In this document: piece by piece, positions 1 to 64,000 of the stretch
Position numbering within the stretch: position 1 is the first letter of the stretch
Layout: the number at the start of each line of letters is the position of its first letter
NCBI RefSeq assembly: GCF_003611605.1
Contig: NZ_RAVX01000011.1
Coordinates: 132,811 to 196,810, forward strand
Direction of reading: 5' to 3'
Length of the DNA: 64,000 nucleotides
Origin: Corallococcus sp. AB011P
Lineage (GTDB): Bacteria > Myxococcota > Myxococcia > Myxococcales > Myxococcaceae
Translations under genes and position numbers: made by a program
Notes under the pieces: generated by a model
Told to the model about the DNA's origin: nothing
What the model saw: only the letters and a program-made list of their open reading frames with translations
Database searches by the model: none

Positions 1-1307
1 TCGCCGCGGGCAAGCCGCCCGTGGGGTGCCTGACGCTGAGCGCTTCGCATGAGGGCGGGCTCGTGCACCTGGGCATGTCCGACGACGGCGCGGGCATCGA
101 CGTGCAGCGCGTGCGGCAGGTCGCGGCGCAGCGGGGCCTGCTCACGGCCGACCAGGCGGCGCGGATGCCGGACGCGGAAGCGCTGACGCTCATCTTCATG
201 CCGGGCTTCAGCACCGCGGAGCGCGTCACGTCGCTGTCCGGCCGGGGCGTGGGCATGGACGTGGTGCGCTCGCAGGTGGAGCGCATTGGCGGCACCGTGG
301 AGGTGCACAGCCGGCCCGGCCAGGGCACGACGTTCACCCTGAAGATTCCCCTCACGCTGGCCATCATCCCGGCGCTGCTCGTCACCTGCCGGGGAGACCG
401 CTACGCGCTGCCGCAGGCCTCCCTGCGGGAGGTGGTGTTCCTGGAGCCCACCCAAGCGCGCAAGGACATCACCCGCATCCAGGGCGCGTGCGTCCTGCGG
501 CTGCGCGGGGAGCTGCTGCCGCTGGTGGTGCTCGCCGCCGAATTGGGCGTGGGGCCGGCGATGCCGGACCTGGACGAGGGCGCCACCGTCGTCGTGCTTC
601 AGGCCGGTGAGCGCACCTTCGGGCTGTGGGTGGACGCCATCCACGACACGGAGGAGATCGTCGTCAAGCCGCTGTGGAAGCACCTGAAGGGGCTGGCCTG
701 CTACGCGGGCGCGACGGTGCTGGGCGACGGGCGCGTGGCGCTCATCCTGGACGCCATGGGCCTGGGCCGCCGCGTGGGCACCGTCACGGAGGCACAGGCC
801 CAGGTCGTCATTCCGGAGGCCGCGGAAGCACCGGCCCCGCAGGAGACACGCGAGCGGGTGCTGCTGTGCCGCAATGGCGCGGAGGGCCGCGTGGCCATTC
901 CGCTGTCGCGCGTGGCCCGGCTGGAGGAGCTGCCCGCATCGGACGTGGAGCGGATGAGCGGAGGCATGGAGATGGCGCGCTACCACGGGCAGCTGCTGCC
1001 GCTGGTGCACGTGGCCTCCGTGCTGGAGGCGAGGCCCGGCGCGACGGAGCGGATCACGCAGCACCTCCAGGTCACCCTGGGCGAGTCGCTGTCCGTCGTC
1101 GTCACCCAGCACGCGGACACGCGCGTGGGGCTGGTGGTGGACGCCATCCTCGACGTCGCGGAGGTGGAGCTCGCGCTCCAGCGCGAGACGCGCCGCCCGG
1201 GCGTGCTGGGCTCCATGGTGGTGCAGGCCCGGGCCACCGAGTTCCTGGACGTGGAGGGCACCGTGCGCGCCGTGCACCCGGAGCTGCTGACAGGCGGTGC
1301 GCCATGA
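1..1307 (+). CDS. cheA: Chemotaxis histidine kinase CheA, C-terminal part (HATPase_c plus two CheW-like domains); the 5' end lies outside the window
   Basis: The frame is open from window base 3. Motifs seen: DDGAGID, GRGVGMDVV, GQGTTF (HATPase G-boxes), followed by two CheW-like regulatory domains. The stop overlaps the next ATG (ATGA). Confidence 0.85.
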   Translation, partial: AAGKPPVGCLTLSASHEGGLVHLGMSDDGAGIDVQRVRQVAAQRGLLTADQAARMPDAEALTLIFMPGFSTAERVTSLSGRGVGMDVVRSQVERIGGTVEVHSRPGQGTTFTLKIPLTLAIIPALLVTCRGDRYALPQASLREVVFLEPTQARKDITRIQGACVLRLRGELLPLVVLAAELGVGPAMPDLDEGATVVVLQAGERTFGLWVDAIHDTEEIVVKPLWKHLKGLACYAGATVLGDGRVALILDAMGLGRRVGTVTEAQAQVVIPEAAEAPAPQETRERVLLCRNGAEGRVAIPLSRVARLEELPASDVERMSGGMEMARYHGQLLPLVHVASVLEARPGATERITQHLQVTLGESLSVVVTQHADTRVGLVVDAILDVAEVELALQRETRRPGVLGSMVVQARATEFLDVEGTVRAVHPELLTGGAP

Positions 1308-1792
1308 GCGGCTTCCGCCAGCTGTGCTCGTTCCAGGTGGGTGACCACCTGTTCGGCCTGGACATCGAACGCGTGCAGGAGATTTTGCTCCCGCCCCCGC
1401 TCACGCGTGTCCCCGGCGCGCCTCCGGAAGTGGCGGGGCTGCTCAACCTGCGCGGGCAGATCGTCCCCGCCATCGACCTGCGCCGCCGCCTGGACCTGCC
1501 CGAAGGCACCGCCCCCGCGGACGCGCCCCACGTCGTGCTGCGCGGCGACGAAGGCGCGGTGAGCCTTCGCGTGGATGCCATTGGCGACATCCTCCCCTTC
1601 GAGCAGTCGGACCTGGCGCCGCTGCCGGACAACCTGCGCGGGCCGCTGCGCTCGCTGCTGTTGGGTGTCCATGCGCTGCCGGACCGGCTGCTGCTCGTGT
1701 TGTCCGCGGACGCGGTGGTGGACGGGCTCTCACCCGCGTCCAACGCGTCCGCCTCCCCTTCCCCCCCCGTGCTTCCCCAGGAGTCCCGCTGA
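1304..1792 (+). CDS. cheW: CheW coupling protein (162 aa)
   Basis: CheW-like domain ([12 protein letters not shown]...[19 protein letters not shown]). The ATG overlaps the cheA stop. The start was computed from the ORF-track frame. Confidence 0.85.
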
Positions 1793-3894
1793 TGGCCCGC
1801 CCGACCGCGCCCGCCGTGAAAACCACCCTCTTCCAGCGCCTGGGCGGCAAGGCCCCCCTGACGGCCGCCGTGCAGAAGCTCTACGCGCGGGTGATGACGG
1901 ACGCCCTGCTCAAGCCCTACTTCCGCCGCGCGGACATGCTCCAGCTGCAGCGCCAGATGGTCGCGTTCCTCACCCAGCACCTGGGCGGGCCGGCCGTCTA
2001 CAAGGGCCCGTCGATGCGCGAAGTGCACGCGCGCATGGAGCTCAAGCCCCATCACTTCGGGCGCGTCGCCGAACACCTGGCCACCGTGCTGGATGACCTG
2101 GACGTGCCGGGCCCCATCGCCCGCGAGGTGCTGGCCGCCGTGGGCACGAGGCAGGACGACACCGTGAGCAGGCCCGTGGCGAAGGCCGCCTCGCGGACCG
2201 CCGCCGTGAAGCGTGCTCCGGCGCGTGCCTCCCGGACGGAGGGACGCCGGGTCGCCGTGGCGTCCGCACCCGCGGCCCGGTCCTCGCGCCGCCGCGCGCC
2301 CACGCCGCTCGAAGGAGCCCTGAGCGAGGCGGTGCTGGACGCGGCGAGCGTCAACCTGTTCGTCCTGGACACGGACCTGGCCATCGTCTTCTCGAACGCG
2401 TCCTCCTCGGAGGCCATCGAGCGCATCGACCAGGCGTCTGGCCTCCGCGACGGCGCGGGGGACGCGGGCGGCGACTTCCTCGCCCACTTCGAGCATCAGC
2501 TACGGCTGGAGGAGGAGCGGCTGCTGGATCCCTCCGCGCTGCCGCATGAGGCCCACTTCGCGGTGGGCCCCACCCTGCTCAAGGCGCGCATCGACGGCAT
2601 CTCGGGCCGGGGCGGAGCGCTCACCGGCTACGTGGTGACGTGGACGGACGTCACGGATCAGCAGCGCGCGGACACGGAGTTGGCGCGCCTCAGGGCCATG
2701 ATGGAGAACGCGCCCACCTGCGTGATGGTGGCCGACCTGGACCTGAAGATCATCTACCTGAACCCCGCCTCGCGCCGGCTGTTGCAGCGCGTGGAGAAGC
2801 ACCTGCCCGTCGCCGCGGACCGGGTGCTGGGCTCCCACATCGACGTCTTCCACCGGGACGTGACGTACCAGCGGAAGATCCTGTCCAACGACAAGAACCT
2901 GCCGGTGCGCGCGAACATCCCCATTGGCCCGGAGACCGCGGACCTGCTGGTGACGGCGGTGTACGACGGCCAGGGCCGCTACCTGGGCCCCATGGTGACG
3001 TGGGAGCTGATCACGGAGAAGCTCGCCGTGCAGCAGCGCGAGCAGGATCTGGACACCACCCTGCGCGGCATCTTCCAGGAGGTGACGCAGCACTCGCAGA
3101 CGCTCGCCGCGTCGTCGCAGGAGCTGTCCAGCGTCAGCCAGCAGATGGTGAGCAACGCCCAGGAGACCGCGGCGCAGGCCACCCAGGTGTCCGCTGGCGC
3201 CGAACAGGTCAGCCGCAACGTGCAGAGCGTCGCGTCCGGCATGGAGGAGGTCAACGCGAACATCCGCGAGGTGGCGCGCAACGCGAGCTCCGCCGCCAAG
3301 GTGGCCGCGTCCGCGGTGAAGCTCGCGGACTCCACGTCCAACGTCGTCGGCAAGCTGGGCACGAGCAGCCAGGAGATCGGCAAGGTCATCAAGGTCATCA
3401 CCTCCATCGCGCAGCAGACGAACCTGCTGGCGCTCAACGCGACCATCGAGGCGGCCCGCGCCGGCGAGGCGGGCCGGGGCTTCGCGGTGGTGGCCAACGA
3501 GGTGAAGGAGCTGGCGCGCGAGACGGCCCGCGCCACGGAGGACATCGGCCAGAAGATCGGCACCATCCAGGGCGACACCGAGGAGGTGGTCAACGCCATC
3601 CTGGAGATCGGCGCCACCATCAGCCGCATCAACGAGCTGCAGACGTCCATCGCCTCCTCCGTGGAGGAGCAGACGGCCACCGCGGGAGAGATCCTCCGCA
3701 ACGTGGGCGAGGCCGCCAAGGGCAGCCAGCAGATCTCCGAGAACATGGCCGCCGTGGCGGAGGCCGCGCGCAGCACCACCGAGGGCGCGGGCAGCACGCA
3801 GCGCTCGGCGGTGGAGCTGGCCCACATGGCGCAGTCGCTGCAACGGCTGGTCGTGCAGGTGGACACCTCCGACAAGCCGGCGCGGACGAAGTAG
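1792..3894 (+). CDS. Soluble methyl-accepting chemotaxis protein with an N-terminal group-I truncated haemoglobin (2/2 Hb) domain, PAS domains and a C-terminal MCP signalling domain
   Basis: The N-terminus aligns with the trHbN pattern (LGG...Y.G..M..VH....I...HF..V..HL). The C-terminus carries the classic MCP signalling motif [31 protein letters not shown]. No TM segments. The start overlaps the cheW stop. Confidence 0.8.
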
Positions 3895-3928
3895 CGCGGG
3901 CGGCGTCAGGCCCAGGGAGCCACGTCAC

Positions 3929-5458
3929 GTGCGAACCGGATTGAAGCGGTGGTGGGAGCTGGGCCAGGTGGCCCGTGCCTCCACGCGCCTGCGGCGGGTG
4001 TCCCGGCCCCAGGACGAGGAGCGCGCGAGGCACGAGCTGGCCCAGCGGCTGTTGGGCCTGCGCGGGCTGCCCCAGAAGGTGGGCCAGGTGCTCACGCTCG
4101 CGGAGCTGGGCGCGGACACGCCGGGGTTCGGTTCGCTCGCGGAGGCGCCCTCCCCGCTCGCGCCGGAGGCCGCGCTGGCGGAGGTGTCCCGCCGGTTGGG
4201 CCGTCCGTGGCGGGAGGTGTTCAAGTCGCTGGACGGCGTGGGCATCGCCGCGTCGCTGGGCCAGGTGCACCGGGGCGTGCTGCATGACGGGCGCGCCGTG
4301 GCCGTGAAGCTGCGGCACCCGGGCATCGCGGAGGCCGTGCGGGATGATCTGCGCGCGCTGGGGTGGCTGGCCGCGCCGCTGGGAGGCTGGCGCGGGAAGC
4401 TGGACCTGTCCGCCTACCGCCACGAGCTGGCCCGCATGCTCCAGGGCGAACTGGACTATCGCCACGAGGCCCAGGCCCTGTCGGACGCGGGATCGCGCAT
4501 GGCGGACGTGCCGGGCGTCGTCGTCCCCGCGCCGGTGGACGCGCTCACGCGGGAAGACCTGCTGGTGATGACCTGGGTGGAGGGGGCGTCGCTCGCGGAT
4601 GGCTGGCGCTGGAGCGAAGCGGACCGCCGCGCGCTGTCCACCACGCTGGTGCGGCTGTTCCTCCACGGCTGCTTCACGTGGGGCGCGCTCCACGCGGATC
4701 CGCACCCGGGCAACTACCGCGTGTCGCGGGGACCGGACGGCAAGCCCGTGCTGGGAGTGCTCGACTTCGGCTGCGTGAAGCCGCTGCCGCCGGAGCTGGC
4801 CGTGGGGTTGGGGCGATTACTCTCGCTCCTCAAGTGTCCGAGCACTCCGCCGCGCCCGGAGCAGCTCCTGTCCGCGTGGGTGACGCTGGGCTTCGCGCCG
4901 GAGCTGCTGGAGCCCATGGCGGAGGTGCTGCCCGCCGTCAGCCGCGTGCTGCTGGAGCCCTTCCTCCTGGACCGTGCCTTCCACGCGCGAAGCTGGCGGT
5001 TGGGCGAGCGGCTCACCGAGGCGCTGGGGCCGCACCGCTGGAACTTCCGGGCAGCGGGGCCCGCGTCGCTCCTGTTCGTCCTGCGCGCGTTCCACGGGCT
5101 GGTGCGCCACCTGGACGTGCTGGATGCGCCCATCGCCTGGGGGCCGCTCCTGGACGAGGCCCGAGCCCCGTCGCTGCCGCCCCCGCCTTCGCCACCGGAG
5201 GCGCGCGTGGAGGGCACCGCGCGCTACCTGAAGGTCCAGGTGACGGAAGGAGGGCACACGCGCGTCGCGCTGACCTTCCGCGCGGACGTGACGGCGCACC
5301 TGGAGGACCTGCTGCCGGAGGACCTGTCGCGCAAGCTGGCGGCGCGGGGCGTGGATCCGGCGGCCATGGGTATCGCGGCGGTCGCGGCGGGGCTGCGGCC
5401 GTCGGAGTTGTTCCACCTGGACGAGGGCCCCCGGCGTGTCCGGGTCTGGCTCGAATGA
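3929..5458 (+). CDS. ABC1/UbiB-family atypical protein kinase (AarF-domain kinase)
   Basis: ABC1 family signatures (GQVLTLAELG..., LDYRHEAQALS, VLDFGCVKPLP). Embedded in the che operon on the same strand. GTG start. Confidence 0.7.
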   Translation: MRTGLKRWWELGQVARASTRLRRVSRPQDEERARHELAQRLLGLRGLPQKVGQVLTLAELGADTPGFGSLAEAPSPLAPEAALAEVSRRLGRPWREVFKSLDGVGIAASLGQVHRGVLHDGRAVAVKLRHPGIAEAVRDDLRALGWLAAPLGGWRGKLDLSAYRHELARMLQGELDYRHEAQALSDAGSRMADVPGVVVPAPVDALTREDLLVMTWVEGASLADGWRWSEADRRALSTTLVRLFLHGCFTWGALHADPHPGNYRVSRGPDGKPVLGVLDFGCVKPLPPELAVGLGRLLSLLKCPSTPPRPEQLLSAWVTLGFAPELLEPMAEVLPAVSRVLLEPFLLDRAFHARSWRLGERLTEALGPHRWNFRAAGPASLLFVLRAFHGLVRHLDVLDAPIAWGPLLDEARAPSLPPPPSPPEARVEGTARYLKVQVTEGGHTRVALTFRADVTAHLEDLLPEDLSRKLAARGVDPAAMGIAAVAAGLRPSELFHLDEGPRRVRVWLE

Positions 5459-5480
5459 AACCCGGACAAGGAGGTGACGG

Positions 5481-5816
5481 ATGGTCACCATCGGCATGAA
5501 CTACGAAGTGCGTGAAGGCAAGGCGGAAGCCTTCGAGCGGAAGTTCGCGCTCGTGCTGGAGGCGATGCGCAAGCTGCCGACGCACGTGCACACGGAGCTG
5601 TTCAAGAGCGTGGGGGCGCCGGAGCGCTACCTCATCGTCTCCGAGTGGCACAGCCGCGAGGGCTTCGACGCCTTCGTCGCGTCCGAGGCCTTCCACCGCG
5701 TGACGGACTGGGGCGCCAGCGCCATCCTCGCGAGCCGGCCGCGCCACGAGGTGTATGGCGAGAGGGCCGCCAGCGCCCCCGCGGGCCGCTGCCCGGTCGC
5801 GCACGCGGTGCGGTGA
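5481..5816 (+). CDS. Antibiotic-biosynthesis-monooxygenase (ABM/Dabb) domain protein
   Basis: About 100-aa ferredoxin-like ABM pattern (YLIVSEWHSREGFDAFVASEAF). Compact, co-directional with the che genes. Confidence 0.6.
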   Translation: MVTIGMNYEVREGKAEAFERKFALVLEAMRKLPTHVHTELFKSVGAPERYLIVSEWHSREGFDAFVASEAFHRVTDWGASAILASRPRHEVYGERAASAPAGRCPVAHAVR

Positions 5817-5827
5817 AGCGGGTGCGA

Positions 5828-6892
5828 ATGAACGCCATCCGGGTCCTGGTGGTGGACGACGCGGCCGTGGTGCGGCGCCAGGTGTCGCTGCTGCTGGGCG
5901 CGGCCCCGGGCCTGGAGGTCGTCGCCACCGCGCCCAATGGCCGCATCGCCCTGGCGAAGGTGGAGCAGTTCCAGCCGGACGTCGTGCTGTTGGACCTGGA
6001 GATGCCGGAGCTGGACGGGCTGGAGACGCTGAAGCTCCTGCGCCAGCGCGCTCCAGAGTTGCCCGTGGTGATGTTCAGCGCGCTCACCGAACGCGCGGGC
6101 GTGTTGACCCTGGAGGCGCTCGCGCTGGGGGCCCGCGACTACGTGACGAAGCCCACGTCCGCGGGCGGGATGAACATCACCGTGGAGGCCGTGCGGGATG
6201 AGCTGGTGCGCAAGCTCAAGGCGCTGAACGTGCGCACGCCGTCCGCCGCGCCCTCGCCGTCACCGGTGACGCGCGAGCCCGTGTCCCGGCCTCGAATGCC
6301 CGCGCGGGTGGAGGCCATCGTCGTCGGCGCGTCCACCGGAGGCCCGGGCGCGCTGGTGCGCCTGGTGTCCGCGCTGCCCGCGGACCTGCCGGTGCCGGTG
6401 TTCATCGTGCAACACATGCCGCCCCTCTTCACCCGGCTGCTCGCGGAGCGGTTGCAGGGGGTGACGCCGCTCACCGTGCGCGAGGCGGTGACGGGCGCCA
6501 CCGTGCAGGCGGGCGCGGTGTGGGTCGCCCCCGGCGACTTCCACCTGGCCGTGTGCCGGGATGCGACGGGCGTGCGGCTGCTCACGCACCAGGGGCCGGC
6601 GGAGAACGCGTGCCGTCCGGCGGTGGACCTGCTCTTCCGCTCCGCGGCGGAGGTGTACGGCGCGGGGGTCCTGGCGGTGGTGCTCACCGGCATGGGCCAG
6701 GACGGGCTGCGCGGCTGCCGGCGGGTGAACGAGGCAGGTGGTCAGGTGGTGGTGCAGGACCAGGCCAGCTGCGTCGCCGGCAGCATGCCGGGCGCGGTGG
6801 AACAGGCGGGGCTCGCGGATGCCGTGATGCCCCTGGAGGCGCTGGCCCCGGAGCTGGCGCGGCGCGTGGACGCGCGCGGACGGAGGACCTGA
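5828..6892 (+). CDS. cheB: Chemotaxis response regulator protein-glutamate methylesterase CheB
   Basis: N-terminal receiver (VLVVDDAAVVR...DVVLLDLEMPELDG) and C-terminal CheB methylesterase (GASTGGPGAL...FIVQHMPP...GMGQDGL). An alternative GTG start is at 5822. Confidence 0.85.
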   Translation: MNAIRVLVVDDAAVVRRQVSLLLGAAPGLEVVATAPNGRIALAKVEQFQPDVVLLDLEMPELDGLETLKLLRQRAPELPVVMFSALTERAGVLTLEALALGARDYVTKPTSAGGMNITVEAVRDELVRKLKALNVRTPSAAPSPSPVTREPVSRPRMPARVEAIVVGASTGGPGALVRLVSALPADLPVPVFIVQHMPPLFTRLLAERLQGVTPLTVREAVTGATVQAGAVWVAPGDFHLAVCRDATGVRLLTHQGPAENACRPAVDLLFRSAAEVYGAGVLAVVLTGMGQDGLRGCRRVNEAGGQVVVQDQASCVAGSMPGAVEQAGLADAVMPLEALAPELARRVDARGRRT

Positions 6893-6894
6893 AC

Positions 6895-7785
6895 ATGTCC
6901 CTGCTTCCCGACGACTTCGCGTACCTGCGGCAGCGCGTGCTGCGCCGCTCCGGGCTCGTGCTGGAGTCAGACACGCACGCGCTGGTGGAGACGCGGCTCA
7001 CGCCCCTCATGCGCGAGGAGCGGCTGCCGGACCTCTCCGCCCTGGTCTCCCGGTTGCGCTCGCAGCCGGAGGGCAGTCCGCTCCACCAGCGCCTGGCGGA
7101 AGCGCTGGCCAACCACGAGACGGCCTTCTTCCGCGACGCGAGCGTCTTCGAGGCCCTGCGCACCACGGTGCTCCCCACCCTGCTGGCGAAGCGCGTCCGC
7201 ACGCGGACCCTGCGCATCTGGTGCGCGGCGTGCGCCTACGGCCAGGAGCCCTACAGCGTCGCGATGACGCTGGCCGAGGCCGGGCTGCTCATCACCGGAT
7301 GGACGGTGTGCATCCTCGCCACCGACTTCTCCACCCGCGCGATCCTCCGTGCCTGCGAGGCCCGCTACGACGTGAAGGAGATCCACCGCGGCCTGACGCC
7401 CGAGCTGCGCCAGCGCTACTTCCACCAGGAGCGCGACGGGTGGCGGCTGAGCGAACAGGTGCGCAAGCCAGTGGAGTTCCGGCAGCTCAACCTGCTGGAA
7501 GACTTCCCGCTGGAAGCGCCCGTGGATCTCGTCTTCCTGCGCAACGTGATGATCTACTGGGACGTGCCCACCCGGCGCGCGGTGCTCGCCCGCGTGCGGC
7601 GGATGCTCCACGCGGACGGCTACCTGGTGCTGGGCGCCGCGGAGGCCTCGCCCTTGGTGGAGGACGGCTTCACGCGGCACCTGGTTGGACAGACGAGCTG
7701 GTACCGCCCCACACCCGCCTCGCCCGGCGTCGGCGCGCCCGTGGAGGACGCGCGGCGCTCGCCCCGCTCCGGCGCTACACCTTGA
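6895..7785 (+). CDS. cheR: Chemotaxis protein methyltransferase CheR
   Basis: CheR N-terminal and SAM-dependent methyltransferase domains (ETAFFRD..., RIWCAACAYGQEPYSVAM, LVFLRNVMIYWD). The start lies 3 nt after the cheB stop. Confidence 0.85.
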   Translation: MSLLPDDFAYLRQRVLRRSGLVLESDTHALVETRLTPLMREERLPDLSALVSRLRSQPEGSPLHQRLAEALANHETAFFRDASVFEALRTTVLPTLLAKRVRTRTLRIWCAACAYGQEPYSVAMTLAEAGLLITGWTVCILATDFSTRAILRACEARYDVKEIHRGLTPELRQRYFHQERDGWRLSEQVRKPVEFRQLNLLEDFPLEAPVDLVFLRNVMIYWDVPTRRAVLARVRRMLHADGYLVLGAAEASPLVEDGFTRHLVGQTSWYRPTPASPGVGAPVEDARRSPRSGATP

Positions 7786-8695
7786 GGCGGATGGCGCCCG
7801 GCAACAGCGTCATGGTGCAGGGCAGCCGGCCCGGCGTCTCGCCGTCCACGTCCAGGAACACGTCGCCCGTCAGCGGCTCCGCGTGGAGCGTGCGGCAGCG
7901 CAGCCGCCGCGTGCCCTTCCAGGTGACGTGGTCGCCGTTGTAGACGCCCTTGGACTTGAGGACGAAGTCGGACAGGCCGTAGTTGGACCAGATGGTGACG
8001 TCGAAGAGGCCGTCGTGCGTCACCGCGTCAGGCGCCACGAACATGCCGCTGCCGAAGTAGCGGCCATTGGCCACGGCCACCGCGGTGACGCTCACCGTCT
8101 CCGGCTCGCCGCCGTCCACCGTGAGGCGCACCTGCTGCTCCTGGTACTTGATGAGGCCCTTCACCGTGCCCCACATGAAGCTCAGGTTGCCGCCCAGCGC
8201 CTTGCTGCCCTGATTCACCTCGCGGGCCACCACCGCGCTCACGCCGAACGAGGCGATGTTGGAGAAGAAGCGCGTGGCCGGCTTGCCGTCGTTGTCGGTG
8301 AACTCCAGCCGCCCCACGTCGAAGGGCTCGGTGGTTTCCGTGCGCAGCCGCTCCAGCGCGGACGTCAGCTCCAGGTCCCACCCGAAGGTGCGGCGGAAGT
8401 CGCCGCCGGTGCCTCGGGGCAACAGGCCCAGCGTGGCCCGGGGGTTGATGACCTGTCCGTCGCGGAAGAAGCCGTTGGTGACCTCGTTGAGGGTGCCGTC
8501 GCCGCCCACCGCGACGATGCACTCGTAGCCATCGTCGATGGCCTGCCGCGCCAGACGCGCCGCATCCATGCCGCCGCTGGTGAAGCCGTACCCGAAGTCA
8601 CCGAGCACCTTGCCCACCTGCGCGGAGATCTCCACCCATCGCTTCCCCGTCTGCCCGTTGGCGCTGCGCGGGTTGACCACGAGGAACGTCTTCAT
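7775..8695 (-). CDS. Lipid kinase of the DAGK_cat / YegS-BmrU family
   Basis: DAGK catalytic domain with VAVGGDGTLNEV and GLLPRGTGGDF motifs. Convergent with cheR, overlapping by about 10 nt. Confidence 0.75.
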   Translation of the reverse strand: MKTFLVVNPRSANGQTGKRWVEISAQVGKVLGDFGYGFTSGGMDAARLARQAIDDGYECIVAVGGDGTLNEVTNGFFRDGQVINPRATLGLLPRGTGGDFRRTFGWDLELTSALERLRTETTEPFDVGRLEFTDNDGKPATRFFSNIASFGVSAVVAREVNQGSKALGGNLSFMWGTVKGLIKYQEQQVRLTVDGGEPETVSVTAVAVANGRYFGSGMFVAPDAVTHDGLFDVTIWSNYGLSDFVLKSKGVYNGDHVTWKGTRRLRCRTLHAEPLTGDVFLDVDGETPGRLPCTMTLLPGAIRLKV

Positions 8696-8812
8696 TCAGT
8701 GCCTTCTCCCTGCTGCCAGAACGGCCTGTTTACGCAATTGTGAGCCAAGGCTCCACTCCGTGACCCACGGGAGGGCCACTCCGCCCGGGGTGTTTGTCAC
8801 CCGGCCCCGTCC

Positions 8813-9532
8813 ATGCTGGGCTCTCCGCCCCCTGTTTTCGTCCCGGTCCCCCGAGTGAAAGCCCCATCCCCCACCGAGCAGCTCGCGCCCCACCGGGAGG
8901 CCACGCGCGCCCTGGACTGGGCGCTGCCCGCGCTCCGGGCGGACCTGGCGGCGGCGGCGCGGCAGCCCTTCCGGGAGACAGGGGCCCAGGAGGACTTCCT
9001 GCACCGCCATGACGCACCGGCCCATGAAGCCCAGGGACCGGCGCGGACGGAGCGCTTCGAGCGGGCCCTGGCCCGGGTGCGGCGGCTCGCGGACGCGGGC
9101 CAGCCGCTGACCTTCTCCCGGATGGTGGAGGTCCAGTCGGAGCTCCTGGGCGGGCCCACGGGCTTTCGCACCGGGGACGCCTTCGCGAGGGGTGGCGCGC
9201 ACCGCTATGCGCACGCGCCCGGCCTGGAGGCGGCCTTCCGCGACAAGGTGGAGACGGACGCGCGGGAAGAGCGTCACCCGGTGGTACATGCCACGCGGTT
9301 GTACCTGGACCTGTGTTTCTTCCACCCCTTCCCGGACGGCAACGCGCGCGCGGCGCGGCTGTGGCTGGAATACATGCTGCGCCGGGGCCGGCTGCCCACG
9401 CCACCGCTGGCGCCCGTGGTGCTGTGGCCCAAGCGCCCGGGCGACGCGGTGAACTACACGCGGCTGGCGAGGCTGCTGGCCCGGACCATCGCGGGGCCGG
9501 ACGCCCCGTGCCGCAACGAGGTGCCTGAATGA
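8813..9532 (+). CDS. Fic/Doc-family (Fido) domain protein with a variant active-site motif
   Basis: HPFPDGNARAARLW matches the Fic core HxFx(D/E)GNGRxxR with G-to-A in the third-last position. Start uncertain (first ATG of the ORF). Confidence 0.55.
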   Translation: MLGSPPPVFVPVPRVKAPSPTEQLAPHREATRALDWALPALRADLAAAARQPFRETGAQEDFLHRHDAPAHEAQGPARTERFERALARVRRLADAGQPLTFSRMVEVQSELLGGPTGFRTGDAFARGGAHRYAHAPGLEAAFRDKVETDAREERHPVVHATRLYLDLCFFHPFPDGNARAARLWLEYMLRRGRLPTPPLAPVVLWPKRPGDAVNYTRLARLLARTIAGPDAPCRNEVPE

Positions 9533-10194
9533 GCAGTGACGCATCGGCTTTCACGTGGCGCCGCATCCGCGACAGCCTGGATGCCTACTCACCGCAATCG
9601 CTGGCGTCCCGGCTGAGGGAGGCCCTGGCCCCCCTGCGGACCGGAAGCATTCACACAAGCCGACTCAAGCAGGCGAAGAACGCCGTGCAGGACCTGCTCC
9701 AGGCCGAGCTGGGTCCCTGGTACATCGAGAGCGGCCTGCCCCTGGGCAATGAGGTGCTGGGGGGCTATTGCTGGTGCCACTCGTTCTTCAACCAGAACCC
9801 GCCGCATCGGACCTTGGATGTGGATGAGAACATCCAGCTCATGCTGGAGGCGCTGGAGCGGATCCGTTCGTTCCTGTACGCGCTGGACGGCGTGTATCAG
9901 GCCTCGCGCCGTCAGCTCGAGTTGGCGGCCGACGACAAGGCTCTCCGGGCGAAGGCGCTCGCGGAAGGGCTGGTGCGGACCGTGGACCTGACGGCGGAGA
10001 CGACGTCCTGCGAGGAGACCTGGTACCAGGTCGCGCAGGACGCCATGACGTGGTGCATCGAGGCAATGGAGCTGCCCTTGTCGGAGGCCACGCAGGAGCA
10101 GTTGGACACGGCCTTCGTCTTCACATCCTGGATTGCGCCTCCCCCGGAGGCTCTCCGTGAGGCGGCGGCGCGGGTGGCGGAGGTGGCCGTATGA
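9529..10194 (+). CDS. Hypothetical protein, paralogue A of a tandem pair (conserved GGYCWCH motif)
   Basis: ATG overlaps the Fic-like stop (ATGA). About 45% identity to the next gene. Conserved blocks: IRDSLD.Y, LGPWY.E.GL.LGNE..GGYCWCH.FF, NIQL...ALER. GC lower than surroundings. Confidence 0.6.
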   Translation: MSSDASAFTWRRIRDSLDAYSPQSLASRLREALAPLRTGSIHTSRLKQAKNAVQDLLQAELGPWYIESGLPLGNEVLGGYCWCHSFFNQNPPHRTLDVDENIQLMLEALERIRSFLYALDGVYQASRRQLELAADDKALRAKALAEGLVRTVDLTAETTSCEETWYQVAQDAMTWCIEAMELPLSEATQEQLDTAFVFTSWIAPPPEALREAAARVAEVAV

Positions 10195-10886
10195 GCAGGT
10201 CGGCCCTGGGGCACTGGCTGCTCATCCGCGACAGCCTGGATGGCTATGACCCGGAGAAGCTCATCCGGATGCTGCGAGAGTACCTGACGCCGCGCGTGCC
10301 CCCAGGGACGCGCAAGCTCACGGACGAGCAGCACGACACGATGGCGAAACACATCCAGCGGATGCTCAACCAGAACCTGGGGCCCTGGTACACGGAGACG
10401 GGGCTGTATCTGGGCAATGAGAGCTTCGGGGGCTACTGCTGGTGCCACCGTTTCTTCAGACAGAAGCCCACCCCGAACATGGGCGTGGAATACAACATCC
10501 AGCTCATCATCGACGCGCTGGAGCGGTCGCGCGAATGGCTGTTCAAGCTGGATGCCCACTTCCAGGCGCTGAAGCGGAACCTGCCCTCGGGCCCCGACGA
10601 CAATGACATCCGGACGCTGGCCCTGTCGGATGGAATCGTCACCACGATGAACCTCACCATGGACGCCACGGGCTGCGAGGAGTCCTGGTACACCTTCGCG
10701 GACGAGGCGCTGGCCTGGATGTTCGACGCCATCGAGCTGCGTCCGGGGTATCAGGCCGGAAAGCTGATGCGGAAGCTGTTCGCCTTCGAGTCCTGGCACT
10801 CGCCGCCCGAGGAGGAGCTGCGCGGCTCAGCGGAGCAGGTGGCGGCGGCCGTCGTGGAGGACGAGGGCCGCCGGCACACGCACTGA
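10191..10886 (+). CDS. Hypothetical protein, paralogue B of the tandem pair
   Basis: ATGA overlap with paralogue A. Same conserved motifs, including GGYCWCH and C.EE.WY. Confidence 0.6.
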   Translation: MSRSALGHWLLIRDSLDGYDPEKLIRMLREYLTPRVPPGTRKLTDEQHDTMAKHIQRMLNQNLGPWYTETGLYLGNESFGGYCWCHRFFRQKPTPNMGVEYNIQLIIDALERSREWLFKLDAHFQALKRNLPSGPDDNDIRTLALSDGIVTTMNLTMDATGCEESWYTFADEALAWMFDAIELRPGYQAGKLMRKLFAFESWHSPPEEELRGSAEQVAAAVVEDEGRRHTH

Positions 10887-10902
10887 CGCAGGCTCCCCTC
10901 CC

Positions 10903-11571
10903 TCAGTGGATGGGCTTCCCGCGCGTCATCCGGCGGGCCTGCTCGCGCGAGCCTCCCTTCACCTCGATGCGCTTGCCCTGGGGCAGCTCCTCCGGAAGCT
11001 TCAGGGAGATCTCCAGGACGCCGTTCTCGAAGTTCGCCTGGACCGACTCCGTGTCGATGCCTTCCGGAAGCGGAATGGCGCGGCGGAACAGCCCGGTGCT
11101 GCGCTCCAGGAGCCAGATGCCTTCGGCCTCCTCTTCCTCTTCCAGCTCGAAGGAGCGCTCGCCCTCGATGATGAGCAGGTCATCCAGCAGCTCGACGTTG
11201 ATGTCCTCCTGCCTCATTCCCGGCAGGTCGGCCCTCACGATGAGGCTTCCGTTCCGCTCCAGCACGTCCACCTGCGGTGACCAGAGGCCCTCGTCCAGCA
11301 CGCCGCTCCGGGCGGCGAGGCCCCGGCCTCCAATGCCGGTGAAGAGCTGGTCCATGTCCTCGATCATCCTGCCCAGCAGTCCGAACGGGCTCAGGGGCAC
11401 GGCTTCCCTGCCGATGCCGGGAGCAAGAGACTCGCGGCGGGAGATGCCAGCGCCCGTCCTGGGGTCTTGTCCCTCCGAGGTAGCGCCCGGCACTCCGGCC
11501 TGGGCTTTCTTCATGGCGTGCGAGGAGGAGGGCCCCCCCTGCGCGCCTGGGTTTCTGTTGTCGGTTGCCAT
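10903..11571 (-). CDS. Small heat-shock protein, Hsp20/alpha-crystallin family
   Basis: Alpha-crystallin domain (WSPQVDVLE...LIVRADLPGM...FRRAIPLPEGID...NGVLEISL). Start chosen at MATDN, with GGGGAAGGA upstream. The ORF extends to 11631. Confidence 0.8.
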   Translation of the reverse strand: MATDNRNPGAQGGPSSSHAMKKAQAGVPGATSEGQDPRTGAGISRRESLAPGIGREAVPLSPFGLLGRMIEDMDQLFTGIGGRGLAARSGVLDEGLWSPQVDVLERNGSLIVRADLPGMRQEDINVELLDDLLIIEGERSFELEEEEEAEGIWLLERSTGLFRRAIPLPEGIDTESVQANFENGVLEISLKLPEELPQGKRIEVKGGSREQARRMTRGKPIH

Positions 11572-11725
11572 GACGTCCTTCCCCGGTGGAGCCGGCTGGC
11601 GCCCGGCCGCCGGACCGCACCGGTCACTCAAGCGGGGATGGAATCATCCCGACCCAAACCTGGAGGTGCGCGGCGGGCCCATCAAGGGTCCGGGGCCACG
11701 CGGTCCGGCGTTCACGGGAGCCTCG

Positions 11726-12613
11726 CTACGCAAGCAGCGTGGCGTCCATCACGGTGAGGGCCACTCCGCCGACGCGGGCGCGCTCGATGTGGCCTGGCCG
11801 GCCGGTGACCTGGATGTCGATGCGGCCCGGCTTGCCGAGCGTGTCACCCTGTTCGATGCGGCTCGACACCGTGCCGCCGTGCTCCGGGAGGCGAAGGCTC
11901 CCGTGCTCGGCGAGGTAGGCCGCGAGCGGTCCCGCGGCGGAGCCCGTCACGGGGTCCTCCAGGATGCCGAACCCCGGGACGAAGTAGCGCGCCTGGGCCA
12001 CGCTCCCCTCCTCCTTCGCTTCGCGGGTGAAGAGGTAGACGCCGCGCATGCCGTGCGGCATCAGCAGCGCGTTCATCGCCGCGCCTCGCGGCGTCAGGGC
12101 CTCCAGGTCCGCGAGCCGCCGGAGGGGCACCACCAGCCGGTGGCCCTGGCGGATCACCGGCAGCGACGGGTCCACCTGTGACGCCGTCCCGCCCAGCGTG
12201 GCCATCAGCGCGTCCAGCGCCACGGGGTTGGGCTGCGCGGGCGGCGGGGGCGTGGCGATCCACACCCGCGACCCGTGCGCCCCCTGGGGCTCCAGCTCGA
12301 TGTCGAACGTGCCGCCGGGGCACTCCAGCGTGTACGTCCCCGGGCTTCGCAGGAGCCCCTTCTCCGCGAGCAGGTGGAAGGTGGCCACCGTGGCGTGGCC
12401 GCAGAAGGGAATCTCGTCCACGGGCGTGAAGTAGCGCAGGCGCACGGTGGCGTCGCCGGGCCGGGACAGCAGGAACGCGGTCTCCGACGCGCTGACGGCC
12501 GCGGCGGTCCGCTGCATCGTGGGGACCTCCAGCGCCGAGGCGTCGAGCACCACGCCCGCGCGGTTTCCTGCACCGGCGGTGCGGGTGAAGGCATCGATGA
12601 TGTGAACCTGCAT
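11726..12613 (-). CDS. PhzF-family phenazine-biosynthesis-like isomerase
   Basis: PhzF/DapF-like fold signatures (MQVHIIDAFT..GNRAGVV, ETAFL). 295 aa, typical size. Confidence 0.7.
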   Translation of the reverse strand: MQVHIIDAFTRTAGAGNRAGVVLDASALEVPTMQRTAAAVSASETAFLLSRPGDATVRLRYFTPVDEIPFCGHATVATFHLLAEKGLLRSPGTYTLECPGGTFDIELEPQGAHGSRVWIATPPPPAQPNPVALDALMATLGGTASQVDPSLPVIRQGHRLVVPLRRLADLEALTPRGAAMNALLMPHGMRGVYLFTREAKEEGSVAQARYFVPGFGILEDPVTGSAAGPLAAYLAEHGSLRLPEHGGTVSSRIEQGDTLGKPGRIDIQVTGRPGHIERARVGGVALTVMDATLLA

Positions 12614-12755
12614 GGACGGACTCCGGACGGGGCAAGGGCCTGGGAAACGGCGCAGGCATGCTCCGCTCCACCGTTGGCGTCAAGCGCTGGGCCGACGCAC
12701 AGGCCCCCCACAACAGGGTTGAACGGGAGCGCCCGAGCAGGCACAGCAGTGGTGC

Positions 12756-13532
12756 ATGGGTCTCCTGAAACCAGGTGGGTGGGTGGTGCTGGTGGTGTTG
12801 CTCCACACGAGCGGCGCGGCGGCACAGATCGTCAACGTACAGGCGCTCTTCGACGAGAAGGCGGAGCCGGGGCCGGCCGCGGCCATCGAGCTGGGAGGCG
12901 ACTGGCGAACGGGCAGCACGGAGCTGTTCTCCATCCGCGGCTCCCTGGTGGGCCAGCTGCGCTCCGAGCGCGGCGTCTGGCTGGGCGTCATCCGAGGTGA
13001 GTATTCGTTCGCCAGTGGCGAGCGCATCGTCAGCCAGGTGCTGGAGCACGTGCGCTACCGGCGCTGGTTCACCGACGTGCTGTCGGGAGAGGTATTCGCC
13101 CAGCATGAATACAACGAGTTCCGCAGGCTCCAGCTCCGTGCCCTGCTGGGCGCGGGTCCGCGCTTCGTCCTGCTCAACGAGGACCGCCTGGGGTTCACCT
13201 TCGGGGTGGCTTTGATGCTGGAGTACGAGCGGCTGCGCAAGGACGGCGAGCCGGACGCGGGAGACCGCTACATGGACCCGCGAGTCTCCAGCTATCTGCT
13301 GGGCCGGGTGAAGCTGATGGAGAACATCAACCTCGTGGAGACGGTCTACTTCCAGCCGCGAGTCACCCGCCCCTCCGACCTGCGCGTGCTCAACGAGACC
13401 ATCTTCGCGGTGACGCCCAATCCCCGCGTCACGGTGGGCATCGGCTTCAACCTCACCTACGACAGCGCGCCGCCCGCGACGGTGCCAGCGCTGGACACGC
13501 AGCTGCGCACCACGGTGGGCGTGAAACTTTGA
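12756..13532 (+). CDS. Outer-membrane beta-barrel protein, DUF481/YdiY-like
   Basis: N-terminal signal peptide, alternating amphipathic beta-strand pattern, C-terminal aromatic residue. Family call is tentative. Confidence 0.5.
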   Translation: MGLLKPGGWVVLVVLLHTSGAAAQIVNVQALFDEKAEPGPAAAIELGGDWRTGSTELFSIRGSLVGQLRSERGVWLGVIRGEYSFASGERIVSQVLEHVRYRRWFTDVLSGEVFAQHEYNEFRRLQLRALLGAGPRFVLLNEDRLGFTFGVALMLEYERLRKDGEPDAGDRYMDPRVSSYLLGRVKLMENINLVETVYFQPRVTRPSDLRVLNETIFAVTPNPRVTVGIGFNLTYDSAPPATVPALDTQLRTTVGVKL

Positions 13533-13942
13533 GTGGGTGGCAAGCAGCGCGTTGACGAATCCAGCGCGGGAGCAAGGCTCGGGAGGACGCATCTTCTCCA
13601 GCGTCAACGACTCATCCACGGTGACCGCGCGCGTATTGCGCCTGGGGGGCTGCACCATCAAGCCCCGCGCCGCCAGCCACCGCAGCGCCTCGCGCGCTGT
13701 GGCCCGGCATGCTCCATAGAGACGCGCCAGCTTCGCTTCCGAGCCGAACTGCGCGCGGGCCGGCAGTCCCCCCAGCGACAACCCACGCTCGAACTGCTCC
13801 CCCACAAACGCCACGAGCCCCACCATCACCATCCCCTCCTCGTCCCAGCGTCGCCATCCAACCACAGGGGTCTGACATGGGCGCGAGGCACACCCTTCGC
13901 GTCGCCCGCCGGGCCAGTGCGGCCCCGGGCCGCATGCGTCGA

Positions 13943-13969
13943 AAACCTGTCCGACTGTCGGACAGGTTT
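13943..13969. repeat. 27-bp perfect palindrome AAACCTGTCCGACTGTCGGACAGGTTT (copy 1)
   Basis: Seen directly. The same 27-mer recurs at 14086, 54587, 54697 and 54807. Followed by the conserved GGAGGGAACCGGGCCCGGGCGGG. Confidence 0.9.
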
Positions 13970-14085
13970 GGAGGGAACCGGGCCCGGGCGGGTGCCCCTG
14001 TCCGAGCCCTCACCTGGTGGAGTTCGCGCACGCATGACGATGCGGATCCGAAGGGCCGCCGCGCCCCCAGGCCTCGTGTGGCGGA

Positions 14086-14112
14086 AACCTGTCCGACTGT
14101 CGGACAGGTTTG
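14086..14112. repeat. 27-bp perfect palindrome (copy 2), with the same 3' flank as copy 1
   Basis: Seen directly, 143 bp downstream of copy 1, in the 755-bp non-coding gap upstream of proC. Confidence 0.9.
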
Positions 14113-14287
14113 GAGGGAACCGGGCCCGGGCGGGCGCATCGGTTCGTGGGTCCGCATTTCCGTCCGCTCCCGCATCCCGTCGAGCTCCATTGCTGCGCCC
14201 AGCCAAGGCGCGCGCCGTCGCGGAGAACACCGGGTCACGGCCTCTGTTGAGAACTCCGGGCTGCCCACTTGAGGTTAGGCTTCAGCG

Positions 14288-15139
14288 ATGGCGTCCCATT
14301 CCATCCCCGCCCCCGTCGTCCTCCTGGGCGGCGGCAAGATCGCTGAAGCCCTCATCCTGGGATTGTTGCGGTCCGGCCACGTGCGTTCGTCGGACCTTCG
14401 CGTCACGGTGCGCCGGCCCGAGCGCGGGGAGGAGCTGCGCTCCCGGCATGGCGTGCACGTCCTCATGGACAACGCGCAGGCGGTGCGGGGCGCGGGGGTG
14501 ATCCTGCTGGCCGTGCGGCAGGCGCAGCTGCGGGAGCTGATGGCGGTCATCTCGCCTGCCCTGGAACCGGGGCAGACCGTGGTGTCGCTCTCCGCGGACT
14601 TGCGACTCGCGCAGTTGGAAGCGGCGTTGCCCTCCTGCGTCTCTGTCATCCGCGCCCTGCCCCATACACCCGTGCGCGTGGGAGCAGGCGTGACGCCCCT
14701 GACGGCCGGGACCCGGGCGACGGAGACCGCGAGGCAAGCCACCGAGTCCGTCTTCGCCGCGACGGGACGGCCGATGTGGATGACCGAGGAAGCACTCACG
14801 GTCTGCACGGGCGTGTGCGGCACGGGCCCCGCGTATGTCTTCCGCTTCGTGGAGACCCTGGCCCAGGCCGCCATGGCGCACGGGATGGACGCGGCGGAAG
14901 CGGCGGCGCTCGCGAAGGAAACGCTCATTGGCGCGGCGAAGCTGCTGGCCGAACCCGGCGCCACCACCCCTCGCCTCATCACGGAGATCGCGACCCCGGG
15001 AGGCATCACCGAGGCGGGGCTGAAGGCGATGGACGCCCACGGTCTGCCGCGCGTCGTGGGCGAAGCGGTCTCCGTCGCCATCCAGCGCACCCGGGAGCGC
15101 GCGGACACAAACGCCGCGGCCTACAGCACGCCGAAGTGA
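14288..15139 (+). CDS. proC: Pyrroline-5-carboxylate reductase
   Basis: Rossmann N-terminus (VVLLGGGKIAEALILGL) and ProC C-terminal dimerisation domain (GTGPAYVF...TTPGGITEAGL). Confidence 0.85.
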   Translation: MASHSIPAPVVLLGGGKIAEALILGLLRSGHVRSSDLRVTVRRPERGEELRSRHGVHVLMDNAQAVRGAGVILLAVRQAQLRELMAVISPALEPGQTVVSLSADLRLAQLEAALPSCVSVIRALPHTPVRVGAGVTPLTAGTRATETARQATESVFAATGRPMWMTEEALTVCTGVCGTGPAYVFRFVETLAQAAMAHGMDAAEAAALAKETLIGAAKLLAEPGATTPRLITEIATPGGITEAGLKAMDAHGLPRVVGEAVSVAIQRTRERADTNAAAYSTPK

Positions 15140-15804
15140 CGCTTGAGCCCCCGCTGGCCTCCGGGCGTGACGATGAGGCCGCGCGAGTCAGGCTGACGTT
15201 CCACCCACCCCAATGAGAACACCCGGGCCGCGAGCGCCGCGCCCAGCGCCCCCGCGAGGTGGTCTCGCCGCTCGCTCCAGTCCAGGCACCGGTGGGCGAA
15301 GTGGCGCCGCTGCTCGCGCACGGGCGCCAGGTCGATGCCGAAGTCCTGGAACCACGCCTCGCCGCTTGGGGTGAGCGCGAACGCGCGTCTGCGAAGGGAC
15401 AGGTGCCCGGCCCGCAGGAGCGCGTCGGTGATGCCCATGCCCAATCTGCCCGCCAGATGGTCGTAGCAGTAGCGCGCGGCCCGCAGGGGTTCCGGAGTCG
15501 CTGACACACGGGGCCCCCGGACCGCCACGGTCATCAGCGCTTCCACCATCCGCGCCACGGTGGGCGTGGCGATCCGGAACACCTTGTTGCGCCCCTGCCG
15601 GGTGGCGCGGACCAGCCGGGCCTGCTCCAACCGCTGGAGGTGCGCGGTCGCCGTCGCGGGGCTGACGCCCGTACCGAACGCGAACTCCTTCGCGACGAGC
15701 GCCCGCCCCTCCATGAGCAGCTCCAGCATCCGGATCCGCGTGGCGTCCCCCACGGCCGTGGCCAGCGTCGCGAGGTCCGGTCCTGCATTCATCGTTCGCT
15801 CCAT
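15121..15804 (-). CDS. ArsR-family transcriptional regulator with a C-terminal extension
   Basis: Winged HTH (RIRMLELLMEGRALVAKEFAFGTGVSPATATAHLQRLEQARLV). Start taken at MERTMNAG. Divergent from the P450 gene. Confidence 0.7.
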   Translation of the reverse strand: MERTMNAGPDLATLATAVGDATRIRMLELLMEGRALVAKEFAFGTGVSPATATAHLQRLEQARLVRATRQGRNKVFRIATPTVARMVEALMTVAVRGPRVSATPEPLRAARYCYDHLAGRLGMGITDALLRAGHLSLRRRAFALTPSGEAWFQDFGIDLAPVREQRRHFAHRCLDWSERRDHLAGALGAALAARVFSLGWVERQPDSRGLIVTPGGQRGLKRHFGVL

Positions 15805-15867
15805 GACGAACCATTTCCTAGCACACGGACATGGCAACGGCAGCAGAGTGCCCGGCAACGAGGACCG

Positions 15868-16989
15868 ATGACACCGCCCACCGACCCGTATCAAGCCGTC
15901 ACCCATCCCGACCCGTACCCCTACTACGCGGAGCTTCGAGCCCGGGGCGGCCTGCACCGCGTCCCCGGCTTCGGGCCATGGATCGCGGCGGATGCGGCCA
16001 CCGTCCGCGCGGTGCTCACGAGCGAGCACTGCCGGGTCCGGCCACGGTCGGAGCCGGTGCCTCCGCATCTGGTGGGCACCGCCGCCGGGGCCCTCTTTGG
16101 ACGGCTGGTGCGGATGAACGATGGAGGCCCCTACCCCGCCGTGAAGCAGACACTTTCAAGTGCACTGCCGTTGGCGCCTCGGGAGGTCGAAGCAGAGAGC
16201 CGCCGCTGGGCGGCACGGCTGTTCGCAGCGCCCTCGCTGTCACGGTTGCCGGACGCCGCCCTCCAGCTTCCCGTGTTCGTGCTGGGGTCACTGCTGGGCT
16301 TCCCGGAAGACACGCTGGAGGCGAGCGTGCGGGACGTGGATGCCTATGTCCGCTCGGTCGCCGGGCCCCCTGCTGACAGCGAGGGTGCGGCGAGGCTGCA
16401 CGAACGCGTGGCGGCCTGTTTCCAGTCCACGGCGAGGACCGCGTTCACGGCCCGGCTCATGGAAGGCCACGGCTCGGAGGACCTGCGCATTCCCAACACC
16501 GTGGGCCTGCTCACCCAGGCGTATGAAGCGACGGCCGGCCTTCTGGGCGCGACGCTGCGGGCCTTCTCTCGCATGCCCGAGCTGCGTGAACAGCTCTCAC
16601 GGGGCGCGTGCACGATGGACGACGTGGTCCAGGAAGCGGCTCGTCACGACTCCCCAGTCCAGAACACGCGACGCTTCACCCATGCCGCCGCGACCGTCGC
16701 GGGTCAGACGCTGGATGCCGACGCGACCGTGGTCGTCGTGCTCGCCGCCGCGAATCGGGATCCGCTGGAGAATCCCCAGCCCGACGCCTTCCTGCCAGGG
16801 CGCGCGGGGCGCCAGACCTTCACCTTCGGCCTGGGCTCGCATGCCTGTCCTGGGCCCTTGCTCGCGACGACGATGGCCACGGCGGCGGCGGCGTGTGTGC
16901 TCGCGAGCGGCCTGGACCTGTCGCCGCTGTCGGGCCCCGTCACCTGGCGTGCTTCCACCAACACCCGCGTCCTGGGAGGACTGGAATGA
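15868..16989 (+). CDS. Cytochrome P450 (374 aa)
   Basis: Haem-binding loop FGLGSHACPG (FxxGxHxCxG). EAARHDSPV (ExxR region). Confidence 0.8.
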   Translation: MTPPTDPYQAVTHPDPYPYYAELRARGGLHRVPGFGPWIAADAATVRAVLTSEHCRVRPRSEPVPPHLVGTAAGALFGRLVRMNDGGPYPAVKQTLSSALPLAPREVEAESRRWAARLFAAPSLSRLPDAALQLPVFVLGSLLGFPEDTLEASVRDVDAYVRSVAGPPADSEGAARLHERVAACFQSTARTAFTARLMEGHGSEDLRIPNTVGLLTQAYEATAGLLGATLRAFSRMPELREQLSRGACTMDDVVQEAARHDSPVQNTRRFTHAAATVAGQTLDADATVVVVLAAANRDPLENPQPDAFLPGRAGRQTFTFGLGSHACPGPLLATTMATAAAACVLASGLDLSPLSGPVTWRASTNTRVLGGLE

Positions 16990-17330
16990 TTGCTGTCATC
17001 TTCGAGGTCTGGGCACACGAGTCGCATCGGCAGCGGTACCTGGACCTCGCGGCGGAGCTGCGGCCCCTGCTGGCGGACATCGACGGCTTCATCTCCATCG
17101 AGCGCTTCCAGAGTCTCAGCGCACCGGGGAAGCTGCTGTCCCTGTCCTACTGGCGCGACGAGGCAGCGGTGGCGGAATGGCGGCGCCAGGAGGCCCACCG
17201 TGAAGCCCAGCGCGAAGGCCGGGGAGGCGTGTTCAGCGACTACCGCCTGCGGGTGGCGCACGTCGTGCGGGATTACGGTCTGAAGGACCGGGCGGCCGTG
17301 CCCGCTGACAGTCGCTCCGTGCACGGCTGA
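16986..17330 (+). CDS. ABM-domain monooxygenase, translationally coupled to the P450
   Basis: ATGA overlap with the P450 stop. ABM pattern (MIAVIFEVWA...ISIERFQS...LSLSYWRDEAAVAEW). Confidence 0.65.
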   Translation: MIAVIFEVWAHESHRQRYLDLAAELRPLLADIDGFISIERFQSLSAPGKLLSLSYWRDEAAVAEWRRQEAHREAQREGRGGVFSDYRLRVAHVVRDYGLKDRAAVPADSRSVHG

Positions 17331-17413
17331 AGCGGCCGGCGCACGGCGGCTGTCTTCCCGCCCGTCCCTCCCATGCGGGCCATGACTCCCCCACCTTCTA
17401 TAGGGGGTGAACG

Positions 17414-17812
17414 ATGAAGCGAGGCCAATGGAGACGTTGCTGGGGGCTGGCTGCCGCGCTGCTCGGGCTTCCGGCGGCGGGGCAACTCGAAGGCCCTCCC
17501 GAGGGTGCGCCGCAATACTCCTGCTTCGAAGCGGCGCGCCAGGGCGGCTCGGTGACGGCGAGCATCGCGGCACAGCTCTGCCAGGGTGCCCGTTCCGACT
17601 CCCCGGCACGGTGCTTCCACCGGGTCCAGGAGGGAGGCTTCCTCGCCGACCCGCAGGCGCTCCAGCTCTGCCAATACGCCACGCCCTCGGATGATCCCGC
17701 GTCCTGCTTCCTCAAGGCGCGGGCCTCCTCGTTCGTGGAAGAGACACAGCTCCTGCAACTCTGCCGCCCCCCCATCGCGGAGATTTTGAACCTGTGTCCC
17801 TACGGTCCGTGA
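17414..17812 (+). CDS. Secreted cysteine-rich protein with four about 27-aa repeats (C...QLCQ....P..CF)
   Basis: Signal peptide, RBS AGGGGGTGAACG before the ATG, and four internal repeats each carrying two conserved Cys. Confidence 0.55.
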   Translation: MKRGQWRRCWGLAAALLGLPAAGQLEGPPEGAPQYSCFEAARQGGSVTASIAAQLCQGARSDSPARCFHRVQEGGFLADPQALQLCQYATPSDDPASCFLKARASSFVEETQLLQLCRPPIAEILNLCPYGP

Positions 17813-17813
17813 G

Positions 17814-20498
17814 TCACCGGGCGCGGAGGAACGCCTTGATGCTCGGGGACTGGAGCTTCTGGGACTCGATGCACAGCCGGATGGACTCCAGGGCCCGGGT
17901 CAGCGCGCGCGGACCACCTTCGATCTTGTCCACGCGGGGCGAGAGGAACGTCTCCACCTGCGCCAGGTGGATGTCATCGCAGAGGCTCCCCGTCTGACCA
18001 ATCAGCCGGCCCAGCTCATCCGAGCGCAGCCGCTGGGTCAGCGCATCGAAGTGCGTCTGGTAGAAGTTCCACGCCAGCGCCTGCGACTCCGGCGACATCA
18101 ACGCCATCCGGAGGATGACCTGCGAGTCCCGCACATCGAATTCCGGCGACACCACGAGCCCCAGCGCCCGCCACAGCAGGTCCGGGTTCCGGAAGTAGGC
18201 CAGCGACATCAGCAGCCGGGAACGCTCGGTGCGGTCCTGTTCCTTCTTCGCCGCCTCCAGTAGCGCGTCGAACAGCGCCGCATCGCCGTGCGTCGCGGCT
18301 CGGGGCAGCGCGGAACTGAACGCCTCCGGGTCCACCGACTTGCGGTCCGCCAGCCATGCGCGCACCAGGGGCAGCGCCTCCTTCACCAGTTGGGGGTCAT
18401 CCCCCAGGCCTCCGGCCAGCCGGAGGAACAGGGAGCGCGAGCCCTTCACGGAGTCGTCCTCGCCCGGCTTCGGCACCCAGCCCATGGCTCGCGCGCGCGC
18501 CGAGTAGAGCGATGCCACCCACGCGCGGAAGCGCTGGCGTTCCTCACGCGTGAGCCGATCCAGGCGCACGAACTCCAGCAGCGAGGCGCCGCTCTGCACC
18601 ACGAGCCGGTTCGTCGACTTCGCGGAGGCAGGCACCGCCTTCAGCGCCTCACCCAGCGACAGGTCGCCCCGGTTCACCGCCGCATTCACATCCGCCCAGA
18701 GCGCCACCTGCTCCGCGGGAGTGAAGGCAGCGACCGGAGTCGCGAGCAGCTTCGTCAACTGCTCGCGGGTGTAACCGCCGCGGTAGTAACCCGTGCCGCC
18801 CGCGTTGAGCAGCACCCACGCCGGGCACTGCTTCGTGGGCAACGCGACCTCCGCGGACGGTCCTTGCAACATCGAGCACACCCGCGACGACTGCGTGCCC
18901 GTGCCCACGCGAAGACACACGGGCACCTGCCATTCCTGCCGCGCGTCCGCCTTGGACCCCACGGGCAGGTACCGCTCCTGCGACAACTTCACGGACGGAG
19001 CGCCGCCCGCCGGGCATGAAAGCTGCGCGGTGATCCGAGGCGCCCCGCTCCGCTCGATGAACCCGCCGAAGGACCGCGCCACCTCCGGCCCCGCTGCCTG
19101 GGACAGGTCCGCGAGGAAGTCCTCCAGGGTCGCGACCTTCCAGGCGTGCTTGCGGACATAGCCCCGGAGGATGTCGCGGAAGCGCTCCGGCCCCAGCCAG
19201 GCCTCGTACATGGCGATGACGGACGAGCCCTTGTCATACGTCGTCCCGTTGTCGAACGAGCCCACGATGTCGTCATTGCTCTCCACCGGCTTGCGCACGG
19301 GCAGCGCCGACGCCAGCTCATCCGACGCCAGCGCGGACTGCGTCGCGGACATCGCGCGCTCCTGCTGGAAGTCCCAGGACGGCTCCAGCCGGTCCACCGT
19401 CTGCCGGTCCAACCACGCGGTGAAGGACTCGTTCAGCCAGATGTCGTTCCACCAGGAGCAGGTGACGACGTCTCCGAACCAGTAGTGCCCCAGCTCATGG
19501 TTGGCGATGACCGCATACGACTTGCGGCGGACCAGCGTCTCCTCGCCGGGCGGAATGAGCGTGAGCGGCTGCCCGAGCGCGACGATGCCCGGATGCTCCA
19601 TGGTGCCCCAGTACCGGGGCACGACCGCGACATCGAGCTTCTCGTACGGATACGGCTGGTCGAAGAAGTCCTCCAGGCCCTTCACGATGCGAGGCGTGAT
19701 GCTCGCGGCGTAGCGCGTCTCCGCGCCCCGGCCCTTGGGGACGACGAAGCGCAGCGGCACGTTCGTGCGGCCCACGGTGCCGGCCTCCACCACGTCGAAC
19801 GGCCCCACCATGAAGGCCACGAGGTAGCTGGGCATCGGCTTGCTCTCCGCGAAGGTGACGCGCTCCAGTCCGTCCGGCAGAGGCTCGCGCGACACGACGG
19901 GATGATTGGCCAGCGCCACGTGTCCGGCCTTCACGGTGAAGCGCAGGCGCCACGGCACCTTGAAGGTCGGCTCGTCGAAGCACGGGAAGGCGCGGCGCGC
20001 GTCGATGGGCTCGAAGAACGTGTAGAGGTAGGGCTCACCGCCCTCCTCCACTCCGTAGAGGCCCTGGCTGCGCTCGCGGTCCACCTTGCCGGTGAAGTCC
20101 AGCAGGAGCTGCGCCTTGCCCACCGGCAGCTCCTCCGGCAGCAGCAATCCCAGACGTCCTTCAGGCGCGGTGACAGGCTTCGCGTCGAACGTGCGGCTCC
20201 CCACGGTGACGCGAGCCCGCGACACCTCCAGGTCCTGAGCATGCAGCCACACCTGGCGCACGGGCTCGCGGACCTCCACGTCGATGGTGACGCTGCCCGG
20301 GTACGTGTCCTCCGAGGGCACGAGCTTCAGGTCCAACGCGTAGTGCACGGGCCGCACGGTGTCCGGCAACCGCAGCGCGGGAGGCAGGGCCTCCGGCCAC
20401 GAAACAGCGGGCGGCGCGGAGGCAGGTGGCGCGGCCTCTGGCGCGTGGGCACAGCGGACGGTCAACACCACCAGGGCGAGGAGTGGGAGCAGTCGCAT
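17814..20498 (-). CDS. Secreted M1-family aminopeptidase N
   Basis: HELGHYWFGD...E zinc motif, WGTMEHPG (GAMEN-like), ERAP1-like C-terminus. Start taken at MRLLPLLALVV (signal peptide). The ORF extends to 20582. Confidence 0.8.
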   Translation of the reverse strand: MRLLPLLALVVLTVRCAHAPEAAPPASAPPAVSWPEALPPALRLPDTVRPVHYALDLKLVPSEDTYPGSVTIDVEVREPVRQVWLHAQDLEVSRARVTVGSRTFDAKPVTAPEGRLGLLLPEELPVGKAQLLLDFTGKVDRERSQGLYGVEEGGEPYLYTFFEPIDARRAFPCFDEPTFKVPWRLRFTVKAGHVALANHPVVSREPLPDGLERVTFAESKPMPSYLVAFMVGPFDVVEAGTVGRTNVPLRFVVPKGRGAETRYAASITPRIVKGLEDFFDQPYPYEKLDVAVVPRYWGTMEHPGIVALGQPLTLIPPGEETLVRRKSYAVIANHELGHYWFGDVVTCSWWNDIWLNESFTAWLDRQTVDRLEPSWDFQQERAMSATQSALASDELASALPVRKPVESNDDIVGSFDNGTTYDKGSSVIAMYEAWLGPERFRDILRGYVRKHAWKVATLEDFLADLSQAAGPEVARSFGGFIERSGAPRITAQLSCPAGGAPSVKLSQERYLPVGSKADARQEWQVPVCLRVGTGTQSSRVCSMLQGPSAEVALPTKQCPAWVLLNAGGTGYYRGGYTREQLTKLLATPVAAFTPAEQVALWADVNAAVNRGDLSLGEALKAVPASAKSTNRLVVQSGASLLEFVRLDRLTREERQRFRAWVASLYSARARAMGWVPKPGEDDSVKGSRSLFLRLAGGLGDDPQLVKEALPLVRAWLADRKSVDPEAFSSALPRAATHGDAALFDALLEAAKKEQDRTERSRLLMSLAYFRNPDLLWRALGLVVSPEFDVRDSQVILRMALMSPESQALAWNFYQTHFDALTQRLRSDELGRLIGQTGSLCDDIHLAQVETFLSPRVDKIEGGPRALTRALESIRLCIESQKLQSPSIKAFLRAR

Positions 20499-20661
20499 GG
20501 GGGCGCAGCGTAGACCATGCGCGAGTCGCGCACCGTGCCTACGTCTCGACCCGCACCCACAGCAGTCTTGAGATGTCTCCAAGTCCGTGAATCAGTGCTT
20601 TCAACCCAGCGAGCCGCTACGGTCCGGATCCCCCCGCTTCAGCTACAATCCGAGGAAAAAC

Positions 20662-21297
20662 ATGTTTCGTCGCAGCAGCGGTCTCCCCTCCCTCTTTGTG
20701 TCCCTGCTTTTCGTCGTGGGCTTCGCATCGTCGGCCAGCGCTGACACCTACCAGACCTACGTGGTGCCCACGGTCAATGGCTTTCAGATTGGCACCTTCC
20801 TTCCCAACCAGCCCACCGGGAACTTCAGCAGCGCCGCGGACACCGCCCGCCGCTTCTGTCAGGACCAGGGCCACACCGGCGCGCAAAGCTTCACCACCGC
20901 CATCCGCAGCTCCTCGTACACGTACATCGTTGGCACGAATGGCGTGGGCGCCTGGAACACCACCGGCAACGCCAACGTGACCATGCTGGAGAGCATCACC
21001 TGCGTCACCTCCACTTCCACCTCCCCCTCGGACGTCACGTACACGACGCCGAAGGTCAACGGCTACCAGATCGGCACCATCCAGCCCAACTACCCGTCCG
21101 GCAACTTCAGCACGCCGGCGGATACCGCCCGCCGCTTCTGCCAGGACCTGGGCCACGTCAACGTGCGCAGCTTCACCACCTCCATCCGCGGCTCCGCCTA
21201 CACGTACATCGTGGGCACGAACGGCGTGGGCAACTGGAACACCACCGGCAACGCCAACGTGACCATGCTCGAAACCGTCACCTGCATCACCTGGTAG
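20662..21297 (+). CDS. Secreted protein made of two tandem about 95-aa repeats (unknown family)
   Basis: RBS GAGGAAAAAC before the ATG, signal peptide, two about 60%-identical internal repeats (TYQTYVVPTVNGFQIGT...ARRFCQD.GH...IVGTNGVG.WNTTGNANVTMLE..TC). GC lower locally. Confidence 0.65.
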   Translation: MFRRSSGLPSLFVSLLFVVGFASSASADTYQTYVVPTVNGFQIGTFLPNQPTGNFSSAADTARRFCQDQGHTGAQSFTTAIRSSSYTYIVGTNGVGAWNTTGNANVTMLESITCVTSTSTSPSDVTYTTPKVNGYQIGTIQPNYPSGNFSTPADTARRFCQDLGHVNVRSFTTSIRGSAYTYIVGTNGVGNWNTTGNANVTMLETVTCITW

Positions 21298-21315
21298 CAA
21301 CCCCCGCATGGATGA

Positions 21316-21336
21316 GGGGAGCCCACGCGGCTCCCC
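21316..21336 (+). terminator. Candidate stem-loop GGGGAGCC-cacgc-GGCTCCCC downstream of the repeat-protein gene
   Basis: Perfect 8-bp stem, 5-nt loop, 19 nt after the stop. No U-tract. Confidence 0.3.
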
Positions 21337-21460
21337 TCCGCCGGGTATTCATAGACCCTGATCGGGTTTGGACAGACACCTCAAAATCTCACAACATGTC
21401 TGTCTTCATGTTTTCAACCTGATAGATCGCCCTTTCCTCTCGCTGCGCCAGGAAGGTGCG

Positions 21461-23806
21461 ATGCGTCGACAAGGCACACTGTCTCGGGTTTTGTTTTGCG
21501 CTTTAATCAGCGCTGTCATCTCTGTCACGGCTTGTGACAACGGCAGCGAACCGGAGCGGGAGACCGGCAACGTCCGGTTCGTCAGCGCGGTTCCCCAGGC
21601 GCTCGCGGGCGATGAGGTCACCCGCGTGACCGTCACGCTGACGGCTTCCGGCGTGCCTTCCGCCACCACCGTGCTCACCAAGGGCACGGAGGGCTGGAGC
21701 GGCACCATGTACCAGGTGCCCGCTGGCACCCAGCGCACCTTCACCGCGGAGGCCTTCGCCGCGGACGGCGCTCTTCGCTACCGGGGCGTGGCCTCGGATG
21801 TCACCATCACCGCGGGCGCCACCTCCATCGTGGCCATCACCCTCCAGGCGCTGGATGTCCCGGGCCCCTTCGACAACTCGGCCCCGTGCATCGATTCGCT
21901 CGTGGCTTCGGCGAGCACCGTCCTCCCGGGGGGCACGATCTCCCTCCAGGCCACCGCGCATGATCCGGATGCGTCCGACTCCATCACGTATGCCTGGACG
22001 GCGGCGGATGGCACCTTCGGTTCACCCACGCTCACGTCGACGGCCTGGACGGCTCCCGCGACCCCGGGCGTGTACGCGCTGACGCTGACCGTCACGGACT
22101 CGCGCGGCGCCACGGCGACCATCCGTATCGACATCACCGTCATCTCCAAGGACGGCGGCACCACGGCCGGCACCGCGGAAGTGTCCGTGACGTTCAACAT
22201 CTCCCCCGCCGTCACCCGCGTCACCGCGTCCCGCTCCCCCGTTCCCGTGGGCCAGAGCACCACCGTCACCGCGGACGTGACGGATCCGGACGGCGACGCG
22301 CTGACCTACCAGTGGGCCGCGTCCTGCGCGGGCACCTGGACGGATGACACCTCCACCATCGCCTCCTTCACCCCGACCGCCGTTCCCGCTGGCGACTCCT
22401 GCGGCAACTGCGCGCTCACCGTCACCGTGAAGGACCCGAAGGGCGGACAGACGCAGGGCACCCTGCGCATCTGCGTGGGCGACGGCGCGAGCGCCAACGT
22501 TCCCCCGCGCATCGTCCTCGCGCACCAGAGCAGCGCGTCCGTGGTGGGCGACAGCACCGTGACGTTCCGCGTCCTCGCCGAGGACGGCAACGGTGGCGCC
22601 CTCACCTTCAACTGGGCCTCGAGCACCGGCTCGCTGGCGACGCCCGTGTCCGGGTTCACCTCCAGCGAGATCTCCTGGAAGGCCCCCACCTGCGCGCCCA
22701 CGGGCGGGATCGCGACCGTCACCGCCACCGTCACCAACGCGCAGGGCTTCTCCGCGTCCCAGGCCTTCACCGTGGCGGTGCAGAACGCCCCCGCGTGCAC
22801 GCCGCCCACGACGGTCGCGCGGTGGGACCTCACGGCCAGCCTGACGCAGCGCCGCTTCAACGCGAGCCTCATCCCCCTGCCCTCCGGGAAGATCCTCGTC
22901 TTCGGCGGGACGGTGACCTCCAACCCCATCCTGGGCACCGCGGAGCTCTACGATCCCGCGGAGGCCACCTGGTCCTCCGCCGGGACGATGGGCACCTCGC
23001 ACTACAACCCCGCGGTGACGCTGCTGCCCTCCGGCAAGGTCATGGTCACGGGCGGCTTCGCGGCGTACCCGGCCACCACCCCGCTGCGCTCCGTGGAGTT
23101 CTACGACCCCGCGACCAACACCTGGACGGCCGGCCCGCAGATGGCCTACGCGCGCGGAGCCCACACCACGACCCTGCTGCCCTCCGGCAAGGTCCTGGCC
23201 GTCGGCGGCGTCAATTCCGGCGACAGCGTCAGCAACCGCGTCGTGGAGCTCTACGACCCCGCCACGAACAGCTGGGTACCGGTCGCGAGCCCGACTCACC
23301 CCCGGTCGAGCCACCGCGCGGTGCTGCTGCCCTCGGGCAAGGTGCTCGTCCTGGGCAGTAGCTTGCCGGCGGAGATCTACGATCCGTCCAACAATACCTG
23401 GAGCATCGCCACCGGCCTGACGACGCGGACCTTCACGGACGCATTCCTCCAGCCGTCTGGCAAGGTCGTCCTGGTGGACGGGACGCTGGTCGCGACGTAC
23501 GACCCGGTGCGCAACGAACAGGCCACGCTGGGACACTTCACCTACGAGCGCCCCAACTCCTCCCTGGTCCAGCTGAACTCCGGCAAGCTGCTGCTCGCGG
23601 GCGGAAATTCCACGTTGGGCCTGACGACGGAAGTCTTCGACCTGGCGACGGGCACTTCCGCGTTCTCCACCAGCATGGCGTCCAACCGCTACTCCATGGC
23701 CGCCACCGTGCTGCCCAACGGCAAGGTGCTCTTCATCGGCGGTTGGGACCGGGACACCCCTGGGAGCGTCAGCGCCGTGCTCGTCTACACGCCCGCGAGC
23801 CCCTGA
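21461..23806 (+). CDS. Lipoprotein with three PKD/Ig-like domains and a C-terminal Kelch-type beta-propeller
   Basis: Lipobox VTAC. PKD-like repeats (DPD.SD.ITY.W...G..YALTLTVTD). Repeated Kelch blades (LPSGKVLV.GG...ELYDP..NTW). Confidence 0.7.
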   Translation: MRRQGTLSRVLFCALISAVISVTACDNGSEPERETGNVRFVSAVPQALAGDEVTRVTVTLTASGVPSATTVLTKGTEGWSGTMYQVPAGTQRTFTAEAFAADGALRYRGVASDVTITAGATSIVAITLQALDVPGPFDNSAPCIDSLVASASTVLPGGTISLQATAHDPDASDSITYAWTAADGTFGSPTLTSTAWTAPATPGVYALTLTVTDSRGATATIRIDITVISKDGGTTAGTAEVSVTFNISPAVTRVTASRSPVPVGQSTTVTADVTDPDGDALTYQWAASCAGTWTDDTSTIASFTPTAVPAGDSCGNCALTVTVKDPKGGQTQGTLRICVGDGASANVPPRIVLAHQSSASVVGDSTVTFRVLAEDGNGGALTFNWASSTGSLATPVSGFTSSEISWKAPTCAPTGGIATVTATVTNAQGFSASQAFTVAVQNAPACTPPTTVARWDLTASLTQRRFNASLIPLPSGKILVFGGTVTSNPILGTAELYDPAEATWSSAGTMGTSHYNPAVTLLPSGKVMVTGGFAAYPATTPLRSVEFYDPATNTWTAGPQMAYARGAHTTTLLPSGKVLAVGGVNSGDSVSNRVVELYDPATNSWVPVASPTHPRSSHRAVLLPSGKVLVLGSSLPAEIYDPSNNTWSIATGLTTRTFTDAFLQPSGKVVLVDGTLVATYDPVRNEQATLGHFTYERPNSSLVQLNSGKLLLAGGNSTLGLTTEVFDLATGTSAFSTSMASNRYSMAATVLPNGKVLFIGGWDRDTPGSVSAVLVYTPASP

Positions 23807-23913
23807 TGTCCACCTGAAAGACCGCTGAAGCTCTGTCGACGAGCGGCCGGTCCCACCCGGGTCCGGCCGCTCCGGGCATTGCGGCGCCCCGCGTTTGAGC
23901 GAGGATGCGGCCC

Positions 23914-24735
23914 ATGTCCAACCTCCAAGGCAAGACCCTCTTCATCACCGGCGCCAGCCGCGGCATCGGCAAGGCCATCGCGCTGCGCGCGGCCCGTGAC
24001 GGCGCCAACATCGTCATCGCGGCGAAGACCACGGACCCGCACCCCAAGCTGCCCGGCACCATCTACTCGGCGGCGAAGGAGATTGAAGAGGCCGGCGGCA
24101 AGGCGCTCCCCTGCGTGGTGGACATCCGCGACGAGGCGCAGATCCACGCCGCCGTCGCCAAGGCCGTGGAGACCTTCGGCGGCATCGACATCCTGGTGAA
24201 CAACGCCAGCGCCATCAGCCTCACCGGCACGCTGGACACGCCGCTCAAGCGCTTCGACCTGATGCACGGCATCAACACGCGCGGCACCTTCGCGTGCTCG
24301 CAGGCGTGCATCCCGTACCTCAAGAAGTCCTCCAACCCGCACATCCTCAACAACTCGCCGCCGCTCAACATGGAGCCGCGCTGGTTCGGCCCGCACGTGG
24401 CCTACACCATCGCGAAGTACGGCATGAGCCTGTGCGCGCTGGGCATGGCCGAGGAGCTCAAGGACGACGGCATCGCCGTCAACACGCTGTGGCCCCGCAC
24501 CGTCATCGCCACCGCCGCCGTGCAGAACCTGCTGGGCGGTGACGACACCATCAAGGGCAGCCGCAAGCCGGAGATCATGGCGGACGCCGCCTACACCATC
24601 CTCACGAAGCCCAGCCGCTCCTTCACCGGCAACTTCTGCATCGACGATGAAGTGCTGCGCGCCGCCGGCATCACCGACCTGGACAAGTATCAGTCCGTCC
24701 CCGGCGCGGAGCTCTTGCCCGACTTCTTCCTCTAG
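23914..24735 (+). CDS. Short-chain dehydrogenase/reductase (SDR)
   Basis: TGASRGIG Rossmann motif, NNAS, YxxxK region. Alternative ATG at 23905. Confidence 0.8.
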   Translation: MSNLQGKTLFITGASRGIGKAIALRAARDGANIVIAAKTTDPHPKLPGTIYSAAKEIEEAGGKALPCVVDIRDEAQIHAAVAKAVETFGGIDILVNNASAISLTGTLDTPLKRFDLMHGINTRGTFACSQACIPYLKKSSNPHILNNSPPLNMEPRWFGPHVAYTIAKYGMSLCALGMAEELKDDGIAVNTLWPRTVIATAAVQNLLGGDDTIKGSRKPEIMADAAYTILTKPSRSFTGNFCIDDEVLRAAGITDLDKYQSVPGAELLPDFFL

Positions 24736-24749
24736 CGCGCCGCGGCCCC

Positions 24750-25670
24750 ATGCCCCCGCGCAAGCTCCAGCGACACCTGGTCTGGCTCGAGTCCTTCACC
24801 GCCGCCGTGGAGGCCGGCAGCATCGACGCCGCCGCGGAGCACCTGGGCGTCGCCCGCTCCGTCGTGAGCGAGCACATCCGCGCCCTGGAGGAAGCGCTCG
24901 CGGATGGCGCCGCCCTGCTGGAGCGGGGGCCGGGCAGGCGCCTGCAACTGTCCGCGCGCGGAGAGCGCCTCTACGCGGGCACCCAGACGCCGCTGCACCA
25001 GCTGGACGTGAAGCGGCTGATGGACCTGGCCCGCGTGGAGCCCACCCTGCGCCTGGGCCTCAACCCCACGCTGTCCATGTCGCTGTTGGGCGGCATCGCG
25101 CAGGACGCCGCCGCCACCGACCTCAAGTTGGTGGTGGGCTTCGGCGGCTCGCACGAGCTCATGCGGCAGGTGCAGACGCGGCAGCAGGACCTGGTGCTCG
25201 ACTTCACCCCCCTGCCCCCGCACGAGGGCGTGGACACCGAGTCCCTGCTGCGCATGTCCTTCGTCGTCATCGCGGGTCCCGACTCCGCGCTCGCCCGGGA
25301 GCGCCCCTCCCGCCGCTCGATGGACGTGAAGGACCTCCAGGGCCAGCGCTTCGTGGACTGGCTGCGGGACGACCCCTACGGCGGCGCCAACAGCGCGCGC
25401 TTCGCCGCGCACGGCGTGTCCGTCACCGAGGTCGGCCGGGTGGAGAGCTTCCTCCACCTCTACGAGCTGCTGCGCGCCTACAAGGCCTGCACCATCGCCC
25501 CCGACGTGCGCCCCACCCAGCCGTTCCCCCCCGACCTCCACGTCTGGCCCCTGCGAGAACAGGAGCCCCAGGTCGTGGAGGTGGTGGCCCTGTGGCCCTC
25601 GGGCGGCCTCAGCCCCGCCGTCCAAGCCATCCTTGACGGGGTGCGTCGCCGCCTGAACAAACGGCGATAA
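24750..25670 (+). CDS. LysR-family transcriptional regulator
   Basis: N-terminal LysR HTH (LESFTAAVEAGSIDAAAEHLGVARSVVSEHIRALE) and substrate-binding domain. Confidence 0.75.
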   Translation: MPPRKLQRHLVWLESFTAAVEAGSIDAAAEHLGVARSVVSEHIRALEEALADGAALLERGPGRRLQLSARGERLYAGTQTPLHQLDVKRLMDLARVEPTLRLGLNPTLSMSLLGGIAQDAAATDLKLVVGFGGSHELMRQVQTRQQDLVLDFTPLPPHEGVDTESLLRMSFVVIAGPDSALARERPSRRSMDVKDLQGQRFVDWLRDDPYGGANSARFAAHGVSVTEVGRVESFLHLYELLRAYKACTIAPDVRPTQPFPPDLHVWPLREQEPQVVEVVALWPSGGLSPAVQAILDGVRRRLNKRR

Positions 25671-25763
25671 TCCGACGAAGACGTCGAATTCTGCCGGATT
25701 TCCGTCTTGCAGTGCGGTGCGTATTCTTCAGGAGTCCTGTTTCTCTTGAAGGAGCCGCTCGCG

Positions 25764-27359
25764 ATGACGCCCACGGAACGGACCATTGCCCGTCTTCCCG
25801 CCCACCTGCGCCGCTACGTGGTGGGCCAGGACTACGCGGCGTACACGCCCCGGGATCAGGCGGTGTGGCGGCACATCCTGGGGCAGCTGCGCGAGCACCT
25901 GAGCGACAAGGCGCACCCCGTCTACCTGGAGGGCCTGGAGGCCACGGGCATTGGCGCGGAGGCCATCCCCAGCCTGGACGAGATGAACGAGAAGCTGTCC
26001 AAGCTGGGCTGGGCCTGCGTGGCGGTGCGCGGCTTCATCCCGCCGGCCGTCTTCACGGAGCTGCAGGCGCTGGGCGTGCTGGCCATCGCGGCGGACATCC
26101 GCACGCACGAGCACATCCAGTACACGCCCGCGCCGGACATCGTCCATGAGAGCGCGGGCCACGCGCCCATCATCGCCAACGCGCGCTATGCGCAGTACCT
26201 CAAGGCCGTGGGGCTGGTGGGCTTCAAGGCCATTGCCAGCGTGGAGGACCAGGCCGTCTTCGAGGCCATCCGCAACCTGTCCGTGGTGAAGGAGGACCCC
26301 ACCGCGACGGAAGAAGAAATCGCCCACGCCCAGGCCCGCCTGGAGGCCGCCAACGCCAGCCACCGCTACATCAGCGAGAGCACGCGCGCGAGCCGCCTGT
26401 ACTGGTGGACCGCGGAGTACGGGCTGATTGGTGACCTGAAGCACCCGCGCATCTACGGCGCGGGCCTGCTGTCCAGCATCGGCGAGGCCCGGCACTGCCT
26501 GACGTCCGCCGTGCACAAGCTGCCGCTGGGCGTGGCGTGCGCGGACACGGACTACGACATCACCCGCATGCAGCCGCAGCTCTTCGTGGCGCGCGACTTT
26601 GAACACCTCTTCGAAGTCCTGGCCGAGTTCGAGTCCACGCTCGCGTGGAAGCGCGGCGGCGACCTGGGCCTGAACGAGGCGCTGCGCGCGCGCACGGTGA
26701 ACCACCTGGTGCTCGCGGACGGCCGCGAGGTGACGGGCAAGGTGGTGGAGCTGCTGCCCGCCGCGAAGGACGTGGCCCCGGGCCTGTCCACCGCGCTGGC
26801 CCGGCTGGAGGGCCCCATCCTCACGTCCGTGAACGGGCACGCCGTGGACAAGCCGTTCAGCGGCGCGGCGCTGGTCGCCTTTGGCCAGGGCACCCTGCCG
26901 GAGCGCGGGAGCTTCACGCTCACGCTCGACAGCGGGCTGGTGCTGGAGGGCTTCGCGGTAGGCGGCGGTGAGGTGATTGCCCTGCGTGGCACGCTGGCCG
27001 GCCAGGAGCTGACGCTGCCGTCCATGGCGCGCCTGTACCTGACGGAGCAGCTGCCGTCCGTGGCGGGCGGCCCCGCCGACCCGGGCACGTGGGACGAGTG
27101 GTTCGGGGAGCTGGACGCCTTCACCGCGGGCGACGGCGAGGCCCAGGCGCGCGAGCGCAAGGCGCAGGCCCTGCCCCCGTCGCTGGCCGCCCTCTACACG
27201 GAGGTGCGCCGCATCCGCGAGACGGGGCAGCTGGCCGCCGAGCGGCTGGAGCAGATCGCCCGGGCGAGCACGGACTTCCCAACCGACTGGCTCCTGCGCG
27301 CAGAGGTCGCGGAGCTGCGCGGCGAGGTGCCCGCTCGGCGCGAAGCGGCGCAAGCGTAG
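25764..27359 (+). CDS. phhA: Phenylalanine-4-hydroxylase (biopterin-dependent aromatic amino-acid hydroxylase) with an about 250-aa C-terminal extension
   Basis: Catalytic core with iron ligands (PDIVHESAGHAP, YWWTAEYGL, GAGLLSS). The bacterial enzyme is normally about 300 aa; here it is 531 aa. Confidence 0.75.
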   Translation: MTPTERTIARLPAHLRRYVVGQDYAAYTPRDQAVWRHILGQLREHLSDKAHPVYLEGLEATGIGAEAIPSLDEMNEKLSKLGWACVAVRGFIPPAVFTELQALGVLAIAADIRTHEHIQYTPAPDIVHESAGHAPIIANARYAQYLKAVGLVGFKAIASVEDQAVFEAIRNLSVVKEDPTATEEEIAHAQARLEAANASHRYISESTRASRLYWWTAEYGLIGDLKHPRIYGAGLLSSIGEARHCLTSAVHKLPLGVACADTDYDITRMQPQLFVARDFEHLFEVLAEFESTLAWKRGGDLGLNEALRARTVNHLVLADGREVTGKVVELLPAAKDVAPGLSTALARLEGPILTSVNGHAVDKPFSGAALVAFGQGTLPERGSFTLTLDSGLVLEGFAVGGGEVIALRGTLAGQELTLPSMARLYLTEQLPSVAGGPADPGTWDEWFGELDAFTAGDGEAQARERKAQALPPSLAALYTEVRRIRETGQLAAERLEQIARASTDFPTDWLLRAEVAELRGEVPARREAAQA

Positions 27360-27462
27360 GGCCGGCGCTTCGAATGACAGACGGATGACGTGCAACGGCC
27401 CGGTCGACCTCCTCACGAGGTCGCCGGGCCGAATCACTTCCAGGGGCTTTCGCCGCCGGGGA

Positions 27463-36047: not shown

Positions 36048-37010
36048 ATGCGCGTCTCTTCCTGGCTGTCCGTCGTCACCCTCGCCGCCACCGTCTCCGC
36101 CTGCGAGCCGTTCCCCGACGATGCCCCCTCCATCCCCACCGAGGTGCAGTGGCCCGGCGAGGCCTTCTTTCCAGAGGGCATCGCGGCCTCGAAGGACGGC
36201 ACGCTCTACGCGGGCAGCCTGGGCACCGGCGCCATCGCGCGCGTCAAGCCGGGCTCGCTGGGGGCCGAGGTCTTCGTCCCGGGCCGGGCCTCATTCGGCG
36301 TCTACGGGCTCGAGGTGGATGAGGCCCACGACACGCTCTGGGCCTGCACCTACGACGACCTGCTGCTGCCCGCGCAGGCCTCGTACCTGAACGGGTATGC
36401 GCTCTCCACGGGTGCCCTGAAGGCCAGCCATGCCATGCCCAGCCAGGTCAGCTTCTGCAACGACGTCGCCGTCGATGCCACGGGCAACGTGTACGTGACG
36501 GACTCGTTCGGGAACGCGGTCTTCCGGCTGGCCGTGGGTGGGACGGCGCTCGACACGTGGTCCTCGGATGCCGCGTACGAGCCCTCCGAGCCGGGCCTCA
36601 TCACGCTCAACGGCATCGCCTACGACGGGGCGAACCGGCTCTACGTCGTGAAGAGCGACACGGGCGCGCTGTTCTCCATCGATATCCAGCCGGATGGCAG
36701 CGCGGCGGCGCCCGTGAACATCCCGGTGACGCCGGCGCTGGAGACGCCGGACGGGGTCGAGTGGGTGGATTCGGGCCGGCTGTTCGTCGTGGAGAACACG
36801 GTGGGGCGGGCTTCGCTGGTGACGCTGGGTGAAGGCGCTGGCGCGAAGGAGGTGCTCGCCAACGGCTTCGTGGAGCCGACCGCCGCCGCGATCACGAAGG
36901 ACGGCGCGTGGGTGCTGGAGTCGCAGATGGGGTTCTTCTTCGGCACGCCGGGGACCCCGGCACTGCCCTTCCGCGCGTACCGGGTCGCCGTCCCCCCTCT
37001 TCTGCCCTGA
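36048..37010 (+). CDS. Lipoprotein with an SMP-30/gluconolactonase/LRE-like beta-propeller
   Basis: RBS GAGGAAAG. Lipobox TVSAC. Propeller-type repeats (TGNVYVTDSFGNAVFRL, ANRLYVVKSDTGALFSI). Confidence 0.55.
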   Translation: MRVSSWLSVVTLAATVSACEPFPDDAPSIPTEVQWPGEAFFPEGIAASKDGTLYAGSLGTGAIARVKPGSLGAEVFVPGRASFGVYGLEVDEAHDTLWACTYDDLLLPAQASYLNGYALSTGALKASHAMPSQVSFCNDVAVDATGNVYVTDSFGNAVFRLAVGGTALDTWSSDAAYEPSEPGLITLNGIAYDGANRLYVVKSDTGALFSIDIQPDGSAAAPVNIPVTPALETPDGVEWVDSGRLFVVENTVGRASLVTLGEGAGAKEVLANGFVEPTAAAITKDGAWVLESQMGFFFGTPGTPALPFRAYRVAVPPLLP

Positions 37011-37040
37011 GCGCGAACAATCCTAGAGTCGCGTCCCACC

Positions 37041-39773
37041 ATGTCGGGATGTCCCTCCGAGGAAACGATTCTCGCCTTCGTGGAGGACCGCCTGCCGCAT
37101 GAGCAGCGCGTCCTCGCGGAGGCGCACCTGTCCCGCTGCGATTCCTGCGGGTCGCTGCTCGCGGCCGTCGCGGCGACGTGGCACGCGGAGGGCCGGCTCG
37201 CGGAAGCGGCTCCTGCACCCCGCTCGTTCGCTCCTGGGGAGCGGGTGGGGCCGTACGTCATCGTCGACCACGCGGGCAGTGGCGCGATGGGGGACGTGTA
37301 CCGGGCTCGCGATGGGCGGCTGGGACGGGACGTGGCCTTGAAGGTGCTCCCGCTCCGGTTCGCGCAGGACGCGGAGCGCCTGGCCCGTTTCCGACAGGAG
37401 GCCCGCGCGGCGGGGGCGCTGTCCCATCCCCACCTGCTCACGCTGTTCGACGTGGGGACCCACGAGGACGTGCCGTACCTCGTCACCGAGTGGCTGGAGG
37501 GGGGCACCCTGCGGGCGCGGCTGATGCGTGGGCCGCTGCCGCCGGAGCAGGCGCTGCGGCTGGGCATCCAGTTGTCACAGGGGCTCGCGGCCGCTCACGC
37601 GCGTGGCGTCATCCACCGCGACCTCAAGCCCGCGAACATCTTCCTGTGCTCGAACGGCAGCGCGCGGGTCCTCGACTTCGGGCTGGCCCGGCTCACCGAG
37701 CGCATCGAGGACGCCTCGCTCACCCAGAGCGGCGCGGTGGTGGGCACCGCCGGGTACATGGCTCCGGAGCAGATCCGCGGCCAGGGCGTGGATGCTCGCG
37801 CGGATGTGTTCTCGCTCGGCGCGGTGCTCTACGAGGCCGTGAGCGGCCGTGCTCCCTTTGGCGGTGACAGCCCGGTGGAGCGGATGAGCGCCGCGCTCCG
37901 CGATGCGCCTCCCGTGCTGCCGGGAGAGCTGGGGACGGTGATTGCTCGCTGTCTGGCGAAGGATCCAGGCGAACGGTTCCAGTCCGCGCAGGACCTGGCC
38001 TTCGCCCTGGAGTCCATCGCGGCTCGTGGTGCGCCCCTGGCCTTGCGGCGCGGAGTGTTCCCACGCCCAGCCCTGTGGGTGGCCACGGCGGCCGTGCTGC
38101 TGTCTGTCGTGGGTGGCTTCCTGGCGTTCGGACACAGGCCGGCGACTCCGGCGGTGCCAACGGCGCAGTCCTCACGCCCGACGTACCGCCCCGTCACGTT
38201 CCGCCGGGGCCACGTGCTCAACGCCCGGTTCTCCGCGGACGGACACACGTTGCTCTATGGCGCGGCGTGGGAGGGAGGACCCGCGGAGATCTACAGCGCG
38301 CGCACGGAGCGTCCGCTGTCACAACCGCTGGGGCAGCACGCGGATGTGCTCGCCGCGTCCTCGAAGGGGGAGCTGGCGGTGCTGCTCGAGCCCCGGTTCT
38401 TCGACGCTGAGCATGGCAGCGGGACGCTCGGCGTGATGCCGCTCGCGGGCGGCGCGCCCCGAGCCCTGCTCGATGGCGTGCTGGAGGCGGACTGGGGACG
38501 TGCGGATGGACCGCTCGCGGTGGTGCGCCGCGTGGGCGAGAACTTCCGGCTGGAGCAGCCCCCCGGCACGGTGCGCTTCGAATCCCAGGGATGGATCAGC
38601 CACGCACGCGTCTCCCCCGACGGAGCGCGGATCGCCTTCCTGTTCCATGCGCATCCCAAGGACGACCGGGGCGGGGTCTGGGTGCTGGAGAAGGACGGTC
38701 CGCCCCGCGAGCTTTCGTCGGACTGGGCGAGCATCCGGGGCCTGGCGTGGTCTCCCGATGGAAGCGAGGTGTGGTTCACCGCCTCGCGTACAGGCGCGGA
38801 CTCCGAGCTGTTCGCGGTCGACCTGCGCGGCACGACGCGGCCGGTGGATCGGATCGCCGGGCGGATGGTGCTGCATGACATCTCCCAGGACGGCTCCGTC
38901 CTGGTGGATCACCCGGTGATCCGCACGGGGCTGGCGTTCGGGCACGCGGGCACGGAGCGGGACCTGACGTGGTCGGACTCGTCGTTCATGACGGACATGT
39001 CCCGCGATGGCCGGACCTTCCTCTTCACCGAGGGCGCGGAGGTGGAGGGCCCCACCTACGGCGCCTATCTGCGCACCTCCGATGGCGCCCCACCGATCCG
39101 CCTGGGCGACGGCATCCCCATGGCGCTGTCTCCGGACGGCAAGCAGGTGCTGCTGGTGCGCTACGGCGAACAGATGGAGTTCCTGCTGCTGCCCACGGGC
39201 GCGGGCGAGCCTCGGTCGCTGTCGCTCGCTCCTGTCACCACGGTGCTCACGGCGCGCTGGTTCCCGGATGGGAAGCGGTTGCTCCTGCGCGCGCACGAAG
39301 AGGGACGTCCTGCCCGGCTCTGGGTCTTCGAACCCGGCGCCGGAGCCCCCAGGCCCATCACGGAGGAAGGCACGGGCTTCCACACGGTCATCTCACCCGA
39401 TGGCCTCCGCCTCGCGACCGTGGACGCGGAGGGAAGCCTCCGCCTGTTCTCCCAGACGGGTGAGGCGCAAGGCACCGTCCCCGGCCGGTTCACGGCTCAA
39501 TGGGTGGCGGGCTGGGACGCGAGCGGAACGGCGCTCTATCTGCGAAGCGTCTCGCTCCCGGTGCGCGTCTCCAGGGTCGACGTGAGAACCGGCGTAAGCA
39601 CACCGCACCTGACCCTTCCAGCGGGAGGCATCAAGCCGGGCCTCATCTCCGTGATGACGCTGGCGATCTCCGAGGACGGAAGGTCCTACGCATACAGCTA
39701 CAACGAAGCGCTTTCGCGGCTGTTCCTGGTGGAGGGACTGGCGCAAGCCCGGTCTGCCCCGGAGCGGCACTGA
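37041..39773 (+). CDS. Ser/Thr protein kinase with an N-terminal zf-HC2 anti-sigma-like domain, a TM segment and a C-terminal TolB/WD40-like beta-propeller
   Basis: zf-HC2 (HEQRVLAEAHLSRCDSCGSL). Kinase motifs (GAMGDVY, VALKVL, HRDLKPANIFL, DFGLA, APE). A hydrophobic helix about aa 345-365. Repeated propeller blades. Confidence 0.8.
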   Translation: MSGCPSEETILAFVEDRLPHEQRVLAEAHLSRCDSCGSLLAAVAATWHAEGRLAEAAPAPRSFAPGERVGPYVIVDHAGSGAMGDVYRARDGRLGRDVALKVLPLRFAQDAERLARFRQEARAAGALSHPHLLTLFDVGTHEDVPYLVTEWLEGGTLRARLMRGPLPPEQALRLGIQLSQGLAAAHARGVIHRDLKPANIFLCSNGSARVLDFGLARLTERIEDASLTQSGAVVGTAGYMAPEQIRGQGVDARADVFSLGAVLYEAVSGRAPFGGDSPVERMSAALRDAPPVLPGELGTVIARCLAKDPGERFQSAQDLAFALESIAARGAPLALRRGVFPRPALWVATAAVLLSVVGGFLAFGHRPATPAVPTAQSSRPTYRPVTFRRGHVLNARFSADGHTLLYGAAWEGGPAEIYSARTERPLSQPLGQHADVLAASSKGELAVLLEPRFFDAEHGSGTLGVMPLAGGAPRALLDGVLEADWGRADGPLAVVRRVGENFRLEQPPGTVRFESQGWISHARVSPDGARIAFLFHAHPKDDRGGVWVLEKDGPPRELSSDWASIRGLAWSPDGSEVWFTASRTGADSELFAVDLRGTTRPVDRIAGRMVLHDISQDGSVLVDHPVIRTGLAFGHAGTERDLTWSDSSFMTDMSRDGRTFLFTEGAEVEGPTYGAYLRTSDGAPPIRLGDGIPMALSPDGKQVLLVRYGEQMEFLLLPTGAGEPRSLSLAPVTTVLTARWFPDGKRLLLRAHEEGRPARLWVFEPGAGAPRPITEEGTGFHTVISPDGLRLATVDAEGSLRLFSQTGEAQGTVPGRFTAQWVAGWDASGTALYLRSVSLPVRVSRVDVRTGVSTPHLTLPAGGIKPGLISVMTLAISEDGRSYAYSYNEALSRLFLVEGLAQARSAPERH

Positions 39774-39783
39774 ACACATCCGA

Positions 39784-39827
39784 GAACCGCGCCGCTCCGG
39801 ACCGTGCCGAGCCGGGCCGCGCGGTTC
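39784..39827. terminator. Candidate bidirectional terminator hairpin GAACCGCGC...GCGCGGTTC between the convergent kinase and sodB genes
   Basis: 9-bp perfect inverted repeat with a 26-nt loop that itself contains CCGG pairs. No clear U-tract. Confidence 0.3.
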
Positions 39828-39845
39828 CCGTCACTTCACTTCACG

Positions 39846-40430
39846 TCAGGCGTTCTTCAGGTTCTCGTTCACGAAGTCCCAGTTCACGAGGCTGTTGAGG
39901 AAGACCTCGACGAACTTGGCGCGCAGGTTGCGGTAGTCGATGTAGTAGGCGTGCTCCCAGACGTCGACGGTGAGCAGGGCCTTCTTGCCGTGCTTCATCG
40001 GCAGGTCCGCGTTGGACGTCTTCATGATGGCCAGCTTGTTGCCGTCCTTCACCAGCCAGGCCCAGCCGGAGCCGAACTGCGTGATGGCGGCCTCGGTGAA
40101 CTGCCTCTTGAACTCGTCGTAGGAGCCGAAGTCGCGGTCGATGGCGGCCGCGATGTCACCCGTCGGCTTGCCACCGCCGGCCGGCTTCATGCAGTTCCAG
40201 AAGAAGGTGTGGTTCCACACCTGGGCCGCGTTGTTGAACACGGGGCCGTCGCTGCTGAGGATGACGTCCTCCAGCGACTTGGTGGCCTCGGTCTTGCCCG
40301 CGGTCAGCTCGTTGAGCTTGTTGACGTAGGCCGCGTGGTGCTTGTCGTGGTGGAACTCCAACGTCTCCTGGCTCATGTGAGGGGCCAGCGCGTCCTTCTT
40401 GTACGGGAGCTCGGGCAGCGTGAAGGGCAT
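39846..40430 (-). CDS. sodB: Iron superoxide dismutase
   Basis: Near-collinear with E. coli SodB (LPYAKDALAPH, NNAAQVWNHTF, DVWEHAYYIDYRN). Confidence 0.85.
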   Translation of the reverse strand: MPFTLPELPYKKDALAPHMSQETLEFHHDKHHAAYVNKLNELTAGKTEATKSLEDVILSSDGPVFNNAAQVWNHTFFWNCMKPAGGGKPTGDIAAAIDRDFGSYDEFKRQFTEAAITQFGSGWAWLVKDGNKLAIMKTSNADLPMKHGKKALLTVDVWEHAYYIDYRNLRAKFVEVFLNSLVNWDFVNENLKNA

Positions 40431-40475
40431 CGGGTGCGTCCTTTCCGGGTTCAGTGAGATTCGGCTACTCGTTCG

Positions 40476-40976
40476 CTACTTCGGGGCGGGCCCTGGCTCC
40501 GGGTGCGCTGTCAGCGCGCGATACGCCCGGTTCCAGTAGAGCAACGGTTCTCCGTCCACTCCCCGCTGGATGCGCTCCACACGGCCCACCAGCAACAGGT
40601 GATCGCCGTAACGGTGCACATCCAACAGAGCGCACGCCAGACCCACCAGGCTGTCCTGCACGAAGACGCCTTCGTCGAACATCCGGCCTTCGGCCTCCCC
40701 CGTCGCGCAGCGGACCGACACGTCGCGTTGGATGGTGGACAGCACGCTCACACTGAAGCGGCGGGCGGCCTCCACGCGCTTGAGCGTGCGGGAGGACTGC
40801 TGCAGCGCCAGGACGATGAGCGGAGGCGTCAGGGAGAGGGAGCTGAAGGAGCTGACCGTCGTCGCCGCGATCCCGTCCGCGTCACGGACGGAGACCACCG
40901 CCACCCCGCTCGCCCACCGGGACATCGCCTCCCGGAAGTCCAGGGCCGACACCCCTTCAGTACCGCTCTGAGTCAT
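40476..40976 (-). CDS. Flavin reductase-like (NAD(P)H:flavin oxidoreductase) domain protein
   Basis: Flavin_Reduct pattern (FREAMSRWASGVAVVS...TVSSFSSLSLTPPLI). Confidence 0.7.
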   Translation of the reverse strand: MTQSGTEGVSALDFREAMSRWASGVAVVSVRDADGIAATTVSSFSSLSLTPPLIVLALQQSSRTLKRVEAARRFSVSVLSTIQRDVSVRCATGEAEGRMFDEGVFVQDSLVGLACALLDVHRYGDHLLLVGRVERIQRGVDGEPLLYWNRAYRALTAHPEPGPAPK

Positions 40977-41073
40977 GTGCCGGTCTCTACCACCCGCCCC
41001 GCCACCCGGTCAGCACTTCCTCCAATCCATTGGCGGAATACCAACGCAGTGGCACTGCCCTCCAGGCCCGTCC

Positions 41074-43470
41074 ATGGCCGGATCCACCCGCCCTCCGTAT
41101 GCTGGCCGGCTGGAGGCGCCCATGGATCCGTTGTGGGGGGAGACGCTGAGGCGTCTGGATGCGCTGCTCGTCCAGGTGTGTGACCTGGAGGAGGCCCGCG
41201 CGTCGAAGCTCCGGGGGGAACAGGAAGCGGGCTGGGATGCCGTGCGCACCACCGTGCGCCCCTCCACCGCGGAGCTCGCCTTCAGCTCGGCGCTCGCGGA
41301 GACACCGCTCCTGGGGACTTCGCCTCCCCTTCCCTTCGCCCGCCTGCGGGCTTCGCTTCGCGTGGACACCGTGGAGGAGGAGGCGTTGCTGCTCCTGCTC
41401 GCGACGTGGCTGGAGCCTCGGTATTCGCGCCTGTTCGCCGTGCTCCAGGACGAGACCGCGCAGGGCTGGAACGTGGAGCGGTTGCTGCTCACCGTCCTGG
41501 GACGTACGCCTGCTCGCGCGCAGCGGTTGCTGGCGTCACTGACCGACAGCGGCCTCCTGGTGGGCGGTGGATTGTTGCAGACGGGCGCCGGTGCTTTTCC
41601 TCCCATGCTCCGGCCCGTGGACCTGGCTCCGGAGGTCCGCGAGGCCCTGCTGGAGTTGCCCCGTCCGTCCGTGATGGGTGAGCTTTCTTTGGAATGGCAT
41701 GGACCGGAGGTGCTGCCTTCCTCCTCGCGCGGGACATTCGCCGTCGTGCATGGCGAGGGCGAACGGCTGGGCGTGGCGCTGGGACTCGCTGGCGAAGCCG
41801 GTGTGCCGCTGGTCGTCGCTCGTTGGGCGGGGGCTCCAGAGCCGGTTCCCATGGCCCGGGCCCTTTGGCGTCTGGCGTCCGTGCGCGGCGCGCTGTTGGC
41901 CGTGGACATGTCCGGTGCTGAGCCGGGGCTGGCTCTCTCCGTCACGGAGACGCTGTCCGGGCTGTGCCAGCGGTTTGGCGGGCAGGCCCTGGTGCTCGCG
42001 GACTCCGCGCAGCCTGTCGCCGTGCCGCACCATGAGGCTCCCGCTCTGGGCTTCGTGCAGCGGCGGACCCTGTGGATGGAGGAGGCCCGGGCTCGGGGAC
42101 TGTCATTGACGGAGGCGGAGGCGGGACGGCTGGCGTCTGGCTTTCGGGGCGGGCTTCAGGAGATCCGCCGCGTGTTCGACTCGGCTCCGGGCGGGGGTGC
42201 GGAGGCGCTTCGTGCCGCTGGCTCGCGGCTCGTCCAGGTGCCCTTGCGACATGGCTACCGGCTGGAGGCGTCGCGGACGTTCGCGGAGCTCGTGGTGCGT
42301 GACACCACTCGCGCGGCCTTGGAGCGTTTGCTGTTCTACGTGGCGCAGCGCGACCGCGTCGCCGAGGAGCGGGGCCTGTCTCGCCGCTTCCGGCTGCACA
42401 CCGGCCCGGTGGCGCTGTTCTCCGGACGCTCCGGCACCGGCAAGACCCTGGCCGCGGAGGTCATCGCCCATGCGGTGGGCCGGCCGCTGTACGTCATCGA
42501 CCTGTCCCGGCTCGTCAGCAAGTACGTGGGCGAGACGGAGAAGAACATCGACGAGGTGCTGTCCCACGGCGAGCGCTCCGGCGCCGTGCTGTTCTTCGAC
42601 GAGGCGGACTCGCTGTTCTCCGCGCGCACGGAGGTCAGCAACGCCAATGATCGCTTCGCCAACCTGGAGGTCGGCTTCCTCCTCCAGCGCATCGAACGCC
42701 ATGACGGGCTGATCATCCTCGCCACCAATCTTCAGACGGCCATCGACGAAGCGTTCCTGCGCCGCTTCCACGCGCGCATCGAGTTCCCCTTCCCCGAGGT
42801 CGAGGAGCGCCGCCGCATCTGGGAGCTGATGCTTCCGGAGGGCGTTCCTCGCTTGGGGACGCTCGACCTGGCGGGCCTGGCGCAGCGGCATCGGCTGGCG
42901 GGCGGTGACATCCGCAACGCCGCGCTCAAGGCCATCTTCCTCGCGGAACAGGCCGGTGCCCCGCTGGCCCAGGAGCACCTGGAGCGCGCCGTCGCGCTGG
43001 AGTTGTATGAGCTGGGCCGGCTCTCGCGGCGTCCGGAGGCGGATGCTCCCTCGGATGCGGGCACACGCTTGCGGCGCGTGGCGGAAGTGTTCCAGGAGGC
43101 ACTGGATTCGCAGCTCAGACAACACTTCCTCAAGGAGGTCCACATCCTCCACGGCTCTCCCACCCGGGAGGCGCTCGCGGGGAAGCGGCCCGCTGTGTCG
43201 CTCGCGCTCTACCGGCTGGCGGTCACCCAGAACGGTGCGCTGCGGCTGGGGCTCATCGTCTCCGCGTGGTCCCACCGCGCGGAGGAGGAACATGAGCTGC
43301 TCGGCGTGCTGCATGGGCTGCTCTCACGTGGACTCCCGCACGAGCTGGATGGTCGCAAGCTCACACCTCGCGTCCAGGAGAGTTATGACTTCGACCTGCT
43401 CCACCGCTTCTGGAGCAGTCATGGACATCCCATCCGGGCCTCGCTGGTCCTCGATGTGGAGATGACCTAG
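41074..43470 (+). CDS. AAA+ ATPase with a large N-terminal domain and a C-terminal classic AAA module (Afp15/Pvc15-like by architecture)
   Basis: Walker A GRSGTGKT, Walker B VLFFDEAD, sensor/arginine finger region (ILATNLQTAIDEAFLRRFHARIEF). A start at 41074 or 41122 is equally plausible. Confidence 0.75.
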   Translation: MAGSTRPPYAGRLEAPMDPLWGETLRRLDALLVQVCDLEEARASKLRGEQEAGWDAVRTTVRPSTAELAFSSALAETPLLGTSPPLPFARLRASLRVDTVEEEALLLLLATWLEPRYSRLFAVLQDETAQGWNVERLLLTVLGRTPARAQRLLASLTDSGLLVGGGLLQTGAGAFPPMLRPVDLAPEVREALLELPRPSVMGELSLEWHGPEVLPSSSRGTFAVVHGEGERLGVALGLAGEAGVPLVVARWAGAPEPVPMARALWRLASVRGALLAVDMSGAEPGLALSVTETLSGLCQRFGGQALVLADSAQPVAVPHHEAPALGFVQRRTLWMEEARARGLSLTEAEAGRLASGFRGGLQEIRRVFDSAPGGGAEALRAAGSRLVQVPLRHGYRLEASRTFAELVVRDTTRAALERLLFYVAQRDRVAEERGLSRRFRLHTGPVALFSGRSGTGKTLAAEVIAHAVGRPLYVIDLSRLVSKYVGETEKNIDEVLSHGERSGAVLFFDEADSLFSARTEVSNANDRFANLEVGFLLQRIERHDGLIILATNLQTAIDEAFLRRFHARIEFPFPEVEERRRIWELMLPEGVPRLGTLDLAGLAQRHRLAGGDIRNAALKAIFLAEQAGAPLAQEHLERAVALELYELGRLSRRPEADAPSDAGTRLRRVAEVFQEALDSQLRQHFLKEVHILHGSPTREALAGKRPAVSLALYRLAVTQNGALRLGLIVSAWSHRAEEEHELLGVLHGLLSRGLPHELDGRKLTPRVQESYDFDLLHRFWSSHGHPIRASLVLDVEMT

Positions 43471-43501
43471 CGTCCCTAGCACTGATGGTGCGGGGGGGAC
43501 C

Positions 43502-46500
43502 GTGCGCATCCGTGACCAGGGCCCGAAGGCCTCCGCCAAGGCCATGCTCCGGAAGAGCTCCGGGCGCACTCCCTCGTCCTCCGCGGCCCTTCCCCGTGCA
43601 CCGGGTGTCGTTCCCCGGGGCCCCTCCTCGTCCAATCCCGCACGTGAGCTGGCGGCACGGCTCGCGTCACTGAAGGGCGCGGCGCCTGCCCTCCATGGGC
43701 CCGTGCTTCGCGATGCCGCGCGCGACCTGGAGCGCCGCTGGAGCGACCCGGCGTGGCGCACGCTGGGCGGTCCGCGCTCGCACCTCTTCGAGCCGTGCCC
43801 GGTCCACCCGCCGGAGGTCGCGCTGCTCTCCACGCCCGGCGCCATCGAGGCGGAGCTGGGCATCCACGGACTCTCACCCCAGCCGAACACCGGGCTCGCG
43901 CAGGCGGCTGGCGCGTCCCAGCCCGCGACCCTCGCGCAGCAGGAGGAGGACGCTCGACGGCGTGATGCGGCACGCATGGCCGTCCTGCCTCCGGGCTCCG
44001 CTGAACAGCTCGGAGACACCGCCGCTCGGCTCGCCGAGGCCCGTGCTTCAGACCTCGCACCCGCTGCGGACACTGAAGAGGCGGAAGCGGCGGGACTTGG
44101 GGGCAGCACTTCTCCTGCGCCCGAGGACATCGCGGCGACCACCGTCGATGCGCCCAGCGCGGGCGGCGAACTGGCAACGCCGGATCAAGCTCCCGCGCCC
44201 GCATCCATCCCCACGGGGACGGCTCCCGGCGGCATGGACGACGCCGCGCGCATCGACACGCTGGTGACCGCACTGTCCAGCGAGGGCGATGTCCACATCG
44301 TCGTCCGTCAGGCATCCCCTGGCACAGGGCCCCGGGAGCCTCCTTCCATCCAGACGGATGCCACGGTCGACACGGGCCTCCCCGAAGCGCGCCCGATGGT
44401 GCCCGCACCTCCGGCCGAGATGGACTGGCAGAAGCAACTGGCCGCGGCCCACGCGCAGGGCGTCCAGGGCATCAAGCACGGTCTCGAAACCGCGCCGGAT
44501 CCAACGGGCGCCGTTGCGGCGGTGGAGCCCCCTGCCCGCCTTCCCGCTCCGCCTCCTGCTCCGGCCGCACCTGTCACGGCAGGGCCCATCCCCACTGCCC
44601 CGGTGATGGGCACGGACGCGGATCCGGTCGCCGCATGGAAGGGCCGCATCGCCAGCAGCACTGCGCGGGTCCCGGAGCCCCAGCTTCCTCCGGCGCCCCG
44701 CTACACGTTCAAGATCATCCAGGCCGCCGTGGACCCCAACGCGGTCCGCGCCGCGCGCCTCAAGCAACTGGAGGACGAAGGCAAGAAGGCCATCACCCCG
44801 GCGAAGCAGCCGAAGGACCTTCCGACCATCCCGGACGACCCCACCGGCAAGGCCTCCTCCCTGGTGGATGCGAAGTGCGAACGGAAGCTGGAGGTCAAGG
44901 ACGCCAGGCTCCCCGACCTGCTGAAGAGCCCGCTGGGCCATGTGCCGGAGATTGGCGCGCAGCTCATGCGCGACGACGGCGGGCACACGCTCATCAAGGG
45001 CCCGCTCGGCGACATCGTCTACAAGCCCGGCGGCCCCAAGCCCACCGACCCGGAGAAGCTCAAGGACTGGACGCGCCTCCAGAAGAAGATCACCGCCGAG
45101 GCCGACAAGCAGAAGAAGGCGAAGGTCCAGCCCAAGGAACCCGCGAAGGGCATCACCGTCCTCGAACAGGCCGCTCCCGCGCCCATCAACGTCCCCGACT
45201 TCGCTCGCGTGGACATTGGCGACGTGCTGGCGCGGCTGCTCGCCGCTCCGGACAAGTACGCGGACGCCTCCGTCCAGAAGGCCCGCGAGGCCTATGTCCC
45301 GGGCGGCCTGGATGCGTCCTGGGGCGTGCCGCTCATCGCCGCTGAACGGCCCATCTTCGCCGCGGAGCTCCAGCGCGTCGCGGACGCCGCGCAGATCAAG
45401 AAGGCGGACCTGGACGCGAAGGTGGAGGCCCGCCGCAAGCAACTGGTGGACTCGCACGCCGCCACCACCGGCTCGCTCAGCAAGGCCCACGAGGAGGCGA
45501 AGAAGAGTCTGGAGGAGGGCGGCAAGTCCTTCGCCGACGCCCTGTCGCGCATGCGCGCCTCGCTCGACGCGCAGTCCGAGGCCAAGGCCGCCGCCATCAA
45601 GGGCGGCGTCGACCTGACCGAGGCCCGACGCAAGCGCGACGCGCTCATCGCGGCCGTGGACACCAAGGTGAGCAACTGGGTCGTCCGGTACGACCAGAAC
45701 GGCAAGCGCTTCAAGGAAGCCTTCGCGAAGGCCGCGACCGACCAGATGCACGCCTACGAGCTCGCCGCGCTCCAGGACGAGTGGGAGCTCAAGAAGGACG
45801 CCGGCGATGATCCGGTGAAGCTCAAGGCGGCCACGGAGGCGTACCGCCCCACCAAGAAGTGGCTGGACGACCGCCGCAAGGAGATTGGCGCTGTCGTCGC
45901 GAAGGCGAAGCGCGACATCGACCAGAGCGTGGAGCGCTACCAGCAGGAGCTGCGCGACGCCGGCAAGGAGGCCCGGGAGGTCATCCGCGACTGGCATGCG
46001 AAGCAGATCGGCTACGAGCGCGGATTCTGGGACCGGCTGCTCGGGTGGATCATCGACTGGCTGGACGTCGCCCACGACGAGAGCCGCGCGTGGGAGGCCG
46101 CTCGCGCGGCGGAGAACAAGACGTCGTTGGATCAGAACATGCTGTTCCTCGCGGAGGTGCGCCTGCGCCAGGGCGAGGAGCTGGACGCGGAGACCATCAA
46201 GGGCAACCACGCTCTCAGCGAGGAGCAGCAGGCCATCCTGCTCTCCTACTACGGCAAGGGTGGCAAGGACGCGGTGCAGGCGCTCGCGGAGGGCCTTGCC
46301 GTGCGCATCATCGGCCAGCGCCGCAAGCCGCTGATGGAGGCCCTGGAGAAGGAGCTGCTCGCGTCCACCGACCTGGAGCGGTTGAAGGTCGTCGTCGACC
46401 AGCAGGAGCCCCTCTTCAGCAACCGCGCCCGCAACATCTCCCTCAAGGTCTGGGAGGGCGTGGACCAGTGGGGCACGGACGAGAAGAAGATCTTCGACGC

Positions 46501-49500
46501 GCTCGCCAACCTCAACCCGCTGCAGGGCCACTACATCGAGCTCCTCTACCAGCAGGAGCACGACGAGAACCTGCGCGAGCGGCTCAAGAGCGAGCTGGAC
46601 GACTTCTTCAGCACCACCACGCATGACTGGGACAGGGCGGAAGCCCTGCTCTCCGGCAACGCCGCCAAGGCCGCCGCCGTCGAGCTGAACGACGCCATGG
46701 AGGGCACCTTCCTCGGGACCGGCTGGGGCACGGACGAGGACGCCATCTTCAACCTGCTTCGCGGCAAGACGCCGGAGCAGATCGAAGTCATCAAGAAGGC
46801 CTACCAGCAGAAATACGGCAAGGACCTCGTCGCCCAGATGGACGACGAGCTGCGCAGCGGCGCGCGCACGACGCACGACGCGGACGAGATGCACGCCCTG
46901 GTGGAGGGCCGCACCGAGGACGCGCGCGCCATCGAGATGGACCGCGCCATGCGCGGCGGGTGGTTCTTTGGCCTGGGCACCGACCGCAAGGCCATGGAGG
47001 GCGTCTACGACCGCATCCGCAAGGAGACGGAAGCAGACGCGCAGCAGTACGGCTGGGATACCAAGACGTTCCGCGCGGAGCTGCTCAAGCGCAACCAGGC
47101 CATCGACGCGTCGTATGAGCAGCAATACGGCACGGATTGGACCCAGCGCACCGCGGGCGAGAGCGCGCTCAGCGCCGCGTTCCACGATGAGATGAAGGGC
47201 GAGGACCTCAAGCTCATCGAGGGCCTGCGCGACGACAAGGGACTCCAGGTGGATGCCGCGCGCATCCGCATCGAGCACACCAGCATCCTCTACGCGGACG
47301 ACAAGATCATCCGCGACGCCATGTCCGCGCAGGGCAAGCGGCAGATCGCCGACGCGCGCCGCGACGGATACCTGGACGTCCAGGAGCGGCTGGACATCGA
47401 GCGCAGCCTGGACGAGGCGAAGGTCAAACCCGCCAGCGAGGGCCCGCTCACGGAGGAGGACCGCCGCAAGGGCCGCATCAGCGAGCTGGAGTTCCTGGAG
47501 AAGTGGAGCCCGGAGAAGGTCCAGGCCCGCGTCACGAAGGAACGCAAGGAGGTGGACGACAAGGCGAAGGTCCAGGCCCAGGCTGACGCCCAGGCGAACA
47601 TGAAGGCGCTGGCGGCCGAGTACGACAGCGCCTACGTGGAAGGCACGCACCTGCAGGCGGGCTTCGAGCAGGCCGTCCTGATGGACACCTCCGGCGCGGA
47701 CCGCGACGCCGTCGCGGCGATGCTGCAGAAGGGCTACCTCACCGACGCCGAAATCGTTCAGTACGCCGTGCAGGGCGTAGGCACGGACGAGGACGCGCTC
47801 AAGGAGGTCTTCGCAGGAAAGACAAAGGCGGAGATTCAAGCCATGGCCGAGGAGTGGGCCAAGGACCACCCCGCCGATCCTGGTGACACGCGCACGCCCT
47901 TCGAGCGCTTCCGCGATCGCATCGACGAGGAGCTGAGCGGGCGCGAAGAGTTCGACATCATGGACATGGTGGACTACGGCGAGCCCGTCACGCCCCGGGA
48001 GAAGGCGGACCGGGCCTGGCGCCGGGTGCACTTCGAGGCGCGCTCCACCAACAGCATGGCGTCGTCGGAGTACCAGCTGGTGCTGGACCAGGCGTCCGCG
48101 CTCGACGCAGAGGTGAGCGCGCTGGAGCTGCACGAGCGGATGCGCCCCAAGCCCGGGGACAAGAACTACACCGTCGACGGGCTGCGCAAGTGGCAGGACG
48201 ACTGGGAGAAGAAGTCCGAGCGCGTGCAGCGCCAGGGGGACTACGCGGACGAGGCGGTGCAGATGCACCGCGAGCAGGTGGACTTCATCACCGACCGGCT
48301 GGTGACCATCCTCTCCGTGGTGGTGATGGCGGTGGTGGTCATCATCGGCGTCATCGTCAGCATCTTCTTCCCGCCCGCGGGCGCGGGGTTCTGGGCCGCG
48401 TTCGGCGCGTTCATGGCCAGCACGCCGGTGCTGGTGGGCACGGCGGTGGCGACGGCCGCGGTGACGATGCTGACCAAGGCCGCCCTGAAGGGCAGCGCCT
48501 ACGGCTGGGAGGAGGCCGCCACCGACGCGGGCGTGGGCGCCGTGGATGCGCTCGCCTCCGTGGCCACCGCGGGCATGGGCACGAAGCTGCTCAAGCTGGG
48601 GTTCCTGGCGCGCATGGCGGAGGAAGGCGGCGTGCTGGCGCGCATGACGGCGCACGGCCTGGCCCAGGGCGCGGAAGGCCTGGCGCAGGCGGTGCCCTCC
48701 GCGTTCCTGGGCAACGTCCTCAACGACGAGAACTACAAGGGCGGCAACGCGCTCTTCAACGTGCTGGCCGGCACCGCGATGCAGGCGGCGCCGGGCGCGG
48801 TGATGGCCGGAGGGCTGGGCGCGCTGGGCGGCATCTCCAAGCCCCACGTGCCACCTCGAACCCAGGACCTGCTCCACTTCCGGGGCACGCCCAAGGAGCG
48901 GCTGACCCTCTTCAAGAAGTGGAAGGCGGAGAACCCCGCCGGGGACATGAAGGAGTTCCTGCGCGAGTTCGACGACGGCCTGCTCAAGCAGATGTCGGGC
49001 GACTTCGACCGGCAGCAGCTCCAGCGCGCGATGCGCAAGGAGTTGCTCGAGCACATCCCGCCCGCGCAGCGCAAAGCGTTCGCGAACACGCCCATCGAGA
49101 TGCTCTCCGAGGGTGACTTCGAGTCGCTCACCGGCAGCAAGTCCGCGCAGGCCGTCACGATGTTCCGGCGCGGCAAGCCCACCATCATCATCAAGGCGGG
49201 CGCGGACCTGTCCGACCTGGGTGAGGAGGGCCTGCACCTGCTCCAGCGCCACGACAAGGCGACGCGCGAGCTGGTCAGGTCGCTGGACGAAACGGCGCTG
49301 CGACACTGGGACCAGCTGCCCATCGAGAAGCAGTTCGAGCTCTATCGCAAGAAGCTGCGCCTGGAGATCGCGGCTCAGGAGTCGCTGCTCACGTCGCTGG
49401 AGGGCAAGCGCGGCGTGACCCTGGAGCCCGCGGAGGCCACGCGCCGGATCCGGCAGGGAGAGAAGACGCTGGCGAACCTGCGCCAGCGGATGAAGGAGGT

Positions 49501-51643
49501 GGATGCGTTCACGCCGGTGGAGATGGCGGAGTTCGGCCAGGGCGTGCGCTCGAAGCCTCAGTACCTGAATGAGCCGCCGCGGCTGTTCGGCAAGAAGAAG
49601 CCGCCCGAGGCTCCGCTGGCTCCGGAGGGAAAGCCGCCGGAGGTGGAGGGGGCCCGGCAGCTGGAGATGGAGTTCCATGCGGCGAAGCCGGTGAAGCCGC
49701 CGGAGCCGGAGGTTCCGACGCCCAGGCAGCTGGAGATGGGGTTCCCCGCGGAGAAGCCACCGGAGGTGGTCGTTCCGGAGACGAAGCCGCCAGCGGTGGA
49801 GGCGCCCAAGCCCACCGGCGAACCCGAGGTGCCGAAGGGCGCGCTGGCCGAGGGCGACTGGCCCCAGACGTTCGACGTGCACCCGAACGAAGACGTGGGC
49901 CCGTTCTCCCTCCAGCGTCCCGACCTGAATGACCCGAGGATTGGCCTGGTGGAGCGCACGCCGCTGACGGGGAAGCTGCTCAAGCGCACCACCCAGAAGC
50001 TCAACCCGGGGGAGACGCTGGCCCAGGTGGGACCAGCCTGGGAGGAGCTGAAGTTCGTCAAGAAGGGCCGCGTGTACGAACGGCGCTACTACCGCCTGGT
50101 CGAGAAGACCGACACGAACGGCGAGAAGCACCTCTTCGAGGAGATCCTCTCCGCCCGCTCGGGCAACCGCTGGGAGACGCGCGGCGAATTCGCCCGGAGG
50201 GAGGGAAACGAACTGGAGAAGGTCGCCTCCCTGCGGATGACCGAGGCGAACCTGGGCGACCGGCTGGGGCCGGGCAAGGAGTTCCAGCGCGTCACCTTCA
50301 AGCCCAAGGGCAAGCAGGACAGCGGCTTCGACGAGCTGCTCTTCCAGTTCGACGATGGCGTCAACCCCACCAAGGCGGACGTCCACATCATGGAGGTCAA
50401 GGGGGGCAAGGACGAGCCCCGGTTCCGCAAGTTCACCTCCACCGGAGAGAACCTGCCCGGCAACCTGAAGCAGCTTCGCGCTGCGCTGGACGACCCCAAC
50501 TGGAGGCGCAGCCAACAGCTGAGCCCGAGGCACGCCGCGGTGGTCAGGGACGCCCTGGACGCGTGGCGGGTGAGAATCGAGGTGCGCATCGGGCCCAAGA
50601 CGGAGATGCCCCCCCAGCTGCTGTCCAAGCGCATCGAGCGGGCGGCGAGCGCCTGGCGCGAGTTGGACCTGCTCACCCAGCATCTGCCACCGGGCGCGGA
50701 GGACCTGGCGCTCGTCAAGCGGCTCAAGGCCGACCTCAGGACGGCGCTCAAGTCGGGGAACGTCGACATCGCGGACCGGGCCTTCGACCGGATCGAGGCC
50801 ATCGTGAACGGCGCCACGCCCGGCGAGGGGCTCTTCGCGAAGCATGGCATCGAGCTCGACCCCCGGCCTCCCATGATGCGCGGCCTGGATCCCAACGAGG
50901 TCGCGGGCACCATCGTCCGGATCGACGAGAAGTTCATGCCCCCTCCCCCCGTCAAGACCGCCTCGGTCGAAGACGTGGTGGATGTCGTCACGGGGCTGGA
51001 CGAAACCAAACGGGTCCGCAATCGGATCGCGGGCGGCCGGGTGCTGGGGTGGGGAGACTTCGACATCACCGAGTCCCTTCAATGGAAGACGCGGAAGCTC
51101 CAGGCCTTCGAGCGCGCGCAGCTGCGCGACATCCGCGACCAGCTCGTGCAGATTCCAGAACTCGACCCCAAGCGCTTCAACGCGCTGCCGCCCCTGGAAA
51201 AGGAGCTGGCGCTGCGCGAGGCGGCGGAGGCCACCATGGAGGCGCTGGGCATCCCGAAGTCGCGGCGGCCGGAGGTCCTCTTCAAGCGCCTGCGCGGGGA
51301 CTATGGCTACATGAGCTGGAACTTCCGGCGCCTCAAGGGCGGACGGCTGAAGCCGTACCGGAAGCGGGGCCAGCTGGTCATCGCGAAGGGGCTGACGGTG
51401 GGCGAAGCGGTAGGCACCATCGTCCACGAGACCCGGCACTACTATCAGGCCTATCAGGCCTACCAGCTGTCGCTCCGGCGCCAGGCGCATCCGCTCGCGG
51501 CGCTGTGGGCGGGCAACCTTCCCGGCTCCGGCGGCACGTACCACATCGCGGGCCCGCGCTACTATTCACAACCCATCGAGGTGGACGCGGAGACCTTTGG
51601 CCGCCGTCTCATCGATCTGCTCCCGGGGCGATGGCCCCCTTGA
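43502..51643 (+). CDS. Giant (2713 aa) multidomain protein: disordered Pro/Ala-rich N-terminus, at least four annexin repeats, transmembrane segment(s), Pro/Glu-rich linker, C-terminal HExxH-containing domain. Candidate effector/toxin.
   Basis: GTG start after GGGGGGA. Annexin repeats (QWGTDEKKIFDAL...LKSELDDFF, GWGTDEDAIFNLLRGKTPEQIEVIKKAYQQKYGKDL...DDELRSG, GLGTDRKAMEGVYDRIRKE, GVGTDEDALKEVFAGKTKAEIQAM). Hydrophobic block (ILSVVVMAVVVIIGVIVSIFF). C-terminal IVHETRHYYQ. Uniform high-GC3 codon usage over 8.1 kb. Confidence 0.8.
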   Translation: MRIRDQGPKASAKAMLRKSSGRTPSSSAALPRAPGVVPRGPSSSNPARELAARLASLKGAAPALHGPVLRDAARDLERRWSDPAWRTLGGPRSHLFEPCPVHPPEVALLSTPGAIEAELGIHGLSPQPNTGLAQAAGASQPATLAQQEEDARRRDAARMAVLPPGSAEQLGDTAARLAEARASDLAPAADTEEAEAAGLGGSTSPAPEDIAATTVDAPSAGGELATPDQAPAPASIPTGTAPGGMDDAARIDTLVTALSSEGDVHIVVRQASPGTGPREPPSIQTDATVDTGLPEARPMVPAPPAEMDWQKQLAAAHAQGVQGIKHGLETAPDPTGAVAAVEPPARLPAPPPAPAAPVTAGPIPTAPVMGTDADPVAAWKGRIASSTARVPEPQLPPAPRYTFKIIQAAVDPNAVRAARLKQLEDEGKKAITPAKQPKDLPTIPDDPTGKASSLVDAKCERKLEVKDARLPDLLKSPLGHVPEIGAQLMRDDGGHTLIKGPLGDIVYKPGGPKPTDPEKLKDWTRLQKKITAEADKQKKAKVQPKEPAKGITVLEQAAPAPINVPDFARVDIGDVLARLLAAPDKYADASVQKAREAYVPGGLDASWGVPLIAAERPIFAAELQRVADAAQIKKADLDAKVEARRKQLVDSHAATTGSLSKAHEEAKKSLEEGGKSFADALSRMRASLDAQSEAKAAAIKGGVDLTEARRKRDALIAAVDTKVSNWVVRYDQNGKRFKEAFAKAATDQMHAYELAALQDEWELKKDAGDDPVKLKAATEAYRPTKKWLDDRRKEIGAVVAKAKRDIDQSVERYQQELRDAGKEAREVIRDWHAKQIGYERGFWDRLLGWIIDWLDVAHDESRAWEAARAAENKTSLDQNMLFLAEVRLRQGEELDAETIKGNHALSEEQQAILLSYYGKGGKDAVQALAEGLAVRIIGQRRKPLMEALEKELLASTDLERLKVVVDQQEPLFSNRARNISLKVWEGVDQWGTDEKKIFDALANLNPLQGHYIELLYQQEHDENLRERLKSELDDFFSTTTHDWDRAEALLSGNAAKAAAVELNDAMEGTFLGTGWGTDEDAIFNLLRGKTPEQIEVIKKAYQQKYGKDLVAQMDDELRSGARTTHDADEMHALVEGRTEDARAIEMDRAMRGGWFFGLGTDRKAMEGVYDRIRKETEADAQQYGWDTKTFRAELLKRNQAIDASYEQQYGTDWTQRTAGESALSAAFHDEMKGEDLKLIEGLRDDKGLQVDAARIRIEHTSILYADDKIIRDAMSAQGKRQIADARRDGYLDVQERLDIERSLDEAKVKPASEGPLTEEDRRKGRISELEFLEKWSPEKVQARVTKERKEVDDKAKVQAQADAQANMKALAAEYDSAYVEGTHLQAGFEQAVLMDTSGADRDAVAAMLQKGYLTDAEIVQYAVQGVGTDEDALKEVFAGKTKAEIQAMAEEWAKDHPADPGDTRTPFERFRDRIDEELSGREEFDIMDMVDYGEPVTPREKADRAWRRVHFEARSTNSMASSEYQLVLDQASALDAEVSALELHERMRPKPGDKNYTVDGLRKWQDDWEKKSERVQRQGDYADEAVQMHREQVDFITDRLVTILSVVVMAVVVIIGVIVSIFFPPAGAGFWAAFGAFMASTPVLVGTAVATAAVTMLTKAALKGSAYGWEEAATDAGVGAVDALASVATAGMGTKLLKLGFLARMAEEGGVLARMTAHGLAQGAEGLAQAVPSAFLGNVLNDENYKGGNALFNVLAGTAMQAAPGAVMAGGLGALGGISKPHVPPRTQDLLHFRGTPKERLTLFKKWKAENPAGDMKEFLREFDDGLLKQMSGDFDRQQLQRAMRKELLEHIPPAQRKAFANTPIEMLSEGDFESLTGSKSAQAVTMFRRGKPTIIIKAGADLSDLGEEGLHLLQRHDKATRELVRSLDETALRHWDQLPIEKQFELYRKKLRLEIAAQESLLTSLEGKRGVTLEPAEATRRIRQGEKTLANLRQRMKEVDAFTPVEMAEFGQGVRSKPQYLNEPPRLFGKKKPPEAPLAPEGKPPEVEGARQLEMEFHAAKPVKPPEPEVPTPRQLEMGFPAEKPPEVVVPETKPPAVEAPKPTGEPEVPKGALAEGDWPQTFDVHPNEDVGPFSLQRPDLNDPRIGLVERTPLTGKLLKRTTQKLNPGETLAQVGPAWEELKFVKKGRVYERRYYRLVEKTDTNGEKHLFEEILSARSGNRWETRGEFARREGNELEKVASLRMTEANLGDRLGPGKEFQRVTFKPKGKQDSGFDELLFQFDDGVNPTKADVHIMEVKGGKDEPRFRKFTSTGENLPGNLKQLRAALDDPNWRRSQQLSPRHAAVVRDALDAWRVRIEVRIGPKTEMPPQLLSKRIERAASAWRELDLLTQHLPPGAEDLALVKRLKADLRTALKSGNVDIADRAFDRIEAIVNGATPGEGLFAKHGIELDPRPPMMRGLDPNEVAGTIVRIDEKFMPPPPVKTASVEDVVDVVTGLDETKRVRNRIAGGRVLGWGDFDITESLQWKTRKLQAFERAQLRDIRDQLVQIPELDPKRFNALPPLEKELALREAAEATMEALGIPKSRRPEVLFKRLRGDYGYMSWNFRRLKGGRLKPYRKRGQLVIAKGLTVGEAVGTIVHETRHYYQAYQAYQLSLRRQAHPLAALWAGNLPGSGGTYHIAGPRYYSQPIEVDAETFGRRLIDLLPGRWPP

Positions 51644-51655
51644 GGAAGAGAAGCC

Positions 51656-52183
51656 ATGCGTGGTGCTCCGTCGAGGACAGTCACCTGCTACGTGTGCGGC
51701 TCGAAGTTCACCGTGCACCAGAAGCTGGTGGTCACGAAGCGCGACACGGTCGTGCAGCCCGACCCGGACGCGTGCCCGTACTGCGACACGCCGCTCAAGA
51801 CGATTGGCGCGCTGGGTGAGGGCGAGGCCAAGGGCCTGGTGCTGCTCGCCGCGGGCTTTCCGGATGAGGTGAAGGCCTACGGGAAGCCCGAGGACTATCT
51901 GGAGGAGTTCACGCTGACGGAGAAGGACGTCGACGCGCTGGTGGAGCTGGCGCAAGGGTTGGACTTCGCCGCGTGGGAAAAGGACAACGCGGAGCGGCTG
52001 GCGCGGCGCAAGAACCCGCGCGTGCAGGCCGTGTCCCGCTTCCTGCCGAAGCTCCAGGCACGGATGGAGAACGGTGAGCTTCCTGAGCGGTTGCGGCAGG
52101 CCGCGGAGCACGTCAAGGATGTGTACCGCGCGCGGCGGGAGCGCCACCTCGCGATCTTCGAGAAGCGCCAGAAGCAGCGATGA
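51656..52183 (+). CDS. Hypothetical protein with an N-terminal CxxC...CxxC zinc-ribbon
   Basis: CYVCGSKF...CPYCDT. Starts 13 nt after the giant gene. Confidence 0.55.
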   Translation: MRGAPSRTVTCYVCGSKFTVHQKLVVTKRDTVVQPDPDACPYCDTPLKTIGALGEGEAKGLVLLAAGFPDEVKAYGKPEDYLEEFTLTEKDVDALVELAQGLDFAAWEKDNAERLARRKNPRVQAVSRFLPKLQARMENGELPERLRQAAEHVKDVYRARRERHLAIFEKRQKQR

Positions 52184-52965
52184 CGGGCGACGGAGGACGC
52201 ATGGCGGATCAACCGGACAATCCCCCCACCACCTGGAGCGCGCTCTTCGCGGGCGGCCGTGAAGGCGCGGACGCGAAGGAGTTCCTGACGCTCGTGACGC
52301 CCTCCGCGCTGAAGAACGTGAACCTCCCCGCGCGCGAGGCGGGGTCCCTGTGCAACACGCTTAGCGTGGCGCTGGTGCTGTGCGACCCCACGGAGAGCCG
52401 GGCGCTGGCGGAGCCCCTGTCGCGGCTGGCCGGGCCCGCGCTCCAGCAGGTCGCGGAGGACTTCGACGACCTGCGGCCCGAAGAGGTCATCAACGTGCTG
52501 TCGTTCGTGAACGCCCAGGAGTGCGCGGGCGTGCTGGAGGGACTGCTGGCGAGCTCGCCCGTGGAGGCGTGGCTGGAGGCGCTGATGAAGGTGCGCCGGA
52601 CGCTGCACGACGAGCTGGCGTACCGGTGTGGACTGGTGGCGCTGGCGCTGGGGCCACCGGAGCTGGCGGCCCGGTTCGTGGGCGGCGGGAAGCTGACCCA
52701 GGACTTCACGCCGGGGCAGACGTTCGGGTTCAACGTCCAGGGCTTCGTGCGCTACCTGGCGACGGCGCGGCTGCGGAAGGCCCCGGCCCGGGACGTGCGC
52801 CCGGCGTGGGAGACGTTCGTGGAGGCCTTTCCCCTGAAGGCGGCGGCGAGCACGCTGGAGTGGAAGGACCTCCTCTGGGCGGCGCGCGCGTACTTCGCGG
52901 GCCTGGAGGGGCGGCCGGTGGCGCGGGTGGGTGAGTCCCTGCATGCGCGCGTGAAGCCTGCCTGA
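52180..52965 (+). CDS. Hypothetical protein (ATGA-coupled)
   Basis: Overlapping start/stop with its neighbours. Coding-like codon usage. No known domain recognised. Confidence 0.5.
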   Translation: MTGDGGRMADQPDNPPTTWSALFAGGREGADAKEFLTLVTPSALKNVNLPAREAGSLCNTLSVALVLCDPTESRALAEPLSRLAGPALQQVAEDFDDLRPEEVINVLSFVNAQECAGVLEGLLASSPVEAWLEALMKVRRTLHDELAYRCGLVALALGPPELAARFVGGGKLTQDFTPGQTFGFNVQGFVRYLATARLRKAPARDVRPAWETFVEAFPLKAAASTLEWKDLLWAARAYFAGLEGRPVARVGESLHARVKPA

Positions 52966-54479
52966 TGCACTCCCCTGCCCTCGTCGCGCGGCCGGAGGTT
53001 TCCTTCGAGGCGATGGACCGGGTGCTGTCCGCGTTGGGCTGGTTCCTCCAGTCCGAAAGCCAGACGCCTCCGCTCATCCCCGGCGAGCCGGAGTCCGCGG
53101 TGTATGTGAAGCGCGCGACGGACCTGGCGCTCCACTACACGTTCAACCCGGTGCTCCGGCTGCGGGTGCTCGAGTTCTCCGGACCTGACGCGGTGGGGGA
53201 ATGGGTGGCCGTGCGCAAGGTGGTGCCGGTGCTGGAGGCCCCGGCGCTCGCGGCGCTGCTGACGTCGTCGGAGACGCGGGAGGTGCTGCTGGGGTTGCTG
53301 GCCACGGAGGCGCTGCGGGAGCGCTCGTCGATGGAGCGCGTGGCGGCGCTGCGCTTCCATCCGGAGTTCAGCGTGTCGCGGACCGCGGAGCGCGTGCTGG
53401 CGTCGCTGGTGCCGGACGGGACGGAGGAGGCGTTCGCGCGGCTGAAGGCGGAGAAGGAGGCGCATCCGGATCGCTCCGTGCTGTTCGCGCACCTGCCGGG
53501 GGAGGAGCAGCGGCGGCAGGTGTTGCGCTGGCTCATCCAGGATCAGGCGGCGTCGAATCCGGACATCGACGCGGTGCTGCGCTCCGCGCTGGTGGACACG
53601 GACGCGGAGGTGCGGGTGACGGCGGTGATGGCGGCGGCCCGGCTCCAGGCGAGGGAGGTGCTGCCAGCGCTGCGCGCGGCCCGGATGCCCACGTCGACAC
53701 GGGAGGGCGCGGACCCGAGGGACCGGCAGTTCTATTCGAACCTGCGGGACCTGGTGGCCCAGGTGCTCGCGGGCCGGCCGCTGCCTCCGGAGGGTTCACC
53801 GAAGCGTGAGCGGATGGCTCCGCTCTTGCGCGCACTGTCGGGTCCCGCGGACGTGCGGGACGATCCCACGCTGCTGCTGCATGCGCTCACGACGCCGGTG
53901 GATCCGGGGCCACGTTCGGTGGGACTGCCCGAAGCGGTGGTGGAGCGGGAAGGCACATACCGGCTGCGCCGCTCCGGGTTGGAGGCGCGCTGGGTGCCTC
54001 CGGTGGAGCACTGGCTGGGGACGGGGCCGACGCTGCGGCGCGTGACGTCACCGGGGTTCTTCGTCGCTCGGGTGCCCGTGAGCCGGGCCGCGGCGGCCTG
54101 GGCGATGGCGGCTTCGCAGGGGCCGGTGGGTACGGCGGGGCCGGACGCGGAGGAGCCGCTGCCCTGCACTCTCGTGGAGGCGGAGCAGGTGTGCTCGGCG
54201 CTGTCGCGCATTGAGGGCGTGGAGCTGCGGCTGCCTTCCAGCGAGGAATGGGAGATGGCTGCCCGCGGGCCGGACGGGCGGCTGTTCCCGTGGGGCAATT
54301 CGATGCGGGACGACGGGGCTTCACGGGCTTCGCCCTGGGGCGTGGAGAAGCTCGTGGCTTCGCTTCCGCAGTGGGCGCGGGAAGGCCTGCTGTGCGGGGG
54401 ACGGGAACAGCCGCTGTGCGCTTCGCGCCGCGAGGTGGCGGCGGCGGTGGGCGCCGTCCGATGGGTGCTGGCCTCCTGA
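52965..54479 (+). CDS. HEAT-repeat protein with a C-terminal formylglycine-generating-enzyme (FGE/SUMF1-type) domain
   Basis: PBS-lyase/HEAT-like repeats (VRVTAVMAAARLQAREVLPAL). C-terminal RLPSSEEWEMAARGPDGRLFPWGN, matching the FGE-sulfatase domain core. Confidence 0.6.
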   Translation: MHSPALVARPEVSFEAMDRVLSALGWFLQSESQTPPLIPGEPESAVYVKRATDLALHYTFNPVLRLRVLEFSGPDAVGEWVAVRKVVPVLEAPALAALLTSSETREVLLGLLATEALRERSSMERVAALRFHPEFSVSRTAERVLASLVPDGTEEAFARLKAEKEAHPDRSVLFAHLPGEEQRRQVLRWLIQDQAASNPDIDAVLRSALVDTDAEVRVTAVMAAARLQAREVLPALRAARMPTSTREGADPRDRQFYSNLRDLVAQVLAGRPLPPEGSPKRERMAPLLRALSGPADVRDDPTLLLHALTTPVDPGPRSVGLPEAVVEREGTYRLRRSGLEARWVPPVEHWLGTGPTLRRVTSPGFFVARVPVSRAAAAWAMAASQGPVGTAGPDAEEPLPCTLVEAEQVCSALSRIEGVELRLPSSEEWEMAARGPDGRLFPWGNSMRDDGASRASPWGVEKLVASLPQWAREGLLCGGREQPLCASRREVAAAVGAVRWVLAS

Positions 54480-54549
54480 AGCTGACTGGCAGCTCGAGGA
54501 CGCCAGGGCCGCCGCTCACGAAGCTGGGCCCCCTGGGAAGTCGGGGAGC

Positions 54550-54880
54550 TTCAGGCTGGCAGCCACCTCCGGGGACGAAGCTCCTCAAACCTGTCCGACT
54601 GTCGGACAGGTTTCCCGAGGCCGCAACCGGCAGGGCCCCCTCACCCCAAGTCGAGGAGTTTCAGGCTGGCAGCCACCTCCGGGGACGAAGCTCCTCAAAC
54701 CTGTCCGACTGTCGGACAGGTTTCCCGAGGCCGCAACCGGCAGGGCCCCCTCACCCCAAGTCGAGGAGTTTCAGGCTGGCAGCCACCTCCGGGGACGAAG
54801 CTCCTCAAACCTGTCCGACTGTCGGACAGGTTTCCCGCGGCCGCAGCCGGCAGGGCCCCCTCCCCCTCGGTGCCACCGAC
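54550..54880. repeat. Three tandem copies of a 110-bp unit, each containing the 27-bp palindrome AAACCTGTCCGACTGTCGGACAGGTTT (at 54587, 54697, 54807)
   Basis: Seen directly. Unit: TTCAGGCTGGCAGCCACCTCCGGGGACGAAGCTCCTCAAACCTGTCCGACTGTCGGACAGGTTTCCCGAGGCCGCAACCGGCAGGGCCCCCTCACCCCAAGTCGAGGAGT. Copies 1 and 2 are identical; copy 3 carries a few substitutions. Confidence 0.9.
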
Positions 54881-54909
54881 CACCGGTCTCGTCCGTCGAG
54901 TCGGTCGCG

Positions 54910-55131
54910 CTACTTCTTCGGCATCCGGATGCTGGGGTTCGCCGCGACCCGGGGCGCGCTCTTCGCCTTGAAGCTGCCACCGGCCGCGGCCTTCATCGTG
55001 GGCCCCTTGGCCGCGGCTCCCAGCTGGGCCCTGGCTGTGTCCGTCTTGGGCTGCTGCGACGGCGCGATGGCCTTGTTCATGGCGGGCTTGCGGTCGGGCG
55101 TCTTCCGCGTCTGGGGCGTCATTGTCTTCAT
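54910..55131 (-). CDS. Small basic Lys/Ala/Pro-rich protein (73 aa), last gene of the coupled minus-strand operon
   Basis: ATG overlaps the stop of the upstream gene (ATGA). High GC3 codon usage. Disordered, basic composition. Confidence 0.45.
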   Translation of the reverse strand: MKTMTPQTRKTPDRKPAMNKAIAPSQQPKTDTARAQLGAAAKGPTMKAAAGGSFKAKSAPRVAANPSIRMPKK

Positions 55132-55859
55132 GGATTGCCTCCTGGAATGCGGCCGGCGGGGATGCCTTCCAGCTTGAGCGATGCGCCGGGCTGGGCTGGG
55201 ACTTCCAGTTCGACCAGGCCTCCCGTGCCGGTCACGTGGGTGTCCGGGCCGATCTCCAGACGGCAGCCCACCGCCGGGCGCCCCGTGTGGTCCTGGGCCA
55301 GGAGCCTGCGCCGGTCGTCGCTCACCACCACCGACGGTCTCCTCAGCGCGACCTGCGCCTGCGCGATGAGCACGCAGCGCTGGCCCCTCACGCTCGCGCG
55401 GACCTGGGCCCGAACCCGGGCGATTCCGGGGGCCTTGCCTTCGGGAGGCCTCGCGAGGAGCGTGGCACTGGACGCGGGTGGACCTGGGAGCACCGCGCCT
55501 TCCCATACGGCTTCGAACCCTTCGTCCAGTCCCACCGCCGCGAGCGACAACGGCAGGCGGATGGGCTCCGCGCCTACCCAGAGTTCGTCCGGCGCGACGA
55601 TGGCCACTTCGGGATCCAGTTGGACGTCCGCGATCCATGACCAGCGCTCGGCAAGCAGGTCCGCGAGCCAGCCGGCTTCTTCTGGCGACATGCGTACCAG
55701 GGCCTTCTCCACGTGCGCCGGGTCCACCAGCCGTTGGAGCGCCGCGGCGCCGTCCTGGAACCGAGCGTTCTCCAACAGGCCGTCGAGCTGGCCCGGGAGG
55801 TGTTTCGAGAGGGAACGCACCAGGTGGCCCAATCGCTGTCTTGGAGGAAGTGCGCTCAT
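55128..55859 (-). CDS. Hypothetical protein (243 aa) of the phage-tail-like operon
   Basis: ATGA coupling at both ends. Coding-like composition. No recognised domain. Confidence 0.55.
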   Translation of the reverse strand: MSALPPRQRLGHLVRSLSKHLPGQLDGLLENARFQDGAAALQRLVDPAHVEKALVRMSPEEAGWLADLLAERWSWIADVQLDPEVAIVAPDELWVGAEPIRLPLSLAAVGLDEGFEAVWEGAVLPGPPASSATLLARPPEGKAPGIARVRAQVRASVRGQRCVLIAQAQVALRRPSVVVSDDRRRLLAQDHTGRPAVGCRLEIGPDTHVTGTGGLVELEVPAQPGASLKLEGIPAGRIPGGNP

Positions 55860-57067
55860 CCTCGCCTCCTCCACAGCGAGCGGCCGGTCATCCGGCGTTG
55901 CAGTCGCTGTTCTGCTTGCTGGAGCGCTTCGGAGTCCTTCGCCGTGAGGCGGCGGCCGTTCACGAAGAAGGCCCGTGTAATGGTTTCCAGCTCGTATCCC
56001 GGTGCTTCTTCCCACACGGGTTCTTCATCCGGGGCTTCGGCTCGTGGCGGTGCTTCGACTCGCGGTGGAGGAAGCAACGTCTTCACTTCGATGTGCACCG
56101 GCCTTGGTGCGGTGTGCTTCGTGCCCCGTGCTGGGGGGAGCATGGACTCTCCCCGTTCCTCCGATTGGGAAGGACGCGGAGTCCGTGATTCAGGTCTGTC
56201 GTGACGACGTGGCTCGAGTTCTTCCTGGAACGGTGGTGCTTTTCGGGTGCCCGGTGCCGGCGGTCGGGCAAGGGCTCGGGGTGAGCTTCTCCTCCGTGGC
56301 GATGCCTGTGCGGACGTCTCCCTTGGCTCCACTGGGGAATCCTGTGATGGCGCTTGTGTGGTGGCGCGCGCGACACGATGGCGACGTGTTGGGGACTCCG
56401 GGACCCGTGCGCGGATCCGTGGGGGTTCGGTGTTCTTCTCCACGGCGGGTCCAGGCACCCTGCTCCTTCGCGGACTTGGAGCCTTCACGCGTGCTTCGAC
56501 AACGGGAGGGACTTCAGTGGCCTTCTGGCTTTGAGGTTCGGGATGGCCGCCTTGTTGTGAAGGGACCTCCCGGGCTTGGGTGCGAGCACGAGGGGGTCGT
56601 GGCTCCGCGACCTCCGACGGCAGCTCTGGGGCGCTGGGAACAATGGGGAGCGCGAGTGTGGGAGGCGGTTGCCCGTCCTGGATCCGGGTCACGGGTTCGA
56701 CCGACGGCCGTGATTCCCCTGGCTGCGCCGACGTACCGCCAGGCCGGGGAACGCGACGGCGGATGGGGGCGATGGGGTCCGTTACGGCCGGGGCTTCGAC
56801 CCGCACAGGGCGCTTGAGCACGGGTGGCGTCACGTCCTCTGGCTCGGTGAACCCCATGGACCTGGGGCCCGACGGGGGCGACGCGGTCTTCACCGCTCGG
56901 CCTGACTCCCCTTCCCGCCTCCGCGCACCCGGCGTTGGCAGGGACGGTGGCAGCGGTGGATCCACCTTGAAGTCTCCGCGCTCTCCCCGCTCCAGGGGAT
57001 GGAGCACCCGGTCCAGCTCCGTGAGCAGCGCGGCCACCGCGAAGAGGTCGTCTCTTGCTTCGCTCAT
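55856..57067 (-). CDS. Proline-rich, largely disordered protein (403 aa) with a short conserved-looking C-terminal module
   Basis: ATGA coupling at both ends (start 57067 overlaps the stop of the 720-aa gene). Long P/E/R-rich region. C-terminal ETITRAFFVNGRRLTAKDSEALQQAEQRL. Confidence 0.5.
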   Translation of the reverse strand: MSEARDDLFAVAALLTELDRVLHPLERGERGDFKVDPPLPPSLPTPGARRREGESGRAVKTASPPSGPRSMGFTEPEDVTPPVLKRPVRVEAPAVTDPIAPIRRRVPRPGGTSAQPGESRPSVEPVTRIQDGQPPPTLALPIVPSAPELPSEVAEPRPPRARTQAREVPSQQGGHPEPQSQKATEVPPVVEARVKAPSPRRSRVPGPAVEKNTEPPRIRARVPESPTRRHRVARATTQAPSQDSPVEPRETSAQASPRRRSSPRALARPPAPGTRKAPPFQEELEPRRHDRPESRTPRPSQSEERGESMLPPARGTKHTAPRPVHIEVKTLLPPPRVEAPPRAEAPDEEPVWEEAPGYELETITRAFFVNGRRLTAKDSEALQQAEQRLQRRMTGRSLWRRRG

Positions 57068-59226
57068 GTCGGCACTCCCAGCCAGGACCTGAGGACCGTG
57101 GTCGCGGCCCTCAGCTCCGGGTCCCTCAGCACCGTCTTCGTCACGCCGCCGTCCTGCACCGTGAGGCTCGCCGTGCCTGAGTCCAGCTCGATGGGGAGCA
57201 TCACTCCCGTGGCGAGGCTCGGGCCTCCGAAGCCCTTGAAGTCGCGCCGCAGCGTTACGTCGCGCACCAGCGCCTTGGGCAGCTGCAGGTCGCGCAGCGT
57301 GATGACCACGACCTCCTCGTCGTCCTCGCAGCACAGTGGCGTGGGCGTCGCCGTTACCTCGTCGTCCGCTCGGGCCGCCGCGCCTGTGCGCACGTCCACC
57401 GTGTCCACGGTGGCCACGCCCTGCCACCACGTGCCTTCGTCGTCCGCTCCGCGCACGAGCAGCAGTTCCCCCGGCCTCGCCACCTGCACCGGCTTGCTCG
57501 TTCCAGACGTACTCGTCAGCGGGATGCCATCCAGGAACAGTCGTGTCGCTCCCACCTCCACCGGCGGCAGCAACTGGAACGTCTGGCCTGCATACGGCGC
57601 GGCCACCGCCGGAGGCACCAATCCCAGCGCGCCTCCGCCTTGCCCCAGGATCAGGTTCAGCTTCGCGCCCAGGGCGATGATCTCCTGCACCACGCCGTCC
57701 GCTTGCGGCCCTGTCGCCGCGTGCCCGTCCATCAGCTCCTGTGACGACACCGACACCGCGCTCCCGTCCACGGGCGAGCCATTCCTCACTAGCCCGGCGA
57801 CACCCGGCAGCTTCGCGTCCGTCGCGATGGACACATTCAGCGGTGCGATTCGCAGACGCTTGTCGGCCCCTTTCACCTCCCAGCCCAGCACCAGCGCCAG
57901 CGTGGGCCGGTCCCCTCCCACGTGCGCCACGTGGCCCGGCTGCACCTGTCCCAGGTCCACCGTGGGCGTCACCGACAGCGCCGTCGCTTGCGTGAGCGTG
58001 TCCTTCACCAGGGCCACCGCTCCCACCAGCGGGATTCCCGTGGACTGTCCCGCGAGCAGCCGCGTCAGGCTGTCGCAGAACGGCTTGAGCACGAGCTTCA
58101 GCAGCGGTGCCAGCGCGGCCCGGTTGCGTGCGTCGAACCATCGCTGCCGGAAAACCCAGTGGAAGCGCAGCGACCACTCCAGCGTCCGGAGCATCCGCAA
58201 CGAACCGTCCGGATACGCCAGCCGCGACGCCACCGCTTCGTCCATTCCCTTCCCCGCCTCAATGTCCAACGTCGTCAGCTCGTTGGACAGCTGTCCGGGG
58301 ATGCCGGGTGAATCCGCCCGCCTCAGCGTGGTCTTCAACGACGCCAGCCCCGGCACGGACGCAATCACCGTGCGTGGCGGCTGGAGCGCCGTGGCGACCG
58401 CTCCGTAGTCCGTTGCCGACGCCTGTAGAGAATCCGCCGCGCGCTGGAGCGCATCCGTCAGCTCCTGGGCCGCCCCCTGCTCCTCCAACGTGGCCTTCGC
58501 CTGGAGCAGCACGTTCCGGTCCGACAGGCACTCCCCCTGGCGCGTCGCGGCGCCTGTCGCCACGGGGCCGAACGCGCTGGACGCCGACGAGACGCTCAAC
58601 CCATCCAGCACGCTGCTCAGGGACACCGTCTCCGACGTCGTCTTCAGCTCCGCTCGCCTCGTGGTGCGCAGACCCGTCCAGGTCCCCAGCTCCGCGACTC
58701 CGCTCTCCGCTGCGTCCTTCCGCTGGTCCGTGGTGAAGAGCCCCGCGTCGATGGCGTCCTCCACGGTGCCGCTCTCCGACAGGGGCCCGAAGTCATACGT
58801 GGGCACGCGCACCGCCACTTCGCCGCCGTGCTTCTCGTCGCGGAACGCGAACAGCGTCACCGTGCCCGCGAGCAACGCCGACCCGGTGAGCTTTCCGTCT
58901 CCATCCGCTCCGATGGTGCCCACCGCGAACTCCAGCTCCTCCACTCCCGGCAGCCGGCTCTCACTCCCCACGAGCGAACCGGCGGACACCGTCGGCAGTC
59001 CGTCACCCCGAGGCGCGGCGGCCAGGGCTGGCGCTAACGCGATGCCCACCGCGCGTCGGCGGGCCCGTTCGATGACGTTGAACACGGGCAGGAGCGCGCA
59101 CACGGTCTGGACGTGCGGCGCGTCCTGCTCCGCCACCCCGTCCATGCGGTCCAGGAACGCCTCCAGCTGCTTCCAGGCCGCCTGCCATCCGTCCAGCTCC
59201 ATGCTCAGGCGTGTCACCGCGCTCAC
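57064..59226 (-). CDS. Hypothetical large protein (720 aa), possible baseplate component
   Basis: ATGA-coupled to its neighbours. Uniform coding statistics. Size and position, two genes downstream of the spike, fit baseplate wedge proteins, but no motif is recognised. Confidence 0.55.
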   Translation of the reverse strand: MSAVTRLSMELDGWQAAWKQLEAFLDRMDGVAEQDAPHVQTVCALLPVFNVIERARRRAVGIALAPALAAAPRGDGLPTVSAGSLVGSESRLPGVEELEFAVGTIGADGDGKLTGSALLAGTVTLFAFRDEKHGGEVAVRVPTYDFGPLSESGTVEDAIDAGLFTTDQRKDAAESGVAELGTWTGLRTTRRAELKTTSETVSLSSVLDGLSVSSASSAFGPVATGAATRQGECLSDRNVLLQAKATLEEQGAAQELTDALQRAADSLQASATDYGAVATALQPPRTVIASVPGLASLKTTLRRADSPGIPGQLSNELTTLDIEAGKGMDEAVASRLAYPDGSLRMLRTLEWSLRFHWVFRQRWFDARNRAALAPLLKLVLKPFCDSLTRLLAGQSTGIPLVGAVALVKDTLTQATALSVTPTVDLGQVQPGHVAHVGGDRPTLALVLGWEVKGADKRLRIAPLNVSIATDAKLPGVAGLVRNGSPVDGSAVSVSSQELMDGHAATGPQADGVVQEIIALGAKLNLILGQGGGALGLVPPAVAAPYAGQTFQLLPPVEVGATRLFLDGIPLTSTSGTSKPVQVARPGELLLVRGADDEGTWWQGVATVDTVDVRTGAAARADDEVTATPTPLCCEDDEEVVVITLRDLQLPKALVRDVTLRRDFKGFGGPSLATGVMLPIELDSGTASLTVQDGGVTKTVLRDPELRAATTVLRSWLGVPT

Positions 59227-60833
59227 GGGCCGCTTCCCTTCTTCGGCGGGGTCGGTGTCGGCGTGGACGTGTCAGCCGCGGGGGGCTGCGGACTCGGCGG
59301 GCGCTCGGACGCGCCAGGACCTCCGAAGCCGATCGCCAGCGAACGCCCTCCCCGGCGCTGGGAGTGCTTCGTGGACAGCATGCCCTCCAGGATCTCCTTC
59401 TGTTCCTCCACGTGCTCCTTCGACTGATCCAGCACGTCCACCAGCGTGGAGCGGCCTCGCTCGGCGGCGGCCTTCAGCTCATCTGGCGTGCGCCCCACCG
59501 CCTTCACGAACCTCTCGGGCGCCTTCTCCACCGCGTTCACGAACTTGTCCGCCTGCTTCTGGGCCGTCGTCTTCAGGTTGCCCCAGGCGTCCTTCACCTC
59601 GTCCGTGTTCGCCTCCAGCACCTGCGCCGCCTGGCTCTCCTCCAGGGCCTTCTTCACGTCCTGGAGCGTGAGGTCTCCCGACGCCAGCTCCATCGCGGCG
59701 GACAGGCCCAGCAGCTCCCAGAGCATCGCGGCCTTCGCCAGGTTGGGCCCCGCCGCCAGCAGGCAGATGCCTCCCACGTAGCCGCCCGGGGGCCGGTCCG
59801 TCGCCGTGAGGAAGGCCTGCTTCAACCCCGCCACGCCGCCCGTCGTGGACACCGGCAGCGCGTACATGCCCGCGGACTTGAGCGCGTTCAGCAGGTCGAT
59901 GATGGCCTGCACCGCCTGCGCCAGCTTCATCAACACCTGCACCTTGTCCTGCATCGCGGCGGCGAGGCTCCGCAGGAGCGTCGCCAGGTTGTCCACCGAC
60001 AGGAGCAGCGCCCTGAGCGCCTCCGGGAGGATGAGCAGCTTCTCCAGGTCCGGGAACAGGTCGCGCATGCGCGCGGACTTCCAATCCGGCTTCACCGGCC
60101 GGCCACGCGCCCGGCTGCGGCGCGGATCCAACGCGCCCTTGGGGTACTTCTCGAACGCCTTCTTGAACGCGCTGATGTTGAGCAGCTTGCCCAGCAGGTA
60201 CAGCGCCTGCCGGAGCGCATCCAGCGACGGCGCCGCCATCACGATGAACACCGCCTGCACCGGCGCGCCATCCGTCACCGTCGGGCGCGAGTCGTCCCCC
60301 GGATCATCGAAGGACGCGACGAACCGCCCCGCCCAGCGCGCGAAGCCGTCCGGCGTCACCGGCGGGCGCTCCAGCGCGAAGCCCGCCTTGAAGTCCTTGG
60401 GGATGTTCGGGATGAAGCCCGTCTCCGCCAGGTTCGTCTCCGTGGGACTGATGCCCGGCGCGTCCGCGTAGAGGTACGCACCCGCGTTGAGCAGGTCGTT
60501 GATGATGTCCTTGAGCAGCTCGTAGGCCGCGAGGATGAGCGCCCGGAACGGATCCGGCAGCCCCAGGAGGATGGCCGCCAGCGCCTGGAGCAGCGCCTGC
60601 ACGAACTGGAGCACCGCGATGATGATCTGCAGCGGCGGCTTGACGATGCCCACCAGCTGCTCCAGCCCCGGCGGCACGCCGATCAGCAGCGGCCGCCACG
60701 CAGGCCCGGCCCCGGCGTCAGCGCCGGTGGTGTCCGTGCCTTCCGCATCCTCCAGCGCCTTCGCCAGCTCCTCGCAGCAGACCTCCAGCGCGCCGTGGAG
60801 CTCAGCGATAGCGGCGTCGTTGAACTCGGCCAC
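59223..60833 (-). CDS. Hypothetical protein (536 aa), possible baseplate component
   Basis: GTG start preceded by GGGAGGA. Contains a hydrophobic helix (IIIAVLQFVQALLQALAAILLGL). No recognised domain. Confidence 0.55.
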   Translation of the reverse strand: MAEFNDAAIAELHGALEVCCEELAKALEDAEGTDTTGADAGAGPAWRPLLIGVPPGLEQLVGIVKPPLQIIIAVLQFVQALLQALAAILLGLPDPFRALILAAYELLKDIINDLLNAGAYLYADAPGISPTETNLAETGFIPNIPKDFKAGFALERPPVTPDGFARWAGRFVASFDDPGDDSRPTVTDGAPVQAVFIVMAAPSLDALRQALYLLGKLLNISAFKKAFEKYPKGALDPRRSRARGRPVKPDWKSARMRDLFPDLEKLLILPEALRALLLSVDNLATLLRSLAAAMQDKVQVLMKLAQAVQAIIDLLNALKSAGMYALPVSTTGGVAGLKQAFLTATDRPPGGYVGGICLLAAGPNLAKAAMLWELLGLSAAMELASGDLTLQDVKKALEESQAAQVLEANTDEVKDAWGNLKTTAQKQADKFVNAVEKAPERFVKAVGRTPDELKAAAERGRSTLVDVLDQSKEHVEEQKEILEGMLSTKHSQRRGGRSLAIGFGGPGASERPPSPQPPAADTSTPTPTPPKKGSGP

Positions 60834-60996
60834 GCGCGTCCTCCCGGGTGCGTTGTTCCAGCTCCATCAGCTTCTCCAGCCGCTCGGCGTCCTGGGCCAC
60901 GCCCACCGCCGCCGCCTGGAGCAGCAGGGCCTTCACCTCCTCCAGCCGCTCGCGCAGCACCGAAGCTTCCAATGGCTTCCAGCCGGGCTCCTTCAT
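60802..60996 (-). CDS. Small coiled-coil protein (64 aa) between the spike and the 536-aa gene
   Basis: ATG 4 nt after the spike stop. High GC3. Overlaps the next gene's start by about 30 nt in another frame. Confidence 0.4.
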   Translation of the reverse strand: MKEPGWKPLEASVLRERLEEVKALLLQAAAVGVAQDAERLEKLMELEQRTREDARGRVQRRRYR

Positions 60997-61000
60997 CGCG

Positions 61001-62188
61001 TCACCCCACCGGCATGCGCTTGACGAAGCCGAAGTAGGACCAGTCCAGCATCGGTGTCATCGCCGCCCAGACATCCAGGAGCGGCCCGTACGCGGCCACC
61101 GTCAGCGGGTTCACCGCCTTGAGGATCTGCGCCAGCATCGTGAAGTGGATGGCCAGCCCGTCCCCCAGCACCATGGGCGAGATGGCGGAGAGGCCTCCCA
61201 CCTGGCACACGCCCAGCATCGTGTTGATGGACACGTTGCCCGCCAGCGCGTCAATGGAGACGGCGTTGAGCGACGGTCCCGGCAGGTCCGGCATCGCCGC
61301 GGCCACCTTCACCGCCTTGCCCGCTGCCAGGTTCACGTTGCCCCCGGACGTGACGCCAAAGCCCCCTACCGCCGTCTCCTGCGACGCGCCGGACACGATG
61401 CGCGTGTGGCTGCCCTGGATGCGGTCCTCTCGCGGACCGCCGACGATCTCCTTCAGGCCGCTGCCGCCCACCGTGCGCGAGTAGCCCGCCACGTCCACCT
61501 TCTCCGTCAGCGACCCCGTCACGTGCAGCGACACGTCCCCGCCCACGTCACGGGTGTGGCTGCCGTCCACCGTCTCGTCCTGGTTGCCCGCCACCTCCAG
61601 GTGGTCGTCGCCGTCCACCTCCGCGGAGCGGTTGCCCTCGTTCACCGTGCGCTCGTTGCTGATGAGCCGGTCGAGGCCTTCCGCGGACAGGATGACGCGG
61701 TTGCCCTGCCGGTCGTGGATCTCCACGCGTGCTGTCTCCGGCCGGTCGTCCAGGACGATGTAGTGGCCCGTGGCGGACTTGAGCATCCGCACGCCCGGCA
61801 CCGCGGACTGGGGCGGATAGTCGTGCTTGGGAATCTCACTGACGTCCGGGGCCACGCGCGCGGTGGAGTCCGGCTGGCCCAGGTCCGCGAGCGCGGGCTG
61901 CCCCCACCACATGCCGCTCCAGATGGGCTGGGTCAGGTCTCCGCCCTCGAACTCCACCCAGACACCCGCGCCCACGTCCGGCACCACGAAGAGGCCCTGA
62001 TCCGGCCCCGCGTACGGCGTGCACGGCATGGCCCAGCCCGTGGCCACGTCTCCCATCAGGCGCGGCACCACGCACTGGATGCGCCCCAGGTTGAGGGGAT
62101 CCGAGACGTTCGTCACGTAGCCCCGGTACTTGCCGAAGTAGCGGCTCTCCGTGCGTTCGATGAGCTGCTGCAGCAGTTGTTCGATCAT
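61001..62188 (-). CDS. Phage baseplate spike protein (gpV/gp5-like OB-fold N-terminus plus beta-helical needle), equivalent to an Afp8/VgrG-like component
   Basis: N-terminus matches the Phage_base_V pattern (YRGYVTNVSDPLNLGRIQCVVPRLMGD...GWAMPCTPYAGPDQGLFVVPDVGAGVWVEFEGGDLTQPIWSG). Followed by repetitive beta-helix segments (HTRDVGGDVSLHVTG..., GSHTRIVSG...). Confidence 0.75.
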   Translation of the reverse strand: MIEQLLQQLIERTESRYFGKYRGYVTNVSDPLNLGRIQCVVPRLMGDVATGWAMPCTPYAGPDQGLFVVPDVGAGVWVEFEGGDLTQPIWSGMWWGQPALADLGQPDSTARVAPDVSEIPKHDYPPQSAVPGVRMLKSATGHYIVLDDRPETARVEIHDRQGNRVILSAEGLDRLISNERTVNEGNRSAEVDGDDHLEVAGNQDETVDGSHTRDVGGDVSLHVTGSLTEKVDVAGYSRTVGGSGLKEIVGGPREDRIQGSHTRIVSGASQETAVGGFGVTSGGNVNLAAGKAVKVAAAMPDLPGPSLNAVSIDALAGNVSINTMLGVCQVGGLSAISPMVLGDGLAIHFTMLAQILKAVNPLTVAAYGPLLDVWAAMTPMLDWSYFGFVKRMPVG

Positions 62189-62394
62189 CGCGCGCTCCCC
62201 AGGTCGTCGTCCTCGTCGTACTGGCGCACGCCAGAGACGTCCGACAGGTTGATGTAGACGGGTGTGGCGCCATCCGGCCCGGTGAGGTGGACGACGTCGT
62301 CGATGAGCTCCACCACCAGGCCCACGTACACCTGGCCCAGCGTGGTGAAGAGGTAGCAGCGCTGCCCCATGCTGGCTTCGAGCAGCTTGCGCAT
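62185..62394 (-). CDS. Small protein (69 aa) upstream of the spike gene
   Basis: ATGA overlap with both neighbours. Sequence MRKLLEASMGQRCYLFTTLGQVYVGLVVELIDDVVHLTGPDGATPVYINL, predicted beta-rich. Confidence 0.5.
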   Translation of the reverse strand: MRKLLEASMGQRCYLFTTLGQVYVGLVVELIDDVVHLTGPDGATPVYINLSDVSGVRQYDEDDDLGSAR

Positions 62395-62735
62395 CACTCC
62401 TCCAGCTTCTGCACCAGCCGCGTGGCCAGCTTCACGCGCGTGTCCACCCAGACGCCCACGTCGCGCTGGCGCTCGGAGGCGAGCCTGCGGCGCGCGGCGC
62501 GCACCAGGTCCTGGAGCGTCACGGGCACCGCGGGCACCGGCGGCAGGCGGGAGATGCGCACGTCCAGCGCCCGGAGCACCGTGGTGTCCAGGTCCAGCTT
62601 CGCGCGCGTGCCGGCCAGGTTCTCCAGCGCCGCGGCCTTCGCGTCGGGCGCGTCCGGCGTGGCGGAGAGCGTGACTTCGGGCAGCGCGGTGCGCTGGAGG
62701 GCGACGCGGCCACTGAGGGCGAAGGGGTCGGGCAT
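62394..62735 (-). CDS. Hypothetical protein (113 aa) in the tail-like operon
   Basis: RBS GCGAGGA before the ATG at 62735. Its stop overlaps the next ATG. Confidence 0.5.
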   Translation of the reverse strand: MPDPFALSGRVALQRTALPEVTLSATPDAPDAKAAALENLAGTRAKLDLDTTVLRALDVRISRLPPVPAVPVTLQDLVRAARRRLASERQRDVGVWVDTRVKLATRLVQKLEE

Positions 62736-62766
62736 GGGGGTGTCCTCGCGAAAGGGGCTTCCAGCG

Positions 62767-64000
62767 CTACGGGTTGAGCTCCACCACTGCGTCGGCTTCC
62801 TGGACGTGCACGCCGGAGGTGGTCGCGTTGCCGACGGCGGCCACGCGCGAGCCGCCCAGGATGATGACGGAGTGGGCATACGGATCCGGCGGCGGCTCCG
62901 GCGGGAGGGGCCGGATGCCCGCGTCCTGCACCGGCTTGGGGCCGGTGGTGTCGCCCGTGTAGAACGAGTCCGCCAGCACCTCGTGCAGCACGGAGACGTT
63001 GAGGATGCTCTCCTTCACCGTGGACGCCGCCGAGTCGATGCCGAGCACGCTCTTGTCCACCAGCTGGAGCGCCTTCTTCGGGTCGCCCTCCGCCGCGGCC
63101 AGCACGGAGCGCACCTGGCCCTGCACGTCCTCGGGCCTGTCCGCGTGCATCGCGACGCGGTCCACCAGGTCCCGCAGCGCGCTCGTGGGTGAGTCGTCCT
63201 TCGTCACCGCGATGCCGTAGAGCGTCCGGGCCGCCATGGTCACGTCCATGGTCGCGGGCAGCTTCGAGCGGACGTCTTGCATGGTGGGGAGGTCCAGCAC
63301 GCCCTTGGAAGGGAACTCCGGCCCGACCTGGGGCGGGAGGGGAACGGGTTGGGTGACGAGCTCCGCGAGCAGCGTGGAGAAGGCGTCGCTCGCCACGTCG
63401 CGGCGGCGCTGGAGGCCGCCCAGGAGCAGCTCCTGGTCCAGGGGCACGCCCAGGGTGGAGCCTCCGCCCACGGGAATCTGGAGCGTGAGCGTGTCCGAGG
63501 GCATCAGCCACTGGGGGCGCAGCACCGGGCGGGGCGGCGTCACCGTCTCCGCGCCCAGCACCACGTTGCCGGTGAAGGTCACCGGCGCGCGCTCCACGCG
63601 CAGGACGACGACGTTCACCGCGTCCAGGCACTGGCACCGGTTGCCGCTGAAGACGGTGGAGTCCGCGCGGCGCAGGTACACCGCGCCCACGGCGCCCTCG
63701 CTGCGCAGCTCGTTGCCGGACACGGCGGCGGAGATGACCGCGCCGCCGTTGCCCAGCAGGAGCAGCGCCGGGCCTCGCGCGGTGATGTCGTTGCCCTCCA
63801 CCTGCACGCCCCGCTTCTCCTTCACCACCGGGCTCGGGAGGATGGGGATGGGCTTGACGAGGAAGTCCACCAGCGCGGGCTGCACCAGCGCCGTCGTCGC
63901 CGAGAGGTAGCGCGACGCCGCCGCGCTGGCGCTCAGGCTGGGCGCGGAGTCCGCGGCCGTCACCGTGAGCGCGCGGTTGAGCACCGGCCCCGAGGCGAAC
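62767..64000 (-). CDS. C-terminal part of a large protein with parallel beta-helix-type repeats (tail-fibre/receptor-binding-like); the N-terminus lies outside the window
   Basis: Frame open to the window end. Repeats such as GNDITARGPALLLLGNGGAVISAAVSGNELRSEGAVGAVYLRRADSTVFSGNRCQC. Coding-like codon usage. Confidence 0.55.
   Translation of the reverse strand, partial: FASGPVLNRALTVTAADSAPSLSASAAASRYLSATTALVQPALVDFLVKPIPILPSPVVKEKRGVQVEGNDITARGPALLLLGNGGAVISAAVSGNELRSEGAVGAVYLRRADSTVFSGNRCQCLDAVNVVVLRVERAPVTFTGNVVLGAETVTPPRPVLRPQWLMPSDTLTLQIPVGGGSTLGVPLDQELLLGGLQRRRDVASDAFSTLLAELVTQPVPLPPQVGPEFPSKGVLDLPTMQDVRSKLPATMDVTMAARTLYGIAVTKDDSPTSALRDLVDRVAMHADRPEDVQGQVRSVLAAAEGDPKKALQLVDKSVLGIDSAASTVKESILNVSVLHEVLADSFYTGDTTGPKPVQDAGIRPLPPEPPPDPYAHSVIILGGSRVAAVGNATTSGVHVQEADAVVELNP

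Follow-up and report, generated by a model that had tools for sequence, protein, structure and literature searches.

What does a truncated haemoglobin do at the end of a chemoreceptor that has PAS domains of its own, and which of these domains would perceive a gas? The question is raised by a locus in Corallococcus sp. AB011P, which we analysed within a stretch of 64,000 nucleotides (contig NZ_RAVX01000011.1, positions 132,811 to 196,810 of the forward strand; this whole stretch is called the window, and the coordinates below refer to it, all features being on its + strand). A soluble chemoreceptor gene (1792..3894) determines a protein of 700 amino acids in which a group-I truncated haemoglobin (trHbN), a linker, two PAS domains (PAS1 and PAS2) and a kinase-control hairpin follow one another. 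The original prediction, made from the sequence, described it as a cytoplasmic chemoreceptor with a haemoglobin sensor, encoded in a complete operon and amounting to a distinct kind of gas input. Some of this has held up well, but the operon, the novelty and the role of the PAS domains have had to be reconsidered.

A chemosensory cluster of known type

The ATG start of the receptor gene gives the longest possible reading frame, overlaps the stop codon of cheW (TGATG, 1790-1794) and has AGGAG 8 nt upstream. The union of an N-terminal truncated haemoglobin with an MCP signalling domain in one protein is real: Pfam matches Bac_globin (PF01152) at residues 12-108, PAS/PAS_8 at 298-341 and MCPsignal at 497-659. 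The proposed cytoplasmic location is likewise borne out, since there is no membrane segment in the receptor (maximum 19-residue hydropathy 1.5). Orthologues showing 81-94% identity are found in many Corallococcus species; the closest protein matches are in Corallococcus sp. AB004 (94%) and C. coralloides KYC2213 (91%), and a 700-residue sequence annotated as 'MULTISPECIES Corallococcus' matches at 82%.

The operon had been thought to run, complete, from cheA through cheW and the MCP gene to cheB and cheR, and this needs correction on three counts: two further genes lie between the MCP gene and cheB, cheY is absent, and the window includes only the 3' part of cheA. That part (3..1307) encodes the HATPase_c domain (4e-15) and the P5/CheW-like domain (1.6e-34), the 5' part lying beyond the window; a full-length cheA orthologue at another Corallococcus locus (L001) specifies Hpt, H-kinase_dim, HATPase_c and CheW domains, without a receiver domain. 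It is followed by cheW (1304..1792; 162 residues, Pfam CheW 9.8e-30) and the receptor gene, and then by the two intervening genes. The first of these (3929..5458, with a GTG start) encodes an ABC1/UbiB-like atypical kinase of 509 residues (PF03109, 4.5e-48), which matches the UbiB model TIGR01982 (7.6e-36) below its cut-off and is soluble, having no hydrophobic segment. The second (5481..5816) encodes a protein of 111 residues with the antibiotic-biosynthesis-monooxygenase (ABM) fold (PF03992, 1.1e-15), whose likeness to the haem-degrading HmuQ is weak and sub-threshold (3.7e-4). The cluster is completed by cheB (5816..6892, predicted start), which encodes a receiver (Response_reg, 1.5e-25) and a methylesterase (CheB_methylest, 1.7e-60), and by the methyltransferase gene cheR (6889..7785, predicted start; CheR 6.8e-51, CheR_N 1.5e-9).

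[quoted passage not shown] It too lacks CheY, and Sharma, Parales & Singer (BMC Genomics 2018; PMC6194562) put it forward, from in silico work, as a putative system for aerotaxis. Its receptor Cc_4972 (WP_014397685.1), the orthologue of the one discussed here, was proposed to serve in aerotaxis or energy taxis (PMC6194562). The fusion and the aerotaxis hypothesis are thus already in the literature, contrary to the supposition that a trHb-coupled MCP would be new, and the window represents another Corallococcus genome with the same cluster, not a new kind of system. Oxygen taxis by Cc-5 is still listed as an in silico prediction in a review of July 2026. The 2018 account did not type the globin, inspect the haem residues or connect the PAS domains with Aer2, and it reported the cluster to occur in a single myxobacterium only, with ABC1 and ABM missing from related clusters (PMC6194562). 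Both of these last statements are now outdated, as the distribution considered below makes clear.

Two candidate haem sites

The N-terminal domain (residues 12-118; 1825..2145) is confirmed as a group-I truncated haemoglobin, as originally predicted. Its match to PF01152 scores 65.6 bits (E=6.2e-18; cut-off 21), and the best matches of residues 1-137 to solved structures are all group-I proteins, including those of Tetrahymena pyriformis (3AQ5, 5e-19) and Mycobacterium tuberculosis (HbN, 1e-16). The AF2 model of the domain (pLDDT 94.2) was aligned by Foldseek with 3AQ5, 1IDR and 1DLW at TM 0.88-0.90 and rmsd 0.8-1.0, which is the 2-on-2 fold. When positions were assigned through the mutant structures 3AQ7, 3AQ8 and 3AQ9, the proximal histidine proved to be His79 (F8) and the B10 tyrosine Tyr31, so that both of the residues singled out for checking are present; the others are Phe44 (CD1), Leu52 (E7), Met56 (E11) and Val92 (G8). 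B10, CD1 and F8 are invariant in all 55 family globins, and both Gly-Gly motifs (Gly18-Gly19 and Gly65-Gly66) are in place. Membership of group II or III is contradicted by the occurrence of Val92 rather than Trp at G8 and by the lower ranking of group II matches in both sequence and structure. From these residues, His79 is predicted to be the haem ligand of the globin, and Tyr31 to lie in its distal pocket.

In fold, in the Gly-Gly motifs and in TyrB10, PheCD1, HisF8, LeuE7 and ValG8 the domain resembles HbN and the T. pyriformis protein, but here it is part of a chemoreceptor and not a free protein. Moreover, E11, which is Gln in HbN and in most relatives, is Met in most Corallococcus sequences, so the ligand chemistry may differ from that of HbN. 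Among bacterial chimeric T globins, a 2020 globin review listed examples for the O and P groups only. Like the globin-coupled sensors typified by HemAT (S-family, 3/3), the receptor carries an N-terminal haem globin domain on a soluble MCP; however, Pfam gave no match to Protoglobin (PF11563) at E<=1, so the globin is of the 2/2 and not of the HemAT type, a distinction that the original prediction had drawn correctly. Also unlike HemAT, in which globin and coiled coil are directly joined, the receptor has a disordered linker and two PAS domains between them.

The linker (residues 119-172, about 54 in all; 2146..2307) is rich in Ala, Arg, Ser and Pro (15 Ala and 11 Arg among 58 residues) and is modelled with a pLDDT of about 30. 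Across the family its length ranges from 26 to 75 residues and its sequence varies too, across phyla. PAS1 (residues 176-290; 2317..2661) is a diverged Aer2-like domain that retains Trp284 and the DxT motif but has Glu at the position of the haem-ligand His. A shifted haem ligand was considered and rejected: the species alignment shows no conservation of the neighbouring His residues, so we treat PAS1 as probably haem-free. The ligand His has been lost in Corallococcus, and PAS1 is probably a spacer or modulator.

PAS2 (residues 293-410; 2668..3021) is a different matter. It was recognised as an Aer2-type PAS-haem domain by its matches to solved Aer2 PAS structures (3VOL, 8.7e-14; 4HI4, 8e-13; 6CEQ, 1.8e-12) and by its conserved residues, namely Met311, His354 (Eη), Leu385 (Hβ) and Trp404 (Iβ), of which the last three align with H234, L264 and W283 of PaAer2. 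The roles of these three in Aer2 PAS-haem domains have been described (PMC10107281), and among the 183 PAS2-type domains the Eη-His is found in 182, the Hβ-Leu in 181 and the Iβ-Trp in all. By analogy with Aer2, PAS2 is predicted to bind b-type haem through His354, with O2 held by Trp404. The suggestion that the globin is joined to the MCP through PAS domains therefore stands as far as the fusion goes, but not in treating the PAS domains as mere connectors, given the Aer2-type signature of PAS2. Two family members (P0219 and P0258) appeared in a Pfam scan to be globin-MCP fusions without PAS; however, reading of their sequences reveals a PAS1-type domain that Pfam misses, so they do not support the idea of a globin wired straight to an MCP.

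PAS2 ends at residues 407-410 and the kinase-control helix begins at 420, about 10 residues later. The hairpin (residues 420-693; 3049..3870; MCPsignal PF00015, E=1.2e-32) is one continuous helix in the AF2 model, with a conserved tip at Glu559, and comprises some 21+20 heptads (about 40, against 36 in Aer2, as a count of residues and not an assignment by class models). There is no C-terminal pentapeptide. E/Q pairs with heptad spacing over residues 443-471 fit, together with cheR and cheB, with a predicted adaptation by methylation; a further pair lies at 625-626, and all of these were recognised at the level of pattern. Like the Aer2 receptors of Pseudomonas aeruginosa, Vibrio cholerae and V. 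vulnificus, which are soluble and carry between one and three PAS domains at the N-terminus, the receptor retains the Eη-His, the Hβ-Leu and the O2-bonding Iβ-Trp, and its most C-terminal PAS domain adjoins the output. It differs from them in its extra N-terminal haemoglobin, in having L-I-T in place of the DxT motif of PAS2, and in the absence of a di-HAMP between PAS and kinase-control module (Pfam gave no HAMP match at E<=1). The NCBIfam Aer2 model (NF041847) scored 188 bits on the receptor, below its cut-off of 1200.

Distribution, losses and constraint

Among the 120 top homologues of the receptor, 64 lack the globin. The globin-less homologue of Hyalangium (L005), for example, has the same PAS-PAS-MCP core and a CheA-CheW-MCP-CheY-CheB-CheR neighbourhood. 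CheY adjoins the receptor in all six non-Corallococcus clusters examined, but was absent from all 13 of the Corallococcus loci examined, which points to its loss from the Corallococcus version. Although ABC1 and ABM are missing from most of the related clusters examined, distant trHb-MCP clusters carry both, along with CheY, with ABC1 in the same position as in Corallococcus and, on one distant contig (P0019), with ABM after it. This recurrence is evidence that the two genes belong to an older cassette and are not a later Corallococcus addition.

Within Corallococcus the flanking genes are syntenic in other genomes, and all seven genes are intact and in frame at 10 of the 13 loci. In two assemblies cheA, cheW and the globin and PAS1 regions have been deleted, and in C. 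sicarius an in-frame deletion of PAS2 is accompanied by loss of ABC1 and ABM, with globin and PAS1 kept. These two types of deletion are independent events. The C. sicarius case points to one of two things: a globin able to act as the haem input that is left, or a receptor in decay.

Domain-by-domain dN/dS, from 12 orthologues (66 pairs), is lowest for the MCP domain (0.15), followed by PAS2 (0.26), the globin (median 0.40), the linker (0.60) and PAS1 (0.64), which is the least constrained folded domain. The globin is thus under purifying selection overall, at a moderate level of constraint (about 0.4). An impression of an unconstrained globin, given by a single pairing with L001 (dN/dS 1.41), was dropped in the light of the 12-orthologue median. 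Values of 0.85-1.41 are found in pairs involving lineages in which hallmark trHb positions are substituted (G65R in L001, P67T in L008, F89L/C in L010/L011), and relaxed constraint on the globin is limited to some lineages.

How might the receptor work?

Domain identities, key-residue conservation, linker disorder and operon content being matters of observation, we suggest, giving the suggestion about an even chance of being correct, that the protein is a cytoplasmic, dimeric gas receptor with two haems, with PAS2 as the transducing domain and the globin as an accessory. Haem binding, the identity of the ligand, the direction of signalling and the output are all predicted. Ligand binding at the PAS2 haem would signal straight to the coiled-coil hairpin, no HAMP domain intervening; the hairpin would set CheA activity through CheW, and CheR and CheB would provide adaptation. 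The globin would be a second haem site, through His79, tied on by the disordered linker, and might be an additional gas or redox site, or else a local NO/O2-processing unit, that modulates the PAS module. Because it is tethered by some 54 disordered residues, it is more likely to be an accessory or modulator than an in-line transducer; and because PAS2 is Aer2-like and adjoins the signalling helix, the globin is less likely to be the sole gas sensor than to supply a second or accessory input. The globin might dock on the PAS domains in a ligand-dependent way, the arrangement of domains in the full-length AF2 model (pTM 0.31) being unreliable.

Might the globin nevertheless be the primary sensor, in the manner of HemAT but with a 2/2 fold, and the PAS domains relay its conformational change? 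Its invariant pocket residues, the overall purifying selection on it and its retention with PAS1 in C. sicarius are in keeping with this, as is the finding (from an exhaustive HMMER search and Pfam scans for globin homologues) that, among its nearest kin in long single-globin proteins, nine of the ten scanned are MCPs. We nevertheless consider it unlikely, as the disorder and hypervariability of the linker make in-line mechanical coupling to PAS1 improbable, the full Aer2 haem/O2 signature lies in PAS2, beside the output helix, and the same cluster occurs with globin-less homologues; furthermore, it is the most C-terminal PAS that transduces in the Aer2 receptors tested (PMC10107281). A role for the globin that is not sensory at all, as a tethered NO dioxygenase or local O2 store conditioning the PAS-haem, perhaps with ABM and ABC1, would be suited by a flexible tether, which would let the module act in trans. 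The established activity of HbN is NO dioxygenation, and HbN is what the domain most resembles in fold and pocket (TyrB10, LeuE7, ValG8, and in most relatives GlnE11), although the Met at E11 in most Corallococcus sequences detracts from this. ABM and ABC1 recur in distant clusters, but are missing from most of the related clusters examined; the ABM protein has its weak likeness to HmuQ; and papers citing Bonamore (2007) refer to a chimera of Streptomyces avermitilis in which a truncated haemoglobin is fused to an ABM domain, whereas the ABM gene here is separate and two positions downstream. The Streptomyces parallel gives no more than a hint of a functional link between trHb and ABM. With no reductase partner evident in the cluster, and the whole reading being inferential, we think an enzymatic or buffering role of this kind rather improbable.

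Finally, the Corallococcus system could be the decaying remnant of a horizontal acquisition, with little or no current role in signalling, a possibility of decay also raised by Sharma et al. (2018; PMC6194562). The complete absence of CheY from loci whose non-Corallococcus counterparts all have it, the two independent deletion types and the hallmark substitutions, with their raised globin dN/dS, could all be read in this way. Against it, most loci keep the seven genes intact, PAS2 and the MCP domain are strongly constrained and the globin moderately so, and an orphan CheY could serve, 12 chemosensory systems having been reported in C. coralloides (PMC6194562). We regard decay as quite unlikely.

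Returning to the receptor with two haems, the candidate ligands, His79 and His354, are now defined, and nature has provided two informative comparisons, the PAS2-less variant of C. sicarius and the globin-less relative in Hyalangium. A more elaborate version, which we put forward only as speculation and think distinctly doubtful, is a two-haem logic device in which a tethered HbN-type globin, possibly consuming NO or buffering O2, conditions or gates an Aer2-like PAS-haem that signals to the kinase-control helix directly, without HAMP, while the UbiB-like kinase and the ABM-fold protein, possibly acting on haem or quinol, are conserved accessories. If this were true, it would constitute a class of chemosensory input apart from both HemAT and Aer2. 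Were the receptor itself confirmed biochemically, it would be the first characterised signalling protein to use a group-I truncated haemoglobin, and would reveal how oxygen or NO is read by a myxobacterium that glides and has no flagella.

A group-I truncated haemoglobin in a chemoreceptor

The receptor gene (1792-3894, forward strand) is an intact open reading frame of 700 aa, in a window of ~70% G+C whose closest protein matches are from Corallococcus species (81-94% identity). No start codon in its reading frame is earlier than the ATG at 1792, which shares bases with the cheW stop codon (TGATG at 1790-1794) and has AGGAG 8 nt to its 5' side. Pfam placed a Bac_globin domain (PF01152) at aa 12-108 (E=6.2e-18), PAS matches near aa 298-341 and, over aa 497-659, MCPsignal (E=1.2e-32); neither HAMP nor Protoglobin gave a match at E<=1. 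Because of these E-values, the fusion of a truncated haemoglobin to a chemoreceptor asserted in the original prediction is real and far beyond chance: the N-terminal domain scored 65.6 bits against a profile cut-off of 21, and alignment located the proximal histidine (F8, His79) and the B10 tyrosine (Tyr31).

When aa 1-137 were compared with all PDB sequences, the best matches were group-I truncated haemoglobins, led by that of Tetrahymena pyriformis (3AQ5, 5e-19) and including Chlamydomonas THB1 and LI637, Mycobacterium tuberculosis HbN (1e-16) and proteins from Synechocystis and Paramecium; matches to group II were weaker by several orders of magnitude. Alignments that included the Tetrahymena mutants Y25F, Q46E and Q50E further set CD1 as Phe44, E7 as Leu52 and E11 as Met56, and register with HbN gave Val92 as G8. 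The receptor family yielded 55 globin domains, in which Tyr B10, Phe CD1 and His F8 never vary and both Gly-Gly motifs hardly do. Leu occupies E7 in 45 of them; at E11, 28 have Gln and 20 have Met, the residue typical of the Corallococcus clade. For aa 1-125, AlphaFold2 gave a model (31-sequence alignment; mean pLDDT 94.2) that superposed on solved group-I structures (TM 0.88-0.90, rmsd 0.8-1.0 Å), with those of group II ranked lower. By every criterion of sequence and fold, then, this is a group-I domain (trHbN), for which haem binding is predicted.

The PAS domains and the layout of the receptor

The PAS region is more than a passive connector, as comparison of its second domain (PAS2, aa 296-418) with the PAS-haem chemoreceptor Aer2 shows. 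PAS2 matches the haem-binding PAS of Pseudomonas aeruginosa Aer2 (PDB 3VOL, 8.7e-14; 4HI4, 8e-13) and that of Vibrio cholerae Aer2 (6CEQ, 1.8e-12), and the NCBIfam Aer2 model matches aa 181-419 at 188 bits, far under its equivalog cut-off. With P. aeruginosa numbering derived from the PDB alignments, Met187 corresponds to Met311, the Eeta haem ligand His234 to His354 (within 'IDVFH'), Hbeta Leu264 to Leu385 and Ibeta Trp283 to Trp404, all kept, whereas His239 is replaced by Tyr. In Aer2, haem is coordinated by the His, the Trp hydrogen-bonds bound O2, the Leu is displaced upon binding, and the signal is relayed through a C-terminal DxT motif (PMC10107281). In 183 PAS2-type domains from 120 homologues, the His is present in 182, the Leu in 181 and the Trp in all. 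PAS1 (aa 176-290) is of a second, more diverged type, which in other phyla usually keeps the 'FH' histidine (78/98) and always the Trp. The 12 Corallococcus orthologues all have Glu in place of this His, and neighbouring histidines are unconserved ('SRFEQQ' in two species), so PAS1 is, to judge from its residues, probably haem-free in this genus.

In the full-length AlphaFold2 model (mean pLDDT 74.6, pTM 0.31), a confident globin (aa 13-117) is followed by a segment at pLDDT ~30 (aa 119-172). Two PAS folds come next (aa 176-286 and 288-407), and after a short junction of low confidence there is a single long helical module (aa 420-693). Ala, Arg, Ser and Pro abound in the linker, which in relatives from other phyla comprises 26-75 residues of unrelated low-complexity sequence. 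The hairpin has its tip at Glu559 and, by residue count, ~21+20 heptads; E/Q pairs occur at heptad spacing over aa 443-471, and the receptor sequence lacks a C-terminal pentapeptide. From this layout, PAS2 is modelled as coupled almost directly to the signalling helix, with the globin on a flexible tether. As 19-residue hydropathy peaks at 1.5, no membrane segment is expected.

The gene cluster here and in other lineages

The predicted operon of cheA (3' part, 3-1307), cheW (1304-1792), receptor, cheB (5816-6892) and cheR (6889-7785) is present, but two genes between receptor and cheB had been overlooked: an ABC1/UbiB-like atypical kinase (3929-5458) and, on the forward strand, an ABM-fold protein (5481-5816). 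The latter is weakly similar, below threshold, to haem-degrading HmuQ (3.7e-4) and to the C-terminal end of a model named 'heme-binding protein' (2e-11), a hint of some haem-related role. A convergent lipid-kinase gene follows cheR. Elsewhere, the window encodes a 759-aa protein with Major Vault Protein repeats and an MVP shoulder domain (30863-33139, reverse strand; 4.8e-45), by its sequence a bacterial homologue of the protein that forms the shell of eukaryotic vaults; an 833-aa AAA-ATPase with a winged-helix domain, directly followed by a 2726-aa open reading frame (40972-51643, forward); a LysM protein with a VgrG3-like C-terminal part of peptidoglycan-hydrolase type (27466-29199, reverse); and an unusually long (562 aa) biopterin-dependent aromatic amino-acid hydroxylase-like protein (25671-27356, forward).

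The CheA orthologue of a complete Corallococcus genome combines Hpt, dimerisation, ATPase and CheW-like domains and lacks a receiver domain, and no cheY lies near the receptor locus there. Beyond the window, Corallococcus genomes have, 176 nt upstream of cheA and in its orientation, a gene for a PAS regulator with a LuxR/GerE-type helix-turn-helix (6249-7172 at locus L001); it is kept even in Corallococcus deletion variants. In other lineages, six clusters (from two Nitrospirales genomes, three metagenome contigs and Hyalangium rubrum, whose receptor has no globin) have the order CheA-CheW-receptor-[ABC1-[ABM]]-CheY-CheB-CheR, often followed by CheX and PilZ, so the Corallococcus version has lost CheY. 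One metagenome contig (JGI 3300047160), whose receptor P0019 has two tandem globins, carries ABC1, ABM and CheY in order, and locus L003 (12141-14172) has ABC1 at the same position as Corallococcus, then CheY; L003 ends with a separate classical globin gene (PF00042). ABC1 and ABM are therefore not additions specific to Corallococcus, contrary to the published claim that they are absent from all related clusters. The Hyalangium homologue, a PAS-PAS-MCP protein of 62% identity (L005, 8001-9749, in the order CheY-CheA-CheW-MCP-CheY-CheB-CheR), belongs to a second myxobacterial genus, so among myxobacteria PAS-containing MCPs are not confined to Corallococcus. With the globin domain as query, an exhaustive HMMER search returned 3161 relatives at E<=1e-3, and nine of the ten long single-globin matches scanned were MCPs; the trHbN-chemoreceptor fusion is thus widespread, and not the curiosity of one genus. 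In two of the relatives, P0241 and P0266, Bac_globin lies inside a CheA-like fragment (between HATPase_c and a CheW-like domain) and behind a CheW domain, the result either of gene-call run-ons or of more globin fusions in chemosensory proteins.

Variation in Corallococcus and the working of the receptor

All seven genes are present in 10 of 13 Corallococcus loci compared, as in the window. Two assemblies (GCA_003668965.1 and GCA_003986945.1; locus 5512-7215) have lost cheA, cheW and the first 296 receptor codons (globin, linker and PAS1), leaving a 404-aa PAS2-MCP gene, then ABC1-ABM-cheB-cheR. In C. sicarius (receptor at 29-1741 of L016), PAS2 is deleted exactly in frame, '...VTWDD' being joined to 'ITEKL...', probably because PAS1 and PAS2, whose C-terminal strands are alike, recombined there; ABC1 and ABM are absent from this locus, whose contig starts 28 nt upstream of the receptor gene and so confines the comparison to the receptor and what lies downstream. 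Over 66 pairs, dN/dS (Nei-Gojobori) was 0.15 for MCP, 0.26 for PAS2, 0.40 for the globin, 0.60 for the linker and 0.64 for PAS1, from which it follows that the globin is maintained, although less tightly than PAS2 and the signalling module. A globin value of 1.41 from one pair was set aside as lineage-specific; high-ratio lineages are altered at hallmark globin positions (G65R and P67T, or F89L/C in others).

Taking anatomy and conservation together, a soluble gas receptor with two haems is the best-supported reading, and we hold it with about even confidence. PAS2 would work as the C-terminal PAS does in Aer2: a ligand bound at its haem would move the Ibeta strand and the signal would pass into the coiled coil, here with no HAMP relay, unlike Aer2. 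The truncated haemoglobin would be a second haem site, modulating the receptor or acting locally. The C. sicarius variant, in which the globin is kept and PAS2 deleted, favours the globin as main sensor, a reading that we nevertheless think unlikely. That the globin is a NO-dioxygenase or buffer module seems to us improbable, and we are equally doubtful that the system, complete at most of the loci, is decaying in Corallococcus.

The feature was correctly recognised and is real, and it is already known, having been published as a prediction: in C. coralloides DSM 2259, exactly this cluster was described by Sharma, Parales & Singer (BMC Genomics 2018, PMC6194562), who also suggested that it had been acquired horizontally and serves in aerotaxis or energy taxis, so the novelty first claimed for it does not stand. 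That paper left the globin unclassified and haem residues unexamined, and did not mention Aer2; in a July 2026 aerotaxis review the receptor still figures as an in silico prediction, and the chimeric bacterial T globins listed in a globin review of 2020 are of groups O and P only. To this the present analysis adds a finer anatomy (typing as trHbN, a predicted PAS-haem of Aer2 type and a disordered tether), a corrected evolutionary account (conserved ABC1 and ABM, lost CheY, deletion variants) and concrete targets for mutation.

What the first reader, a model, noticed from the sequence alone, without database searches (positions are those of the whole stretch)
8813..10886. Fic-like gene with variant motif, translationally coupled to two paralogous CWCH-motif proteins
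The first gene carries HPFPDGNARAAR, the Fic core with Gly-to-Ala in the GNGR segment. This change may alter or abolish AMPylation chemistry. Its stop overlaps the ATG of a 221-aa protein, whose stop in turn overlaps the ATG of a 231-aa paralogue at about 45% identity. Both paralogues share the invariant blocks IRDSLD.Y, LGPWY, GGYCWCH.FF, NIQL...ALER and C.EE.WY. They have no family I can recognise, and their GC content is lower than the flanking genes. The three-gene cassette could be a toxin/antidote-like or modification module of foreign origin.
Basis: seen in the sequence. Interest (0 to 1): 0.55.

Follow-up and report, generated by a model that had tools for sequence, protein, structure and literature searches.

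The report
Fic enzyme with dedicated unknown partner
A protein-modifying enzyme of the Fic type sits in one operon with two copies of an uncharacterised helical protein that, across distant bacteria, is almost always encoded next to or fused to this particular Fic subtype, which suggests (untested) that the partner controls the enzyme.

Summary
Three + strand genes (8813-9532, 9529-10194, 10191-10886) are joined by ATGA stop/start overlaps. The first is a Fic protein with HPFPDGNARAAR. The other two are 43% identical paralogues with no curated family and no solved structural relative.

New here:
- The paralogues belong to a wider family: 214 cluster representatives.
- At least 21 representatives are natural fusions of this domain to a Fic domain: 18 GNAR, 2 GNGR, 1 GNSR.
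- Seven of eight distant unfused members examined abut a GNAR-Fic gene, in either gene order.
- None of 104 canonical GNGR-Fic loci has such a neighbour.
- GNAR is therefore a subfamily hallmark (44 of 45 homologues), not decay.

The locus is not foreign. It is syntenic across Corallococcus, Pyxidicoccus and Hyalangium, has native GC3 (0.87-0.91) and dN/dS of 0.18-0.35. The second copy arose by tandem duplication in Corallococcus and was later lost in several species.

Best reading (inferred, about 0.45): the partner binds and gates a Fic that lacks the usual inhibitory [S/T]xxxE[G/N] motif. A role for its Cys-Cys-His cluster in metal or redox sensing is speculation.

Verdict: new variant of a known kind; moderate interest.

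The parts
8813..9532 (+). Fic-family gene of the GNAR subfamily. 239 aa from ATG 8813, or 225 aa from in-frame GTG 8855, which matches how orthologues are annotated.
   Evidence: Pfam PF02661 at 37.9 bits, E 3.4e-9. Orthologues are named 'Fic family protein'. dN/dS is 0.19 against C. exercitus.
9323..9358 (+). Fic active-site motif HPFPDGNARAAR (residues 171-182). The second Gly of GNGR is replaced by Ala.
   Evidence: One search gives the coordinates. The same GNAR motif is found in 44 of 45 homologues and in 18 of 21 CW-Fic fusions.
9161..9208 (+). Flap-like segment GFRTGDAFARGGAHRY upstream of the motif. It is conserved in the subfamily as FRTxDAFAKxGRERYG.
   Evidence: Consensus of alignment A3; coordinates. 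Calling it a 'flap' is an inference from general knowledge of the Fic fold.
9529..10194 (+). Partner-domain gene, copy A (221 aa). All-alpha protein of an uncurated family, here called the CW domain.
   Evidence: ORF. Homologues. AF2 model with pLDDT 85 and pTM 0.84, all helices. No PDB relative. dN/dS 0.24-0.31.
9760..9789 (+). GGYCWCHSFF in copy A. It holds the family-wide Cys81, second Cys, His84 and Ser85 cluster. Other lineages have WCCxxHS instead.
   Evidence: Conservation counts over 116 family members: C81 in 108, H84 in 102, S85 in 87.
10003..10026 (+). TSCEETWY in copy A. It holds the conserved T159, D/E163, W165 and Y166, at the junction of helices 137-159 and 162-179.
   Evidence: for conservation; for secondary structure.
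10120..10143 (+). FTSWIAPP in copy A. It holds the family-wide F198, S200, W201 and P204.
   Evidence: F 106, S 109, W 107 and P 110 of 116.
10191..10886 (+). Partner-domain gene, copy B (231 aa). This is the copy that single-copy Corallococcus species retain, and it is the closer of the two to the single Pyxidicoccus gene.
   Evidence: dN/dS 0.18-0.35.
10428..10457 (+). GGYCWCHRFF in copy B.
9529..9532 (+). ATGA stop/start overlap between Fic and copy A. GAGG lies 9-12 nt upstream.
10191..10194 (+). ATGA stop/start overlap between copy A and copy B. GGAGG lies 10-14 nt upstream.
7775..8695 (-). Divergently transcribed DAGK/YegS-like lipid kinase gene. It is a syntenic landmark, not shown to be part of the module.
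   Evidence: It lies upstream of the Fic gene in 13 of the 15 Corallococcus/Pyxidicoccus loci (the other two start at the contig end) and in Hyalangium. It is absent from the modules in other lineages.

Best explanation
The cassette is a chromosomal, vertically inherited operon. It encodes a Fic-type nucleotidyl (probably AMP) transferase of a distinct 'GNAR' subfamily, plus two paralogous copies of that subfamily's dedicated partner domain.

The partner is about 220 aa and all-alpha. It has no known relatives. Its signature residues are GxW, (Y/W)C-[WC]-[Cx]-HS, TxxxD/E-A/S-WY and FxSWxxP.

Proposed mechanism:
1. The partner binds the Fic protein as a stoichiometric subunit. In other lineages it is the N-terminal domain of the same polypeptide.
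2. It gates the active site. It either holds the enzyme off or switches its direction, taking the role that the [S/T]xxxE[G/N] inhibitory helix plays in class I-III Fic proteins. That motif is absent here.
3. The Cys-Cys-His cluster may bind a metal or sense redox state and so release or alter the control.
4. The two copies come from a tandem duplication in the Corallococcus ancestor. They probably give alternative or mixed complexes.

Shown: gene structure, homology, linkage, fusions, specificity for GNAR-Fic, purifying selection and vertical inheritance.
Inferred: physical binding, the direction of regulation, the chemistry, and the role of the Cys/His cluster.
For: Operon structure:
- ATGA overlaps and internal SD-like sequences at both junctions.
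- The genes are also tightly abutted in the orthologous loci.

Fusions:
- 21 of the 148 new representatives listed by the exhaustive profile search carry the partner domain at the N-terminus and a Fic domain at the C-terminus.
- The Fic part is 33-49% identical to ORF1.
- P0067 and P0064 from the Fic search are further fusions.

Conserved adjacency:
- Seven of eight distant unfused members examined have a GNAR-Fic gene abutting or overlapping, in both gene orders.
- The contigs range from 42% to 76% GC and include Hyalangium and Actinoplanes.

Specificity:
- None of 104 canonical GNGR-Fic loci (61 metagenomic, 43 viral) has a partner-family ORF within 4 kb.

Fic looks functional:
- GNAR in 44 of 45 homologues, with His, Asp, Asn and both Arg intact.
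- Gly or Ser replaces Ala in 3 of 21 fusions.
- dN/dS is 0.19.

No canonical inhibitory motif:
- [S/T]xxxE[G/N] occurs in 1 of 45 Fic subfamily members and at no conserved position in the partner family.

Precedent:
- Published work shows that a partner or inhibitory Glu can switch a Fic between AMPylation and deAMPylation (abstracts of PMC13327609 and PMC6826200).

Both partner copies are under purifying selection (dN/dS 0.18-0.35) and keep every family-wide residue.
Against: - No direct evidence of binding, and none for the direction of control.
- I had no access to model coordinates or PAE. The fusion model's pTM of 0.69 says little about how the domains pack.
- The Cys/His cluster is lost in some members whose Fic partner is intact. 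Hyalangium has VSSY; P0074, P0075, P0092 and P0098 also lack it. It cannot be essential for the core role.
- An orphan partner gene exists with no Fic within 4 kb (L027).
- About 500-aa proteins join the partner domain to a different C-terminal domain. The domain can therefore work without a Fic.
- My one covariation idea failed. I proposed that loss of D/E163 goes with loss of the last Fic-motif Arg. L028 contradicts it.
- The T159xxxD/E163 resemblance to the inhibitory motif is only a resemblance.
Confidence: 0.45

Rival explanations
1. The partner domain is a target-recognition subunit, or is itself the substrate, rather than a regulator. It would recruit the molecule that the GNAR-Fic modifies. 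Alternatively it would be modified on one of its conserved hydroxyl residues (T159, Y166, S85, S200).
For: This explanation accounts equally well for the fusions and the strict adjacency. The GNAR-Fic proteins have no other accessory domain. Ser, Thr and Tyr residues are highly conserved in the partner. It is established knowledge that Fic enzymes modify Ser, Thr and Tyr hydroxyls and often modify themselves.
Against: T159 is replaced by Leu, Gln, Val or Tyr in a whole clade. A substrate fused in cis at 1:1 would be unusual. Nothing identifies an external target.
Confidence: 0.22
2. The partner is an enzyme in its own right. One possibility is a Cys/His hydrolase that reverses the Fic modification. 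Another is a metal-dependent activity that works in series with the Fic.
For: Cys81, His84, Ser85 and D/E163 are conserved at helix ends and loops, as active-site residues often are. Orphan copies exist, and so do fusions to a different C-terminal domain.
Confidence: 0.13
3. This is a classical mobile type II toxin-antitoxin or anti-phage defence module of foreign origin. The Fic would be the toxin and the paralogues the antidotes.
For: The genes are tightly coupled. The Fic core gives weak matches to PADLOC models PDC-S24, SoFic and PDC-S04. In four of the distant contexts the partner gene comes first, which is the usual antitoxin-toxin order. Total GC is lower than in the flanks.
Against: The locus sits at the same place in Corallococcus, Pyxidicoccus and Hyalangium. 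GC3 is native. The partner matches no PADLOC or PHROG model. None of 43 viral Fic loci carries the partner. No integrase or transposase lies next to the cassette in the window. The partner is three to four times the size of FicA or VbhA and lacks their motif. Stable cis fusions are common.
Confidence: 0.12
4. The adjacency is coincidental, or the paralogues are not real genes.
For: None beyond the absence of annotation.
Against: dN/dS is 0.18-0.35. The exhaustive search finds 214 family representatives. There are fusions and conserved adjacency. The structure model is confident.
Confidence: 0.01

Closest known systems
Class I Fic toxin-antitoxin pairs (VbhT/VbhA, EcFicT/EcFicA, Fic-1/AntF)
   Same: A Fic enzyme is encoded with a tightly coupled cognate partner gene. 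In the known pairs the partner binds the active-site face. It inhibits AMPylation or converts the complex into a deAMPylase (PMC13327609). The split and fused forms of the partner here parallel the relation between class I and classes II/III.
Class II Fic proteins with an N-terminal cis inhibitory helix (SoFic 3ZCN, BT_2513 3CUC, FICD 4U04, M. marinum Fic 7CB8)
   Different: No inhibitory Glu motif is present. There is no wHTH or TPR accessory domain. The N-terminal domain of the fusions matches nothing in the PDB. Sequence similarity is confined to the core, with E about 1e-4 for ORF1.
Fido enzymes with variant motifs and altered chemistry (Doc HxFx(D/N)(A/G)NKR, a kinase; AnkX HxFxDANGRxxV, a phosphocholine transferase)
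   Same: They set the precedent that a subfamily-specific change in the anion-hole loop can go with a different substrate or a different transferred group.
   Different: Here only the second Gly is changed, to Ala. Both Arg, the Asn and the acidic residue are kept. Gly reappears in some fusions. The five motif groups listed by Khater & Mohanty 2015 do not include GNAR (PMC4454073). No altered chemistry is shown.
PADLOC candidate defence Fic models (PDC-S24, SoFic, PDC-S04)
   Same: The Fic core gives weak HMM matches, E 6.6e-9 to 4e-5.
   Different: The matches cover only the catalytic core. The partner has no PADLOC match, and the context is not a defence island.

Membership tests
Fic/Fido (Pfam PF02661), for ORF1 | Match to the family HMM above the curated cut-off | tested here: met
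   37.9 bits against a gathering score of 24, E 3.4e-9, residues 100-189.
Fic/Fido (Pfam PF02661), for ORF1 | Catalytic His, acidic residue, Asn and both Arg of HxFx(D/E)GNGRxxR | tested here: met
   HPFPDGNARAAR contains H171, D175, N177, R179 and R182.
Fic/Fido (Pfam PF02661), for ORF1 | Strict GNGR anion-hole sequence | tested here: not met
   The sequence is GNAR. The same variant is found in 44 of 45 homologues. This is a subfamily variant, not grounds for exclusion from the superfamily.
Fic/Fido (Pfam PF02661), for ORF1 | Fic fold | tested here: met
Fic/Fido (Pfam PF02661), for ORF1 | Nucleotidyl, phosphoryl or phosphocholine transfer activity | not testable with these tools
   Requires biochemistry.
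Class I Fic toxin-antitoxin module | Small antitoxin carrying the inhibitory motif [S/T]xxxE[G/N] | tested here: not met
   The motif is absent from ORF2 and ORF3. In the partner family it appears in 16 of 172 sequences, at scattered, non-homologous positions. The partner is 221-231 aa.
Class I Fic toxin-antitoxin module | Toxicity of the Fic relieved by the partner | not testable with these tools
   Requires expression experiments.
Class I Fic toxin-antitoxin module | Patchy, mobile distribution typical of type II TA loci | tested here: not met
   The locus has the same flanks in 15 Corallococcus/Pyxidicoccus loci and in Hyalangium. GC3 is native.
Class II Fic (cis inhibitory helix) | [S/T]xxxE[G/N] N-terminal to the Fic core in the same chain | tested here: not met
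   ORF1 has none. Only 1 of 45 subfamily members has a match.
Class II Fic (cis inhibitory helix) | Closest structural neighbours are class II Fics | tested here: met
   7cb8, 3zcn, 3cuc and 4u04 rank first. This shows resemblance in fold only.
Doc (kinase-type Fido) | Motif HxFx(D/N)(A/G)NKR, with Lys in place of the second Gly | tested here: not met
   Ala occupies that position, not Lys.
Known anti-phage defence systems (PADLOC) | All components match a system's models | tested here: not met
   Only the Fic core gives weak matches. The partners give none.
Any curated family, for ORF2/ORF3 | Significant match in Pfam, NCBIfam, PHROGs, PADLOC or PDB sequences and structures | tested here: not met
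   No Pfam family recurs among 56 family members.
Metal-binding (Cys/His) domain, for ORF2/ORF3 | Three or four ligands positioned to chelate a metal | not testable with these tools
   Candidate ligands are C81, C83, H84 and C161, with D/E163. C161 and the cluster itself are not universal.

The most novel reading that the evidence does not exclude
The GNAR-Fic plus partner domain could be a fourth mode of Fic control that has not been recognised. A large Cys/His-bearing sensor domain, supplied in trans or fused in cis, would replace the inhibitory-glutamate helix. It would couple protein AMPylation or deAMPylation, or a different transfer chemistry permitted by the GNAR loop, to a redox or metal signal.
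Probability: 0.25. Interest if true: 0.72.

Novelty: new variant of a known kind. Interest (0 to 1): 0.55.

Why it matters
Regulation of Fic enzymes is currently described by three classes, all built on one inhibitory glutamate helix. Here a whole Fic subfamily lacks that motif. It is instead tied to an uncharacterised 220-aa domain, either by gene adjacency or by fusion.

If the domain is the regulator, that adds a new control logic for a widespread post-translational modification, possibly one that responds to a signal. It would also name a family of more than 200 'hypothetical' protein clusters.

The window provides a ready test system in a cultivable genus. The orthologue in C. coralloides DSM 2259 is COCOR_04891. 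The two diverged partner copies and the natural single-copy relatives allow direct comparison.

If the partner turns out to be only a structural subunit, the result is a modest annotation gain.

Tried and rejected
- **Foreign origin.** Rejected on synteny and GC3.
- **Gly-to-Ala as degeneration.** Rejected. The variant is subfamily-wide and the catalytic residues are intact.
- **Canonical inhibitory motif in either protein.** Not found.
- **Covariation between loss of D/E163 in the partner and loss of the last Arg of the Fic motif.**
  - The Actinoplanes pair suggested it.
  - L028 contradicts it: S163 there goes with HPFADGNARAGR.
- **C-terminal ~290-aa domain of the ~500-aa partner-domain proteins as a decayed Fic.** hhalign probability is about 1%, so no relation is shown.
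- **Unknown ORFs near the modules as shared third components.** These are L016 205 aa, L018 298 aa and L019 296 aa. They show no mutual similarity and no match to the partner HMM.
  - The Pfam hit has E 0.0054 and is below cut-off. It occurs in only 1 of 56 members.
  - I treat both as generic helical-bundle similarity.
- **Searches that yielded little.**
  - The third word-indexed protein search, with the broad alignment, returned almost only the close relatives.
  - afdb50 was unavailable.
  - Cluster look-ups gave no organism names for the metagenomic contigs.
  - The literature search for 'GNAR' was uninformative.
  - There is no Rfam hit in 8000-15000 and no convincing promoter or terminator.
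Full report
**1. The observation**

The region holds three + strand ORFs:
- 8813-9532, 239 aa
- 9529-10194, 221 aa
- 10191-10886, 231 aa

Both junctions are ATGA overlaps. Each downstream ATG is preceded by GAGG or GGAGG inside the upstream gene. Translational coupling is therefore plausible.

ORF1 passes the Pfam Fic model at 37.9 bits against a cut-off of 24, and contains HPFPDGNARAAR. ORF2 and ORF3 are 43% identical, E 4e-63. Neither matches Pfam, NCBIfam, PADLOC or PHROGs.

NCBI annotates the Fic orthologues at 225 aa. That corresponds to the in-frame GTG at 8855.

**2. Origin and evolution of the locus**

The window is from a Corallococcus. ORF2 is 97% identical to a protein of Corallococcus sp. 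CA049B and 95% identical to COCOR_04891 of C. coralloides DSM 2259.

I scanned one genome per species (185,579 species) with a Corallococcus-type motif pattern. It found 15 loci, all in Corallococcus, Pyxidicoccus or a Myxococcaceae MAG.

tblastn with the window's genes shows one shared arrangement:
CheR-> <-DAGK Fic-> partner (one or two copies)-> <-Hsp20 <-PhzF OMP-> ProC->

In Hyalangium rubrum the Fic gene also follows a DAGK gene. An overlapping 236-aa ORF comes after it and matches the partner HMM at E 1.6e-55.

Evidence against foreign origin:
- GC3 is 0.90 for Fic, 0.87 for copy A and 0.91 for copy B.
- The neighbours range from 0.86 to 0.96.
- The lower total GC comes from codon positions 1 and 2.

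dN/dS against orthologues is 0.19 for Fic and 0.18-0.35 for the partners.

A neighbour-joining tree puts the A and B clades as sisters inside Corallococcus. Pyxidicoccus and then Hyalangium lie outside. The second copy therefore arose by tandem duplication in the Corallococcus ancestor. Copy A evolves faster than copy B: 57% against 70-72% identity at the same depth. Copy A was lost again in C. sicarius, C. praedator, C. llansteffanensis, CA053C and RDP092CA.

Together, these results argue against recent horizontal acquisition.

**3. The partner family is broad and tied to Fic**

The word-indexed search saw only 24 close relatives. The exhaustive profile search found far more:
- 214 cluster representatives at E <= 1e-3
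- 69 of them at E <= 1e-10

*Fusions.* Of the 148 newly listed proteins, 25 are 370 aa or longer.
- Twenty-one of these are fusions, with the partner domain at the N-terminus and a Fic domain at the C-terminus.
- The Fic part is 33-49% identical to ORF1.
- Eighteen carry GNAR, two GNGR and one GNSR.
- Two more fusions were already among the Fic homologues.

*Gene neighbourhoods.* I examined eight distant unfused members. Seven have a GNAR-Fic gene abutting or overlapping:

| Locus | Source | Gene order |
|---|---|---|
| L017 | contig, 48% GC | Fic then partner |
| L023 | Hyalangium | Fic then partner |
| L025 | contig, 55% GC | Fic then partner |
| L018 | contig, 42.5% GC | partner then Fic |
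| L024 | Actinoplanes | partner then Fic |
| P0084 contig | metagenome | partner then Fic |
| L028 | contig, 76% GC | partner then Fic |

The eighth, L027, has no Fic within 4 kb.

*Control.* The Fic-motif scans of metagenomic and viral contigs returned 104 loci with canonical GNGR Fic genes. None has a partner-family ORF within 4 kb.

*The Fic side.* Forty-four of 45 homologues of ORF1 carry HPFxDGNARAAR.

So the partner domain and the GNAR-Fic subfamily form a specific module, either fused or split.

**4. Anatomy of the partner**

Residues conserved across 116 aligned members, in ORF2 numbering:
- W10, G62, W64
- C81, a second Cys at 82 or 83, H84, S85
- T159, D/E163, A/S164, W165, Y166
- W175, F198, S200, W201, P204

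The motif is YCWCHS in the Corallococcus type and WCCxxHS in the majority type, preceded there by a Gly-rich loop. C161 is conserved in only about half of the members.

The AF2 model (pLDDT 85, pTM 0.84) is all helical. The conserved residues lie at helix ends and in loops.

No solved relative was found:
- The best Foldseek hit has E 0.6.
- A profile search of PDB sequences finds only designed proteins, at E >= 0.025.
- No Pfam family recurs among 56 members.

Some members have lost the Cys/His cluster while their Fic stays intact. Hyalangium has VSSY. The unfused members P0074, P0075, P0092 and P0098 and the fusion P0146 also lack it.

**5. Anatomy of the Fic**

His, Asp, Asn and both Arg of the motif are present. 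Only the second Gly is Ala. Gly and Ser occur at that position in three fusions. I read this as a conservative, selected variant of the anion-hole loop and not as a dead site.

GNAR is not among the five motif groups of Khater & Mohanty 2015 (PMC4454073).

The fusion P0067 was modelled at pLDDT 90.4 and pTM 0.69. Its Fic half is closest to class II Fics:

Its N-terminal half matches nothing. No conserved [S/T]xxxE[G/N] motif exists in the Fic subfamily (1 of 45). None sits at a fixed position in the partner family.

**6. Mechanism**

*Shown:*
- a co-transcribed, probably co-translated, module
- specific linkage by adjacency and fusion
- purifying selection on all three genes
- a Fic with a complete catalytic set but no known inhibitory element

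*Inferred (about 0.45):*
- The partner is a stoichiometric subunit that gates the Fic active site.
- It functionally replaces the inhibitory helix.
- The precedent is class I, where the inhibitor acts in trans, against classes II and III, where it acts in cis.
- Published work also shows that a partner glutamate can turn a Fic into a deAMPylase (PMC13327609; PMC6826200).

The segment T159-x-x-x-D/E163 sits at the start of helix 162-179 and resembles the inhibitory motif in form. The Cys-Cys-His cluster suggests metal or redox sensing, but its loss in some lineages shows it is not essential.

*Rivals:*
- recognition subunit or substrate (0.22)
- independent or reversing enzyme (0.13)
- mobile TA or defence module (0.12)

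The orphan copy (L027) and the ~500-aa proteins that join the domain to a different C-terminal domain show that it can act without a Fic. The ~500-aa proteins are P0109, P0111, P0119, P0128 and P0221. These cases favour a general binding or sensor role over a Fic-only inhibitor.

**7. Comparison and verdict**

The module works most like a class I or class II Fic control arrangement. It fails the defining test for those classes, which is the inhibitory motif, so I do not file it under either. ORF1 is a member of the Fic superfamily and belongs to a distinct GNAR subfamily. ORF2 and ORF3 belong to an uncurated family.

- Novelty: new variant of a known kind.
- Interest: moderate (0.55).
- The linkage evidence is strong and the system is testable. 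No unusual mechanism has been demonstrated.

Noticed in passing
window 13906-14004, 14048-14146, and 54587-54833: A perfect 27-nt palindrome, AAACCTGTCCGACTGTCGGACAGGTTT, occurs five times in the window, at 13943, 14085, 54587, 54697 and 54807. None is expected by chance. Two copies lie inside ~99-nt direct repeats in the 756-bp gap between the OMP-like gene and proC. That gap is only about 20 bp in C. exercitus and 0.9-1.7 kb in other species. This looks like a REP/MITE-like dispersed element.
   Followed up: partly
P0109, P0111, P0119, P0128, P0221; loci L020-L022, L026: Proteins of about 500 aa join the partner (CWCH) domain to a conserved ~290-aa C-terminal domain. That domain has no Pfam match and no detectable relation to Fic (hhalign probability 1%). 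No Fic gene is visible nearby.
   Followed up: partly
L027:4001-4732 (NCBI GCA_039528135.1): An orphan partner-family gene with no Fic within 4 kb. It is flanked by AhpC/redoxin and thioredoxin genes. This is a single hint of a redox context for the Cys motif.
   Followed up: no
L023:5630-6340 (Hyalangium rubrum): The partner protein here has VSSY in place of CWCH. The adjacent Fic keeps HPFPDGNARAAR, so the Cys/His cluster is dispensable in at least one lineage.
   Followed up: partly
L024:4268-5657 (Actinoplanes sp. NPDC049118): Both proteins of this pair deviate. The Fic motif ends in Leu (HPFPDGNARAAL). The partner has WCCPRDS (His to Asp) and ESGWY. The pair may be decaying or may have been repurposed.
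   Followed up: partly
L064:1052-1689 (Ga0302317_10002674): A partner-like ORF is followed after only about 170 nt by a 20-aa stretch that is 85% identical to the Fic motif region of P0067. This may be a truncated or rearranged fusion.
   Followed up: no
L001-L015 compared with window 9529-10194: Copy A of the partner gene is missing from five Corallococcus species (sicarius, praedator, llansteffanensis, CA053C, RDP092CA). C. praedator lacks copy A while its closest relative in the tree, C. terminator, keeps it. In C. coralloides KYC2213 (L005) the copy-A match stops at residue 140, which suggests an internal deletion.
   Followed up: partly
window 5645-7785: CheB-like and CheR-like chemotaxis genes lie just upstream of the DAGK gene and are syntenic in the related loci. 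No link to the cassette is apparent.
   Followed up: no

Follow-up and report, generated by a model that had tools for sequence, protein, structure and literature searches.

The locus raises the question of why a DUF481 gene (positions 12783-13532) and proC should be separated by 755 bp (13533-14287), and why this gap should hold the same palindrome twice. The window, by which we mean the whole stretch of 64,000 nucleotides from Corallococcus sp. AB011P that was analyzed, contains five exact copies of the 27-mer AAACCTGTCCGACTGTCGGACAGGTTT, in which two 13-nt arms enclose one central base: two in the gap, starting at 13943 and 14085, and three further along, starting at 54587, 54697, and 54807. 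Chance matches to the 27-mer were absent from 100 shuffles, even with three mismatches allowed. An earlier note on this DNA had pointed to the long gap upstream of proC, which is real, and Pfam confirms the identification of proC (pyrroline-5-carboxylate reductase). The same note had reported a common sequence trailing each gap copy and three more copies near 54.6 kb, five per 64 kb in all, and both observations hold; of the two gap copies, that at 13943 was placed correctly, and that given as 14086 lies one base earlier, with a start-to-start spacing of 142 nt instead of 143. The trailing sequence is GGAGGGAACCGGGCCCGGGCGGG, found on the forward strand directly after the proximal palindrome (13943-13969) at 13970-13992 and directly after the distal one (14085-14111) at 14112-14134. 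It is identical in the two window units, specific to one subfamily of related loci, and similar in two of them (L104 and L053). The two palindromes of the gap share a 50-nt identical block within 99-nt units that are 83% alike overall.

The gap had also been described as having no convincing open reading frame, which is half right. The minus strand of 13590-13832 encodes 81 residues of a GntR wHTH domain, corresponding to codons 1-81 of a FadR/GntR-family paralog (tblastn and Pfam). These residues are 67% identical to intact paralogs by tblastn and match Pfam GntR (PF00392, E=1e-4), and the GC3 of 0.86 is still coding-like. The DNA homology to all paralogs ends abruptly at 13594, and beyond this point the frame continues antisense to the DUF481 gene (ORF 11844..13865). 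Truncated to 81 codons, the GntR-type frame is therefore a pseudogene remnant.

Upstream of the dead gene, read in its own orientation, the elements follow in the order GAGGAGG, ATGTCAGACC, and then both palindromes. The Shine-Dalgarno-like GAGGAGG (13835-13841, minus strand), recognized from an alignment of 21 paralog leaders and the sequence itself, has been brought to just 2 nt from the ATG by the loss of 9 nt that intact copies retain. The leader box ATGTCAGACC (13869-13878, minus strand) consists of one GTC-N-GAC box and precedes the start codon by about 50 nt; it is invariant across the 21 aligned paralog leaders and has its only copy in the window here. The proximal palindrome consists of the adjacent boxes TGTCCGAC-TGTCGGAC, and its position relative to the gene matches that at ~27 other paralog loci; the distal palindrome forms a second unit, 142 nt from the first. 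Such a two-palindrome layout, with degenerate distal copies, is also seen in the closest subfamily (L053, L104, and L013). We considered GTCTGACATGG as an ORF start (MSDPSGWM) and rejected it, as the frame is broken by indels and the GAGGAGG-ATG start comes after it; it is a conserved DNA box. A scan of 13300-14500 found neither sigma-70 promoters nor terminators in the gap, and no promoter was identified by eye in the conserved leader.

Comparison with orthologous loci, where the flanking genes are 86-90% identical, shows the gap to be an insertion and not an ancestral spacer. In C. caeni (L127) and C. praedator (L129), proC follows the stop codon of the DUF481 gene after just 15-16 nt. At the same site, Corallococcus sp. 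EGB (L126) carries an insert of ~3.05 kb that contains an intact 421-aa GntR-family gene, the ATGTCAGACC box, a perfect palindrome, and a degenerate array of ~7 units. Given the empty sites of C. caeni and C. praedator and the filled site of EGB, the window therefore holds a decayed cassette that entered after the split from those two species; its remnant fills the whole of 13533-14287, from the DUF481 stop to the proC start. The window proC and that of Corallococcus sp. AB045 share 99% identity. The remnant is 79% identical to the EGB cassette, yet the 27-mer core is identical at 27 of 27 positions in both window copies. The insert lies directly after the DUF481 stop codon and before the ~17-nt ribosome-binding stretch of proC. 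Between empty and filled sites, the only bases repeated at both junctions are TGA; these 3 nt coincide with the stop codon and seem too short for a target-site duplication, which is at most doubtful.

The intact protein encoded by such cassettes belongs to the GntR family (Pfam PF00392, E=2e-13). It aligns with residues 10-197 of E. coli FadR (~190 residues), with full-length similarity also to NanR, and the residues aligned with the FadR contacts R45, T47, and R49 are retained in the family. In the AlphaFold model, a winged-helix domain and a helical domain are predicted with confidence as far as about residue 245 and a disordered tail follows; a Foldseek search with this model returned the FadR-DNA complex, NanR, McbR, and VanR at probability 1.00. 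The intact protein has the architecture of the FadR subfamily, an N-terminal GntR wHTH followed by an all-helical FCD-type C-terminal domain; the window copy retains the wHTH part alone.

The database search found 323 homologues, of which the best 120 reach 68% identity or more and come, where named, all from Corallococcus. The 10-Mb chromosome of C. exercitus SDU142 encodes at least 14 distinct members among the matches listed, and the eleven SDU142 copies in the fetched loci are spread over 1.35-8.9 Mb with unrelated neighbors. The recognition helix, [SC]RGT[VI]REALRRL, is near-invariant in the family. Paralogs share ~1.05-1.15 kb of common DNA at 82-95% identity, with homology that extends from ~110-250 nt past the palindrome to about codon 290. 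Some of them are syntenic between species (L121 and L122), and the expansion is therefore old, with copies retained; the best same-genome pairs are ~95% identical and none is near 100%, so that recent transposition is unsupported. Beyond the conserved domain, every paralog ORF continues for another 77-300 codons, and these tails lack coding composition (GC3 0.62-0.78, vs. 0.82-0.88 in the core) and hold degenerate palindrome units. The annotated C-terminal tails of these "FadR/GntR family regulators" are probably repeat-derived. A phage origin was rejected, as viral contigs gave no match to the motif and phage genomes no homologue of the regulator. No link of the family to fatty-acid genes was seen.

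When the neighboring genes were clustered, a close association with the motif emerged for the GntR family alone (median distance 128 nt). At ~27 fetched paralog loci the palindrome lies at a fixed distance, ~140 nt before the start codon. These loci had been picked for containing the motif, and paralogs found by protein homology alone were therefore also examined. All three main-type paralogs found without the motif, two by protein homology (L121 and L123) and one through proC synteny (L126, of EGB), bear one or more palindromes 138-185 nt upstream; counting three with variant arms (L122, L124, and L125), all six paralogs found independently of the main-type pattern keep the palindrome position. 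Four palindromes precede the paralog of C. coralloides DSM 2259, at -457, -323, -185, and -140, and three precede that of C. exiguus, at -314, -183, and -138. In most Corallococcus paralogs the leader box and the palindrome are 84 nt apart, centre to centre. A single box, GTCAGAC, ~50-55 nt before the start also occurs in soil-metagenome relatives of 50% identity, which have no double-box palindrome upstream.

The arms of the palindrome differ between groups of paralogs. Three paralogs, the LASER...GRQARAV subgroup, have the symmetric variant AACTGGTCC(G/A)AC(T/A)GTCGGACCAGTT at the same position. Among the DNA-binding residues listed for FadR is R35, and the FadR sites of E. coli include CTGGTCCGAC, the core of fadL site 1 (PMC4259882). 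The variant arm CTGGTCCGAC equals this core (compared with PMC4259882). In an ungapped alignment with FadR, residue 33 of the subgroup stands opposite R35. This position is Arg in the three paralogs with arms ACTGGTCC...GGACCAGT, and Q, A, E, K, or V in the 24 paralogs with arms ACCTGTCC...GGACAGGT or a near variant. The covariation of arm variant and R35-aligned residue is no more than suggestive: the three loci may represent a single clade; solitary copies with mixed arms exist and count against it.

What is conserved in the motif was assessed in ~1 Mb of fetched DNA with 169 perfect cores and 130 imperfect copies. The perfect-core loci were chosen by the search pattern, which inflates their apparent conservation, and the substitution pattern is taken from the imperfect copies. 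In these, the GTC and GAC triplets of the two boxes (positions 7-13 and 15-21) are almost unchanged. The box centres vary freely, with 38 changes at position 18 and 12 at position 10, and the outer positions 6, 22, and 23 vary too. Positions 10 and 18 form a stem pair, for which 48 one-sided changes stand against a single compensated one, and a frequent variant, TGTCCGAC-TGTCCGAC, keeps both boxes and breaks the hairpin. One-sided changes with fixed triplets therefore indicate that two GTC-N-GAC boxes are constrained, as in a protein site, and that base pairing is not. Both halves of the 27-mer are GTC-N-GAC boxes and so have the dyad core GT-N(x)-AC of GntR-type operators; at the paralog loci they lie in the control region of the GntR-family gene, in the window next to the pseudogene. 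The two boxes are 8 bp apart, centre to centre, which is awkward for the placement of dimers, and no common helical phase was found in the array units (50, 69-73, 83, 92, 110, 125, and 133-144 nt). The GC-rich dyad right after the palindrome seems, by eye only, to be conserved in form.

The motif is widely dispersed. A pattern scan of one genome per species found it in at least 120 stretches, nearly all of them from Corallococcus, so that a census, as the earlier note had proposed, extends far beyond the two loci of the window; the few stretches from outside the genus among the matches listed come from Hyalangium, an Archangium MAG, and two other MAGs. In SDU142, 38 blocks of 8 kb contain at least 58 perfect copies and at least 112 copies with up to three mismatches, and in KYC2213, 14 such blocks contain at least 25 and at least 57, respectively. 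Gene contexts were called with a codon-bias gene caller built for this analysis, and 131 of 140 classifiable copies are intergenic. Units with copies are flanked by tandem genes in 51 cases, convergent genes in 29, and divergent genes in 19, compared with 402, 143, and 132 background intergenic regions of the same loci. Convergent regions are mildly enriched (29/99, or 29%, vs. 21% in the background), and the arrangement as a whole is close to background, so that this check of gene-end association reveals no strong promoter or terminator bias. Neighboring copies almost always share their orientation (34 same vs. 4 opposite). Repeat units measure 50-144 nt overall, and with degenerate copies included, arrays grow to ~9-12 units at periods of 50-92 nt.

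The three copies at 54.6 kb form one such array, a tandem of three 110-nt units (54538-54867) with the 27-mers at 54587-54613, 54697-54723, and 54807-54833. The units are 95-98% identical (TRF score 623, 97% matches). The array lies between convergent genes, an FGE-sulfatase gene that ends at 54479 on the plus strand and a 70-aa ORF (GC3 0.96) that ends at 54910 on the minus strand, and a regulator gene is absent nearby. Intact paralogs have a palindrome unit at their 3' end, which the flanks within the array's units resemble (80% identity over ~100 nt to L086 and L065).

We consider it probable, judging from these sequence comparisons, that the palindromes are operator-type sites of FadR/GntR regulators that also spread in the manner of REP or MITE sequences. 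The comparisons themselves show the insertion, the pseudogene, the linkage of gene and palindrome, the conservation at the level of the boxes, and the dispersal; the gap is a decayed cassette of such a regulator. The earlier note had left the choice between a dimeric operator and a mobile miniature element, and each is borne out in part: the site is fixed upstream of FadR/GntR genes, and it is dispersed with insertion polymorphism; no transposase, terminal repeats, or clear target-site duplication was found in the loci examined. A cassette of ~1.3 to 3 kb, consisting of a FadR-subfamily GntR gene, its leader, and palindrome units, entered behind the DUF481 stop codon, ahead of the ribosome-binding region of proC, and its gene has since been reduced to 81 codons in the window. 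Each 27-mer, a pair of adjacent TGTC-N-GAC dyad boxes, is a putative operator for winged-helix dimers of the paralogs; position, family resemblance, and substitution pattern point to such binding. As the recognition helices are near-identical, any paralog could bind any copy. In the intact copies, the palindrome ~140 nt upstream and the single box ~50 nt upstream could mediate autoregulation and cross-regulation. The box pair, with 50-140 nt of flank, has multiplied into solitary copies and tandem arrays in intergenic DNA of any orientation, where dispersed copies could serve as extra targets, decoys, or roadblocks; an effect on proC or other neighbors is conceivable. The arrays are explained by local tandem duplication. 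New loci could arise by recombination between palindrome units or through a trans-acting enzyme, and there is evidence for neither. More tentatively, the whole may be a self-amplifying regulator-operator module, in which a transcription factor gene and its own sites disperse without a transposase, by recombination of palindrome units or some other route; we regard this as possible but rather doubtful.

Two results sit uneasily with an operator. About 80% of the copies have no paralog nearby, which counts against this reading, and the genes whose 5' end faces a copy have no shared function (60 genes, at most two per Pfam family); together with the 29 of 99 units in convergent positions, the latter makes for a poor fit to a classical regulon. 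A hairpin-based mobile repeat of the REP/REPIN or MITE type, with a transposase encoded elsewhere and the regulators as mere frequent neighbors or cargo, would account for the number of stretches, the density of perfect and near-perfect copies in SDU142, the intergenic location in every gene orientation, the arrays of up to ~12 units, and the empty and filled sites between DUF481 and proC. It would likewise accommodate the palindromes extended to ~60 bp in one MAG and the copies that lie in frame in genuine ORFs of high GC3. Many short intergenic palindromes per genome are indeed what is expected of REP sequences. However, the pairing of the stem is not maintained, with one-sided changes and conservation of the box triplets alone, and no GTAG-like head lies beside it. 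No recurrent transposase, RAYT, or phage family appeared in the neighbor clusters or among the most frequent listed Pfam families (~200 neighbors, which also had no functional theme in common), a search that would miss a lone RAYT copy elsewhere in the genome. No insertion sequence with matching ends was found in ~1 Mb of loci, and the search for terminal inverted repeats distinct from the core found none. Considering also the doubtful TGA duplication and the ~95% identity of the best same-genome paralog pairs, we regard such a repeat as unlikely.

Slightly less likely still is that the palindrome serves some other conserved DNA-binding protein, for example a nucleoid-associated protein or a single-copy regulator shared by the Myxococcaceae and Archangiaceae, and is merely present in the paralog promoters. 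The identical 23-nt core occurs in Hyalangium, the Archangium MAG, and an unclassified MAG; for these and for a soil MAG no paralog was found within the fetched 8-kb blocks, and another conserved protein could bind there. That most Corallococcus copies are solitary and that no coherent regulon emerged would also agree with a different binder. Against it, the GTC-N-GAC (GT-N3-AC) dyad is of the GntR/FadR operator type, with one arm variant equal to an E. coli FadR site; the single leader box is conserved in family members down to 50% identity; and the arm variant tracks the R35-aligned residue.

An element acting at the RNA level, either a bidirectional intrinsic terminator or a stabilizing 3'-end hairpin copied around the genome, is improbable to a greater degree. 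The 12-bp stem, preceded by an A-run and followed by a T-run, the mild convergent enrichment, and the position of the 54.6-kb array between convergent genes are what such an element would predict; but the T-run is of 3 nt, short of the U-run of at least 5 of an intrinsic terminator, the terminator scan was empty in the gap, many copies lie upstream of genes or between divergent genes, and hairpin-breaking variants are common and uncompensated. RNAalifold applied to the leaders returned the palindrome stem as the sole supported structure, with no covariation. That the gap hides a small regulatory RNA, as had been suggested and as its length alone might favor, is the least probable reading, since local folding z-scores of -2 to -3.5 are accounted for by the palindromes, Rfam gave no match in the window at its gathering threshold or in the gap at E<=1, a scan for tRNA and tmRNA genes was empty, and the entire gap, which consists of a pseudogene and repeat units, is missing in C. 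caeni and C. praedator.

Should binding by the paralogs be confirmed, Corallococcus would present a transcription factor that multiplies across a chromosome together with its operator, with dozens of gene copies and more than 100 site arrays inserted beside unrelated genes such as proC. A self-amplifying module would imply a genus-wide network of many near-identical regulators and more than 100 binding-site arrays, and bacterial interspersed repeats of a class whose defining feature is a protein-binding box instead of a hairpin or transposase ends. This would bear on the rewiring of networks in large bacterial genomes, on selection acting on interspersed repeats, and on the genome size of myxobacteria. 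In practical terms, an odd long gap is explained, and the genus-specific repeat might serve in strain typing. No description of the motif, of myxobacterial REPs or MITEs, or of a GntR expansion in Corallococcus was found in the searchable full-text literature, the coverage of which is incomplete.

The joint amplification of a transcription factor gene and its site appears to be the unusual feature when the system is set beside known ones. With the FadR-subfamily regulators (E. coli FadR with its fadL, fadD, and fadBA sites; NanR with its tandem repeats) the paralogs share the winged-helix and all-helical C-terminal domains, the GT-N3-AC dyad core, and sites upstream of the regulator's own gene. 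In contrast to FadR, there are two boxes 8 bp apart, well over 100 motif copies per genome with tandem arrays far from promoters, many near-identical paralogs (at least 14 on one chromosome) instead of one, and a disordered ORF tail built from repeat DNA. The REP/BIME and REPIN-RAYT systems of proteobacteria are similar in their short intergenic palindromes, present in tens to hundreds per genome, often clustered and of genus-specific sequence; here, however, no RAYT is found among the neighbors, a conserved GTAG head is missing, clustered copies are direct repeats (34 vs. 4) and not alternating, the stem is without pairing constraint, and the associated gene is a transcription factor. The Correia elements of Neisseria are MITEs bearing protein-binding sites. 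They resemble the Corallococcus repeat in insertion and empty-site polymorphism between related strains, insertion near gene ends, and possible effects on neighbor expression, whereas for the latter, with units of 50-144 nt, no distinct terminal inverted repeats, clear target-site duplication, or parent IS was found in the loci examined. Plasmid sopC, parC, and iterons are tandem binding-site arrays, and like them the repeats described here are head-to-tail, tens of bases long, and each provided with a short inverted repeat for a helix-turn-helix protein (a putative one in this case); unlike them, the Corallococcus arrays are chromosomal, present at dozens of loci, and without partition or replication genes nearby. 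Finally, the palindromic elements of Rickettsia also place a few copies in frame in real genes without stop codons; in Corallococcus the unit is much shorter and such copies are rare, with 3 of ~140 lying in frame within ORFs of GC3 >0.9 and containing no stop codons.

The annotated lengths of the FadR/GntR-family paralogs of Corallococcus, the predicted binders of the palindrome, are 320-430 aa and are probably inflated by tails derived from repeats. In none of the 18 paralog open reading frames examined (in loci L050, L065, L096, L013, and others) is the conserved domain, which ends around residue 255, closed by a stop codon; each frame continues for 77-300 further codons of noncoding composition. 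Degenerate palindrome units lie within these tails, where they are translated as GNLSDCRTG, and the tail in L013 also includes tandem repeats of approximately 22 aa.

The two palindrome units in the gap upstream of proC share a flank, GGAGGGAACCGGGCCCGGGCGGG, which is 100% identical between them (window 13970-13992 and 14112-14134); outside this flank the units are only about 65% alike. The flank was seen again in L104 and L053, two of the fetched loci, and may represent either a second conserved site or a product of gene conversion. A putative GC-rich dyad is found in the region of window 13976-13995 and at the equivalent positions of the paralog leaders, about 10-30 nt to the gene side of the proximal palindrome (e.g., window 13921-13935). 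It comes after the palindrome in most paralogs, with the form GCGGCCCCGGGCCGC in the window, and its symmetry appears to be kept across the leaders despite differing sequence. RNAalifold did not detect this putative dyad in the paralog leaders. A 673-codon open frame on the minus strand (window 11844-13865), which starts within the pseudogene and then crosses the DUF481 and PhzF-like genes on their antisense strand, does not represent a gene; it is a by-product of high G+C.

At the corresponding locus of strain EGB, the array immediately upstream of proC repeats roughly every 50 nt and comprises about seven degenerate copies of the palindrome unit (L126:2887-3213); it is much bigger than the two units remaining in the window. 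The 54.6-kb array of the window is closely followed by a 70-aa basic ORF rich in Lys, Ala, and Pro (54910-55122, minus strand; GC3 0.96), for which no Pfam match was found. A separate 69-nt tandem repeat (49631-49758; 1.9 copies, 80% matches), within the 2346-codon gene at 44603-51643, has no relation to the palindrome.

Palindrome copies also occur in frame within very long ORFs with GC3 of 0.89-0.95, at homologous positions in C. coralloides and C. exercitus (L087:3850-3872 and L089:7356-7378), reading ...PVR(Q/L)SDR... in translation; a third in-frame copy is found in L037. A few copies therefore lie within real genes.

All 16 palindrome copies in the metagenome-assembled genome MFD05674.bin.2.184 (L007, L009, L015, L020, L027, L107, and others) are solitary, and no FadR/GntR paralog is present in its fetched blocks. 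The symmetry of these copies extends out to about 60 bp, as CCGGGCGCG-TTTTCA-core-TGAAAA-CGCGCCCGG; they may represent an older version of the element, or an independent one. The regulator has a relative, 50% identical to it, that is likewise multicopy: two copies (L130 and L133) lie on the 53-kb metagenome contig Ga0255338_1001188, and L131 is a further locus. The ORF tail of this relative carries 99-nt tandem repeats containing GGTCTGCTTGTCAGACAGGT. The habit of combining gene and repeats therefore reaches beyond the named Corallococcus.

Follow-up and report, generated by a model that had tools for sequence, protein, structure and literature searches.

We propose that bases 41,122-64,000 of the window (the whole 64,000-nucleotide stretch analysed here) hold two units of one contractile injection system (CIS): the 3' end of a structural operon on the minus strand and a loading and effector module on the plus strand. 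Taken together with the mechanism proposed below, we put this reading at a probability of about 0.6. It builds on the gene content, the homology, the ATPase-cap fusion and the linkage between the two units, all of which were observed here. The source genome is that of Corallococcus, a soil predator, and these bases cover the distal part of a CIS locus of roughly 60 kb. Its most distinctive feature, absent from the original prediction, is an Afp15-type AAA+ unfoldase covalently fused to a Cis16/Afp16-type cap domain.

The structural operon

The locus is that of a contractile injection system. Its ORFs are coding (GC3 0.85-0.97 in DNA of about 70% G+C), and sequence comparison found every one of them kept in other genomes. 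As originally predicted, the plus strand carries an AAA+ ATPase, a 2713-aa protein and three coupled genes, and the minus strand a chain of ten genes with translational coupling, one of which encodes a gp5/gpV-type spike. The minus-strand genes are, in order:

62767..>64000, minus: C-terminal 410 aa of the DUF6519 (eBAP5)/beta-helix tail fibre, running off the window
62394..62735, minus: p113, small protein downstream of the fibre, position conserved in all loci
62185..62394, minus: p69, small and beta-rich, encoded upstream of the spike (identity within Corallococcus 92-99%)
61001..62188, minus: spike, 395 aa, with OB domain, gp5-type beta-helix and C-terminal domain
60802..60996, minus: p64, small helical protein between spike and p536, conserved (L019 and L023 included)
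59223..60833, minus: p536, helical protein, homologous to a 536-aa gene in L023 (53% identity)
57064..59226, minus: p720, lineage-specific core protein
55856..57067, minus: p403, Pro/Arg/Glu-rich, ATGA overlaps on both sides
55128..55859, minus: p243, conserved, function not assigned, 79-87% identity across Corallococcus
54910..55131, minus: p73, Lys-rich small protein, the operon's last gene, ATGA overlap with p243

Overlaps of ATGA or 1 nt join p113/p69, p69/spike, p536/p720, p720/p403, p403/p243 and p243/p73, and in close relatives (93-96% amino acid identity) the chain forms the final ten genes of a 22-gene operon. The window ends at 64 kb, and the sheath, tube and baseplate genes were read only in orthologous loci of related genomes. 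From these, the operon would begin with a 652-aa protein, sheath, tube, tube, 291, 72, a CIS_tube initiator and a LysM/gpX-like protein, continue with a gp27/gpD-like hub, gp25, Baseplate_J, 842, a Tail_P2_I-Kelch adaptor and the DUF6519 fibre, and end with p113, p69, the gp5/gpV-like spike, p64, p536, p720, p403, p243 and p73. The core genes expected beyond 64 kb were indeed found upstream in the orthologous Corallococcus loci, as profile matches to Phage_sheath_1, Phage_T4_gp19 (two genes), CIS_tube, GPW_gp25, Tail_P2_I and, in an orthologous locus, Baseplate_J (23.7 bits, cut-off 21.1). Weak Phage_GPD and Phage_tail_X matches also lie upstream in an orthologous locus, with Phage_GPD recorded in L024 as well. 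The gene order, which had been called unusual and does differ from that of Afp and PVC, is common to a Rhodospirillaceae MAG and Micromonospora; judged by these sequences, it is a conserved trait of a widespread lineage (Myxococcota, Alphaproteobacteria, Actinobacteria).

The spike matches Phage_base_V in Pfam (8.7e-24) and a PHROG baseplate hub/lysozyme family (4.8e-14), while Gp5_trimer_C and Gp5_C both fall slightly under the Pfam curated cut-off. It has no gp27-like hub part, its alignment to AlgoCIS VgrG (7aef_q) being limited to residues 375-577, and it is 58-65% identical to its Rhodospirillaceae and Micromonospora orthologues. Hub and spike are separate genes in the orthologous loci, and the spike gene lies downstream of the fibre. 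What had been described as a beta-helix fibre-like protein is a fibre, but the ORF in the window is just the last 410 aa of a protein of ~2537 aa, and this part has no Pfam match; the full-length orthologue in C. coralloides DSM 2259 (2537 aa) has a DUF6519 N-terminus (33.1 bits) and Beta_helix. The fibre is 74-93% identical within the genus.

Among the smaller genes, p113 is, from its position, possibly a fibre chaperone, and p69 is also found in L019, L020 and L023. We regard p536 as a candidate tape-measure-like protein: its PHROG tape-measure match is weak (1e-4), its size is near that of Afp14 (554 aa), to which no sequence similarity was detected, and genes of 530-554 aa hold its position in L019, L020 and the colinear metagenome contig described below. 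In that contig, 417-aa and 240-aa genes hold the positions of p403 and p243. p403 is probably disordered and evolves faster than any other gene in the chain (43-64% identity among Corallococcus loci), and p73 is kept in 8/8 Corallococcus loci extending that far (57-89% identity). No structural analogue of p720 was found among solved structures, nor any Pfam or PDB match for p243.

Several traits recall phages P2 and Mu: a separate hub (gpD/gp44-like) and spike (gpV/gp45-like), a gpX-like LysM protein, and the order gp25(W)-J-I-fibre. Together with the lack of a PAAR or DUF4157 gene within the window, they would suit the degraded tail of a prophage, or else an R-type tailocin, rather than a toxin-delivering CIS. 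We consider this very improbable. The operon is intact, its conservation extends over several phyla, and in contrast to P2 and Mu the locus lacks genes for head and lysis: of the ORFs scanned throughout the window and the genes called in the upstream flank, none was seen to encode a capsid, portal, terminase or lysis protein. Again unlike these phages, the lineage has its spike gene moved downstream of the fibre and encodes a tube initiator, an ATPase and a cap domain of the CIS-specific kind; CIS_tube, Pvc16_N and an ATPase resembling Afp15 mark CIS rather than phages or pyocins (PMC12210884).

An ATPase fused to a cap-like domain

The plus-strand unit consists of the following features:

41122..43470, plus: CIS ATPase with a fused cap domain, probably 782 aa (ORF open 40975-43470, 831 codons)
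43057..43467, plus: cap domain within that ATPase, of the tail-terminator type (Pvc16_N/Cis16-like), aa 646-782
43502..51643, plus: giant protein, 2713 aa, candidate polymorphic-toxin cargo (Annexin 1.2e-21, 3 stretches)
48278..48463, plus: segments of the giant protein that are hydrophobic and transmembrane-like, aa 1593-1654 (Kyte-Doolittle peak 3.24)
49595..51640, plus: C-terminal region in which the giant protein varies, aa ~2032-2713; it contains D..EVK and ends in HETRH (HExxH)
51656..52183, plus: p175, zinc-ribbon-like CxxC pairs (L018 homologue 138 aa, 32% identity, E 1.4e-23)
52180..52965, plus: p261, accessory gene (L018 homologue 254 aa, 38% identity, E 1.8e-42)
52965..54479, plus: p504, HEAT-repeat and partial FGE-sulfatase-like domain (FGE-sulfatase 6.3e-8, HEAT_2 weak)

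The ATPase likely starts at ATG 41122, since the resulting 782 aa is the length of its closest database homologues, annotated as AAA ATPases by NCBI and UniRef; the 830 aa given originally is probably too long. The protein comprises an N-terminal winged-helix region, a degenerate D1-like domain, an active D2 AAA domain, a flexible linker and the C-terminal cap domain (Pfam AAA 1.2e-24 and the WHD variant PF22977; AF2 model pLDDT 85.8). It is 40% identical to Afp15 of pADAP over 257 aa (E 2e-58), and across 49 homologues Walker A GRSGTGKT, Walker B FFDE, the pore loop KY[IV]GE and the RR fingers are conserved or near-invariant. The degenerate D1 carries GxGxR, and Pvc15 D1 likewise has Arg instead of the Walker A Lys. 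The ATPase is a true Afp15 relative. The AAA module does not stand at the C-terminus as originally described: some 140 aa of cap-like domain come after it, and the end of Afp15 coincides exactly with the start of this extra domain. The real cap could also be another, unrecognised protein (the 652-aa protein, p243 or p720).

The convergence of the two units in the window, with a 430-bp gap with repeats between them, might suggest that the ATPase-giant module is an unrelated neighbour abutting the spike operon, for example a stand-alone polymorphic toxin with a chaperone ATPase. Several Corallococcus loci point the same way, having no p504 homologue in the 2.3 kb or so that follow the last gene of the operon. 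This idea is hardly tenable and is largely refuted by ATPase orthologues (52-62% identity) that adjoin this operon type in distant genomes, in three arrangements; the ATPase, moreover, bears a CIS cap domain and is homologous to Afp15. One metagenome contig is colinear, with fibre, spike, 530, 746, 417, 240, ATPase, a 2895-aa annexin protein, 241 and HEAT, so that spike operon, ATPase and giant protein all run in one direction. In two other loci the ATPase is divergent, at the operon's 5' end. At least six further cases have ATPase orthologues and P2_I adaptor or CIS_tube matches on equal-sized contigs, and the ATPase-giant-accessory module is itself conserved (61% identity). Because a colinear version exists, the convergent layout, correctly seen in the window, is a local inversion and not a defining feature.

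With core genes upstream in the orthologous loci and an ATPase of the Afp15 family, rather than an unrelated one, linked to this operon type in distant genomes, the original call of a contractile injection locus with a gpV/gp5-like spike holds.

The giant protein and the proposed mechanism

The giant protein begins with some 375 residues that are rich in Pro and Ala and probably disordered, and goes on with a coiled coil, annexin repeats, a hydrophobic hairpin and a variable C-terminal region. Earlier work had already counted Annexin among the putative effector domains enriched in eCIS (PMC8213781). Across the three sequenced homologues compared, aa 379-2031 form a conserved core and the C-terminus varies: the window's C-terminal region is common to L018 and is replaced in L021 by Ntox4 (29.1 bits, cut-off 25), with an eCIS_core/DUF4157 gene next. 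In the window's protein no toxin domain exceeds the curated Pfam threshold; a DUF6782 metallopeptidase match in the C-terminal region is weak (21.6 bits, cut-off 27), and this region has no PDB sequence match. Homologues come after the ATPase in L018, L021 and the colinear contig, the position held by Afp18 in Afp. In two loci the ATPase has no neighbouring giant protein, so the latter is accessory, not structural. The accessory genes co-vary. p504 homologues come after the giant protein in L018 and the colinear contig, where a 241-aa gene holds the p261 position; the p175/p261 and p261/p504 junctions overlap, and p175 has only weak zinc-ribbon Pfam matches.

A conserved core with an exchangeable C-terminus fits a polymorphic-toxin cargo, and we suggest the following mechanism. 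The cap domain would dock the hexameric ATPase onto the tube's six-fold distal end, and the ATPase would thread the giant protein into the tube lumen, perhaps via its long Pro/Ala-rich N-terminus. When the fibres bind a target, the sheath would contract and expel spike and cargo; the annexin repeats and hydrophobic hairpin may then act on the target membrane, and the variable C-terminal domains, metallopeptidase-like here, would be the toxin. Release outside the cell is tentative, since the closest solved sheaths, those of S. coelicolor CIS(Sc) (PDB 8bky, 9gtp, 9gts; PMC12237407) and the haloarchaeal T6SS-like CIS (PDB 9ezm; PMC11566945), fire from inside the cell.

These cytoplasmic or membrane-bound relatives also lend some weight to a different role, in which the CIS is real but its giant protein is something other than cargo. 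The protein would then be a membrane anchor or firing adaptor of a CIS working inside the cell, keeping the particle on the membrane of the producer through its membrane helices and annexin repeats, on the model of CisA in Streptomyces and the membrane anchors of haloarchaeal and thylakoid CIS. The hairpin at aa 1593-1654, the membrane-binding annexin repeats, and a long, probably disordered N-terminus followed by membrane helices, recalling the layout of CisA, are all compatible with this. We nevertheless think it unlikely, given the same-lineage loci whose ATPase lacks an adjoining giant protein, the exchange for Ntox4, the Afp18 position after ATPase and cap, and a 2537-aa fibre and Kelch-bearing adaptor that suggest binding to an outside target. 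The original idea of a particle delivering the giant protein fits its position and its toxin-like C-terminal variation, with delivery itself conjectural.

Comparison with known systems

The contractile sheath/tube particle genes are shared with two lineage I eCIS, the antifeeding prophage (Afp) on Serratia entomophila pADAP and the PVC of Photorhabdus, and Afp has the homologous ATPase (40% identity over the active AAA domain). The 3' end of Afp runs tape measure (554 aa), ATPase, DUF4255 cap, small gene and giant toxin Afp18; that of the colinear contig follows the same logic, from a p536-type gene to ATPase-cap and giant protein. In contrast to Afp/PVC, ATPase and cap are a single polypeptide, hub and spike are split with the spike gene after the fibre, the adaptor is Tail_P2_I-Kelch and not Afp12, the fibre is a 2537-aa DUF6519 protein, p720, p403, p243 and p73 are extra core genes, and no PAAR gene was recognised. 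In the Streptomyces CIS, which fires inside the cell with help from CisA, Cis16 is a gene of its own placed immediately before that for the ATPase, and there are neither fibres nor a tape-measure gene, whereas the Corallococcus lineage has the fused cap and giant fibres.

The variant had been suggested to be previously undescribed. Its fibre and adaptor type, a fibre anchored by an N-terminal DUF6519 (eBAP5) together with a Tail_P2_I adaptor, is already catalogued computationally by Levy and co-workers (PMC12923769), with the fibre directly downstream of the adaptor, as here. That work covers fibres and baseplate adaptors and not the post-fibre genes, the displaced spike or the ATPase-cap fusion; in the part of its tables covered here, Corallococcus appears under eBAP3 only. 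A 2021 catalogue lists a different C. coralloides DSM 2259 locus (3.52 Mb).

Results

Genes on both strands of the locus

Because the window is about 70% G+C, genes were called by third-position GC. The original prediction had described a + strand ATPase, a giant protein and three further genes, facing a ten-gene - strand chain with a spike; this description was correct, apart from some points amended below. The main features are as follows.

40975-43470, + strand: AAA+ ATPase ORF; likely start ATG 41122, which gives 782 aa, as in the closest database homologues
43502-51643, + strand: giant protein, 2713 aa
after the giant protein, + strand: three coupled accessory genes (p175, p261 and p504, named by product length in aa)
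61001-62188, - strand: spike, 395 aa, Phage_base_V 8.7e-24

The ten - strand genes are tightly coupled, with ATGA or 1-nt overlaps at most junctions. Named in the same way, they are ordered as the 3' end of a window-edge gene, p113, p69, the spike, p64, p536, p720, the Pro-rich p403, p243 and the Lys-rich p73. The + strand module is flanked by SOD and flavin reductase genes. Neither the Pfam-scanned ORFs of the window nor the called genes of the operon's upstream flank include capsid, packaging, replication or lysis genes, and an Rfam search of 40-64 kb gave no match.

The structural operon in orthologous loci

Using the window-edge ORF as a query, we recovered 13 loci, 12 of them in Corallococcus genomes and one in a Myxococcaceae MAG; a later look-up placed that of C. 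coralloides DSM 2259 closest (93-96% protein identity). In the orthologous loci, this ORF is the C-terminus of a protein of ~2537 aa, the fibre, which begins with DUF6519 and includes a beta-helix region. The operon of the relatives runs from a 652-aa protein through the sheath, two gp19 tubes, 291- and 72-aa proteins, CIS_tube and a 92-aa LysM/gpX-like protein to a 395-aa hub, gp25, a 1256-aa Baseplate_J protein, an 842-aa protein and a 1213-aa Tail_P2_I-Kelch adaptor, and it ends with the fibre and the other nine - strand genes of the window. The sheath is a 773-aa Phage_sheath_1/1C protein in the C. macrosporus operon (L016) and is also found in two further comparison loci (L017 and L024); we infer that the window's own genome would carry a sheath gene as well, outside the window. 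Two gp19-type (Phage_T4_gp19) genes and one CIS_tube gene are likewise present in L016 at positions outside the window, and NCBI names the homologues of the 242-aa tube-initiator protein "CIS tube protein." Also outside the window are the matches to GPW_gp25 and to Baseplate_J (23.7 bits, cut-off 21.1, in the 1256-aa protein), while the 395-aa upstream protein, which we take as the hub, matches Phage_GPD weakly. The adaptor matches Tail_P2_I at 30.1 bits (cut-off 20.6), and the fibre matches DUF6519 at 33.1 bits (cut-off 22.4), a match limited to the first ~50 profile positions. The position of the fibre gene, with its DUF6519 N-terminus, directly 3' of the Tail_P2_I gene is the arrangement of the eBAP5/Tail_P2_I class of eCIS. 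This fibre and adaptor type (DUF6519 = eBAP5, with Tail_P2_I) has already been catalogued computationally (PMC12923769). A Rhodospirillaceae MAG and Micromonospora pattaloongensis share this gene order, small genes included, which makes the spike, p64 and the p536-type gene core components of a conserved lineage and not variable cargo. Of the Pfam families by which the original prediction proposed to recognize an injection system, those for sheath, tube, gp25, Baseplate_J and spike gave matches, the upstream ones in the orthologous loci, and PAAR gave none among the locus genes searched. The locus is a real contractile injection system locus.

The ATPase is fused to a cap domain

In a BLASTP comparison with pADAP, the ATPase matches the AAA ATPase Afp15 at 40% identity over 257 aa (E 2e-58), the gene encoded between a "contractile injection system tape measure protein" and a "DUF4255 domain-containing protein." Across 49 homologues, the Walker A and Walker B motifs, the pore loop (KY) and the arginine (RR) fingers are conserved or near-invariant. 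The AlphaFold (AF2) model (pLDDT 85.8) starts with an N-terminal helical/winged-helix region, continues with a D1-like domain and D2, and ends, after a linker modelled at low confidence, in a C-terminal alpha/beta domain. The D1-like domain is degenerate, with GxGxR, and we read D2 as the active domain; in D1 of Pvc15, the Walker A Lys is replaced by Arg (PMC11495950). Judged by its sequence, the protein is a true Afp15 relative, and its membership of the Afp15/Pvc15/Cis15 type is borne out by this homology, by the layout of degenerate D1 and active D2, and by the CIS-operon context. Its homology to Afp15, together with the cap domain and the genomic context, led us to reject a housekeeping ATPase of the CbbX/FtsH type.

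The end of Afp15 coincides exactly with the start of the linker, beyond which the Corallococcus ATPase continues for ~147 aa. This extra C-terminal part forms a cap fold of the Pvc16_N/DUF4255 tail-terminator type, within the ATPase and not in a separate gene; no other operon gene, in the window or in the relatives' operon, gave a Pvc16_N match in Pfam. In the Streptomyces and Afp loci, by contrast, a separate cap gene adjoins the ATPase gene, whereas here the two form one polypeptide. Our literature search, which was incomplete and is thus no proof of novelty, found no paper on a Cis15/Cis16 or Afp15/Afp16 fusion.

The + strand module belongs to the same system

Orthologues of the ATPase-cap protein (52-62% identity) occur in three genomic arrangements. 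In two loci, the gene and the first gene of such an operon are divergent, with no giant protein adjacent; in the second arrangement, a giant annexin protein comes next and then the accessory genes. The third, on one metagenome contig, is colinear: fibre, 115, 66, spike, 63, 530, 746, 417, 240, ATPase, a 2895-aa annexin protein, 241 and a HEAT protein. These arrangements, the colinear contig among them, indicate that the + strand unit is part of the same system, and the convergent Corallococcus layout is therefore an inversion. The convergence stressed in the original prediction is thus present in the window, but it is not a hallmark of the system, which exists in a colinear version in the metagenome contig.

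Spike and other core proteins

The spike has spike-protein matches in both the PDB and PHROGs, and its gp5 beta-helix repeat matches fall just under the Pfam cut-offs. Its alignment to a fused VgrG is confined to the C-terminal half of the latter. Hub and spike are separate genes ~20 kb apart, the spike gene having moved to a position after the fibre. Among the remaining core proteins, p720 belongs to a small family, with 66 cluster representatives among 1.84 billion proteins and has a very confident predicted model (pLDDT 92.4), for which comparison with solved structures gave no convincing analogue. The helical p536 is a tape-measure-like candidate by its size, which is near that of Afp14, its helicity and a weak tape-measure PHROG match; direct comparison with Afp14 showed no similarity. 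The fast-evolving, Pro-rich p403 is probably disordered. A PHROGs search returned nothing for p113, p69, p64, p720, p403, p243, p73 or the fibre C-terminus, and p243 had no match in the PDB. The last operon gene, p73 (54910-55131, - strand), is kept in all Corallococcus loci examined; it encodes 73 Lys-rich, probably disordered residues with a conserved C-terminus, ...[IV]R[ML]PKK.

The giant protein

The giant protein opens with a Pro/Ala-rich, probably disordered stretch of ~375 aa. Coiled coil and annexin repeats (1.2e-21) come next, then a hydrophobic hairpin (aa 1593-1654) and finally a C-terminal region. The last carries a D..EVK motif and a terminal HETRH (HExxH), and its match to the DUF6782 metallopeptidase is sub-threshold; the C-terminal 694 aa had no match in the PDB. 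A core of aa ~380-2030 is common to the homologues. One of these (in L018) also has the same C-terminus and the three accessory genes. In another (in L021), the C-terminus differs and passes the Ntox4 cut-off, and the next gene is of the eCIS_core/DUF4157 kind; the C-terminus is thus swapped in one of the two sequenced homologues. The giant protein is encoded beside the ATPase-cap gene, at the effector position (compare Afp18), and annexin is among the putative effector domains enriched in eCIS (PMC8213781). A conserved core, a variable C-terminus and matched downstream genes make up the pattern of polymorphic toxins, here in few examples, and on this sequence pattern the giant protein is an effector candidate. 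Alternatively, by analogy with CisA, it may be a membrane anchor. A tape-measure role is rejected on the globular annexin repeats, the membrane helices, the swappable C-terminus and the absence of the protein beside the ATPase in two loci. In Streptomyces sp. HK10 (L022, 12303-18887), a 2194-aa protein with no recorded Pfam match lies two genes 3' of a cap-ATPase pair, with a 114-aa gene between, and its position is reminiscent of the Corallococcus giant protein.

Discussion

The locus is set apart by an ATPase-cap fusion, a split and displaced spike, an unassigned core gene set, which includes p720 with its confident predicted fold, and a giant effector candidate with annexin repeats and membrane helices, which adds a family of giant effector candidates. 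How eCIS load their cargo and what physical role the conserved Afp15/Pvc15 ATPase plays are open questions (10.1101/2023.11.13.566157; PMC11495950). We propose, at a probability of roughly 40%, that in this lineage the loading motor stays in the particle permanently: the cap domain would form the six-fold terminator, the unfoldase ring would be stacked coaxially at the tube's distal end, and the toxin of ~2700 aa would be fed into the lumen. The fusion may then be a natural "trapped" form of a contact between Afp15/Pvc15 and the cap that is otherwise transient, and, if so, would reveal the site and manner of eCIS cargo loading. The covalent joining of ATPase and cap makes loading at the distal tube end a directly testable model, and the motor might be visible by cryo-EM of an ATPase-cap particle. 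Engineered eCIS are under development for protein delivery, a field in which a loader that is already built in and takes very large cargo would have practical value.

The canonical gene organization of Afp/PVC (lineage I) does not fit the locus. The 3' end of Afp, with tape measure, ATPase, cap, afp17 and the giant Afp18, is mirrored by the order in the colinear metagenome contig. However, Afp/PVC have a fused VgrG (hub and spike) between afp7 and afp9, whereas hub and spike are split here, as they also are in phages P2 and Mu. Afp/PVC further have PAAR, the Afp11/Afp12 wedge and the afp13 fibre; the present locus uses a Tail_P2_I adaptor, and no PAAR match was obtained among the locus genes searched. 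T6SS (subtypes i-iii) use a TssB/TssC sheath, ClpV and a TssJLM membrane complex; the sheath here is of the Phage_sheath_1 type, and no T6SS family was matched by the operon genes in Pfam scans or recorded Pfam matches. Among solved sheaths, the closest come from the S. coelicolor CIS (PMC12237407) and a haloarchaeal T6SS-like CIS (PMC11566945), both of which act from inside the cell; for the present system, an external target is suggested by the giant fibre and by the adaptor with its Kelch repeats. Its host is a predatory, developmentally complex myxobacterium, and the system could serve predation or, as in Streptomyces, cell death.

Among the entries listed in the part of the 2021 eCIS catalogue consulted, the C. 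coralloides DSM 2259 counterpart of this locus, at ~4.0 Mb, is absent. The same catalogue holds a different CIS locus of that strain (CP003389, 3,522,183-3,558,527, at 3.52 Mb); therefore, these bacteria probably each carry two distinct injection systems.

Several other elements of the window deserve mention. At 30860-33139 (- strand), a bacterial protein of 759 aa with Vault repeats and MVP_shoulder (4.8e-45) is homologous to the major vault protein of eukaryotes. About 12 kb from the CIS module, at 27463-29199 (- strand), a 578-aa protein with LysM and T6SS_VgrG3-like_C (8.7e-53) probably binds or degrades peptidoglycan. The products of a chemosensory cluster at 1-6892 (+ strand) are a CheA fragment, CheB, an ABC1 kinase-like protein and an MCP with PAS domains and a bacterial globin, which makes it a globin-coupled sensor. 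At 21362-23806, a large protein of secreted type carries PKD/Big_9 and Kelch repeats; it is called on the + strand, but this is uncertain because high-GC3 ORFs overlap it on the - strand. In the gap between the convergent units, 54538-54866 holds three tandem copies (97% match) of a 110-bp unit, each carrying the 27-nt palindrome AAACCTGTCCGACTGTCGGACAGGTTT, of which two further copies lie near 14 kb (13943-13969 and 14085-14111). The element has no Rfam match; it resembles the dispersed intergenic elements of the REP/MITE-like kind and possibly acts as a bidirectional terminator.
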